A stretch of 64,000 nt of DNA from Ranitomeya imitator (Eukaryota), in assembly GCF_032444005.1 (NCBI RefSeq), contig NC_091289.1:164486001-164550000 (forward strand), given 5' to 3'. Under the pieces are notes generated by a model. It saw nothing but the letters and a program-made list of their open reading frames with translations. It ran no database searches and was not told where the DNA came from. Shown one piece after another: positions 1-64,000 of the stretch; the stretch's first letter is position 1; every line of letters starts with the position of its first letter. The translations under genes and the position numbers were made by a program.

Positions 1-2356
1 GCTTCATCACCGAGCAATCAGCACCTCTTTGCGACACAACAGCCCCCGCTCCAATTTCAGAAGCATCAACCTCAACCTGGAACGGAAGCAAAACATCTGG
101 TTGACACAACACAGGGGCAGAAGAAAAACAACTCTTTAACTCTTGAAAAGCTTCCACAGCAGCAGAAGACCAATTGACCACATCAGCACCCTTCTTGGTC
201 AAATCGGTCAATGGTTTAGCAATACTAGAAAAATTACAGATGAAGCGACGATAAAAATTAGCAAAGCCAAGGAACTTTTGCAGACTCTTCAGAGATGTCG
301 GCTGAGTCCAATCATAAATGGCCTGGACCTTAACAGGATCCATCTCGATGGTAGAAGGGGAAAAAATGAACCCCAAAAATGAAACCTTCTGAACACCAAA
401 GAGACACTTTGATCCCTTCACAAACAAAGAATTAGCACGCAGGACCTGGAACACCATTCTGACCTGCCTCACATGAGACTCCCAATCATCCGAGAAGACC
501 AAAATATCATCTAAGTATACAATCAGGAATTTATCCAGGTACTCTCGGAAGATGTCATGCATAAAGGACTGAAATACTGATGGAGCATTGGCAAGTCCGA
601 ATGGCATAACTAGGTACTCAAAATGGCCCTCGGGTGTATTAAATGCAGTTTTCCATTCATCGCCCCGTTTAATACGCACAAGATTATATGCACCACGAAG
701 ATCTATCTTGGTGAACCAACTAGCCCCCTTAATCCGAGCAAACAAATCAGATAGCAGCGGCAAGGGGTACTGAAATTTGACCGTGATTTTATTTAGAAGG
801 CGGTAATCAATACAAGGTCTCAGCGAACCATCCTTCTTGGCCACAAAAAAGAACCCTGCTCCCAATGGCGATGACGACGGCCGAATATGACCCTTCTCCA
901 AGGATTCTTTTACGTAACTCCGCATAGCAGCGTGCTCAGGTACAGATAAATTAAACAGTCGACCCTTAGGAAACTTACTACCAGGAATCAACTCGATAGC
1001 ACAATCACAATCCCTATGCGGAGGTAGGGCATTGGACTTGGGCTCATCGAATACATCCCGGTAATCAGACAAGAACTCTGGGACCTCAGAAGGGGTGGAT
1101 GATGAGATAGACATAAATGGAACATCACCATGTACCCCCTGACAACCCCAGCTGGACACAGACATTGATTTCCAATCTAATACTGGGTTATGGACTTGTA
1201 GTCATGGCAACCCCAACACGACCACATCATGCAGATTTTGCAACACCAGAAAGCGAATATCCTCCTGGTGCGCAGGAGCCATGCACATGGTCAGCTGGGT
1301 CCAATACTGAGGCTTATTCTTGGCCAAAGGCGTAGCATCAATTCCTCTCAATGGAATAAGACACTGCAAGGGCTCCAAGACAAACCCACAGCGCCTAGCA
1401 AACTCTAAGTCCATCAAATTCAGGGCAGCGCCTGAATCCACAAATGCCATGACAGAATAGGAAGACAAAGAGCAGATCAAAGTAACGGACAAAAGAAATT
1501 TCGACTGTACCGTACCAATGGTGGCAGACTTAGCGAACCGCTTAGTGTGCTTAGGACAATCGGAGATAGCATGAGTGGAATCACCACAGTAGAAACACAG
1601 CCCATTCTGACGTCTGTGTTCCTGCCTTTCAGCTCTGGTCAAAGTCCTATCGCACTGCATAGGCTCAGGTTTATGCTCAGATAATACCGCCAAATGGTGC
1701 ACAGATTAACGCTCACGCAAGCGTCGACCGATCTGAATGGCCAAAGACATAGACTCATTCAGACCAGCAGGCATAGGAAATCCCACCATGACATCCTTAA
1801 GGGCTTCAGAGAGACCCTTTCTGAAGATTGCTGCCAAAGCACATTCATTCCATTGAGTGAGCGCAGACCACTTTCTAAACTTCTGACAATAAATCTCTAT
1901 CTCATCCTGACCCTGACACAGAGCCAGCAAATTTTTCTCTGCCTGATCCACAGAATTAGGTTCATCGTACAGTAATCCGAGCGCCAGAAAAAACGCATCA
2001 ATATTACATAATGCAGGATCTCCTGGCGCAAGGGAAAATGCCCAGTCTTGAGGGTCGCCACGTAATAAAGAAATAATAATCTTAACTTGTTGAACTGGGT
2101 CACCAGAGGAGCGAGGTTTCAACGCCAGAAACAGTTTGCAATTATTTTTGAAACTCAGAAATTTAGCTCTATCTCCAGAAAACAAATCAGGAATAGGAAT
2201 TCTTGGTTCTAACATAGAATTCTGAGCCACAAAGTCTTGAATATTTTGTACTCTTGCAGTGAGAAGATCCACACATGAAGACAGACCTTTAATGTCCATC
2301 ACCACACCTGTGTCCTGAACCACCCAAATGTCTAGGGGAAAAAAAAGGCAAAACAC
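1..2356 (-). pseudogene. gag-pol of element 1, inactivated by in-frame stops
   Basis: TAA after GRRLRER (~1706) and TGA in place of Trp of the GLPW motif (~1202). Homologous reading continues in the same frame beyond each stop. Confidence 0.85.
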
Positions 2357-2433
2357 AGTGCAAAGAAAAAAAATGGTCTCAGAACTTCTTTTTTCCCTCT
2401 ATTGAGAAGCATAGTACTTTGGGCCTCCAGTAC

Positions 2434-3202
2434 TGTTATGAATAGGTAATTCAGAACCACAATGGACCTTGAAGTTCAGAGCAGACAAGTGACCTGACAA
2501 AAACCACAAAACATAGGACGAGCTCTGAGACGTGGAAACTCTGCTGACCGCAATCCCTAAACCTATCAAACCACACTAGAGGTAGCCGTGGATTGCGCCT
2601 AACGCTCCCTATGCAACTCGGCACAGCCTGAGAAACTAGCTAGTCCTGAAGATAGAAAAATAAGCCTACCTTGCCTCAGAGAAATTCCCCAAAGGAAAAG
2701 GCAGCCCCCCACATATAATGACTGTGAGTTAAGATGAAAATACAAACTCAGAGATGAAATAGATTTAGCAAAGTGAGGTCCGACTTACTGAATAGACCGA
2801 GGATAGGAAAGATAGCTTTGCGGTCAACACAAAAACCTACAAACAACCACGCAGAGGGGCAAAAAGACCCTCCGCACCGACTAACGGTACGGAGGTGCTC
2901 CCTCTGCGTCTCAGAGCTTCCAGCAAGCAAGCAGAACCAAGAAAGCAAGCTGGACAGAAAATATAGCAACAAAAGTAACACAAGCAGAACTTAGCTTATG
3001 CTGAGCAGACAGGCCACAGGAACGATCCAGGAGGAAGCAAGACCAATACTAGAACATTGACGGGAGGCCAGGATCAAAGCACTAGGTGGAGTTAAATAGA
3101 GCAGCACCTAACGACTTAACCTCATCACCTGAGGAAGGAAACTCAGAAGCCGCAGTACCACTCGTGACCACAGGAGGGAGCTTGATCACAGAATTCACAA
3201 CA
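2434..3202 (-). repeat. 5' LTR of element 1 (769 bp)
   Basis: TG...CA termini; PBS-position sequence lies just inside (2422-2431); TATA-like TATTTAA on the minus strand at 3092-3098. Confidence 0.85.
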
Positions 3203-3424
3203 GAGATCACTGTGATTAGATTATAATACGTTTTGATCCATTTCATCATCTAGCAAGATATTGAATAGACTGAATGATTAAAGCATCTAGTTAATTAAAG
3301 CATCCATTTATGTTAGTGAGGACCTATAATACTATACATACATCAATAGAATCATGCTAGCCACCATTTCATCTATAGTTTGAAAAAATAAATTCGTAAG
3401 ATTTTTTTTCTTTTTTCCTAATAG

Positions 3425-5216
3425 TTAATGGTCAGTGCTCAACATCTGCCAAACAGTTGGCTGAACCACTTGCAGAGTAAGTTTAACAAGCAGCTAAGGG
3501 TCTTTGCCTTTTGAGATTTTTTCTTGTACCTCTTCTTTTGTCTGCATTCTCCTTACATGTATATGCACCCTTTTTCTAGAGTACTGTGCCCATCTGGCTG
3601 CCATAAACATCCAAACAATGTGTGGGGTACAGGTTTCTACAACTATGTAAGTTGCCTCTAAAACTGAAAAATATAATCCTTTGTGAATATGTGTTTGCCA
3701 TATGTTAAAGTTCTATGGTATTAAAAGCAATAGTAACAAAATACTCATTTATTTATCTTTCTTTTCGCTTTAGGAATCTTCAATATGTCAAGCAGCAATA
3801 CATTGGGGAATATTGAGTCCAGAAGATAGTAAAGTCATAATAGTGGAAAGAATCCCAGGTCAAAAGAGTTATGAACAATCAACCAGGAATGGAATTACAT
3901 CAAAATCATTTGGCGCTTCTCCTTGGTCCTTTAAAGTTAGAATGTCAATTGAAGAACCAGAGGAGCCAGATCGGGAACCATTTAGATTACCAGCAGGTGA
4001 TTCATGTCTACTATTTTTCCATAGCATGCAAAAGTTTTATATCAAGAACAATGTGCTTATGTTACAAATTGCTTAGAAACCACAAAAGGTTTAAAACTAA
4101 ATTGGTCCATATGAAAAAACAAATACACAAGTTCATTTAAGATAAAAATTTTGCAGCAGTAACTATACTATATAATTACTAGACAAAATAGTTCTCATTC
4201 TCCACTGCAGGTTGGCAAAAGCAGTATGGGTTTATATAATTATTATGTCTTGCAACCGAGTTTCTTTTCAATTTTTAGACAACTTCTCCAAAGTGATGAT
4301 TTACGGAACACTAAGAGTTGATATCACTTTTTATAGATACTGTTAGAATTTATGCACATATCTTACCAAATTCTGTAGTTTAGTTTCCTTTCCAAACTCA
4401 GATTCAGCTGTGTGTCAGCATGCTATTTTATATACCAACTTATTCAAAAGTTATTTTCATTCTATTACCCGATATGTAATTTCCATTTTAGGAAAATCAT
4501 CTTGTTCATTAACTGCACTGCAAGTTAAAGATCGTTCTGCAGAGTAAGCATTGTTTTCTGTTTTCATTCCATTTTCCTACATTAGCTCTATCGTTTCATT
4601 AAATCAATTGGCAAAGTCTTCTCAAAAAGTAATTACTTATCCAAAAGAAAATTTTAATTTTCTGGGTTTCATTTGGTTAGAATGGACTGTCCATCTGATT
4701 GTATGAAAGACAAATCTCCAGTTTATGGATCTGGAACCTACGCATCAGTAAGTTGAAATGTTAAATAAAAGCGTAAGTACATTGAAAATGTAGCTGTGAC
4801 TGTGGCAAAAAAAAAACTAGAGAAATAAAGAAATAAAAATGTAAGAAAAGTTGTATTATTAGATATCTACCTTTTTCCGTAGGTTTCCTCCATGTGCAAA
4901 GCAGCTCTTCATGATGGAGTAATAGACAACAAAGGAGGAAAAATATTTATTGAAAAGGTTAAAGGGCTATCTAGTTATGAAGAAAGCACAAGGAATGGAG
5001 TGAAGTCCAATAAATACGGCTCTTCTAAAGAATCATTTAGAGTCTATAAGCCAAAGAGTAAACCTTCTGGATGGGAAACTGTGAAGAAACCAGAGCTTAC
5101 TGATCACACATCAACATTTGAAGCTTTGGAACCCTCCAAACAAACAGACCCTTTCCATCCTAAAGGAACAGAAGTAAATACTGAATCAGGTGGAAAGAAA
5201 ACTAAGAAACCGATAG
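3425..5216 (+). CDS. LCCL-pair unit 1
   Basis: Exons 3425-3476, 3580-3646, 3774-3996, 4492-4543, 4681-4747, 4883-5216; open; variants L>M (A3), R>K and P>S (B3). Confidence 0.87.
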
Positions 5217-8200
5217 GTAAAATTTTTTCATCAAGTTTATTAAAATGCATACTGGTAGTCAAAACAAAATAGTTCTGTGAAAGTAGGAAGTGAAAAAATA
5301 CACTTATTCCTAAATTAAAGCAAAAAGGCAGTGGCTACAGAGATTGTAGAAACATTTATAGCAGAGGTGTCAAACTGCATTCCTCGAGGGGCGCAAACAG
5401 GTCATGTTTTCAGGATTTCCTTGTATTGCACAGGTGATAATTTAATCACCTGCACAGAATGATTCCAGCACCTTGTGAAATACAAGGAAATCCTGAAAAC
5501 ATGACCTGTTTGCGGCCCTCGAGGAATGCAGTTTGACACCTCTGATTTATAGGACACCAGCCACTCAAATTCATTGCTGCTCCCAGTATACTCACACAAT
5601 GACATATTTTAATATATTCTTTAATTTTACAGTATGCAATTATTTGCTTTCTCATGAAATGCAGGATATAATACTGCAGCACACGTGTAACATTTTAGTA
5701 ACATGTAATATAATGAACAACCTGAGATCACTGTGATTAGATTAAAATACGTTTTGATCCATTTCATCATCTAGCAAGATATTGAATAGACTGAATGATT
5801 AAAGCATCTAGTTAATTAAAGCATCCATTTATGTTAGTGAGGACCTATAATACTATACATACACCAATAGAAACATGCTAGCCACCATTTCATCTATAGT
5901 TTGAAAAAATAAATTCGTAAGATTTTTTTTCTTTTTTCCTAATAGTTAATGGTCAGTGCTCAACATCTGCCAAACAGTTGGCTGAACCACTTGCAGAGTA
6001 AGTTTAACAAGCAGCTAAGGGTCTTTGCCTTTTGAGATTTTTTCTTGTATCTCTTCTTTTGTCTGAATTCTTCTCACATGTATATGCACCCTTTTTCTAG
6101 AGTACTGTGCCCATCTGGCTGCCATAAACATCCAAACAATGTGTGGGGTACAGGTTTCTACAACTATGTAAGTTGCCTCTAAAACTGAAAAATATAATCC
6201 TCTGTGAATGTGTGTTTGCCATATGTTAAAGTTCTATGGTATTAAAAGCAATAGTAACAAAATACTCATTTATTTATCTTTCTTTTTGCTTTAGGAATCT
6301 TCAATATGTCAAGCAGCAATACATTGGGGAATATTGAGTCCAGAAGATAGTAAAGTCATAATAGTGGAAAGAATCCCAGGTCAAAAGAGTTATGAACAAT
6401 CAACCAGGAATGGAATTACATCAAAATCATTTGGCGCTTCTCCTTGGTCCTTTAAAGTTAGATTGTCAATTGAAGAACCAGAGGAGCCAGATCGGGAACC
6501 ATTTAGATTACCAGCAGGTGATTCATGTCTACTATTTTTCCATAGCATGCAAGAGTTTTATATCAAGAACAATATGCTTATGTTACAAATTGCTTAGAAA
6601 CCACAAAAGGTTTAAAACTAAATCGGTCCATATGAAAAAACAAATACACAAGTTCATTTAAGATAAACATTTTGCAGCAGTAACTATACTATATAATTAC
6701 TAGACAAAATAGTTCTCATTCTCCACTGCAGGTTGGCAAAAGCAGTATGGGTTTATATAATTATTATGTCTTGCAACCGAGTTTCTGTTCAATTTTTAGA
6801 CAACTTCTCCAAAGTGATGATTGACGGAACACTAAGAGTTGATATCGCTTTTTATAGATACTGTTAGAATTTATGCACATTTCTTACCAAATTCTGTAGT
6901 TTAGTTTTCCTTTCCAAACTCAGATTCAGCTGTGTGTCAGCATGCTATTTTATATACCAACTTAGTAAAAAGTTATTTTCATTCTATTACCCGATATGTA
7001 ATTTCCATTTTAGGAAAATCATCTTGTTCATTAACTGCACTGGAAGTTAAAGATCGTTCGGCAGAGTAAGCATTGTTTTCTGTTTTCATTCCATTTTCCT
7101 ACATTAGCTCTATCGTTTCATTAAATCAATTGGCAAAGTCTTCTCAAAAAATAATTACTTATCCAATAGACAATTTTAATTTTCTGGGTTTCATTTGCTT
7201 AGAATGGACTGTCCATCTGATTGTATGAAAGACAAATCTCCAGTTTATGGATCTGGAACCTACGCATCAGTAAGTTGAAATGTTAAATAAGAGCGTAAGT
7301 ACATTGAAAATGTAGCTGTGACTGTGGAAAAAAAAAATAGAGAAATAAAGAAATAAAAATGTAAGAAAAGTTGTATTATTAGATATCTACCTTTTTCTGT
7401 AGGTTTCCTCCATGTGCAGAGCAGCTCTTCATAATGGAGTAATAGACAAGAAAGGAGGAAAAATATTTATTGAAAAGGTTAAAGGGCTACCTAGTTATGA
7501 AGAAAGCACAAGGAATGGAGTGAAGTCCAATAAATACGGCTCTTCTAAAGAATCATTTAGAGTCTATAAGCCAAAGAGTAAACCTTCTGGATGGGAAACT
7601 GTGAAGAAACCAGAGCTTACTGATCACACATCAACATTTGAAGCTTTGGAACCCTCCAAACAAACAGACCCTTTCCATCCTAAAGGAACAGAAGTAAATA
7701 CTGAATCAGGTGGAAAGAAAACTAAGAAACCGATAGGTAACATTTTTTCATAAAGTATATTAAAATGCATACTGATAGTCAAAACAAAATACTTCTGTGA
7801 TAGTAGGAAGTGAAAAAATACACTTATTCCTAAATTAAAGCAAAAAGGCAGTGGATACAGAGATTGTAGAAGCATTTATAGGACACCAGCCACTCAAATT
7901 CATTGCTGCACCCAGTATACTCACACAATGACATATTTTAATATATTCTTTAATTTTACAGTATGTAATTATTTGCTTTCTCATGAAATGCAGGATATAA
8001 TACTGCAGCACACGTTTAACATTTTAGTAACATGTAATATAATGAACAACCTGAGATCACTGTGATTAGATTAAAATATGTTTTGATCCATTTCATCATC
8101 TAGCAAGATATCGAATAGACTGAATGATTAAAGCATCTATTTAATTAAAGCATCCATTTATTTTAGTGAGGACCTATAATACTATAGATACACCAATAGA

Positions 8201-11200
8201 AACATGCTAGCCACCATTTCATCTATAGGTTGAAAATAAATTCGTAAGATTTTTTTTTCTTGTTTCCTAATAGTTAATGGTCAGTGCTCAACATCTGCCA
8301 AACAGTTGGCTGAACCACTTGCAGAGTAAGTTTAACAAGCAACTAAGGGTCTCTGCCTTTTGAGATTTTTTCTTGTACCTCTTCTTTTGTTTGCATTCTT
8401 CTTACATGTGTATGCACCCTTTTTCTAGAGTACTGTGCCCATCTGGCTGCCATAAACATCCAAACAATGTGTGGGGTACAGGTTTCTACAACTATGTAAG
8501 TTGCTTCTAAAACTGAAAAATATAATCCTCTGTGAACTTGTGTTTGCCATGTTAAAGTTCTATGGTATTAAAAGCAATAGTAAAAAATACCCATTTATTT
8601 ATCTTTCTTTTCGCTTTAGGAATCTTCAATATGTCAAGCAGCAATACATTGGGGAATATTGAGTCCAGAAGATAGTAAAGTCATAATAGTGGAAAGAATC
8701 CCAGGTCAAAAGAGTTATGAACAATCAACCAGGAATGGAATTACATCAAAATCATTTGGCGCTTCTCCTTGGTCCTTTAAAGTTAGATTGTCAATTGAAG
8801 AACCAGAGGAGCCAGATCGGGAACCATTTAGATTACCAGCAGGTGATTCATGTCTACTATTTTTCCATAGCATGCAAGAGTTTTATATCAAGAACAATGT
8901 GCTTATGTTACAAATTGCTTAGAAGCCACAAAGGGTTTAAAACTAAATCGGTTCATATGAAAAAACAAATACACAAGTTCATTTAAGATAAAAATTTAGC
9001 AGCAGTAACTATACTATATAGTTACTAGACAAAATAGTTCTCATTCTCCACTGCAGGTTGGCAAAGCAATATGGGTTTATATAATTATTATGTCTTGCAA
9101 CCGAGTTTCTGTTCAATTTTTAGACAACTTCTCCAAAGTGATGATTGACGGAACACTAAGAGTTGATATCGCTTTTTATAGATACTGTTAGAATTTATGC
9201 ACATTTCTTACCAAATTCTGTAGTTTAGTTTTCCTTTCCAAACTCAGATTCAGCTGTGTGTCAGCATGCTATTTTATATACCAACTTAGTCAAAAGTTAT
9301 TTTCATTCTATTACCCGATATGTAATTTCCATTTTAGGAAAATCATCTTGTTCATTAACTGCACTACAAGTTAAAGATCGTTCGGCAGAGTAAGCATTGT
9401 TTTCTGTTTTCATTCCATTTTCCTACATTAGCTCTATCGTTTCATTAAATCAATTGTCAAAGTCTTCTCACAAAATAATGACTTATCCAAAAGAAAATTT
9501 TAACTTTCTGGGTTTCATTTGCTTAGAATGGACTGTCCATCTGATTGTATGAAAGACAAATCTCCAGTTTATGGATCTGGAACCTACGCATCAGTAAGTT
9601 GAAATGTTAAATAAGAGCGTAAGTACATTGAAAATGTAGCTGTGACTGTGGAAAAAAAAAATAGAGAAATAAAGAAATAAAAATGTAAGAAAAGTTGTAT
9701 TATTAGATATCTACCTTTTTCCGTAGGTTTCCTCCATGTGCAGAGCAGCTCTTCATGATGGAGTAATAGACAACAAAGGAGGAAAAATATTTATTGAAAA
9801 GGTTAAAGGGCTACCTAGTTATGACGAAAGCACAAGGAATGGAGTGAAGTCCAATAAATACGGCTCTTCTAAAGAATCATTTAGAGTCTATAAGCCAAAA
9901 AGTAAACCTTCTGGATGGGAAACTGTGAAGAAACCAGAGCTTACTGATCACACATCAACATTTGAAGCTTTGGAACCCTCCAAACAAACAGACCCTTTCC
10001 ATCCTAAAGGAACAGAAGTAAATACTGAATCAGGTGGAAAGAAAACTAAGAAACCGATAGGTAACATTTTTTCATAAAGTATATTAAAATGCATACTGGT
10101 AGTCAAAACAAAATACTTCTGTGATAGTAGGAAGTGAAAAAATACACTTATTCCTAAATTAAAGCAAAAAGGCAGTGGCTACAGAGATTGTAGAAGCATT
10201 TATAGGACACCAGCCACTCAAATTCATTGCTGCACCCAGAATACTCACACAATGACATATTTTAATATATTCTTTAATTTTACAGTATGTAATTATTTGC
10301 TTTCTCATGAAATGCAGGATATAATACTGCAGCACACGTTTAACATTTTAGTAACATGTAATATAATGAACAACCTGAGATCACTGTGTGTTAGGGACTG
10401 GCGGAACGCACCAAGAATCAGATGTTATGGTATTAGGTGCGTTCGCAGTCCGAGGTCCACCGTGCAGGTAAAAGACCCTGCTGCTAGTAAGATGGACTAT
10501 ATGGCGGTACTAAGTATACACACATGGGTTAACTTCACCCTGCGTGAAGGAAGCGATCCTGTTGCGTCACAGGACCGCAGTACCGCACATAAAGCGCGAG
10601 CAAGAAGTCAGCGGACTCAACCCCTACACAGGATTGAAGTCCGATTAGACACTTGCTGGCACAACACCGCAACTGGGTGTGTCAGAGGAACATAAATAAT
10701 AATATTAAGGCACAAGAGTGCGTGCGGTGCCGCACTGACGGACGCCACTAACCACCCAGGCTTGGGTCAGGAAAGCGCAGAGCAAGCGCACAGCGCCATA
10801 CTGGCGGACACAGCAACTGGTAGCTGTAATGTGTGTTTCGTGCTGTTGGATAAGTCGGGCACTAGATAGCAAACATACACCTTCCACGAACAGACATTCA
10901 ATAGGGAGGGTTATTTAAAGAGCGACTTTCACTCACAACACACACACATATTTACAAGACAATACTAGCGCATGGCCGTGCGGTCATGCGCAGTTTATAT
11001 AGCTGCAGCACAGGAAACAGCTACAGAAGTTTTGCCCTTTCAGGACCTGCCAAAAGGACCAATGGGATGTGCTGCAGTACCTGAGCATGTGACCCTCGAT
11101 CTCCAACGGGAGATCCTGCCCTGGGCATGCTCAGACAGAGAAAAGCAGGACTTAGATCCAGAAACGTCCACTCGCCGCTGCCCAGCACTGGCTTCAATGG

Positions 11201-14200
11201 CAGAAGCAGGAAAAGCAGCAGTAACTCTTCGCACAGAGTCAGACTGAGCGAGACGCTGGGATCGACGTCCCTGCTGAGCAGACTCCACTGTGGCTGGAGA
11301 AGAATGGGAGACCGCAGCGGAGACGGATCGAGATTCCCCCTGTGTAGCAGAGGAAACTCGACTCCTAACATTACCCCCCCTACTAGGGCCCCCCCTCCTT
11401 GGGCCTCGCTACGTTCGAAGGCAGCAATGAGCTGCGGGGCCCGAATGTGCTCAACAGGCTCCCAGGACCTGTCCTCGGGGCCATAACCCTTCCAGTCCAC
11501 CAAATAAAATTTTTTGCCACGTACCACCTTGAACCCCAAAATAGCGTTCACCTCATAATCGTCCGTAGACGAACCCGATGTCCCAGCAGATGACTCGGAA
11601 AACCGGGACATATACACGGGTTTCAAGAGGGACACATGAAAGGTGTCGGTGATACCCAGGCGTGGCGGAAGGGCCAAACGATAGAGCTCAGGATTAACCT
11701 GCTCGAGGACCTTGAATGGGCCCAAGTCGCGAGGAGCAAATTTAGTGGACTCAACTCGCAGCCTGATGTTACGGGCGGAGAGCCACACTAAATCGCCAGG
11801 AGCAAAGGTTGGGGCAGGGCGCCGATGTCCATCGGCGGAGAACCTCATTCTCTCCTTCGAGGCCCGAATGGCATCCTGAGTGCGGTCCCAAATGTCCCGT
11901 GCCTCCACTGCCCAGTCTGCCACCCTGCAGTCAGCAGAGGACACGGGCATAGGCACAGGAACCCGCGGATGCTGGCCGTAATTAAGGAGGAAAGGAGTCT
12001 GACCGGTGGAGTCGGCTACAGCGTTATTAAGGGCGAACTCTGCCCATGGTAATAAAGATGCCCAGTCATCCTGCCTGGCAGAAACAAAATGTCGTAGATA
12101 TGTGACCAGAGTCTGATTGGCCCTCTCTACCAACCCATTCGTCTCGGGATGATATGCGGAAGAGAGATTTAACTCAATGCTGAGAAGACGACAAAGCTCT
12201 CTCCAGAACCGAGACGCAAACTGGGGACCCCGGTCACTGACAATTTTGTCTGGCATGCCGTGTAGGCGGAAGATGTGTCTTATGAACAACGCTGCCAAGG
12301 CCCGTGCAGAAGGTAACCGTGGGAGCGGCACCAAATGCACCATTTTCGAGAAATGATCGGTAATAACCCAAATGATGGTACAGCCGCGAGACTTCGGCAA
12401 ACCCACTACAAAGTCCATCCCGACCATCTCCCAGGGCCTGTCTGCCACCGGCAAGGGATAGAGTAACCCAGACGGCCGTTGTCGAGGAGACTTATTTTTG
12501 GCGCATGAGACACACGCCAGAACATAATCTCTGACATCTCGGAGCATATGCGGCCACCAGTACGTCCTCGCCAGCAGCTCAGATGTCCTTTTTGTCCCAA
12601 AGTGTCCACCCACCCTGGAGGAATGAGCCCAAGAGAGAACCTCCGGTCGCAAATTTATGGGCACAAAAGTCTTGCCCGGAGGCACAGACTCAAGCGACAC
12701 CGGAGCCACGGTTCTCAAGCTCTCAGAAGGAACAATAAGCCGAGGCTCTTCTTCCTCCTCCTCAGATGACACAACAGAGTGAGAAAGAGCATCAGCTCGA
12801 ATATTCTTCTCCCCAGCGAGATAATGGAGGGTGAAGTGGAATCGGGAGAAGAATAAGGACCATCTGGCCTGGCGAGAATTTAGCCCTGGGCTGTTTGCAA
12901 ATAGAGCAAATATTTGTGGTCTGTAAAAACTTGAAAGGGAAAACGAGCCCCCTCCAAGAGATGTCTCCACTCTGAGAAAGCCAATTTCATCGCTAGCAAC
13001 TCCCTGTCCCCGATGGAATAATTCCTCTCCGCTGGTGTGAAGGTCTTGGAGAAGAAGAAGCACGGATGCTTCCGACCTTGAGCATCCTTTTGGAAGAGGA
13101 CTGCTCCGGCACCAACGGAAGAGGCATCCACCTCCATTATAAACGATTTATCGACATTGGGACGATGTAGGATGGGAGCGCTAGCAAAATGAGACTTAGT
13201 AGAAGAAAAGGCCTTGGAGACCTCTTCAGACCACACTTTGGGATTTGCTCCCTTCTTGGTGAGGGCTACCAAGGGAGCTACCAAAGTTGAGAAATGGGGA
13301 ATGAACTGGCGGTAATAATTAATGAACCCCATAAAGCGCTGCACCGCTTTAAGTGAATGGGGTTCTTGCCAGTCCATCACAGCCTGTAGTTTGGCAGGAT
13401 CCATAGCCAATCCCTGGGCAGAGATGATATAGCCCAGGAAAGGTAAAGACTCCTGCTCAAACACACACTTCTCCAACTTTGCGTAAAGAGAGTTTGCCCG
13501 TAAGAGGTCGAAGACTCTGCCAACATCTCTCCGGTGGGAGTCAATATCTGGAGAGAAGATGAGAATATCATCCAGATAGACTACGACCGAGGTGGAAAGC
13601 ATATCCCGGAAGATGTCGGTGACAAAGTCTTGGAAAACAGCTGGGGCATTACAGAGCCCGAAGGGCATCACCAGATACTCATAGTGCCCATCTCTGGTGT
13701 TAAACGCCGTCTTCCATTCGTCCCCCTCACGGATGCGAATCAGGTTATAAGCTCTCCGCAGGTCTAATTTAGTAAATACCTTAGCTCCCCGTAGCCTATC
13801 AAAAAGCTCAGAAATCAGGGGCAGCGGGTACTTATTCTTAACGATGATGGCGTTAAGACCCCTGTAGTCTATGCAAGGATGCAACTCTCCATTCTTCTTC
13901 TGTATGAAGAAGAACCCTGCCCCTGCTGGTGACACTGACTTCCTAATAAACCCTCTTGCCAAATTCTCCTGGATGTACTGGGACATAGCCTCCGTTTCCG
14001 GGAGAGAGAGGGGATAGGCACGTCCCCGAGGAGGTTCTGCTCCAGGCAAGAGATCTATAGGACAGTCATAGGGACGGTGAGGCGGAAGGGTCTCCGCGGC
14101 CTTTTTGGAGAAGACGTCTGCATAAGACCAATAGTATTTGGGGAGAGTAGAGAGATCTGCAGGCATCTCAGTGGTGGAAACCTGAACGCACTCTAACGGT

Positions 14201-17200
14201 TACTGGTTTGGCAAGCTTAACCAGAGGTACTGCGTGGCGCAGAGCAAAAGCAGAAAACATAAAATTTCCTTCTGCTCCTGAATCCACACAAAGCTCTACT
14301 GTAAGAGTGGATGTGCCTAACAGGATTGTCCCTTTAAAGGACAATTTGGAGGAAAATGCTGCTGTGTCCAGTGAACCTCCTCCAATGGTCACTAGACGCG
14401 ATCGTTTTCCCGACCGCCGTGGACATTTATTAGCGTAATGTCCCGGTTGCTGGCAATTTTTACACACCAAAGGTACTCGAGCGGTCTGAGACCTAGGTCC
14501 CACTCAAGAAACCTCCATGGCCTCATGGGAGTCAGACGCCATAACAGAAGATTCTAGAGGTTTGGCAAAGGTGGGAGCCAGCCGAAACCTCTGCCTACAC
14601 TGGGTCCGCTCCAACCTCCGCTCGTTAAAACGGAGATCGATGTGGGTAGCTATAGTAATAAGCTCCTCCAGTGTGGCGGGAATCTCCCTGGTGGCCAAGG
14701 CGTCCTTTACATGATCTGCCAGTCCTTTCCAGAACACCGGAATAAGGACTTTATCCGGCCATTCCAGCTCAGAAGCTAGAGTCCGGAATAGGATGGCGAA
14801 CTGGCTGACCATGGACAAAGCCGGAGTAATTGCCAACAATTGAAGCGCGGTATCGTGGGTGACACGGGGTTCCAAAAAGACCTGCCTCAGAGCGTCCAGG
14901 AAGATAGGAGCACTCTGTACCACACGATCACCACGTTCCCAAAGCGGCATTGCCCACTCCAACGCCCTGCCTGACAAAAGAGACAAGATGAATCCCACCC
15001 TCGCCCGTTCCGTAGGAAAACGTGCAGCCAGCAGCTCGAGATGTATGGAGCACTGGCTCACGAATCCCCGACATAGCTTACTGTCACCAGCAAACTTGTC
15101 TGGAAGCGGGAGATGGGATAAGGTCGGAGCAGGGGTGGCAGAGGACAAACTGGCTGCAACTGCACTGGCAGCCTGAACAGCGACAGCAGTAACGTCCACA
15201 GCTGAGGTTGCACGCTCTAGAGCCGCCAACCTACCCTCCAGCTGTTGGATGTACCGCTGTGAACGCTGATCGTCCATCATTACTAGCCAGACCTTGGCGC
15301 TAGTATTCTGTTAGGGACTGGCGGAACGCACCAAGAATCAGATGTTATGGTATTAGGTGCGTTCGCAGTCCGAGGTCCACCGTGCAGGCAAAAGACCCTG
15401 CTGCTAGTAAGATGGACTATATGGCGGTACTAAGTATACACACATGGGTTAACTTCACCCTGCGTGAAGGAAGCGATCCTGTTGCGTCACAGGACCGCAG
15501 TACCGCACATAAAGCGCGAGCAAGAAGTCAGCGGACTCAACCCCTACACAGGATTGAAGTCCGATTAGACACTTGCTGGCACAACACCGCAACTGGGTGT
15601 GTCAGAGGAACATAAATAATAATATTAAGGCACAAGAGTGCGTGCGGTGCCGCACTGACAGACACCACTAACCACCCAGGCTTGGGTCAGGAAAGCGCAG
15701 AGCAAGCGCACAGCGCCGTACTGGCGGACACAGCAACTGGTAGCTGTAATGTGTGTTTAGTGCTGTTGGATAAGTCGGGCGCTAGATAGCAAACATACAC
15801 CTTCCGCGAACAGACATTCAATAGGGAGGGTTATTTAAAGAGCGACTTTCACTCACAACACACACACATATTTACAAGACAATACTAGCGCATGGCCGTG
15901 CGGTCATGCGCAGTTTATATAGCTGCAGCACAGGAAACAGCTACAGAAGTTTTGCCCTTTCAGGACCTGCTAAAAGGACCAATGGGATGTGCTGCAGTAC
16001 CTGAGCATGTGACCCTCGATCTCCAACGGGAGATCCTGCCCTGGGCATGCTCAGACAGAGAAAAGCAGGACTTAGATCCAGAAACGTCCACTCGCCGCTG
16101 CCCAGCACTGGCTTCAATGGCAGAAGCAGGAAAAGCAGCAGTAACTCTTCGCACAGAGTCAGACTGAGCGAGACGCTGGGATCGACGTCCCTGCTGAGCA
16201 GACTCCACTGCGGCTGGAGAAGAATGGGAGACCGCAGCGGAGACGGATCGAGATTCCCCCTGTGCAGCAGAGGAAACTCGACTCCTAACACTGTGATTAG
16301 ATTAAAATATGTTTTGATCCATTTCATCATCTAGCAAGATATTGAATAGACTGAATGATTAAAGCATCTAGTTAATTAAAGCATCCATTTATTTTAGTGA
16401 GGACCTATAATACTATACATACACCAATAGAAACATGCTAGCCACCATTTCATCTATAGGTTGAAAATAAATTCGTAAGATTTTTTTTCTTGTTTCCTAA
16501 TAGTTAATGGTCAGTGCTCAACATCTGCCAAACAGTTGGCTGAACCACTTGCAGAGTAAGTTTAACAAGCAACTAAGGGTCTCTGCCTTTTGAGATTTTT
16601 TCTTGTACCTCTTCTTTTGTTTGCATTCTTCTTACATGTATATGCACCCTTTTTCTAGAGTACTGTGCCCATCTGGCTGCCAAAAACATCCAAACAATGT
16701 GTGGGGTACAGGTTTCTACAACTATGTAAGTTGCTTCTAAATCTGAAAAATATAATCCTCTGTGAACTTGTGTTTGCCATATGTTAAAGTTCTATGGTAT
16801 TAAAAGCAATAGTAAAAAATACCCATTTATTTATCTTTCTTTTCGCTTTAGGAATCTTCAATATGTCAAGCAGCAATACATTGGGGAATATTGAGTCCAG
16901 AAGATAGTAAAGTCATAATAGTGGAAAGAATCCCAGGTCAAAAGAGTTATGAACAATCAACCAGGAATGGAATTACATCAAAATCATTTGGCGCTTCTCC
17001 TTGGTCCTTTAAAGTTAGATTGTCAATTGAAGAACCAGAGGAGCCAGATCGGGAACCATTTAGATTACCAGCAGGTGATTCATGTCTACTATTTTTCCAT
17101 AGCATGCAAGAGTTTTATATCAAGAACAATGTGCTTATGTTACAAATTGCTTAGAAACCACAAAAGGTTTAAAACTAAATCGGTCCATATGAAAAAACAA

Positions 17201-20200
17201 ATACACAAGTTCATTTAAGATAAAAATTTTGCAGCAGTAACTATACTATAGAGTTACTAGACAAAATAGTTCTCATTCTCCACTGCAGGTTGGCAAAAGC
17301 AGTATGGGTTTATATAATTATTATGTCTTGCAACCGAGTTTCTTTTCAATTTTTAGACAACTTCTCCAAAGTGATGATTTACGGAACACTAAAAGTTGAA
17401 ATCACTTTTTATAGATACTGTTAAAATTTATGCACATTTCTTACCAAATTCTGTAGTTTAGTTTTCCTTTCCAAACTCAGACTCAGCTGTGTGTCAGCAT
17501 GCTATTTTCTATACCAACTTATTCAAAAGTTATTTTCATTCTATTACCCGATATGTAATTTCCATTTTAGGAAAATCATCTTGTTCATCAACTGCACTGC
17601 AAGTTAAAGATCGTTCTGCAGAGTAAGCATTGTTTTCTGTTTTCATTCCATTTTCCTACATTAGCTCTATCATTTCATTAAATCAATTGGCAAAGTCTTC
17701 TCAAAAAATAATTACTTATCCAAAAGAAAATTTTAATTTTTGGGGTTTCATTTGCTTAGAATGGACTGTCCATCTGATTGTATGAAAGACAAATCTCGAG
17801 TTTATGGATCTGGAACCTACGCATCAGTAAGTTGAAATGTTAAATAAGAGCATAAGTACATTGAAAATGTAGCTGTGACTGTGGAAAATGAACTAGAGAA
17901 ATAAAGAAATAAAAATGTATGAAAAGTTGTATTATTAGATATCTACCTTTTTCCGTAGGTTTCCTCCATGTGCAGAGCAGCTCTTCATGATGGAGTAATA
18001 GACAACAAAGGAGGAAAAATATTTATTGAAAAGGTTAAAGGGCTACCTAGTTATGAAGAAAGCACAAGGAATGGAGTGAAGTCCAATAAATACGGCTCTT
18101 CTAAAGAATCATTTAGAGTCTATAAGCCAAAGAGTAAACCTTCTGGATGGGAAACTGTGAAGAAACCAGAGCTTACTGATCACACATCAACATTTGAAGC
18201 TTTGGAACCCTCCAAACAAACAGACCCTTTCCATCCTAAAGGAACAGAAGTAAATACTGAATCAGGTGGAAAGAAAACTAAGAAACCGATAGGTAACATT
18301 TTTTCATAAAGTATATTGAAATGCATACTGATAGTCAAAACAAAATACTTCTATGATAGTAGGAAGTGAAAAAATACACTTATTCCTAAATTAAAGCAAA
18401 AAGGCAGTGGCTACAGAGATTGTAGAAGATTTTATAGGACACCAGCCACTCAAATTCATTTCTGCTCCCAGTATACTCACACAGTTAATATATTCTTTAA
18501 TTTTACAGTATGCAATTATTTGCTTTCTCATGAAATGCAGGATATAATACTGCAGCACATGTTTAACATTTTAGTGACATGTAATATAATGAACAACCTG
18601 AGATCACTCTGCATAGATTAACCCCTTACCGGCATCGGACGTACTATACAGTCCGATGCCGGCTCCCCTGCTTTGATGCAGGGTTCCGCGGTGAGCCCGC
18701 ACCAAAGCCGGGACATGTCAGCTGTTTTGAACAGCTGACATGTGCCCGTAATAGGCGCGGGCAGAATCGCGATCTGCCCGCACCTATTAACTAGTTAAAT
18801 GCCGCTGTCAAACGCAGACAGCGGCATTTAACTACCGCTTCCGGCCGGGCGGCCGGAAATGACGTCATCGCCGACCCCCGTCACATGATCTATGCTTGTG
18901 AATGGTAAGCATAGAGGTCCTTGAGACCTCTATGGTTACTGATTGCCCGTCGCTGTGAGCGCCACCCTGTGGTCGGCGCTCACAGCACACGTGCAATTCT
19001 GCTACATAGCAGCGATCAGCAGATCGCTGCTATGTAGCAGAGCCGATCGTGCTATGCCTGCTTCTAGCCTCCCATGGAGGCTATTGAAGCATGGCAAAAG
19101 TAAAAAAAAAAGTTTAAAAAAATGTGAAAAAAATAAAAAAAAATAAAAGTTTAAATCACCCCCCTTTCGCCCCAATCAAAATAAATCAATAAAAAAAATA
19201 TCAAATCTACGCATATTTGGTATCACCGCGCTCAGAATCGCCCGATCTATCAATTAAAAAAAAGTATTAACCTGATCACTAAACAGCGTAGCGGGAAAAA
19301 AATTCGAAACGCCAGAATTACGTTTTTTGGGTCGCCGCGACATTGCATTAAAATGCAATAACGGGCGATCAAAAGAACGTATCTGCACCGAAATGCTATC
19401 ATTAAAAACGTCATCTCGGCATGCAAAAAATAAGCCCTCAACCGACCCCAGATGATGAAAAATGGAGACGCTACGAGTATCGGAAAATGGTGCAATTTTT
19501 TTTTTTTTTAGCAAAGTTTGGAATTTTTTTTCACCACTTAGATAAAAAATAACCTAGTCATGTTTGGTGTCTATGAACTCGTAATGACCTGGAGAATCAT
19601 AATGGCAGGTCAGTTTTAGCATTTAGTGAACCTAGCAAAAAAGCCAAACAAAAAACCAATGTGGGATTGCACTTTTTTTGCAATTTCACCGCACTTGGAA
19701 TTTTTTTCCCGTTTTCTAGTACACGACATGCTAAAACCAATGAAGTCGTTCAAAAGTACAACTCGTCCCGCAAAAAATAAGCCCTCACATGGCCAAATTG
19801 ACAGAAAAATAAAAAAGTTATGGCTCTGGGAAGGAGGGGAGCGAAAAACGAACACGGAAAAACGAAAAATCCCCCGGTCATGAAGGGGTTAAAATACGTT
19901 TTGATCCATCTCATCATCTAGCAAGATATTGAATAGACTGAATGATTAAATCATCTAGTTAATTAAAGCATCCATTTATTTTAGTGAGGACCTATAATAC
20001 CATACATACACCAATAGAAACATGCTAGCCACCATTTCATCTATAGGTTGAAAATAAATTCTTTATTTTTTTTTCTTTTTTCCTAATAGTTAATGGTCAG
20101 TGCTCAACATCTGCCAAACAGTTGGCTGATCCACTTGCAGAGTAAGTTTAACAAGCAGCTAAGGGTCTCTGCCTTTTGAGATTTTTTCTTGTACCTCTTA

Positions 20201-23200
20201 TTTTGTCTGCATTCTTCTTACATGTATATGCACCCTTTATCTAGAGTACTGTGCCCATCTGGCTGCCATCAACATCCAAACAATGTGTGGGGTACAGGTT
20301 TCTACAACTATGTAAGTTGCTTCTAAAACTGAAAAATATAATCCTCTGTGAACGTGTGTTTGCCATATGTTAAAGTTCTATGGTATTAAAAGCAATAGTA
20401 AAAAATACCCATTTATTTATCTTTCTTTTCGCTTTAGGAATCTTCAATATGTCAAGCAGCAATACATTGGGGAATATTGAGTCCAGAAGATAGTAAAGTC
20501 ATAATAGTGGAAAGAATCCCAGGTCAAAAGAGTTATGAACAATCAACCAGGAATGGAATTACATCAAAATCATTTGGCGCTTCTCCTTGGTCCTTTAAAG
20601 TTAGATTGTCAATTGAAGAACCAGAGGAGCCAGATCGGGAACCATTTAGATTACCAGCAGGTGATTCATATCTACTATTTTTCCATAGCATGCAAGAGTT
20701 TTATATCAAGAACCAACCACTACAATGTTTCGGTTTCTTTTCTCTTTCACACCCATACTACTTTCCTTCTTACAATCTCCTGCAATCCCTCCACCTAGTA
20801 AGGAACTAGTCATTTCTTCCTCCATCCTCCCCAGCCATCTCACCTTCTCCTCAGAACTGTTCCTCCACATACAATCCTTTTTCTCCAGACACACACGGCC
20901 ACATCATGTCCTATCCTGCTCCCACCTTCTAATATTCTGTCTGCTACTCCTCATCGCTGGTGACATATCCCCAAATCCCGGCACTCCCCAACTCATCCCC
21001 ACACTCATTTCTAACCCCCTGCCACGATCCTCCCCACGTTTTCCCAACCACGACAACCTCATACCCATTCATCCAGCCCCCACCCCCCCGCTCCCCCTAC
21101 TTGGAGCACTATGGAACGCACGCTCCATCTGCAACAAACTGACATTTATCCACGACCTCTTCATCACCAACAAACTCTCCTTCCTCGGCCTCACTGAAAC
21201 CTGGCTCACCCCATCTGACTCTGCCTCTCCAGCTGCGCTCTCCTATGGCGGATTCCACCTCTCTCACACCCCTCGCCCCAGCAACAAACGTGGTGGAGGA
21301 GTTGGATTGCTCCTATCCGACACCTGCTCCTTTACTCCAATCCCGCTACCACCCTCCGCTAATCTTCCTTCGTTTGAGGTGCACTCTGTCCGCATCTACT
21401 CCCCCTCCAACCTCCAGCTGGCTGTCATCTACCGCCCCCCAGAACTAGCCATCTCCACCTTTCTCGACCACTTCACCACCTGGCTACTTCATTTCCTCTC
21501 TGTCGACATCCCCACTATCATCATGGGTGATTTCAATATCCCCATTGACACTTCCACCTCAGCTGCCTCTAAACTTCTATCACTAACTGCCTCCTTTGGC
21601 CTCACTCAATGGTCCTCTGAGGCCACTCACAAAGATGGCCACACGCTGGACCTCATTTTCACCCGCCTCTGCTCCCTTACTAATCTCATTAACACACACC
21701 TCCCCCTGTCTGACCACAACCTACTGACATTCTCTTCCCTCTCCTCTCCTAATGTGCAACCCCCACTCCACAAACTCCCTTGCAGAAATCTCAAACATCT
21801 CAACTTACAATCACTCTCTGAGTCCCTTCTCCCTCTCAAGGACATAGCTTCCCTTCATGACACAGATGCTGCTGCCACTTTTTATAACACCACAATAACA
21901 GCAACACTCGATTCGGCCACCCCGCTCATGCATAGTAAAACTCGTACAATTAACAGGCAGCCCTGGCTGACCAGCCTGACCAAAGAATTAAGACAGGCTT
22001 CCAGGATTGCTGAGCGGAGATGGAAGCAATCCCGCTCTGCCGACCACTTCACTACATACAAGCAGTCCCTCGCCAGCTTCAAGTCTGCACTCACTGCCGC
22101 AAAACAAACTTACTTCTCATCTCTCATATCCTCCCTGTCTCACAACCCTAAACAGCTTTTCAACACTTTCAATTCTCTACTCCGTCCCCCAGCACCTCCT
22201 CCCTCCCCTCTCATTTCTGCTGAAGACTTCGCCTCTTTCTTTAAACAGAAGATCGATACGATCAGAGAAAGCTTTGGCCCACAGCGCCCACTGCCCCTCT
22301 TAGCTGCTCAACCCTGCTCCTCCAAAACCAGCTTCTCCACCATGACAGAAGATCAGCTCTCCACCCTCCTGTCAAGATCACACCTCACCACCTGCTCGCT
22401 TGACCCGCTCCCATCCCACCTCATCCCTAACCTTTCCATGGTCTTCATCCCAACCCTAACGCACCTCTTCAACCTCTCACTCACAACAGGTGTCTTCCCC
22501 TCATCCTTCAAGCATGCCAAGATCACACCCATCCTCAAAAAGCCCTCCCTCGACCCATCCTCTGTGTCTAGCTATCGCCCGATATCTCTTCTCCCTTATG
22601 CTCCCAAATTGCTGGAGCAACACGTCCATCTTGAACTGTCCTCCCACCTCTCCTCCTGCTCCCTCTTTGATCGGTTACAATCAGGCTTCCGTCCCCATCA
22701 CTCAACTGAAACTGCCCTAACTAAAGTCACCAATGACCTACTAACTGCCAGGAGCAAGCGACACTACTCTGTCCTCCTTCTCCTGGACCTGTCTTCTGCC
22801 TTTGACACTGTGGACCACTCCCTTTTGCTACAAATTCTCTCATCTCTTGGCATCACAGACTTGGCCCTTTCCTGGATCTCGTCATATCTGACAGACCGAA
22901 CATTCAGTGTCTCCCTCCCCCACACCACCTCCTCACTTCGCCCCTTGTCAGTCGGTGTTCCTCAAGGCTCTGTTCTAGGACCCCTACTCTTCTCCATCTA
23001 CACTTTCGGCTTGGGACAGCTCATAAAATCCCACGGTATGCAGTACCATCTCTACGCTGATGACACGCAGATCTACCTATCCGGACCTGACCTCACCTCC
23101 TTACTTACCAAAATCCCGCACTGTCTGTCTGCTATTTCAGCCTTCTTTTCTGCTCGCTTTCTACAACTGAACATGGACAAAACAGAATTCATCATCTTTC

Positions 23201-26200
23201 CCCCATCTCACTCTACCCTTCCACCAGACCTATCCATCAATGTCAATGGCTGCTCACTCTCCCCAGTCCCACACGCCCGGTGCCTCGGGGTGATCCTCGA
23301 CTCTGCCCTCTCTTTCAAGCCACATATCCAAGCCCTTGCCTTCTCCTGCCGTCTCAAACCCAAAAATATTTCCCGGATCCGTGCTTTCCTTGACCGCGAC
23401 ACCGCAAAAACGCTAGTGCATGCCCTTATCATCTCCCGCCTCGACTACTGCAACCTCCTACTCTCTGGACTCCCCTCTAGCACTCTGGCACCGCTCCAAT
23501 CCATCCTACACTCTGCTGCCCGACTAATCTACCTGTCTCCCCGCTATTCCCCAGCCTCTCCCCTATGTCAAGCCCTTCACTGGCTTCCTATCGCCCTGAG
23601 ACTCCAGTTCAAAACCCTCACAATGACATACAAAGCCATCCACAACCTTTCTCCTCCATACATCTGTGACATGGTCTCCCGGTGCCTACCTACACGCAAC
23701 CTCCGATCCTCTCAAGACCTCCTTCTTTACTCCCCTCTCATCTCTTCTTCCCACAACCGCATCCAAGACTTCTCCCGTGCTTGCCCCATACTCTGGAACT
23801 CTCTACCCCAACACATCAGACTCTCGCCTACCATAGAAACCTTCAAAAAGAACCTGAAGACCCACCTCTTCCGACAAGCCTACAGCCTGCAGTGATCCTG
23901 AAGTTACTGAACCGCCACGCAACCTGCCCTACCCTCTCCTAGTGTTTCATCACCCATCCCCTGCAGACTGTGAGCCCTCGCGGGCAGGGTCCTCCCTCCT
24001 TATGTACCCGTGTGCCTATTATCTGCTCATGTTTAATGTATTTGTCTATATTTGCCTCGTATTCACATGTAAAGCGCCATGGAATAAATGGTGCTATAAA
24101 AATGTATAATAATAATAAAATGTGCTTATGTTACAAATTGCTTAGAAACCACAAAAGGTTTAAAACTAAATCGGTCCATATGAAAAAACAAATACACAAG
24201 TTCATTTAAGATAAAAATTTTGCAGCAGTAACTATACTATATAGTTACTAGACAAAATAGTTCTCATTCTCCACTGCAGGTTGGCAAAAGCAGTATGGGT
24301 TTATATAATTATTATGTCTTGCAACCGAGTTTCTTTTCAATTTTTAGACAACTTCTCCAAAGTGATGATTTACGGAGCACTAAGAGTTGATATCACTTTT
24401 TATAGATACTGTTATAATTTATGCACATTTCTTACCAAATTCTGTAGTTTAGTTTTCCTTTCCAAACTCAGATTCAGCTGTGTATCAGCATGCTATTTTA
24501 TATACCAACTTATTCAAAAGTTATTTTCATTCTATTACCCGATATGTAATTTCCATTTTAGGAAAATCATCTTGTTCATTAACTGCACTACAAGTTAAAG
24601 ATCGTTCGGCAGAGTAAGCATTGTTTTCTGTTTTCATTCCATTTTCCTACATTAGCTCTATCGTTTCATTAAATCAATTGGCAAAGTCTTCTCAAAAAAT
24701 AATTACTTATCCAATAGACAATTTTAATTTTCTGGGTTTCATTTGCTTAGAATGGACTGTCCATCTGATTGTATGAAAGACAAATCTCCAGTTTATGGAT
24801 CTGGAACCTACGCATCAGTAAGTTGAAATGTTAAATAAGCGTAAGTACATTGAAAATGTAGCTGTGACTGTGGAAAAAGAACTAGAGGAATGAAGAAATA
24901 AAAATGTAAGAAAAGTTGTATTATTAGATATCTACCTTTTTCCGTAGGTTTCCTCCATGTGCAGAGCAGCTCTTCATGATGGAGTAATAGACAACAAAGG
25001 AGGAAAAATATTTATTGAAAAGGTTAAAGGGCTACCTAGTTATGAAGAAAGCACAAGGAATGGAGTGAAGTCCAATAAATACGGCTCTTCTAAAGAATCA
25101 TTTAGAGTCTATAAGCCAAAGAGTAAACCTTCTGGATGGGAAACTGTGAAGAAACCAGAGCTTACTGATCACACATCAACATTTGAAGCTTTGGAACCCT
25201 CCAAACAAACAGACCCTTTCCATCCTAAAGGAACAGAAGTAAATACTGAATCAGGTGGAAAGAAAACTAAGAAACCGATAGGTAACATTTTTTCATAAAG
25301 TATATTAAAATGCATACTGATAGTCAAAACAAAATACTTCTGTGATAGTAGGAAGTGAAAAAATACACTTATTCCTAAATTAAAGCAAAAAGGCAGTGGC
25401 TACAGAGATTGTAGAAGAATTTATAGGACACCAGCCACTCAAATTCATTGCTGCTCCCAGTATACTCACACAATGACATATTTTAATATATTCTTTAATT
25501 TTACAGTGTGCAATTATTTGCTTTCTCATGAAATGCGGGATATAACACTGCAGCACATGCTTAACATTTTAGTAACATGTAATATAATGAACAACCTGAG
25601 ATCACTCTGATTAGATTAAAATACGTTTTGATCCATTTCATCATCTAGCAAGATATTGAATAGACTGAATGATTAAATCATCTAATTAAAGCATCCATTT
25701 ATTTTAGTGAGGACCAATAATACCATACATACACCAATAAAAACATGCTAGCCAGCCACCATTTCATCTGCAGGTTGAAAATAAATTCGTAAGATTTTTT
25801 TTTCTTTTTTCCTAATAGTTAATGGTCAGTGCTCAACATCTGCCAAACAGTTGGCTGAACCACTTGCAGAGTAAGTTTAACAAGCAGCTAAGGGTCTTTG
25901 CCTTTTGAGATTTTTTCTTGTACCTCTTCTTTTGGTTGCATTCTTCTTACATGTATATGCACCGTTTTTCTAGAGTACTGTGCCCATCTGGCTGCCATAA
26001 ACATCCAAACAATGTGTGGGGTACAGGTTTCTACAACTATGTAAGTTGCCTCTAAAACTGAAAAATATAATCCTCTGTGAACGTGTGTTTGCCATATGTT
26101 AAAGTTCTATGGTATTAAAAGCAATAGTAACAAAATACTCATTTATTTATCTTTCTTTTCGCTTTAGGAATCTTCAATATGTCAAGCAGCAATACATTGG

Positions 26201-29200
26201 GGAATATTGAGTCCAGAAGATAGTAAAGTCATAATAGTGGAAATAATCCCAGGTCAAAAGAGTTATGAACAATCAACCAGGAATGGAATTACATCAAAAT
26301 CATTTGGCGCTTCTCCTTGGTCCTTTAAAGTTAGATTGTCAATTGAAGAACCAGAGGAGCCAGATCGGGAACCATTTAGATTACCAGCAGGTGATTCATG
26401 TCTACTATTTTTCCATAGCATGCAAGAGTTTTATATCAAGAACAATGTGCTTATGTTACAAATTGCTTAGAAACCACAAAAGGTTTAAAACTAAATTGGT
26501 CCATATGAAAAAACAAATACACAAGTTCATTTAAGATAAAAATTTTGCAGCAGTAACTATACTATATAGTTGCTAGATAAAATAGTTCTCATTCTCCACT
26601 GCAGGTTGGCAAAAGCAGTATGGATTTATATAATTATTATGTCTTGCAACCGAGTTTCTTTTCAATTTTTAGACAACTTCTCCAAAGTGATGATTTACGG
26701 AACACTAAGAGTTGATATCACTTTTTATAGATACTGTTAGAATTTATGCACATTTCTTACCAAATTCTGTAGTTTAGTTTTCCTTTCCAAACTCAGATTC
26801 AGCTGTGTGTCAGCATGCTATTTTATATACCAACTTATTCAAAAGTTATTTTCATTCTATTACCCAATATGTAATTTCCATTTTAGGAAAATCATCTTGT
26901 TCATTAACTGCACTACAAGTTAAAGATCGTTCGGCAGAGTAAGCATTGTTTTCTGTTTTCATTCCATTTTCCTACATTAGCTCTATCGTTTCATTAAATC
27001 AATGGTCAAAGTCTTCTCACAAAATAATGACTTATCCAAAAGAAAATTTTAATTTTCTGGGTTTCATTTGCTTAGAATGGACTGTCCATCTGATTGTATG
27101 AAAGCCAAATCTCGAGTTTATGGATCTGGAACCTACGCATCAGTAAGTTGAAATGTTAAATAAGAGCGTAAGTACATTGAAAATGTAGCTGTGACTGTGG
27201 CGAAAAAAAAGACTAGAGAAATAAAGTAAGAAAAATGTAAGAAAAGTTGTATTATTAGATATCTACCTTTTTCCGTAGGTTTCCTCCATGTGCAGAGCAG
27301 CTCTTCATGATGGAGTAATAGACAACAAAGGAGGAAAAATATTTATTGAAAAGGTTAAAGGGCTACCTAGTTATGAAGAAAGCACAAGGAATGGAGTGAA
27401 GTCCAATAAATACGGCTCTTCTAAAGAATCATTTAGAGTCTATAAGCCAAAGAGTAAACCTTCTGGATGGGAAACTGTGAAGAAACCAGAGCTTACTGAT
27501 CACACATCAACATTTGAAGCTTTGGAACCCTCCAAACAAACAGACCCTTTCCATCCTAAAGGAACAGAAGTAAATACTGAAACAGGTGGAAAGAAAACTA
27601 AGAAACCGATAGGTAACATTTTTTCATAAAGTATATTAAAATGCATACTGATAGTCAAAACAAAATACTTCTGTGACAGTAGGAAGTGAAAAAATACACT
27701 TATTCCTAAATTACAGCAAAAAGGCAGTGGCTACAGAGATTGTATAAGAATTTACAGGACACCAGCCACTCATATTCATTGCTGCTCCCAGTATACTCAC
27801 ACAATGACATATTTTAATATATTTTTTAATTTTACAGTATGCAATTATTTGCTTTCTCATGAAATGCAGGATATAATACTGCAGCACATGCTTAACATTT
27901 TAGTAACATGCAATATAATGAACAACCTGAGATCACTCTGATTAGATTAAAATACGTTTTGATCCATTTCATCATCTAGCAAGATATTGAATAGACTGAA
28001 TGATTAAATCATCTAGTTAATTAAAGCATCCATTTATTTTAGTGAGTACCTATAATACCATACATACACCAATAGAAACATGCTAGCCAGCCACCATTTC
28101 ATCTACAGGTTGAAAATAAATTCGTAAGATTTTTTTTCTTTTTTCCTAATAGTTAATGGTCAGTGCTCAACATCTGCCAAACAGTTGGCTGAACCACTTG
28201 CAGAGTAAGTTTAACAAGCAGCTAAGGGTCTCAGCCTTTTGAGATTTTTTCTTGTACCTCTTCTTTTGTCTGCATTCTTCTTACATGTTTATGCACCGTT
28301 TTTCTAGAGTACTGTGCCCATCTGGCTGCCATAAACATCCAAACAATGTGTGGGGTACAGGTTTCTACAACTATGTAAGTTGCCTCTAAAACTGAAAAAT
28401 ATAATCCTCTGTGAACGTGTGTTTGCCATATGTTAAAGTTCTATGGTATTAAAAGCAATAGTAACAAAATACTCATTTATTTATCTTTCTTTTCGCTTTA
28501 GGAATCTTCAATATGTCAAGCAGCAATACATTGGGGAATATTGAGTCCAGAAGATAGTAAAGTCATAATAGTGGAAATAATCCCAGGTCAAAGAAGTTAT
28601 GAACAATCAACCAGGAATGGAATTACATCAAAATCATTTGGCGCTTCTCCTTGGTCCTTTAAAGTTAGATTGTCAATTGAAGAACCAGAGGAGCCAGATC
28701 GGGAACCATTTAGATTACCAGCAGGTGATTCATGTCTACTATTTTTCTATAGCATGCAAGAGTTTTATATCAAGAACAATGTGCTTATGTTACAAATTGC
28801 TTAGAAACCACAAAAGGTTTAAAACTAAATCGGTCCATATGAAAAAACAAATACACAAGTTCATTTAAGATAAATATTTTGCAGCAGTAACTATACTATA
28901 TAGTTGCTAGATAAAATAGTTCTCATTCTCCACTGCAGGTTGGCAAAAGCAGTATGGGTTTATATAATTATTATGTCTTGCAACCGAGTTTCTTTTCAAT
29001 TTTTAGACAACTTCTCCAAAGTGATGATTTACGGAACACTAAGAGTTGATATCACTTTTTATAGATACTGTTAGAATTTATGCACATTTCTTACCAAATT
29101 CTGTAGTTTAGTTTTCCTTTCCAAACTCAGATTCAGCTGTGTGTCAGCATGCTATTTTATATACCAACTTATTCAAAAGTTATTTTCATTCTAATACCCG

Positions 29201-32200
29201 ATATGTAATTTCCATTTTAGGAAAATCATCTTGTTCATTAACTGCACTACAAGTTAAAGATCGCTCGGCAGAGTAAGCATTGTTTTCTGTTTTCATTCCA
29301 TTTTCCTACATTAGCTCTATCGTTTCATTAAATCAATTGTCAAAGTCTTCTCACAAAATAATGATTTATCCAAAAGAAAATTTTAATTTTCTGGGTTTCA
29401 TTTGCTTAGAATGGACTGTCCATCTGATTGTATGAAAGCCAAATCTCCAGTTTATGGATCTGGAACCTACGCATCAGTAAGTTGAAATGTTAAATAAGAG
29501 CATAAGTACATTGAAAATGTAGCTGTGACTGTGGCGAAAAAAAAGACTAGAGAAATAAAGTAAGAAAAATGTAAGAAAAGTTGTATTATTAGATATCTAC
29601 CTTTTTCCGTAGGTTTCCTCCATGTGCAGAGCAGCTCTTCATGATGGAGTAATAGACAACAAAGGAGGAAAAATATTTATTGAAAAGGTTAAAGGGCTAC
29701 CTAGTTATGAAGAAAGCACAAGGAATGGAGTGAAGTCCAATAAATACGGCTCTTCTAAAGAATCATTTAGAGTCTATAAGCCAAAGAGTAAACCTTCTGG
29801 ATGGGAAACTGTGAAGAAACCAGAGCTTACTGATCACACATCAACATTTGAAGCTTTGGAACCCTCCAAACAAACAGACCCTTTCCATCCTAAAGGAACA
29901 GAAGTAAATACTGAAACAGGTGGAAAGAAAACTAAGAAACCGATAGGTAACATTTTTTCATAAAGTATATTAAAATGCATACTGATAGTCAAAACAAAAT
30001 ACTTCTGTGACAGTAGGAAGTGAAAAAATACACTTATTCCTAAATTACAGCAAAAAGGCAGTGGCTACAGAGATTGTATAAGAATTTACAGGACACCAGC
30101 CACTCATATTCATTGCTGCTCCCAGTATACTCACACAATGACATATTTTAATATATTTTTTAATTTTACAGTATGCAATTATTTGCTTTCTCATGAAATG
30201 CAGGATATAATACTGCAGCACATGCTTAACATTTTAGTAACATGCAATATAATGAACAACCTGAGATCACTCTGATTAGATTAAAATACGTTTTGATCCA
30301 TTTCATCATCTAGCAAGATATTGAATAGACTGAATGATTAAATCATCTAGTTAATTAAAGCATCCATTTATTTTAGTGAGTACCTATAATACCATACATA
30401 CACCAATAGAAACATGCTAGCCAGCCACCATTTCATCTACAGGTTGAAAATAAATTCGTAAGATTTTTTTTCTTTTTTCCTAATAGTTAATGGTCAGTGC
30501 TCAACATCTGCCAAACAGTTGGCTGAACCACTTGCAGAGTAAGTTTAACAAGCAGCTAAGGGTCTCAGCCTTTTGAGATTTTTTCTTGTACCTCTTCTTT
30601 TGTCTGCATTCTTCTTACATGTTTATGCACCGTTTTTCTAGAGTACTGTGCCCATCTGGCTGCCATAAACATCCAAACAATGTGTGGGGTACAGGTTTCT
30701 ACAACTATGTAAGTTGCCTCTAAAACTGAAAAATATAATCCTCTGTGAACGTGTGTTTGCCATATGTTAAAGTTCTATGGTATTAAAAGCAATAGTAACA
30801 AAATACTCATTTATTTATCTTTCTTTTCGCTTTAGGAATCTTCAATATGTCAAGCAGCAATACATTGGGGAATATTGAGTCCAGAAGATAGTAAAGTCAT
30901 AATAGTGGAAATAATCCCAGGTCAAAGAAGTTATGAACAATCAACCAGGAATGGAATTACATCAAAATCATTTGGCGCTTCTCCTTGGTCCTTTAAAGTT
31001 AGATTGTCAATTGAAGAACCAGAGGAGCCAGATCGGGAACCATTTAGATTACCAGCAGGTGATTCATGTCTACTATTTTTCTATAGCATGCAAGAGTTTT
31101 ATATCAAGAACAATGTGCTTATGTTACAAATTGCTTAGAAACCACAAAAGGTTTAAAACTAAATCGGTCCATATGAAAAAACAAATACACAAGTTCATTT
31201 AAGATAAATATTTTGCAGCAGTAACTATACTATATAGTTGCTAGATAAAATAGTTCTCATTCTCCACTGCAGGTTGGCAAAAGCAGTATGGGTTTATATA
31301 ATTATTATGTCTTGCAACCGAGTTTCTTTTCAATTTTTAGACAACTTCTCCAAAGTGATGATTTACGGAACACTAAGAGTTGATATCACTTTTTATAGAT
31401 ACTGTTAGAATTTATGCACATTTCTTACCAAATTCTGTAGTTTAGTTTTCCTTTCCAAACTCAGATTCAGCTGTGTGTCAGCATGCTATTTTATATACCA
31501 ACTTATTCAAAAGTTATTTTCATTCTAATACCCGATATGTAATTTCCATTTTAGGAAAATCATCTTGTTCATTAACTGCACTACAAGTTAAAGATCGCTC
31601 GGCAGAGTAAGCATTGTTTTCTGTTTTCATTCCATTTTCCTACATTAGCTCTATCGTTTCATTAAATCAATTGTCAAAGTCTTCTCACAAAATAATGATT
31701 TATCCAAAAGAAAATTTTAATTTTCTGGGTTTCATTTGCTTAGAATGGACTGTCCATCTGATTGTATGAAAGCCAAATCTCCAGTTTATGGATCTGGAAC
31801 CTACGCATCAGTAAGTTGAAATGTTAAATAAGAGCATAAGTACATTGAAAATGTAGCTGTGACTGTGGCAAAAAATAAACTAGAGAAATAAAGTAATAAA
31901 AATGTAAGAAAAGTTGTATTATTAGATATCTACCTTTTTCCGTAGGTTTCCTCCATGTGCAAAGCAGCTCTTCATGATGGAGTAATAGACAACAAAGGAG
32001 GAAAAATATTTATTGAAAAGGTTAAAGGGCTACCTAGTTATGAAGAAAGCACAAGGAATGGAGTGAAGTCCAATAAATACGGCTCTTCTAAAGAATCATT
32101 TAGAGTCTATAAGCCAAAGAGTAAACCTTCTGGATGGGAAACTGTGAAGAAACCAGAGCTTACTGATCACACATCAACATTTGAAGCTTTGGAACCCTCC

Positions 32201-35200
32201 AAACAAACAGACCCTTTCCATCCTAAAGGAACAGAAGTAAATACTGAATCAGGTGGAAAGAAAACTAAGAAACCGATAGGTAACATTTTTTCATAAAGTA
32301 TATTAAAATGCACACTGATAGTCAAAACAAAATACTTCTGTGATAGTATTGTTAAGGACTGGCGGAACGCACCATGTATAGATGGTAAGAAACTAGGTGC
32401 GTTCGCAGTCCGAGGTCCACCGTGCAGGTAAAAGACCCTGCAGCTAGCAAGACGGACAATATGGCGGTACACTAAAGGATACACGCGTGGGTTAAACCTC
32501 ACCCAGCGTGAAGAAAGCGATCCTGTTAATCCACAGGACCGCAGTACCGCACTAGTGCGCGAGCAAGTGGTCAGCGGACTTAACCCCAGAAGGGATTGGA
32601 GCCCGATTAGACCCTTGCTGGCGTAACACCGCAACTGGGTGTGTAGAGAACCTTAAGGAATATAAGTGCACAAGAGTGCGAGCGATGCCGCACTAACGGA
32701 CGCCACTAACCACCCAGACTCGGGTATGGAAAGCGCAAGACAGGCGCACGGCGCCGTACTGGCAGGCACAGCTACAGGACGCTGAGATTTGTTTTTAGTG
32801 CTGTAGGCTAAGTCGGGCGCTAGGTAGCAGCCATACACCTTCCGCGAACAGACATTCAATAGGGAAGGGGTTTCCAAGGACGACTTGCACTCACAACATA
32901 CACACATCAACAATTGTTTGACAATACTAGCGCATGGCCGTGCGGTCATGCGCAGTTTATATAACAGCAGCACAGGAAGTGGCCACAGCACTTTTGCCCT
33001 TCTAGGACCTGCCAAGAGGACCAATGGAATGTGCTGCAGAGCCTGAGCACATGACCCTCGATCTCCAACGGGAGACCTTACGCTGGGCATGCTCAGTACA
33101 TGCAGACAAGGACTTAGTCCCAGAGAAGTCCGCTCGCTGCTGACCAGCACTGACTTTAATGGCAGAGACTGGAGAAGCAGCACTAACTCTCAGAACAGAG
33201 TGAGAATGAGCAAGACGCTGGGACCGACGTCCTTGCTGAGCAGGCTCCACTGCGGCTGGACAAGAATGGGAGACCGCAGCGGAAGTGGCTCGAGATTCCC
33301 CCTGTGCAGAAGCGGGAACTCGACCCCTAACATTACCCCCCCCTCCTAGGGCCCCCCCCTCCTTGGGCCTCGCTACGTTCGAAGACAGCAATGAGCTGCG
33401 GAGCCCGAATGTGCTCCACAGGCTCCCAGGTTCTATCCTCTGGACCATGACCCTTCCAATCCACCAAATAAAATTTTTTGCCACGTACCACCTTGCTTCC
33501 CACAATAGCATTCACCTCAAACTCATCCGTGGATGAACCCGATGTCCCAGCAGATAACTCAGAAAACCGAGACAAACGAACGGGCTTTAAGAGGGAAACG
33601 TGAAAGGTATCGGTGATACCAAGGCGTGGAGGAATGGCCAAACGGTAAACCACAGGGTTGACCTGTTCCAGAACTTTAAACGGGCCAATGTAGCGAGGAG
33701 CAAACTTAGTGGACTCAACTCGCAGCCTGATGTTACGGGCGGAGAGCCACACTAAGTCGCCGGGAGCAAAGACCGGAGCGGGACGCCGGTGTGTATCAGC
33801 CGAAACCCTCATTCTCTCCTTGGAGGCCCGAATGGCATCCTGTGTGCGGTCCCAGATGTCCCGTGCCTCCACCGCCCAGTCTGCCACCCTAGAATCGGTG
33901 GATGACACGGGCATGGGCACAGGAACACGCGGATGCTGGCCGTAATTAAGGAGAAAAGGAGTTTGGCCAGTGGAATCGGCTACGGCGTTGTTCAAGGCAA
34001 ATTCCGCCCAAGGTAGCAAAGATGCCCAGTCATCCTGCCTAGCGGAGACGAAATGTCGCAAATACGTCACCAGAGTCTGGTTGGTTCTCTCCACCAACCC
34101 ATTCGTCTCGGGATGATATGCAGAGGAGAGGTTTAACTCTATGCTGAGCAAACGGCAGAGCTCTCTCCAAAACCGAGACGCGAACTGGGGACCCCGATCG
34201 CTGACAATCTTATCAGGCATACCATGCAATCGAAAAACATGCTTCATGAACAACACCGCCAAGGCCCGTGCTGAGGGTAACCGAGGAAGCGGTACCAAAT
34301 GTACCATCTTAGAGAAATGGTCGGTGACTACCCAAATAATGGAGCAGCCACGCGACTTGGGTAAGCCCACCACAAAGTCCATTCCGACCATCTCCCAGGG
34401 CCTGTCTGCCACCGGTAGAGGGTAAAGCAACCCAGCAGGCCGTTGCCGAGGAGACCGATTCTGGGCGCAAGAAACGCACGCCTGAATATAGTCCTTGACA
34501 TCTCGGACCATATGCGGCCACCAATATGTTCTCGCCAAAAGCTCAGACGTCCTCTTGGTCCCAAAATGCCCACCCACTCTGGAGGAGTGAGCCCAAGAGA
34601 GAACCTCCGGTCGCAAGTTAGCTGGCACGAAAGTCTTGCCCGGGGGCACAGACTCCAGCGAAACCGGAGCTACAGTTCTCAAGCTCTCAGGCGGGACAAT
34701 AAGCCGAGGCTCCTCCTCCTCAGATGACACTACGGAGCGGGAGAGAGCGTCGGCACGAACGTTCTTCTCCCCGGAGAGAAAATGGAGGGTAAAATGGAAC
34801 CGGGAGAAAAACAGGGACCATCTAGCCTGGCGAGAATTTAGCCGCTGGGCCGTCTGTATATACACCAAGTTCTTGTGATCAGTGAAGACTTGGAAGGGAA
34901 AGCGAGCTCCCTCCAAGAGGTGTCTCCACTCTGAAAAAGCCAACTTCATGGCTAGCAACTCCCTGTCCCCGATGGAATAATTCCTCTCCGCTGGTGTGAA
35001 AGTTTTGGAGAAGAAGAAGCAAGGATGCTTCCGACCTTGAGCATCCTTTTGGAAAAGGACTGCTCCAGCACCAACGGATGAGGCATCCACCTCCAAGATG
35101 AATGGTTTATCTACATCGGGGCGATGTAAGATGGGAGCGCTAGCGAAGTGTGACTTAATCGAGAGAAAAGCCTTGGAGACCTCCTCTGACCACAACTTGG

Positions 35201-38200
35201 GATTTGCTCCCTTCTTGGTGAGGGCGACCAAGGGAGCTACCAAAGTTGAGAAGTGTGGAATGAACTGGCGATAGTAATTAATGAACCCCATAAAGCGCTG
35301 CACCGCTTTAAGAGAATGGGGTTCCTGCCAGTCCATTACTGCCTGTAGCTTGGCAGGATCCATAGCCAAACCCTGGGCAGAAATGATATACCCAAGGAAA
35401 GGCAAGGACTCCTGCTCAAACACACACTTCTCCAACTTAGCGTAGAGGGAGTTTGCCCGTAAGAGGTCGAAGACTTTGCGAACATCTCTCCGATGGGAGT
35501 CTATATCTGGAGAGTAGATGAGAATGTCATCCAGATAGACTACGACCGAGGTGGTGAGCATATCCCGAAAGATGTCATTCACAAAGTCTTGGAAAACGGC
35601 TGGGGCATTACAGAGCCCAAAGGGCATCACTAGATATTCATAGTGCCCATCCCTGGTGTTAAAAGCCGTCTTCCATTCATCCCCCTCACGGATGCGAATC
35701 AGGTTGTAAGCACCCCGCAGATCTAACTTTGTAAATACCTTTGCTCCCCGTAGCCTATCAAAGAGCTCAGATATCAGGGGTAATGGGTACTTGTTCTTAA
35801 CGGTAATGGCGTTAAGACCCCTGTAGTCTATGCATGGACGTAAGTCTCCAGTCTTCTTCTGTACGAAGAAGAACCCAGCCCCTGCCGGTGACACTGACTT
35901 CCTAATGAATCCTCTTGCCAGATTCTCCTGAATATACTGGGACATTGCCTCCGTCTCCGGGAGAGATAACGGGTAGACTCGACCCCGGGGAGGCTCAGCA
36001 CCAGGCAAGAGGTCAATAGGACAGTCATAGGGACGGTGAGGCGGAAGAGTCTCCGCAGCTCTTTTGGAGAACACGTCTGCATGGGACCAATAGTGCTTGG
36101 GGAGAGAGGAAAGATCTGCGGGTACCTGTGTAGTAGCAACCTGAACGCACTCCCTCTGACATCTACCCTCACAGGATTTACTCCATCCCAAAATTCTCCC
36201 AGAGGACCACTCAATATGAGGAGAATGGTAGCGAAGCCATGGCATCCCCAACAGGACCTCATCAATTCCCTCAGGAATGACTAATAGGGAGATTATCTCC
36301 TGATGTGATGGAGACACAGACAGCGTGAAAGGAATGGTTTGGTGGGTAATCTGTGAAGGTAGTGTTGACCCATTTACCACTCGAACGGTCACTGGCTGGG
36401 CGAGCATCACCAAGGGTATTGCGTGACGCTGGGCAAAGGCGGAGGACATAAAGTTACCCTCTGCCCCAGAATCCAAGCAAAGCTCGACCGTAAGAGTGGA
36501 TGGGCCTATGGTAATTGTCCCCTTGAAGGACAACTTTGAGGCAAACGTCGCCGTGTCTAGTGTACCTCCTCCAACTGCCACTAGACGCTGACGTTTCCCC
36601 GACCGCTGAGGACTCTTGGAGACAAGACGTCCTGACTGCTGGCAAACATGACGGACCTTATGTGCACGAGCGGACTGAGACTTAGATCCCGCTCGTGTCA
36701 CCTCCAAGGTCTCATGTGACTCAGATGCCTGGACTGGCGATTCCAAAGGTTTGGCGAAGGTAGGAGCCAGCCGAAACCTCTGCCTACACTGGGCTCGTTC
36801 CAACCTCCGCTCGTTAAAACGGAGGTCTATACGAGTAGAAATAGATATTAACTCCTCCAGTGTGGCAGGAATCTCCCTAGTGGCCAGAGCGTCCTTAACA
36901 TGGTCAGCCAGGCCCCTCCAGAATATGGGGATAAGGGCTTTGTCCGACCACTCCAGCTCGGAAGCTAAAGTACGGAATCGGACAGAAAAATGGCTGACCA
37001 AGGACTCACCCTGAGTTAATGCCAGTAGTTGGAGCGCTGTATCATGGGTGAGTTGAGGTCCTAGAAAGACCTTTTTCAGCGTGCCCAGAAACAACGGAGC
37101 ACTCTGCACCACATGATCATCACGCTCCCACAGCGGCGTAGCCCACTCCAACGCCCTGTCCGACAACAGCGAGACAATAAATCCCACCTTAGCCCGCTCT
37201 GTAGGAAAACGTGCAGCCAGGAGCTCGAGGTGGATAGAGCACTGACTCACGAATCCCCTACAAGTTTTGCAATCTCCAGAAAATTTTTCTGGCAACGGGA
37301 GGCGGGATAATGTCGGAACAGGGGTGGCAGTGGACAAGGTTGCTGCCGCCACGCCAGCAGCCTTTACAGCAACTGCGGTAACATCCACAGCTGAGGTTGA
37401 GTTCTCGAGAACCTTCAACCTACCCTCCAACTGCTGGATATACCGCAAAGATTGCTGAATGTCCGCCATACTAGCCAGACCTTGGCGCTAGTATTCTGTT
37501 AAGGACTGGCGGAACGCACCATGTATAGATGGTAAGAAACTAGGTGCGTTCGCAGTCCGAGGTCCACCGTGCAGGTAAAAGACCCTGCAGCTAGCAAGAC
37601 GGACAATATGGCGGTACACTAAAGGATACACGCGTGGGTTAAACCTCACCCAGCGTGAAGAAAGCGATCCTGTTAATCCACAGGACCGCAGTACCGCACT
37701 AGTGCGCGAGCAAGTGGTCAGCGGACTTAACCCCAGAAGGGATTGGAGCCCGATTAGACCCTTGCTGGCGTAACACCGCAACTGGGTGTGTAGAGAACCT
37801 TAAGGAATATAAGTGCACAAGAGTGCGAGCGATGCCGCACTAACGGACGCCACTAACCACCCAGACTCGGGTATGGAAAGCGCAAGACAGGCGCACGGCG
37901 CCGTACTGGCAGGCACAGCTACAGGACGCTGAGATGTGTTTTTAGTGCTGTAGGCTAAGTCGGGCGCTAGGTAGCAGCCATACACCTTCCGCGAACAGAC
38001 ATTCAATAGGGAAGGGGTTTCCAAGGACGACTTGCACTCACAACATACACACATCAACAATTGTTTGACAATACTAGCGCATGGCCGTGCGGTCATGCGC
38101 AGTTTATATAACAGCAGCACAGGAAGTGGCCACAGCACTTTTGCCCTTCTAGGACCTGCCAAGAGGACCAATGGAATGTGCTGCAGAGCCTGAGCACATG

Positions 38201-41200
38201 ACCCTCGATCTCCAACGGGAGACCTTACGCTGGGCATGCTCAGTACATGCAGACAAGGACTTAGTCCCAGAGAAGTCCGCTCGCTGCTGACCAGCACTGA
38301 CTTTAATGGCAGAGACTGGAGAAGCAGCACTAACTCTCAGAACAGAGTGAGAATGAGCAAGACGCTGGGACCGACGTCCTTGCTGAGCAGGCTCCACTGC
38401 GGCTGGACAAGAATGGGAGACCGCAGCGGAAGTGGCTCGAGATTCCCCCTGTGCAGAAGCGGGAACTCGACCCCTAACAGTACCCCCCATCCTAGGGGCC
38501 CCCCCTCCTTGGGCCTCGCTACGTTCGAAGACAGCAATGAGCTGCGGAGCCCGAATGTGCTCCACAGGCTCCCAGGTTCTATCCTCTGGACCATGACCCT
38601 TCCAATCCACCAAATAAAATTTTTTGCCACGTACCACCTTGCTTCCCACAATAGCATTCACCTCAAACTCATCCGTGGATGAACCCGATGTCCCAGCAGA
38701 TAACTCAGAAAACCGAGACAAACGAACGGGCTTTAAGAGGGAAACGTGAAAGGTATCGGTGATACCAAGGCGTGGAGGAATGGCCAAACGGTAAACCACA
38801 GGGTTGACCTGTTCCAGAACTTTAAACGGGCCAATGTAGCGAGGAGCAAACTTAGTGAGAAGCAGCACTAACTCTCAGAACAGAGTGAGAATGAGCAAGA
38901 CGCTGGGACCGACGTCCTTGCTGAGCAGGCTCCACTGCGGCTGGACAAGAATGGGAGACCGCAGCGGAAGTGGCTCGAGATTCCCCCTGTGCAGAAGCGG
39001 GAACTCGACCCCTAACAAGTATGAAGTGAAAAAATACACTTATTCCTAAATTAAAGAAAAAAGGCAGTGGCTACAGAGATTGTAGAAGAATTTATAGGAC
39101 ACCAGCCACTCAAATTCATTGCTGCTCCCAGTATACTCACACAATGACATATTTTAATATATTCTTTAATTTTACAGTATGCAATTATTTGCTTTCTCAT
39201 GAAATGCGGGATATAACACTGCAGCACACGTTTAACATTTTAGTAACATGTAATATAATGAACAACCTGAGATCACTCTGATTAGATTAAAATACGTTTT
39301 GATCCATTTCATCATCTAGCAAGGTATTGAATAGACTGAATGATTAAATCATCTAGTTAATTAAAGCATCCATTTGTTTTAGTGAGGACCTATAATACCA
39401 TACATACACCAATAGAAACATGCTAGTCAGCCACCATTTCATCTATAGGTTGAAAATAAATTCGTAAGATTTTTTTTTCTTGTTTCCTAATAGTTAATGG
39501 TCAGTGCTCAACATCTGCCAAACAGTTAGCTGAACCACTTGCAGAGTAAGTTTAACAAGCAGCTAAGGGTCTCAGCCTTTTGAGATTTTTTCTTGTACCT
39601 CTTCTTTTGTCTGCATTCTTCTTACATGTTTATGCACCGTTTTTCTAGAGTACTGTGCCCATCTGGCTGCCATAAACATCCAAACAATGTGTGGGGTACA
39701 GGTTTCTACAACTATGTAAGTTGCCTCTAAAACTGAAAAATATAATCCTCTGTGAACGTGTGTTTGCCATATGTTAAAGTTCTATGGTATTAAAAGCAAT
39801 AGTAACAAAATACTCATTTATTTATCTTTCTTTTCGCTTTAGGAATCTTCAATATGTCAAGCAGCAATACATTGGGGAATATTGAGTCCAGAAGATAGTA
39901 AAGTCATAATAGTGGAAAGAATCCCAGGTCAAAAGAGTTATGAACAATCAACCAGGAATGGAATTACATCAAAATCATTTGGCGCTTCTCCTTGGTCCTT
40001 TAAAGTTAGATTGTCAATTGAAGAACCAGAGGAGCCAGATCGGGAACCATTTAGATTACCAGCAGGTGATTCATGTCTACTATTTTTCCATAGCATGCAA
40101 GAGTTTTATATCAACAACAATGTGCTTATGTTACAAATTGCTTAGAAACCACAAAAGGTTTAAAACTAAATCGGTCCATATGAAAAAACAAATACACAAG
40201 TTCATTTAAGATAAAAATTTTGCAGCAGTAACTATACTATATAGTTGCTAGATAAAATAGTTCTCATTCTCCACTGCAGGTTGGCAAAAGCAGTATGGGT
40301 TTATATAATTATTATGTCTTGCAACCGAGTTTCTTTTCAATTTTTAGACAACTTCTCCAAAGTGATGATTTACGGAACACTAAGAGTTGATATCACTTTT
40401 TATAGATACTGTTAGAATTTATGCACATTTCTTACCAAATTCTGTAGTTTAGTTTTCCTTTCCAAACTGAGATTCAGCTGTGTGTCAGCATGCTATTTTA
40501 TATACCAACTTATTCAAAAGTTATTTTCATTCTATTACCCGATATGTAATTTCCATTTTAGGAAAATCATCTTGTTCATTAACTGCACTACAAGTTAAAG
40601 ATCGTTCAGCAGAGTAAGCATTGTTTTCTGTTTTCATTCCATTTTCCTACATTAGCTCTATCGTTTCATTAAATCAATTGTCAAAGTCTTCTCACAAAAT
40701 AATGACTTATCCAAAAGAAAATTTTAATTTTCTGGGTTTCATTTGCTTAGAATGGACTGTCCATCTGATTGTATGAAAGCCAAATCTCCAGTTTATGGAT
40801 CTGGAACCTACGCATCAGTAAGTTGAAATGTTAAATAAGAGCGTAAGTACATTGAAAATGTAGCTGTGACTGTGGCGAAAAAAAAAAACTAGAGAAATAA
40901 AGTAAGAAAAATGTAAGAAAAGTTGTATTATTAGATATCTACCTTTTTCCGTAGGTTTCCTCCATGTGCAGAGCAGCTCTTCATGATGGAGTGATAGACA
41001 ACAAAGGAGGAAAAATATTTATTGAAAAGGTTAAAGGGCTACCTAGTTATGAAGAAAGCACAAGGAATGGAGTGAAGTCCAATAAATACGGCTCTTCTAA
41101 AGAATCATTTAGAGTCTATAAGCCAAAGAGTAAACCTTCTGGATGGGAAACTGTGAAGAAACCAGAGCTTACTGATCACACATCAACATTTGAAGCTTTG

Positions 41201-44200
41201 GAACCCTCCAAACAAACAGACCCTTTCCATCCTAAAGGAACAGAAGTAAATACTGAATCAGGTGGAAAGAAAACTAAGAAACCGATAGGTAACATTTTTT
41301 CATAAAGTATATTAAAATGCACACTGATAGTCAAAACAAAATACTTCTGTGATAGTATGAAGTGAAAAAATACACTTATTCCTAAATTAAAGAAAAAAGG
41401 CAGTGGCTACAGAGATTGTAGAAGAATTTATAGGACACCAGCCACTCAAATTCATTGCTGCTCCCAGTATACTCACACAATGACATATTTTAATATATTC
41501 TTTAATTTTACAGTATGCAATTATTTGCTTTCTCATGAAATGCGGGATATAACACTGCAGCACACGTTTAACATTTTAGTAACATGTAATATAATGAACA
41601 ACCTGAGATCACTCTGATTAGATTAAAATACGTTTTGATCCATTTCATCATCTAGCAAGGTATTGAATAGACTGAATGATTAAATCATCTAGTTAATTAA
41701 AGCATCCATTTGTTTTAGTGAGGACCTATAATACCATACATACACCAATAGAAACATGCTAGTCAGCCACCATTTCATCTATAGGTTGAAAATAAATTCG
41801 TAAGATTTTTTTTCTTTTTTCCTAATAGTTAATGGTCAGTGCTCAACATCTGCCAAACAGTTGGCTGAACCACTTGCAGAGTAAGTTTAACAAGCAGCTA
41901 AGGGTCTCAGCCTTTTGAGATTTTTTCTTGTACCTCTTCTTTTGTCTGCATTCTTCTTACATGTATATGCACCCTTTTTCTAGAGTACTGTGCCCATCTG
42001 GCTGCCATAAACATCCAAACAATGTGTGGGGTACAGGTTTCTACAACTATGTAAGTTGCCTCTAAAACTGAAAAATATAATCCTCTGTGAACGTGTGTTT
42101 GCCATATGTTAAATTTCTATGGTATTAAAAGCAATAGTAACAAAATACTCATTTATTTATCTTTCTTTTCGCTTTAGGAATCTTCAATATGTCAAGCAGC
42201 AATACATTGGGGAATATTGAGTCCAGAAGATAGTAAAGTCATAATAGTGGAAAGAATCCCAGGTCAAAAGAGTTATGAACAATCAACCAGGAATGGAATT
42301 ACATCAAAATCATTTGGCGCTTTTCCTTGGTCCTTTAAAGTTAGATTGTCAATTGAAGAACCAGAGGAGCCAGATCAGGAACCATTTAGATTACCAGCAG
42401 GTGATCCATGTCTACTATTTTTCCATAGCATGCAAGAGTTTTATATCAAGAACAATGTGCTTATGTTATAAATTGCTTAGAAACCACAAAAGTTTTTAAA
42501 CTAAATTGGTCCATATGAAAAAACAAATACACAATTTCATTTAAGATAAAAATTTTGCAGCAGTAACCATACTATATAGTTACTAGACAAAATAGTTCTC
42601 ATTCTCCATTGCAGGTTGGCAAAGCAGTATGGGTTTATATAATTATTATGTCTTGCAACCGAGTTTCTTTTCAATTTTTAGACAACTTCTCCAAAGTGAT
42701 GATTTACGGAACACTAAGAGTTGAAATCACTGTTTATAGATACTGTTAGAATTTATGCACATTTCTTACCAAATTCTGTAGTTTAGTTTTCCTTTCCAAA
42801 CTCAGATTCAGCTGTGTGTCAGCATGCTATTTTATATACCAACTTATTCAAAAGTTATTTTCATTCTATTACCCGATATGTAATTTCTATTTTAGGAAAA
42901 TCATCTTGTTCATTAACTGCACTGGAAGTTAAAGATCGTTCTGCAGAGTAAGCATTGTTTTCTGTTTTCATTTCATTTTCCTATGTTAGCTCTATCGTTT
43001 CATTAAATCAATTGCGAAAGTCTTCTAAAAAAAAAATTACTTATCCAAAAGAAAATTTTAATATTCTGGGTTTCATTTGCTTAGAATGGACTGTCCATCT
43101 GACTGTATGAAAGACAAATCTCCAGTTTATGGATTTGGAACCTACGCATCAGTAAGTTGAAATGTTAAATAAGAGCGTAAGTGCATTGAAAATGTAGCTG
43201 TGACTGTGGAAAAAAACTGGAGAAATAAAGAAATAAAAATTTAAGAAAAGTTGTATTATTAGATATCTACCTTTTTCCGTAGGTTTCCTCCATGTGCAGA
43301 GCAGCTCTTCATAATGGAGTAATAGACAACAAAGGAGGAAAAATATTTATTGAAAAGGTTAAAGGGCTACCTAGTTATGAAGAAAGCACAAGGAATGGAG
43401 TGAAGTCCAATAAATACGGCTCTTCTAAAGAATCATTTAGAGTCTATAAGCCAAAGAGTAAACATTCTGGATGGGAAACTGTGAAGAAACCAGAGCTTAC
43501 TGATCACACATCAACATTTGAAGCTTTGGAACCCTCCAAACAATCAGACCCTTTCCATCCTAAAGGAACAGAAGTAAATACTGAATCAGGTGGAAAGAAA
43601 ACTAAGAAACCGATAGGTAACATTTTTTCATAAAGTATATTAAAATGCATACTGGTAGTCAAAACAAAATACTTCTGTGACAGTAGAAAGTGAAAAAATA
43701 CACTTATTCCTAAATTACAGCAAAAAGGCAGTGGCTACAGAGATTGTAGAAGAATTTATAGGACACCAGCCACTCAAATTCATTGCTGCTCCCAGTATAC
43801 TCACACAATGACATATTTTAATATATTCTTTAATTTTACAGTATGCAATTATTTGCTTTCTCATTAAATGTGGGATATAACACTGCAGCACACGTTTAAC
43901 ATTTTAGTAACATGTAATATAATGAACAACCTGAGATCACTCTGATTAGATTAAAATACGTTTTGATCCATTTCATCATCTAGCAAGGTATTGAATAGAT
44001 TGAATGATTAAATCATCTAGTTAATTAAAGCATCCATTTGTTTTAGTGAGGACCTATAATACCATACATACACCAATAGAAACATGCTAGTCAGCCACCA
44101 TTTCATCTATAGGTTGAAAATAAATTCCTAAGATTTTTTTTCTTTTTTCCTAATAGTTAATGGTCAGTGCTCAACATCTGCCAAACAGTTGGCTGAACCA

Positions 44201-47200
44201 CTTGCAGAGTAAGTTTAACAAGCAGCTAAGGGTCTCAGCCTTTTGAGATTTTTTCTTGTACCTCTTCTTTTGTCTGCATTCTTCTTTCATGTTTATGCAC
44301 TGTTTTTCTAGAGTACTGTGCCCATCTGGCTGCCATAAACATCCAAACAATGTGTGGGGTACAGGTTTCTACAACTATGTAAGTTGCCTCTAAAACTGAA
44401 AAATATAATCCTCTGTGAACGTGTGTTTGCCATATGTTAAAGTTCTATGGTATTAAAAGCAATAGTAACAAAATACTCATTTATTTATCTTTCTTTTCGC
44501 TTTAGGAATCTTCAATATGTCAAGCAGCAATACATTGGGGAATATTGAGTCCAGAAGATAGTAAAGTCATAATAGTGGAAAGAATCCCAGGTCAAAAGAG
44601 TTATGAACAATCAACCAGGAATGGAATTACATCAAAATCATTTGGCGCTTCTCCTTGGTCCTTTAAAGTTAGATTGTCAATTGAAGAACCAGAGGAGCCA
44701 GATCGGGAACCATTTAGATTACCAGCAGGTGATTCATATCTACTATTTTTCCATAGCATGCAAGAGTTTTATATCAAGAACAACGTGCTTATGTTACAAA
44801 TTGCTTAGAAACCACAAAAGGTTTAAAACTAAATCGGTCTATATGAAAAAACAAATACACAAGTTCATTTAAGATAAAAATTTTGCAGCAGTAACTATAC
44901 TATATAGTTGCTAGACAAAATAGTTCTCATTCTCCACTGCAGGTTGGCAAAAGCAGTATGGGTTTATATAATTATTATGTCTTGCAACCGAGTTTCTTTT
45001 CAATTTTTAGACTTTTCCAAAGTGATGATTTACGGAACACTAAGAGTTGAAATCACTATTTATAGATTCTGTTGGAATTAATGCACATTTCTTACCAAAT
45101 TCTGTAGTTTAGTTTTCCTTTCCAAACTCAGATTCAGCTGTGTGTCAGCATGCTATTTTATATACCAACTTATTAAAAAGTTATTTTCATTCTATTACCC
45201 GATATGTAATTTCCATTTTAGGAAAATCATCTTGTTTATTAAGTGCTCTGGAAGTTAAAGATCGTTCTGCAGAGTAAGCATTGTTTTCTGTTTTCATTCC
45301 ATTTTCCTACATTAGCTCTATCATTTCATTAAATCAATTGTCAAAGTCTTCTCAAAAAATAATTACTTATCCAAAAGAAAATTTTAATTTTCTGGGTTTC
45401 ATTTGCTTAGAATGGACTGTCCATCTGATTGTATGAAAGACAAATCTCCAGTTTATGGATCTGGAACCTACGCATCAGTAAGTTGAAATGTTAAATATGA
45501 GCGTAAGTACAATGAAAATGTAGCTGTGACTGTGGAAAAAGAACTAGAGGAATAAAGAAATAAAAATGTAAGAAAAGTTGTATTATTAGATATCTACCTT
45601 TTTCCGTAGGTTTCCTCCATGTGCAGAGCAGCTCTTCATGATGGAGTAATAGACAACAAAGGAGGAAAAATATTTATTGAAAAGGTTAAAGGGCTACCTA
45701 GTTATGAAGAAAGCACAAGGAATGGAGTGAAGTCCAATAAATACGGCTCTTCTAAAGAATCATTTAGAGTCTATAAGCCAAAGAGTAAACCTTCTGGATG
45801 GGAAACTGTGAAGAAACCAGAGCTTACTGATCACACATCAACATTTGAAGCTTTGGAACCCTCCAAACAAACAGACCCTTTCCATCCTAAAGGAACAGAA
45901 GTAAATACTGAATCAGGTGGAAAGAAAACTAAGAAACCGATAGGTAACATTTTTTCATAAAGTATATTAAAATGCATACTGATAGTCAAAACAAAATACT
46001 TCTGTGATAGTAGGAAGTGAAAAAATACACTTATTCCTAAATTACAGCAAAAAGGCAGTGGCTACAGAGATTGTAGAAGAATTTATAGGACACCAGCCAC
46101 TCAAATTCATTGCTGCTCCCAGTATACTCACACAATGACATATTTTAATATATTCTTTAATTTTACAGTATGCAATTATTTGCTTTCTCATGTAATGCGG
46201 GATATAACACTGCAGCACACGTTTAACATTTTAGTAACATATAATATAATGAACAACCTGAGATCACTCTGATTAGATTAAAATACGTTTTGATCCATTT
46301 CATCATCTAGCAAGGTATTGAATAGATTGAATGATTAAATCATCTAGTTAATTAAAGCATCCATTTGTTTTAGTGAGGACCTATAATACCATACATACAC
46401 CAATAGAAACATGCTAGTCAGCCACCATTTCATCTATAGGTTGAAAATAAATTCGTAAGATTTTTTTTTCTTTTTTCCTAATAGTTAATGGTCAGTGCTC
46501 AACATCTGCCAAACAGTTGGCTGAACCACTTGCAGAGTAAGTTTAACAAGCAGCTAAGGGTCTCAGCCTTTTGAGATTTTTTCTTGTACCTCTTCTTTTG
46601 TCTGCATTCTTCTTACATGTTTATGCACTGTTTTTCTAGAGTACTGTGCCCATCTGGCTGCCATAAACATCCAAACAATGTGTGGGGTACAGGTTTCTAC
46701 AACTATGTAAGTTGCCTCTAAAACTGAAAAATATAATCCTCTGTGAACGTGTGTTTGCCATATGTTAAAGTTCTATGGTATTAAAAGCAATAGTAACAAA
46801 ATACTCATTTATTTATCTTTCTTTTCGCTTTAGGAATCTTCAATATGTCAAGCAGCAATACATTGGGGAATATTGAGTCCAGAAGATAGTAAAGTCATAA
46901 TAGTGGAAATAATCCCAGGTCAAAAGAGTTATGAACAATCAACCAGGAATGGAATTACATCAAAATCATTTGGCGCTTCTCCTTGGTCCTTTAAAGTTAG
47001 ATTGTCAATTGAAGAACCAGAGGAGCCAGATCGGGAACCATTTAGATTACCAGCAGGTGATCCATGTCTACTATTTTTCCATAGCATGCAAGAGTTTTAT
47101 ATCAAGAACAATGTGCTTATGTTATAAATTGCTTAGAAACCACAAAAGTTTTTAAACTAAATTGGTCCATATGAAAAAACAAATACACAATTTCATTTAA

Positions 47201-50200
47201 GATAAAAATTTTGCAGCAGTAACCATACTATATAGTTACTAGACAAAATAGTTCTCATTCTCCATTGCAGGTTGGCAAAGCAGTATGGGTTTATATAATT
47301 ATTATGTCTTGCAACCGAGTTTCTTTTCAATTTTTAGACAACTTCTCCAAAGTGATGATTTACGGAACACTAAGAGTTGAAATCACTGTTTATAGATACT
47401 GTTAGAATTTATGCACATTTCTTACCAAATTCTGTAGTTTAGTTTTCCTTTCCAAACTCAGATTCAGCTGTGTGTCAGCATGCTATTTTATATACCAACT
47501 TATTCAAAAGTTATTTTCATTCTATTACCCGATATGTAATTTCTATTTTAGGAAAATCATCTTGTTCATTAACTGCACTGGAAGTTAAAGATCGTTCTGC
47601 AGAGTAAGCATTGTTTTCTGTTTTCATTTCATTTTCCTATATTAGCTCTATCGTTTCATTAAATCAATTGCGAAAGTCTTCTAAAAAAAAAATTACTTAT
47701 CCAAAAGAAAATTTTAATATTCTGGGTTTCATTTGCTTAGAATGGACTGTCCATCTGACTGTATGAAAGACAAATCTCCAGTTTATGGATTTGGAACCTA
47801 CGCATCAGTAAGTTGAAATGTTAAATAAGAGCGTAAGTGCATTGAAAATGTAGCTGTGACTGTGGAAAAAAACTGGAGAAATAAAGAAATAAAAATTTAA
47901 GAAAAGTTGTATTATTAGATATCTACCTTTTTCCGTAGGTTTCCTCCATGTGCAGAGCAGCTCTTCATAATGGAGTAATAGACAACAAAGGAGGAAAAAT
48001 ATTTATTGAAAAGGTTAAAGGGCTACCTAGTTATGAAGAAAGCACAAGGAATGGAGTGAAGTCCAATAAATACGGCTCTTCTAAAGAATCATTTAGAGTC
48101 TATAAGCCAAAGAGTAAACATTCTGGATGGGAAACTGTGAAGAAACCAGAGCTTACTGATCACACATCAACATTTGAAGCTTTGGAACCCTCCAAACAAT
48201 CAGACCCTTTCCATCCTAAAGGAACAGAAGTAAATACTGAATCAGGTGGAAAGAAAACTAAGAAACCGATAGGTAACATTTTTTCATAAAGTATATTAAA
48301 ATGCATACTGGTAGTCAAAACAAAATACTTCTGTGACAGTAGAAAGTGAAAAAATACACTTATTCCTAAATTACAGCAAAAAGGCAGTGGCTACAGAGAT
48401 TGTAGAAGAATTTATAGGACACCAGCCACTCAAATTCATTGCTGCTCCCAGTATACTCACACAATGACATATTTTAATATATTCTTTAATTTTACAGTAT
48501 GCAATTATTTGCTTTCTCATGAAATGTGGGATATAACACTGCAGCACACGTTTAACATTTTAGTAACATGTAATATAATGAACAACCTGAGATCACTCTG
48601 ATTAGATTAAAATACGTTTTGATCCATTTCATCATCTAGCAAGGTATTGAATAGATTGAATGATTAAATCATCTAGTTAATTAAAGCATCCATTTGTTTT
48701 AGTGAGGACCTATAATACCATACATACACCAATAGAAACATGCTAGTCAGCCACCATTTCATCTATAGGTTGAAAATAAATTCCTAAGATTTTTTTTCTT
48801 TTTTCCTAATAGTTAATGGTCAGTGCTCAACATCTGCCAAACAGTTGGCTGAACCACTTGCAGAGTAAGTTTAACAAGCAGCTAAGGGTCTCAGCCTTTT
48901 GAGATTTTTTCTTGTACCTCTTCTTTTGTCTGCATTCTTCTTTCATGTTTATGCACTGTTTTTCTAGAGTACTGTGCCCATCTGGCTGCCATAAACATCC
49001 AAACAATGTGTGGGGTACAGGTTTCTACAACTATGTAAGTTGCCTCTAAAACTGAAAAATATAATCCTCTGTGAACGTGTGTTTGCCATATGTTAAAGTT
49101 CTATGGTATTAAAAGCAATAGTAACAAAATACTCATTTATTTATCTTTCTTTTCGCTTTAGGAATCTTCAATATGTCAAGCAGCAATACATTGGGGAATA
49201 TTGAGTCCAGAAGATAGTAAAGTCATAATAGTGGAAAGAATCCCAGGTCAAAAGAGTTATGAACAATCAACCAGGAATGGAATTACATCAAAATCATTTG
49301 GCGCTTCTCCTTGGTCCTTTAAAGTTAGATTGTCAATTGAAGAACCAGAGGAGCCAGATCGGGAACCATTTAGATTACCAGCAGGTGATTCATATCTACT
49401 ATTTTTCCATAGCATGCAAGAGTTTTATATCAAGAACAACGTGCTTATGTTACAAATTGCTTAGAAACCACAAAAGGTTTAAAACTAAATCGGTCTATAT
49501 GAAAAAACAAATACACAAGTTCATTTAAGATAAAAATTTTGCAGCAGTAACTATACTATATAGTTGCTAGACAAAATAGTTCTCATTCTCCACTGCAGGT
49601 TGGCAAAAGCAGTATGGGTTTATATAATTATTATGTCTTGCAACCGAGTTTCTTTTCAATTTTTAGACTTTTCCAAAGTGATGATTTACGGAACACTAAG
49701 AGTTGAAATCACTATTTATAGATTCTGTTGGAATTAATGCACATTTCTTACCAAATTCTGTAGTTTAGTTTTCCTTTCCAAACTCAGATTCAGCTGTGTG
49801 TCAGCATGCTATTTTATATACCAACTTATTAAAAAGTTATTTTCATTCTATTACCCGATATGTAATTTCCATTTTAGGAAAATCATCTTGTTCATTAAGT
49901 GCTCTGGAAGTTAAAGATCGTTCTGCAGAGTAAGCATTGTTTTCTGTTTTCATTCCATTTTCCTATATTAGCTCTATCATTTCATTAAATCAATTGTCAA
50001 AGTCTTCTCAAAAAATAATTACTTATCCAAAAGAAAATTTTAATTTTCTGGGTTTCATTTGCTTAGAATGGACTGTCCATCTGATTGTATGAAAGACAAA
50101 TCTCCAGTTTATGGATCTGGAACCTACGCATCAGTAAGTTGAAATGTTAAATATGAGCGTAAGTACAATGAAAATGTAGCTGTGACTGTGGAAAAAGAAC

Positions 50201-53200
50201 TAGAGGAATAAAGAAATAAAAATGTAAGAAAAGTTGCATTATTAGATATCTACCTTTTTCCGTAGGTTTCCTCCATGTGCAGAGCAGCTCTTCATGATGG
50301 AGTAATAGACAACAAAGGAGGAAAAATATTTATTGAAAAGGTTAAAGGGCTACCTAGTTATGAAGAAAGCACAAGGAATGGAGTGAAGTCCAATAAATAC
50401 GGCTCTTCTAAAGAATCATTTAGAGTCTATAAGCCAAAGAGTAAACCTTCTGGATGGGAAACTGTGAAGAAACCAGAGCTTACTGATCACACATCAACAT
50501 TTGAAGCTTTGGAACCCTCCAAACAAACAGACCCTTTCCATCCTAAAGGAACAGAAGTAAATACTGAATCAGGTGGAAAGAAAACTAAGAAACCGATAGG
50601 TAACATTTTTTCATAAAGTATATTAAAATGCATACTGATAGTCAAAACAAAATACTTCTGTGATAGTAGGAAGTGAAAAAATACACTTATTCCTAAATTA
50701 CAGCAAAAAGGCAGTGGCTACAGAGATTGTAGAAGAATTTATAGGACACCAGCCACTCAAATTCATTGCTGCTCCCAGTATACTCACACAATGACATATT
50801 TTAATATATTCTTTAATTTTACAGTATGCAATTATTTGCTTTCTCATGAAATGCGGGATATAACACTGCAGCACACGTTTAACATTTTAGTAACATATAA
50901 TATAATGAACAACCTGAGATCACTCTGATTAGATTAAAATACGTTTTGATCCATTTCATCATCTAGCAAGGTATTGAATAGATTGAATGATTAAATCATC
51001 TAGTTAATTAAAGCATCCATTTGTTTTAGTGAGGACCTATAATACCATACATACACCAATAGAAACATGCTAGTCAGCCACCATTTCATCTATAGGTTGA
51101 AAATAAATTCGTAAGATTTTTTTTTTCTTTTTTCCTAATAGTTAATGGTCAGTGCTCAACATCTGCCAAACAGTTGGCTGAACCACTTGCAGAGTAAGTT
51201 TAACAAGCAGCTAAGGGTCTCAGCCTTTTGAGATTTTTTCTTGTACCTCTTCTTTTGTCTGCATTCTTCTTACATGTTTATGCACTGTTTTTCTAGAGTA
51301 CTGTGCCCATCTGGCTGCCATAAACATCCAAACAATGTGTGGGGTACAGGTTTCTACAACTATGTAAGTTGCCTCTAAAACTGAAAAATATAATCCTCTG
51401 TGAACGTGTGTTTGCCATATGTTAAAGTTCTATGGTATTAAAAGCAATAGTAACAAAATACTCATTTATTTATCTTTCTTTTCGCTTTAGGAATCTTCAA
51501 TATGTCAAGCAGCAATACATTGGGGAATATTGAGTCCAGAAGATAGTAAAGTCATAATAGTGGAAATAATCCCAGGTCAAAAGAGTTATGAACAATCAAC
51601 CAGGAATGGAATTACATCAAAATCATTTGGCGCTTCTCCTTGGTCCTTTAAAGTTAGATTGTCAATTGAAGAACCAGAGGAGCCAGATCGGGAACCATTT
51701 AGATTACCAGCAGGTGATTCATGTCTACTATTTTTCCATAGCATGCAAGAGTTTTATATCAAGAACAATGTGCTTATGTTACAAATTGCTTAGAAACCAC
51801 AAAAGGTTTAAAACTAAATCGGTCCATATGAAAAAACAAATACACAAGTTCATTTAAGATAAAAATTTTGCAGCAGTAACTATACTATATAGTTGCTAGA
51901 TAAAATAGTTCTCATTCTCCACTGCAGGTTGGCAAAAGCAATATGGGTTTATATAATTATTATGTCTTGCAACCGAGTTTCTTTTCAATTTTTAGACAAC
52001 TTCTCCAAAGTGATGATTTACGGAACACTAAGAGTTGATATCACTTTTTATAGATACTGTAAGAATTTATGCACATTTCTTACCAAATTCTGTAGTTTAG
52101 TTTTCCTTTCCAAACTCAGATTCAGCTGTGTGTCAGCATGCTATTTTATATACCAACTTATTAAAAAGTTATTTTCATTCTATTACCCGATATGTAATTT
52201 CCATTTTAGGAAAATCATCTTGTTCATTAACTGCACTACAAGTTAAAGATCGTTCGGCAGAGTAAGCATTGTTTTCTGTTTTCATTCCATTTTCCTACAT
52301 TAGCTCTATCGTTTCATTAAATCAATTGTCAAAGTCTTCTCACAAAATAATGACTTATCCAAAAGAAAATTTTAATTTTCTGGGTTTCATTTGCTTAGAA
52401 TGGACTGTCCATCTGATTGTATGAAAGCCAAATCTCCAGTTTATGGATCTGGAACCTACGCATCAGTAAGTTGAAATGTTAAATAAGAGCATAAGTACAT
52501 TGAAAATGTAGCTGTGACTGTGGCAAAAAATAAACTAGAGAAATAAAGTAATAAAAATGTAAGAAAAGTTGTATTATTAGATATCTACCTTTTTCCGTAG
52601 GTTTCCTCCATGTGCAAAGCAGCTCTTCATGATGGAGTAATAGACAACAAAGGAGGAAAAATATTTATTGAAAAGGTTAAAGGGCTACCTAGTTATGAAG
52701 AAAGCACAAGGAATGGAGTGAAGTCCAATAAATACGGCTCTTCTAAAGAATCATTTAGAGTCTATAAGCCAAAGAGTAAACCTTCTGGATGGGAAACTGT
52801 GAAGAAACCAGAGCTTACTGATCACACATCAACATTTGAAGCTTTGGAACCCTCCAAACAAACAGACCCTTTCCATCCTAAAGGAACAGAAGTAAATACT
52901 GAATCAGGTGGAAAGAAAACTAAGAAACCGATAGGTAACATTTTTTCATAAAGTATATTAAAATGCACACTGATAGTCAAAACAAAATACTTCTGTGATA
53001 GTATGAAGTGAAAAAATACACTTATTCCTAAATTAATGAAAAAAGGCAGTGGCTACAGAGATTGTAGAAGAATTTATAGGACACCAGCCACTCAAATTCA
53101 TTGCTGCTCCCAGTATACTCACACAATGACATATTTTAATATATTCTTTAATTTTACAGTATGCAATTATTTGCTTTCTCATGAAATGCGGGATATAACA

Positions 53201-56200
53201 CTGCAGCACACGTTTAACATTTTAGTAACATGTAATATAATGAACAACCTGAGATCACTCTGATTAGATTAAAATACGTTTTGATCCATTTCATCATCTA
53301 GCAAGGTATTGAATAGACTGAATGATTAAATCATCTAGTTAATTAACCCCTTAGTGACAGAGCCAAATTTTTGAAATCTGACCAGTGTCACTTTATGTGG
53401 TAATAACTCTGGAATGCTTCAACAAATCCCAGTGATTTTGAGATTGTTTTTTCGTGACACATTATACTTTATGATAATGGTAAATTTAGGTTGATATGCT
53501 TTATGTTTATTTATAAAAAATATCAGAAATTTGAAAAAAATGTTAAAAAATTAGCAATTTGCAAACTTTGAATGATTATCCCTTTTATCCCGATAGTCAT
53601 ACCACAGCAAAACATTAATAAATAACATTTCCCACATGTCGGCTTTACAACAGCACCATTTGCAAAATGTTATTTTATTTTGTTAGCATTTTAGGAGGAT
53701 TAAAAATGTAGCAACAATTTAAATTTTTTTCAAGGAAATTTACAAAATGTATTTTTTTTAGGGACCTATCCATGTTTGAAGTGAATTTCGGGGTCCTATT
53801 TATAGGGAAATCCCCACAAGTGACACCATTTTAAAAACAGCACCCCCTGATATATTGAAAACTGCAGTCAGGTCGTTTGTTAACCCTTCGGGTGATTTTC
53901 AGGAATTAATGCAAAGTGTCATGAGAAAAATGAAAATGTGTATTTTTATCACCTAAATGTCACTAACTTCTGAACAGATTACTACAGCCGACAGACTCTA
54001 AGGCCGCTATTTGGTCATGAATTGCCATGGCAAACATCAGGACCACACAATTATGATCTGAGACCACCAATTGGGATAAAGAGGAAGCCCCCACAGTCTG
54101 TTAACCGTTTATAATGATGTAGTCACTATTGACAGCAGCATCTAGGGGGTTAAATAGATTTGGACGGTGCAAACACTGATCGTGGCTGATGCAGCAAGTT
54201 GTCAGCTATAGTGGACAGCTGACAGCTACTGGATTGTCACCCGTATGGGGATATAAGTCTCTTATATCTCAGGTCAGTTAAAAGGCGTATTGGCGGTCAC
54301 TAAGGGGTTAAAGCATCCATTTGTTTTAGTGAAGACCTATAATACCATACATACACCAATAGAAACATGCTAGTCAGCCACCATTTCATCTATAGGTTGA
54401 AAATAAATTCGTAAGATTTTTTTTTCTTGTTTCCTAATAGTTAATGGTCAGTGCTCAACATCTGCCAAACAGTTAGCTGAACCACTTGCAGAGTAAGTTT
54501 AACAAGCAGCTAAGGGTCTCAGCCTTTTGAGATTTTTTCTTGTACCTCTTCTTTTGTCTGCATTCTTCTTACATGTTTATGCACCGTTTTTCTAGAGTAC
54601 TGTGCCCATCTGGCTGCCATAAACATCCAAACAATGTGTGGGGTACAGGTTTCTACAACTATGTAAGTTGCCTCTAAAACTGAAAAATATAATCCTCTGT
54701 GAACGTGTGTTTGCCATATGTTAAAGTTCTATGGTATTAAAAGCAATAGTAACAAAATACTCATTTATTTATCTTTCTTTTCGCTTTAGGAATCTTCAAT
54801 ATGTCAAGCAGCAATACATTGGGGAATATTGAGTCCAGAAGATAGTAAAGTCATAATAGTGGAAAGAATCCCAGGTCAAAAGAGTTATGAACAATCAACC
54901 AGGAATGGAATTACATCAAAATCATTTGGCGCTTCTCCTTGGTCCTTTAAAGTTAGATTGTCAATTGAAGAACCAGAGGAGCCAGATCGGGAACCATTTA
55001 GATTACCAGCAGGTGATTCATGTCTACTATTTTTCCATAGCATGCAAGAGTTTTATATCAACAACAATGTGCTTATGTTACAAATTGCTTAGAAACCACA
55101 AAAGGTTTAAAACTAAATCGGTCCATATGAAAAAACAAATACACAAGTTCATTTAAGATAAAAATTTTGCAGCAGTAACTATACTATATAGTTGCTAGAT
55201 AAAATAGTTCTCATTCTCCACTGCAGGTTGGCAAAAGCAGTATGGGTTTATATAATTATTATGTCTTGCAACCGAGTTTCTTTTCAATTTTTAGACAACT
55301 TCTCCAAAGTGATGATTTACGGAACACTAAGAGTTGATATCACTTTTTATAGATACTGTTAGAATTTATGCACATTTCTTACCAAATTCTGTAGTTTAGT
55401 TTTCCTTTCCAAACTCAGATTCAGCTGTGTGTCAGCATGCTATTTTATATACCAACTTATTCAAAAGTTATTTTCATTCTATTACCCGATATGTAATTTC
55501 CATTTTAGGAAAATCATCTTGTTCATTAACTGCACTACAAGTTAAAGATCGTTCAGCAGAGTAAGCATTGTTTTCTGTTTTCATTCCATTTTCCTACATT
55601 AGCTCTATCGTTTCATTAAATCAATTGTCAAAGTCTTCTCACAAAATAATGACTTATCCAAAAGAAAATTTTAATTTTCTGGGTTTCATTTGCTTAGAAT
55701 GGACTGTCCATCTGATTGTATGAAAGCCAAATCTCCAGTTTATGGATCTGGAACCTACGCATCAGTAAGTTGAAATGTTAAATAAGAGCGTAAGTACATT
55801 GAAAATGTAGCTGTGACTGTGGCGAAAAAAAAAAACTAGAGAAATAAAGTAAGAAAAATGTAAGAAAAGTTGTATTATTAGATATCTACCTTTTTCCGTA
55901 GGTTTCCTCCATGTGCAGAGCAGCTCTTCATGATGGAGTGATAGACAACAAAGGAGGAAAAATATTTATTGAAAAGGTTAAAGGGCTACCTAGTTATGAA
56001 GAAAGCACAAGGAATGGAGTGAAGTCCAATAAATACGGCTCTTCTAAAGAATCATTTAGAGTCTATAAGCCAAAGAGTAAACCTTCTGGATGGGAAACTG
56101 TGATGAAACCAGAGCTTACTGATCACACATCAACATTTGAAGCTTTGGAACCCTCCAAACAAACAGACCCTTTCCATCCTAAAGGAACAGAAGTAAATAC

Positions 56201-59200
56201 TGAATCAGGTGGAAAGAAAACTAAGAAACCGATAGGTAACATTTTTTCATAAAGTATATTAAAATGCACACTGATAGTCAAAACAAAATACTTCTGTGAT
56301 AGTATGAAGTGAAAAAATACACTTATTCCTAAATTAAAGAAAAAAGGCAGTGGCTACAGAGATTGTAGAAGAATTTATAGGACACCAGCCACTCAAATTC
56401 ATTGCTGCTCCCAGTATACTCACACAATGACATATTTTAATATATTCTTTAATTTTACAGTATGCAATTATTTGCTTTCTCATGAAATGCGGGATATAAC
56501 ACTGCAGCACACGTTTAACATTTTAGTAACATGTAATATAATGAACAACCTGAGATCACTCTGATTAGATTAAAATACGTTTTGATCCATTTCATCATCT
56601 AGCAAGATATTGAATAGGCTGGATGATTAAATCATCTAGTTAATTAAAGCATCCATTTGTTTCAGTGAGGACCTATAATACCATACATACACCAATAGAA
56701 ACATGCTAGTCAGCCACCATTTCATCTATAGGTTGAAAATAAATTCGTAAGATTTTTTTTCTTTTTTCCTAATAGTTAATGGTCAGTGCTCAACATCTGC
56801 CAAACAGTTGGCTGAACCACTTGCAGAGTAAGTTTAGCAAGCAGCTAAGGGTCTCAGCCTTTTGAGATTTTTTCTTGTACCTCTTCTTTTGTCTGCATTC
56901 TTCTTACATGTTTATGCACCGTTTTTCTAGAGTACTGTGCCCATCTGGCTGCCATAAACATCCAAACAATGTGTGGGGTACAGGTTTCTACAACTATGTA
57001 AGTTGCCTCTAAAACTGAAAAATATAATCCTCTGTGAATGTGTGTTTGCCATATGTTAAAGTTCTATGGTATTAAAAGCAATAGTAACAAAATACTCATT
57101 TATTTATCTTTCTTTTCGCTTTAGGAATCTTCAATATGTCAAGCAGCAATACATTGGGGAATATTGAGTCCAGAAGATAGTAAAGTCATAATAGTGGAAA
57201 GAATCCCAGGTCAAAAGAGTTATGAACAATCAACCAGGAATGGAATTACATCAAAATCATTTGGCGCTTCTCCTTGGTCCATTAAAGTTAGATTGTCAAT
57301 TGAAGAACCAGAGGAGCCAGATCGGGAACCATTTAGATTACCAGCAGGTGATTCATGTCTACTATTTTTCCATAGCATGCAAGAGTTTTATATCAAGAAC
57401 AATGTGCTTATGTTACAAATTGCTTAGAAACCACAAAAGGTTTAAAACTAAATCGGTCCATATGAAAAAACAAATACACAGGTTCATTTAAGATAAAAAT
57501 TTTGCAGCAGTAACTATACTATATAGTTGCTAGATAAAATAGTTCTCATTCTCCACTGCAGGTTGGCAAAAGCAGTATGGGTTTATATAATTATTATGTC
57601 TTGCAACCGAGTTTCTTTTCAATTTTTAGACAACTTCTCCAAAGTGATGATTTACGGAACACTAAGAGTTGATATCACTTTTTATAGATACTGTTAGAAT
57701 TTATGCACATTTCTTACCAAATTCTGTAGTTTAGTTTTCCTTTCCAAACTCAGATTCAGCTGTGTGTCAGCATGCTATTTTATATACCAACTTATTAAAA
57801 AGTTATTTTCATTCTATTACCCGATATGTAATTTCCATTTTAGGAAAATCATCTTGTTCATTAAGTGCTCTGGAAGTTAAAGATCGTTCTGCAGAGTAAG
57901 CATTGTTTTCTGTTTTCATTCCATTTTCCTACATTAGCTCTATCGTTTCATTAAATCAATTGTCAAAGTCTTCTCAAAAAATAATTACTTATCCAAAAGA
58001 AAATTTTAATTTTCTGGGTTTCATTTGCTTAGAATGGACTGTCCATCTGATTGTATGAAAGACAAATCTCCAGTTTATGGATCTGGAACCTATGCATCAG
58101 TAAGTTGAAATGTTAAATATGAGCGTAAGTACAATGAAAATATAGCTGTGACTGTGGAAAAAGAACTAGAGGAATAAAGAAATAAAAATTTAAGAAAAGT
58201 TGTATTATTAGATATCTACCTTTTTCCGTAGGTTTCCTCCATGTGCAGAGCAGCTCTTCATGATGGAGTAATAGACAACAAAGGAGGAAAAATATTTATT
58301 GAAAAGGTTAAAGGGCTACCTAGTTATGAAGAAAGCACAAGGAATGGAGTGAAGTCCAATAAATACGGCTCTTCTAAAGAATCATTTAGAGTCTATAAGC
58401 CAAAGAGTAAACCTTCTGGATGGGAAACTGTGAAGAAACCAGAGCTTACTGATCACACATCAACATTTGAAGCTTTGGAACCCTCCAAACAAACAGACCC
58501 TTTCCATCCTAAAGGAACAGAAGGAAATACTGAATCAGGTGGAAAGAAAACTAAGAAACCGATAGGTAACATTTTTTCATAAAGTATATTAAAATGCATA
58601 CTGATAGTCAAAACAAAATATTTCTGTGACAGTAGGAAGTGAAAAAATACACTTATTCCTAAATTACAGCAAAAAGGCAGTGGCTACAGAGATTGTAGAA
58701 GAATTTATAGGACACCAGCCACTCAAATTCATTGCTGCACCCAGTATACTCACACAATGACATATTTTAATATATTCTTTAATTTTACAGTATGCAATTA
58801 TTTGCTTTCTCATGAAATGCGGGATATAACACTGCAGCACACGTTTAACATTTTAGTAACATGTAATATAATGAACAACCTGAGATCACTCTGATTAGAT
58901 TAAAATACGTTTTGATCCATTTCATCATCTAGCAAGATATTGAATAGGCTGGATGATTAAATCATCTAGTTAATTAAAGCATCCATTTGTTTCAGTGAGG
59001 ACCTATAATATCATACATACACCAATAGAAACATGCTAGTCAGCCACCATTTCATCTATAGGTTGAAAATAAATTCGTAAGATTTTTTTCTTTTTTCCTA
59101 ATAGTTAATGGTCAGTGCTCAACATCTGCCAAACAGTTGGCTGAACCACTTGCAGAGTAAGTTTAACAAGCAGCTAAGGGTCTCAGCCTTTTGAGATTTT

Positions 59201-62200
59201 TTCTTGTACCTCTTCTTTTGTCTGCATTCTTCTTACATGTTTATGCACCGTTTTTCTAGAGTACTGTGCCCATCTGGCTGTCATAAACATCCAAACAATG
59301 TGTGGGGTACAGGTTTCTACAACTATGTAAGTTGCCTCTAAAACTGAAAAATATAATCCTCTGTGAACGTGTGTTTGCCATATGTTAAAGTTCTATGGTA
59401 TTAAAAGCAATAGTAACAAAATACTCATTTATTTATCTTTCTTTTCGCTTTAGGAATCTTCAATATGTCAAGCAGCAATACATTGGGGAATATTGAGTCC
59501 AGAAGATAGTAAAGTCATAATAGTGGAAATAATCCCAGGTCAAAAGAGTTATGAACAATCAACCAGGAATGGAATTACATCAAAATCATTTGGCGCTTCT
59601 CCTTGGTCCTTTAAAGTTAGATTGTCAATTGAAGAACCAGAGGAGCCAGATCGGGAACCATTTAGATTACCAGCAGGTGATTCATGTCTACTATTTTTCC
59701 ATAGCATGCAAGAGTTTTATATCAAGAACAATGCGCTTATGTTACAAATTGCTTAGAAACCACAAAAGGTTTAAAACTAAATTGGTCCATATGAAAAAAC
59801 AAATACACAAGTTCATTTAAGATAAAAATTTTGCAGCAGTAACTATACTATATAGTTGCTAGATAAAATAGTTCTCATTCTCCACTGCAGGTTGGCAAAA
59901 GCAGTATGGGTTTATATAATTATTATGTCTTGCAACCGAGTTTCTTTTCAATTTTTAGACAACTTCTCCAAAGTGATGATTTACAGAACACTAAGAGTTG
60001 ATATCACTTTTTATAGATACTGTTAGAATTTATGCACATTTCTTACCAAATTCTGTAGTTTAGTTTTCCTTTCCAAACTCAGATTCAGCTGTGTGTCAGC
60101 ATGCTATTTTATATACCAACTTATTCAAAAGTTATTTTCATTCTAATACCCGATATGTAATTTCCATTTTAGGAAAATCATCTTGTTCATTAACTGCACT
60201 ACAAGTTAAAGATCGTTCGGCAGAGTAAGCATTGTTTTCTGTTTTCATTCCATTTTCCTACATTAGCTCTATCGTTTCATTAAATCAATTGTCAAAGTCT
60301 TCTCACAAAATAATGATTTATCCAAAAGAAAATTTTAATTTTCTGGGTTTCATTTGCTTAGAATGGACTGTCCATCTGATTGTATGAAAGCCAAATCTCC
60401 AGTTTATGGATCTGGAACCTACGCATCAGTAAGTTGAAATGTTAAATAAGAGCATAAGTACATTGAAAATGTAGCTGTGACTGTGGCAAAAAATAAACTA
60501 GAGAAATAAAGTAAGAAAAATGTAAGAAAAGTTGTATTATTAGATATCTACCTTTTTCCGAAGGTTTCCTCCATGTGCAGAGCAGCTCTTCATGATGGAG
60601 TAATAGACAACAAAGGAGGAAAAATATTTATTGAAAAGGTTAAAGGGCTACCTAGTTATGAAGAAAGCACAAGGAATGGAGTGAAGTCCAATAAATACGG
60701 CTCTTCTAAAGAATCATTTAGAGTCTATAAGCCAAAGAGTAAACCTTCTGGATGGGAAACTGTGAAGAAACCAGAGCTTACTGATCACACATCAACATTT
60801 GAAGCTTTGGAACCCTCCAAACAAACAGACCCTTTCCATCCTAAAGGAACAGAAGTAAATACTGAATCAGGTGGAAAGAAAACTAAGAAACCGATAGGTA
60901 ACATTTTTTCATAAAGTATATTAAAATGCACACTGATAGTCAAAACAAAATACTTCTGTGATAGTATGAAGTGAAAAAATACACTTATTCCTAAATTAAA
61001 GAAAAAAGGTAGTGGCTACAGAGATTGTAGAAGAATTTATAGGACACCAGCCACTCAAATTCATTGCTGCTCCCAGTATACTCACACAATGACATATTTT
61101 AATATATTCTTTAATTTTACAGTATGCAATTATTTGCTTTCTCATGAAATGCGGGATATAACACTGCAGCACACGTTTAACATTTTAGTAACATGTAATA
61201 TAATGAACAACCTGAGATCACTCTGATTAGATTAAAATACGTTTTGATCCATTTCATCATCTAGCAAGGTATTGAATAGACTGAATGATTAAATCATCTA
61301 GTTAATTAAAGCATCCATTTGTTTTAGTGAGGACCTATAATACCATACATACACCAATAGAAACATGCTAGTCAGCCACCATTTCATCTATAGGTTGAAA
61401 ATAAATTCGTAAGATTTTTTTTTCTTTTTTCCTAATAGTTAATGGTCAGTGCTCAACATCTGCCAAACAGTTGGCTGAACCACTTGCAGAGTAAGTTTAA
61501 CAAGCAGCTAAGGGTCTCAGCCTTTTGAGATTTTTTCTTGTACCTCTTCTTTTGTCTGCATTCTTCTTACATGTATATGCACCCTTTTTCTAGAGTACTG
61601 TGCCCATCTGGCTGCCATAAACATCCAAACAATGTGTGGGGTACAGGTTTCTACAACTATGTAAGTTGCCTCTAAAACTGAAAAATATAATCCTCTGTGA
61701 ACGTGTGTTTGCCATATGTTAAAGTTCTATGGTATTAAAAGCAATAGTAACAAAATACTCATTTATTTATCTTTCTTTTCGCTTTAGGAATCTTCAATAT
61801 GTCAAGCAGCAATACATTGGGGAATATTGAGTCCAGAAGATAGTAAAGTCATAATAGTGGAAAGAATCCAAGGTCAAAAGAGTTATGAACAATCAACCAG
61901 GAATGGAATTACATCAAAATCATTTGGCGCTTCTCCTTGGTCCTTTAAAGTTAGATTGTCAATTGAAGAACCAGAGGAGCCAGATCGGGAACCATTTAGA
62001 TTACCAGCAGGTGATCCATGTCTACTATTTTTCCATAGCATGCAAGAGTTTTATATCAAGAACAATGTGCTTATGTTACAAATTGCTTAGAAACCACAAA
62101 GGTTTTTAAACTAAATTGGTCCATATGAAAAAACAAATACACAATTTCATTTAAGATAAAAATTTTGCAGCAGTAACCATACTATATAGTTACTAGACAA

Positions 62201-63988
62201 AATAGTTCTCATTCTCCATTGCAGGTTGGCAAAGCAGTATGGGTTTATATAATTATTATGTCTTGCAACCGAGTTTCTTTTCAATTTTTAGACAACTTCT
62301 CCAAAGTGATGATTTACGGAACACTAAGAGTTGAAATCACTGTTTATAGATACTGTTAGAATTTATGCACATTTCTTACCAAATTCTGTAGTTTAGTTTT
62401 CCTTTCCAAACTCAGATTCAGCTGTGTGTCAGCATGCTATTTTATATACCAACTTATTCAAAAGTTATTTTCATTCTATTACCCGATATGTAATTTCTAT
62501 TTTAGGAAAATCATCTTGTTCATTAACTGCACTGGAAGTTAAAGATCGTTCTGCAGAGTAAGCATTGTTTTCTGTTTTCATTTCATTTTCCTATATTAGC
62601 TCTATCGTTTCATTAAATCAATTGTGAAAGTCTTCTAAAAAAAAAATTACTTATCCAAAAGAAAATTTTAATATTCTGGGTTTCATTTGCTTAGAATGGA
62701 CTGTCCATCTGACTGTATGAAAGACAAATCTCCAGTTTATGGAATTGGAACCTACGCATCAGTAAGTTGAAATGTTAAATAAGAGCGTAAGTGCATTGAA
62801 AATGTAGCTGTGACTGTGGAAAAAAACTGGAGAAATAAAGAAATAAAAATTTAAGAAAAGTTGTATTATTAGATATCTACCTTTTTCCGTAGGTTTCCTC
62901 CATGTGCAGAGCAGCTCTTCATAATGGAGTAATAGACAACAAAGGAGGAAAAATATTTATTGAAAAGGTTAAAGGGCTACCTAGTTATGAAGAAAGCACA
63001 AGGAATGGAGTGAAGTCCAATAAATACGGCTCTTCTAAAGAATCATTTAGAGTCTATAAGCCAAAGAGTAAACATTCTGGATGGGAAACTGTGAAGAAAC
63101 CAGAGCTTACTGATCACACATCAACATTTGAAGCTTTGGAACCCTCCAAACAATCAGACCCTTTCCATCCTAAAGGAACAGAAGTAAATACTGAATCAGG
63201 TGGAAAGAAAACTAAGAAACCGATAGGTAACATTTTTTCATAAAGTATATTAAAATGCATACTGGTAGTCAAAACAAAATACTTCTGTGACAGTAGAAAG
63301 TGAAAAAATACACTTATTCCTAAATTAAAGCAAAAAGGCAGTGGCTACAGAGATTGTAGAAGAATTTATAGGACACCAGCCACTCAAATTCATTGCTGCT
63401 CCCAGTATACTCACACAATGACATATTTTAATATATTCTTTAATTTTACAGTATGCAATTATTTGCTTTCTCATGAAATGCAGGATATAATACTGCAGCA
63501 CACGTTTAACATTTTAGTAACATGTAATATAATGAACAACCTGAGATCACTGTGATTAGATTAAAATACATTTTGATCCATTTCATCATCTAGCAAGATA
63601 TGGAATAGACTGAATGGTTAAAGCATCTAGTTAATTAAAGCATCCATTTATTTTAGTGAGGACCTATAATGCTAGACATACACCAATAGAAACATGCTAG
63701 TCAGCCACCATTTCATCTATAGGTTGAAAATAAATTCGTAAGATTTTTTTTCTTTTTTCCTAATAGTTAATGGTCAGTGCTCAACATCTGCCAAACAGTT
63801 GGCTGAACCACTTGCAGAGTAAGTTTAACAAGCAACTAAGGGTCTCTGCCTTTTGAGATTTTTTCTTGTACCTCTTCTTTTGTCTGCATTCTTCTTACAT
63901 GTATATGCACCGTTTTTCTAGAGTACTGTGCCCATCTGGCTGCCATAAACATCCAAACAATGTGTGGGGTACAGGTTTCTACAACTAT
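3425..63988 (+). CDS. Giant multi-exon poly-LCCL protein (partial, both ends outside window): at least 36 complete cochlin/vitrin-type LCCL domains, ~4,800 aa in window
   Basis: Spliced unit: [18 protein letters not shown]|[22 protein letters not shown]|[74 protein letters not shown]|[18 protein letters not shown]|[22 protein letters not shown]|[111 protein letters not shown]. All introns are GT-AG with pyrimidine tracts; phases 1-2-0-1-2-0-1; 795 nt per unit. LCCL motifs CPxxC, V[WY]GxxxY, SSxCxAAxHxG, YxxSxRNG, SF are present. Exon model is predicted, with no transcript evidence. Confidence 0.9.
5362..5544. mobile_element. hAT (Charlie-like) MITE, 183 bp, near-perfect palindrome
   Basis: Long TIRs cagaggtgtcaaactgcattcctcgaggg / ccctcgaggaatgcagtttgacacctctg; 8-bp TSD atttatag (5354-5361, 5545-5552); absent from the equivalent site in other units. 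Confidence 0.92.
5946..7736 (+). CDS. LCCL-pair unit 2
   Basis: Exons 5946-5997, 6101-6167, 6295-6517, 7014-7065, 7203-7269, 7403-7736; open. Confidence 0.87.
8274..10060 (+). CDS. LCCL-pair unit 3
   Basis: Exons 8274-8325, 8429-8495, 8620-8842, 9338-9389, 9527-9593, 9727-10060; open. Confidence 0.87.
10389..11370 (-). repeat. 3' LTR of element 2
   Basis: tgttaggg...ctaaca; about 10 substitutions versus 15309-16290. Confidence 0.95.
11371..15280 (-). pseudogene. gag-pol of element 2 (disrupted)
   Basis: CGA>TGA stop at 14504-14506; ~230-bp deletion in the protease region near 14190 relative to element 3; 1-bp frameshift near 12885 between RNase H and integrase. Confidence 0.9.
15309..16290 (-). 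repeat. 5' LTR of element 2
   Basis: Matches 10389-11370; TATA (minus strand ATATAAA) at ~15914-15920. Confidence 0.95.
16504..18292 (+). CDS. LCCL-pair unit 4
   Basis: Exons 16504-16555, 16659-16725, 16852-17074, 17571-17622, 17760-17826, 17959-18292; open; H>Q, L>S, P>R variants. Confidence 0.87.
18622..19888. mobile_element. Non-autonomous piggyBac-like DNA element (1267 bp)
   Basis: TTAA duplication (18618-18621, 19889-19892) at host gattaaaatacg; CCCCTT...AAGGGG termini; no transposase ORF. Confidence 0.82.
20090..25281 (+). CDS. LCCL-pair unit 5 (L2 LINE in A3-B1 intron)
   Basis: Exons 20090-20141, 20245-20311, 20438-20660, 24562-24613, 24751-24817, 24948-25281; open. Confidence 0.85.
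20714..24118 (+). mobile_element. L2-clade LINE (CR1 group)
   Basis: Interrupts host caagaac|aatgtgc; APE endonuclease plus RT ORF; L2-type 3' UTR (gactgtgagccctcgcgggcagggtcc) and (AAT)n tail; no clear TSD. Confidence 0.93.
20725..23895 (+). CDS. L2 ORF2: endonuclease-reverse transcriptase, 1056 aa
   Basis: WNARS, LTETWL, GDFN and SDH endonuclease motifs; [25 protein letters not shown] and YADD RT motifs; HWLP C-terminal region; no internal stop. Confidence 0.92.
25819..27612 (+). CDS. LCCL-pair unit 6
   Basis: Exons 25819-25870, 25974-26040, 26168-26390, 26887-26938, 27076-27142, 27279-27612; open. Confidence 0.87.
28153..29946 (+). CDS. LCCL-pair unit 7
   Basis: Exons 28153-28204, 28308-28374, 28502-28724, 29221-29272, 29410-29476, 29613-29946; open. 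Confidence 0.87.
30487..32279 (+). CDS. LCCL-pair unit 8
   Basis: Exons 30487-30538, 30642-30708, 30836-31058, 31555-31606, 31744-31810, 31946-32279; open. Confidence 0.87.
32350..33332 (-). repeat. 3' LTR of element 3
   Basis: tgttaagg...ctaaca; only one mismatch seen versus 37497-38479. Confidence 0.95.
33333..37469 (-). CDS. Gag-Pol polyprotein (Gag, protease, RT, RNase H, integrase, chromodomain), 1378 aa
   Basis: Single open ORF: DSGA protease, YLDD, RNase [21 protein letters not shown]...SDRG...ETNG integrase, YLVDWKGHG chromodomain; stop lies at the PPT/LTR boundary. Confidence 0.95.
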   Translation of the reverse strand: MADIQQSLRYIQQLEGRLKVLENSTSAVDVTAVAVKAAGVAAATLSTATPVPTLSRLPLPEKFSGDCKTCRGFVSQCSIHLELLAARFPTERAKVGFIVSLLSDRALEWATPLWERDDHVVQSAPLFLGTLKKVFLGPQLTHDTALQLLALTQGESLVSHFSVRFRTLASELEWSDKALIPIFWRGLADHVKDALATREIPATLEELISISTRIDLRFNERRLERAQCRQRFRLAPTFAKPLESPVQASESHETLEVTRAGSKSQSARAHKVRHVCQQSGRLVSKSPQRSGKRQRLVAVGGGTLDTATFASKLSFKGTITIGPSTLTVELCLDSGAEGNFMSSAFAQRHAIPLVMLAQPVTVRVVNGSTLPSQITHQTIPFTLSVSPSHQEIISLLVIPEGIDEVLLGMPWLRYHSPHIEWSSGRILGWSKSCEGRCQRECVQVATTQVPADLSSLPKHYWSHADVFSKRAAETLPPHRPYDCPIDLLPGAEPPRGRVYPLSLPETEAMSQYIQENLARGFIRKSVSPAGAGFFFVQKKTGDLRPCIDYRGLNAITVKNKYPLPLISELFDRLRGAKVFTKLDLRGAYNLIRIREGDEWKTAFNTRDGHYEYLVMPFGLCNAPAVFQDFVNDIFRDMLTTSVVVYLDDILIYSPDIDSHRRDVRKVFDLLRANSLYAKLEKCVFEQESLPFLGYIISAQGLAMDPAKLQAVMDWQEPHSLKAVQRFMGFINYYRQFIPHFSTLVAPLVALTKKGANPKLWSEEVSKAFLSIKSHFASAPILHRPDVDKPFILEVDASSVGAGAVLFQKDAQGRKHPCFFFSKTFTPAERNYSIGDRELLAMKLAFSEWRHLLEGARFPFQVFTDHKNLVYIQTAQRLNSRQARWSLFFSRFHFTLHFLSGEKNVRADALSRSVVSSEEEEPRLIVPPESLRTVAPVSLESVPPGKTFVPANLRPEVLSWAHSSRVGGHFGTKRTSELLARTYWWPHMVRDVKDYIQACVSCAQNRSPRQRPAGLLYPLPVADRPWEMVGMDFVVGLPKSRGCSIIWVVTDHFSKMVHLVPLPRLPSARALAVLFMKHVFRLHGMPDKIVSDRGPQFASRFWRELCRLLSIELNLSSAYHPETNGLVERTNQTLVTYLRHFVSARQDDWASLLPWAEFALNNAVADSTGQTPFLLNYGQHPRVPVPMPVSSTDSRVADWAVEARDIWDRTQDAIRASKERMRVSADTHRRPAPVFAPGDLVWLSARNIRLRVESTKFAPRYIGPFKVLEQVNPVVYRLAIPPRLGITDTFHVSLLKPVRLSRFSELSAGTSGSSTDEFEVNAIVGSKVVRGKKFYLVDWKGHGPEDRTWEPVEHIRAPQLIAVFERSEAQGGGGPRRGG
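37497..38479 (-). repeat. 5' (middle) LTR of element 3
   Basis: Near-identical to 32350-33332; PBS-position sequence at 37485-37495. Confidence 0.95.
39494..41288 (+). CDS. LCCL-pair unit 9
   Basis: Exons 39494-39545, 39649-39715, 39843-40065, 40562-40613, 40751-40817, 40955-41288; open. Confidence 0.87.
41829..43616 (+). CDS. LCCL-pair unit 10
   Basis: Exons 41829-41880, 41984-42050, 42178-42400, 42896-42947, 43085-43151, 43283-43616; open. Confidence 0.87.
44157..45943 (+). CDS. LCCL-pair unit 11
   Basis: Exons 44157-44208, 44312-44378, 44506-44728, 45222-45273, 45411-45477, 45610-45943; open. Confidence 0.87.
46485..48272 (+). CDS. LCCL-pair unit 12
   Basis: Exons 46485-46536, 46640-46706, 46834-47056, 47552-47603, 47741-47807, 47939-48272; open. 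Confidence 0.87.
48813..50599 (+). CDS. LCCL-pair unit 13
   Basis: Exons 48813-48864, 48968-49034, 49162-49384, 49878-49929, 50067-50133, 50266-50599; open. Confidence 0.87.
51142..52934 (+). CDS. LCCL-pair unit 14
   Basis: Exons 51142-51193, 51297-51363, 51491-51713, 52210-52261, 52399-52465, 52601-52934; open. Confidence 0.87.
53347..54307. mobile_element. Non-autonomous piggyBac-like DNA element (961 bp)
   Basis: TTAA TSD (53343-53346, 54308-54311); 12-bp TIR ccccttagtgac / gtcactaagggg; no ORF. Confidence 0.88.
54441..56235 (+). CDS. LCCL-pair unit 15
   Basis: Exons 54441-54492, 54596-54662, 54790-55012, 55509-55560, 55698-55764, 55902-56235; open. Confidence 0.87.
56776..58565 (+). 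CDS. LCCL-pair unit 16
   Basis: Exons 56776-56827, 56931-56997, 57125-57347, 57844-57895, 58033-58099, 58232-58565; open. Confidence 0.87.
59105..60897 (+). CDS. LCCL-pair unit 17
   Basis: Exons 59105-59156, 59260-59326, 59454-59676, 60173-60224, 60362-60428, 60564-60897; open; B3 acceptor is AAG rather than TAG. Confidence 0.82.
61439..63226 (+). CDS. LCCL-pair unit 18
   Basis: Exons 61439-61490, 61594-61660, 61788-62010, 62506-62557, 62695-62761, 62893-63226; open. Confidence 0.87.
63767..63988 (+). CDS. LCCL-pair unit 19, partial (A1 and A2 exons; array continues past the right edge)
   Basis: Exons 63767-63818 and 63922-63988 with intact splice sites. Confidence 0.85.
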
Positions 63989-64000
63989 GTAAGTTGCCTC

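Follow-up and report, generated by a model that had tools for sequence, protein, structure and literature searches.

The window analysed here, a 64,000-nt stretch of the genome of the frog Ranitomeya imitator, covers the middle of one very large protein-coding gene, whose central part runs on the + strand from 3425 to 63988 and is open at both window ends. It consists of 18 complete cassettes of ~2.33 kb each followed by a partial 19th: a 26-nt anchor motif taken from the first exon marked 19 cassette starts on the + strand, from 3425 to 63767, with a start-to-start spacing of 2328-2335 bp wherever the sequence is free of transposons. Every cassette contains exons of 52, 67, 223, 52, 67 and 334 nt, altogether 795 nt coding for 265 aa, with intron phases 2,0,1,2,0,1 along the cassette. 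Used as BLAST queries together with 10-nt flanks, the six exons of unit 1 retrieved exactly 110 matches, all of them on the + strand, ungapped and 94-100% identical, and each of the 110 copies is preceded by AG and followed by GT. Once joined, these exons make up 14,429 nt encoding 4,809 aa in a single frame with no stop codon, exon 6 of each cassette joining exon 1 of its successor in frame throughout the array. Phase-1 introns lie on both sides of each three-exon LCCL module, so any cassette splices in frame to any other. An earlier note on this DNA had read from the letters six GT-AG exons per 2.33-kb unit, the last joining the next unit in frame, and 110 exons without stop or frameshift coding for ~4,800 aa and at least 36 LCCL domains; all of this was borne out, the domain count of the window being 36 complete LCCLs and the beginning of a 37th. 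Tandem Repeats Finder, with a longest period of 500, missed this array of ~2.33-kb repeats.

The order of elements within a cassette is LCCL-A, an acidic 18-aa linker (linker A), LCCL-B and a basic 56-aa linker (linker B). In unit 1, exon 1 (3425-3476, 52 nt), preceded by a phase-1 intron, encodes the start of LCCL-A with its first Cys; exon 2 (3580-3646, 67 nt) carries Cys 2 and 3 and matches positions 23-43 of the Pfam profile; and exon 3 (3774-3996, 223 nt) supplies the remainder of the domain and linker A. LCCL-B starts in exon 4 (4492-4543, 52 nt), proceeds through exon 5 (4681-4747, 67 nt), which bears its Cys 2 and 3 and is also aligned by Pfam, and is completed in exon 6 (4883-5216, 334 nt), which adds linker B. 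Units 2-8 occupy 5946-32279 of the + strand, with starts at 5946, 8274, 16504, 20090, 25819, 28153 and 30487; units 9-18 occupy 39494-63226 of the same strand and start at 39494, 41829, 44157, 46485, 48813, 51142, 54441, 56776, 59105 and 61439. Unit 19 is represented by exons 1 and 2 (63767-63988, +), and the gene continues past the window.

Both domains of every cassette display the cysteine spacing C-x15-C-x3-C-x19-C (residues 4, 20, 24, 44 and 118, 134, 138, 158 of the 265-aa unit), and none of the four Cys varies when 30 two-domain pieces from 14 proteins are aligned. Single exons sufficed for recognition by the Pfam LCCL profile PF03815, exon 3 with an E-value of 1.3e-12 (profile positions 45-93 of 96) and exon 6 with 2.9e-14, at scores of 48-54 bits for a gathering cut-off of 22.6, and the 22-aa exons 2 and 5 align to profile positions 23-44. 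LCCL-A and LCCL-B of one cassette have the same exon layout and are identical at 46 positions of a 128-column alignment (~36%). The latter domain aligned with the LCCL of cochlin (1JBI) over 90 residues with an E-value of 3e-14. An AlphaFold model of one cassette, which took the alignment of 30 two-domain pieces as its input, reached a pLDDT >90 in both LCCLs, ~56 in linker A and ~54 in linker B, and the top PDB match of this model in Foldseek was again 1JBI (target TM-score 0.85, rmsd 2.3 Å). The matches ranking next were Rxt3 subunits, which are known to have the fold of the LCCL domain, and the ESM Atlas yielded generic LCCL clusters, nothing more specific. The cysteine spacing and the motifs AEVLCP, VYG..YASVSS.C.AA.H.GV.DN.GGKI and SYEESTR listed in the earlier note were all found in the spliced protein, and the assignment of the repeat made there to the LCCL domain of cochlin and vitrin agrees with both the profile and the structural comparison.

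Three RefSeq models reproduce parts of the window protein exactly. Residues 899-1848 of XP_069593836.1 equal residues 1-950 of the window protein (units 1-4), residues 5-496 of XP_069593733.1 equal 2273-2764 (units 9-11) and all 794 residues of XP_069593837.1 equal 3867-4660 (units 15-18), the three models combined holding 46% of the window coding sequence. Starting 2 bp past XP_069593837.1, a fourth model (4,410 aa) extends downstream, and all four are titled 'uncharacterized protein'. The gene is thus not unannotated, as the earlier note had thought possible; rather, the RefSeq models split one gene wrongly. XP_069593836.1 has a genomic span of 100.4 kb, which places the start of the gene ~82.6 kb before the window, and its upstream part comprises a signal-like hydrophobic stretch at the N-terminus and five divergent LCCLs, together with a B-like LCCL and an additional cassette. 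Compared with Pfam, this model contains 14 LCCLs (1,012 bits) and no other credible domain. Its signal peptide was called by eye from the hydrophobic segment. Since this segment lies upstream in the same model whose last 950 residues equal units 1-4, the product is predicted from sequence to be secreted, in line with the upstream signal-peptide exon anticipated in the earlier note. Together the models (898 + 4,660 + 4,410 aa) account for no fewer than ~9,968 aa, a length that would be exceeded if further cassettes lie in the 82 kb upstream; the protein is probably ~10,000 residues long and the gene probably carries more than 35 cassettes.

The gene is transcribed and spliced. RNA-type contigs of runs X1 (organism A) and X5 cross the joints 3476>3580, 3646>3774, 3996>4492, 4543>4681 and 4747>4883 of unit 1, as well as the cassette-to-cassette joint 5216>3425, at which the donor of exon 6 is connected to exon 1 of the following cassette, and the stretches skipped at these joints have GT..AG ends in all cases. 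Exon 6 words are present in runs of six further organisms, with spliced contigs in organisms E and H showing the same joints, the cassette-to-cassette joint included, and spliced contigs in organism B showing the joints of exons 4 to 6, while the contig of run X4 is unspliced and looks like DNA or pre-mRNA. Altogether, the six junctions predicted in the earlier note were recovered in R. imitator and in at least two related species, splicing was seen in RNA-type contigs of four species, and the exons of the related species are ~4% diverged and gap-free. Contig depth amounted to ~1,500-2,800 in exons versus 0-12 in introns, the exon values being inflated by the collapse of near-identical cassettes into one contig and therefore no measure of high expression. 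The short-read junction 5216>3425 is compatible with any number of cassettes per mRNA, and the skipping of whole cassettes yields an identical junction. An abundant contig of run X1 leaves exon 3 at 3991, five bases early, and enters an LCCL-start sequence absent from the window; therefore, at least one other type of cassette exists elsewhere in the gene, probably downstream.

The array carries the traces of a recent history. Divergence is 1.7-2.5% among units 1-5, the older copies, and units 6-8 are members of a young subfamily. Across units 6-18, three subfamilies are interleaved; among units 9-18 they are made up of units 9, 14, 15 and 17, of units 10, 12 and 18, and of units 11, 13 and 16, the nearest relatives (U9/U15, U11/U13 and U10/U12/U18) being 0.1-0.5% apart. 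This interleaving of nearly identical copies points to recent multi-cassette duplications, and the array would have grown through recent unequal crossing-over of the 2.33-kb six-exon cassette. The last 222 nt upstream of 3425 are ordinary intron-6 sequence, hence the array extends upstream, and the intron before unit 1 contains part of a Ty3/gypsy element with gag and protease (1-3202, - strand). Intron 6 of unit 3 is occupied by a degraded Ty3/gypsy element (10389-16290, -) with 982-bp LTRs that are 98.98% alike, intron 3 of unit 5 by a LINE ORF2 in sense orientation (20725-23895, +; endonuclease and reverse transcriptase, 1,056 aa without stop), and intron 6 of unit 8 by an antisense Ty3/gypsy chromovirus-like element (32344-38857, -) flanked by 1,370-bp LTRs. 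The latter retains an uninterrupted ORF of 1,378 aa at 33333-37469 with gag, protease, RT, RNaseH, integrase and chromodomain; its LTRs are 99.49% alike, which suggests that the element is young, and it is possibly still mobile. Set against the distances between cassettes, the LTR identities of 99.0% and 99.5% indicate that amplification and insertion are of similar, recent age. Each transposon insertion is private to one cassette, which argues against an assembly artefact; this explanation is unlikely also in view of five different transposon insertions and cassette-specific substitutions that tag the copies and are exactly reproduced in the RefSeq models.

Smaller insertions complete the picture of the introns. 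At 5353-5545, intron 6 of unit 1 contains an insertion of ~190 bp whose halves form an inverted repeat (87% alike), resembling a MITE; the depth over it exceeds 10,000 in some runs and, in most of the runs compared, across several frog species, no other part of the window is covered more deeply. Unrelated insertions entered intron 6 of three cassettes within ~20 bp of the same position, at ~3202, 10389 and 18630 (reference positions ~317, 322-328 and 335-338), namely the gypsy fragment, the degraded gypsy element and an unclassified 1.27-kb piece, and this site may be an insertion hotspot. The intron-6 insertions at 18622-19889 (~1.27 kb, unit 4) and 53347-54307 (~0.96 kb, unit 14) have no match elsewhere in the window.

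Cassettes that are 0.1-2.5% apart and similar in age to the LTR insertions are also what would be expected of a young, selfishly amplified array whose transcription and splicing are a side effect of the host promoter and in which the extra cassettes have no function. The near-neutral pace of amino-acid change would suit such an origin as well: pN/pS among cassettes is 0.56, and among the changes listed between species the ratios of nonsynonymous to synonymous codon changes, obtained on collapsed contigs, are 10:3, 14:5 and 11:3 and hence close to neutral. However, the 110 exons have lost neither frame nor splice sites. Comparison among cassettes uncovered no indel event in 795 bp of exon versus 16 in 1,386 bp of intron (P ~1e-4), and variable sites amount to 0.050 per bp in exons versus 0.115 in introns. 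At the intron rate 9.2 indel events and ~5 nonsense changes would be expected in the exons, and neither was seen; therefore, youth alone is insufficient to account for the intact frame. In addition, the spliced multi-cassette form has been kept in species with ~4% exon divergence, and all this makes a functionless array highly improbable. A non-coding satellite and a dead pseudogene array are both ruled out by the splicing in four species and the indel-free exons, so the claim of the earlier note that a gene, rather than a satellite, lies here holds. Selection thus acts against frame-breaking changes, the constraint on individual residues being weak and amino-acid change fast, with linker sequence in particular changing rapidly between species. 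What is conserved is an open, spliceable frame and a cysteine scaffold, not the exact residues, and this weak constraint suits a spacer or a fast-evolving protein as well as a specific lectin.

Some clues to function come from the single LCCL domains of other proteins. The LCCL of cochlin, once released by proteolysis, traps bacteria and attracts cells of the innate immune system (PMC7526977), and that of akhirin binds bacteria directly (PMC12839204). By analogy, we favour as the overall best explanation, with a probability of roughly 0.6, that the gene encodes a giant secreted multi-LCCL protein acting as a high-avidity binder of microbes or sulfated glycans. The encoded product is a beads-on-a-string chain, predicted to be secreted and almost purely LCCL with short flexible linkers, in which a signal peptide is followed by five divergent N-terminal LCCLs and dozens of the 265-aa cassettes. 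Held together in an extracellular fluid, gel or matrix, many LCCLs could bind microbial surfaces or sulfated glycans with high avidity or agglutinate them, the job of the single released cochlin or akhirin domains being multiplied by copy number; with ~70 LCCLs per chain, very high avidity, cross-linking or agglutination might be reached. The target of selection would then be copy number and the open frame, rather than the exact residues. It is tempting to go further and to envisage, as a tentative proposal that we consider possible rather than probable, that the protein of Ranitomeya poison frogs, of at least 10,000 aa, more than 1 MDa and at least 70 LCCLs, ranks among the largest of vertebrates and is a non-mucin, lectin-like polymer for trapping microbes or cross-linking glycans, its length tuned by rapid gain and loss of cassettes and diversified by skipping variants. 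That polymer would sit in a secretion or barrier fluid, and in-frame skipping of cassettes would produce size variants from one gene.

In both cochlin and akhirin, it is the proteolytically released LCCL that acts (PMC7526977, PMC12839204), and this precedent could be taken to mean that the giant chain is a polyprotein precursor, its linkers being cut in the secretory pathway or after secretion to free soluble effectors comparable to the cleaved cochlin LCCL, either two-LCCL pieces of ~30 kDa or single-LCCL pieces of ~11-16 kDa. Identical repeated cassettes are typical of such precursors, and linker B, which is rich in Lys, Pro, Ser and Thr and predicted to be disordered, exposes Lys-Lys pairs within a KKTKKP stretch in every cassette. 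Nonetheless, the cassette sequence contains no furin-type R-x-K/R-R site, the linkers diverge quickly between species, and those of other amphibian poly-LCCL proteins are short, composed of Pro, Ser and Thr, and devoid of basic pairs, so that we regard a precursor of this kind as unlikely.

Near-neutral residue change combined with an open frame and a maintained copy number would also be the mark of a structural component of a gel, adhesive or matrix, for which length and cross-linking count and any binding of microbes is incidental; an egg coat, the mucus used in tadpole carrying, or the matrix of the inner ear or of a brain barrier could be the setting. The protein encoded by the window is very large and basic (526 kDa, pI 8.75), rich in Ser, Lys, Glu, Gly and Pro and without any N-glycan sequon, and some frog relatives possess low-complexity C-terminal repeats, all of which would be in keeping with such a role. 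On the other hand, no VWD, cystine-knot or other polymerisation domain occurs in the parts of the gene examined, and the 18- and 56-aa linkers, with a Ser/Thr/Pro share of only 28-36%, are not mucin-like. A purely structural product therefore appears quite doubtful to us, and the multivalent binder of microbes or sulfated glycans remains our preferred reading.

The LCCL is a small and poorly understood extracellular domain; the vertebrate proteins from which it is known contain it once or twice, and recent work has connected it with bacterial trapping. With dozens of LCCLs in one natural chain, the R. imitator protein would offer a ready test of avidity as the working principle of this domain and, if it traps microbes, poly-LCCL proteins would represent a second kind of giant barrier polymer alongside mucins. 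In poison frogs, for which skin microbes and chytrid infection matter, the protein is a candidate constituent of secretions of the skin, the egg coat or a barrier. The locus is, furthermore, a clear case of annotation cutting one huge repeat gene into 'uncharacterized proteins' and leaving about half of it uncalled, and related genes in other amphibians are probably fragmented likewise. A literature search for poly-LCCL proteins of amphibians or chordates, and for their LOC identifiers, retrieved no paper. What is new here is the scale of the expansion and its expression; the poly-LCCL architecture itself is of a known kind, in an unstudied family.

This architecture has relatives in many lineages. 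A HMMER search with exon 6 returned 1,152 proteins at an E-value <=0.001, with a top cluster from R. imitator, and the taxonomic picture drawn here is based on the names of 30 of the 150 matches listed out of these 1,152. A word-prefiltered homology search with the 794-aa XP_069593837.1 yielded this protein itself and one newt protein. Among the HMMER matches listed, proteins with 4-11 tandem LCCLs are predicted in the frogs Engystomops, Pelobates, Mixophyes, Ascaphus and Aquarana, in a newt (11 LCCLs) and a caecilian (8), and in a lungfish, tunicates, amphioxus and some bacteria. The earlier note's picture of vertebrate LCCL proteins, with one domain or two, is therefore outdated, and its suggestion of a lineage-specific gene stands for the scale of the expansion but not for the architecture, which is old and found across chordates. 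Bacterial proteins with five tandem LCCLs, from a Paracoccaceae MAG and Phytohabitans flavus, rank high among the matches listed, which means that the poly-LCCL architecture is not restricted to animals.

In a tree of individual domains, the N-terminal LCCLs of the R. imitator gene pair with single domains of the Engystomops, Pelobates and Mixophyes proteins, and the A-type and B-type domains of the cassette adjoin N-terminal LCCL 3 and LCCL 4, respectively. Because N-terminal and cassette LCCLs pair in this way with individual domains of the frog multi-LCCL proteins, the latter are likely orthologues (Engystomops pustulosus XP_071984131.1, Pelobates fuscus XP_063284115.1, Mixophyes fleayi XP_075040093.1 and Ascaphus truei XP_075472667.1), and the same pairings identify the R. 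imitator gene, as judged from sequence, as the local form of a gene of 5-10 LCCLs that is widespread in frogs, with one of its domain pairs multiplied. The frog proteins measure ~700-1,400 aa and their 5-10 LCCLs are mutually divergent, whereas the R. imitator window alone contains at least 18 copies of the amplified pair. The C-termini of the Pelobates and Engystomops relatives bear long Trp/Asn-rich short repeats and a common GFFSxWG tail. A separate, second family of frog poly-LCCL proteins, which includes R. imitator CAJ0918915.1, has Thr/Ser/Pro linkers and repeats homogenised per species.

Beyond frogs, the chordate set comprises Lissotriton helveticus XP_078499425.1 (11 LCCLs), Rhinatrema bivittatum XP_029474005.1 (8) and Protopterus annectens, and among invertebrates Styela clava (9 LCCLs), Clavelina, Phallusia and Branchiostoma. 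These predictions have in common with the R. imitator gene a signal peptide followed by tandem LCCLs only and the homogenisation of repeats within species. XP_069593836.1 itself combines a signal peptide, called by eye, with more than the four LCCLs by which we delimit poly-LCCL proteins and with no other domain. The other chordate proteins are, however, ~500-1,250 aa long with short Pro/Ser/Thr linkers, and none comes near the length of the R. imitator product.

Among characterised proteins, cochlin is likewise secreted, and LCCL-B shares the core VYG..YASVSS.C.AA.H.GVI.N.GG with 1JBI, but in cochlin a single LCCL is combined with two vWA domains, in place of dozens of LCCLs. Pfam found no vWA in XP_069593836.1 or in the 4,809 aa of the window, and membership of the cochlin/vitrin family is thereby ruled out. 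Vitrin/akhirin and CRISPLD1/2 are further extracellular LCCL proteins of vertebrates; they carry one or two LCCLs together with vWA or CAP, neither of which occurs in XP_069593836.1, and the lack of a CAP/SCP domain in this model rules out the CRISPLD family. Gel-forming mucins and SCO-spondin are very long secreted chains of repeated modules, with a copy number altered by unequal crossing-over, and the R. imitator product would, by analogy, likewise be a very long secreted chain of a repeated module. Its linker composition and the absence of VWD from XP_069593836.1 rule out a gel-forming mucin, and neither VWD nor cystine-knot ends were detected in the parts of the gene examined. The repeat itself also differs, being in mucins a Pro/Thr/Ser stretch within a single exon and in R. 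imitator a folded, disulfide-bonded, lectin-like domain spread over three exons.
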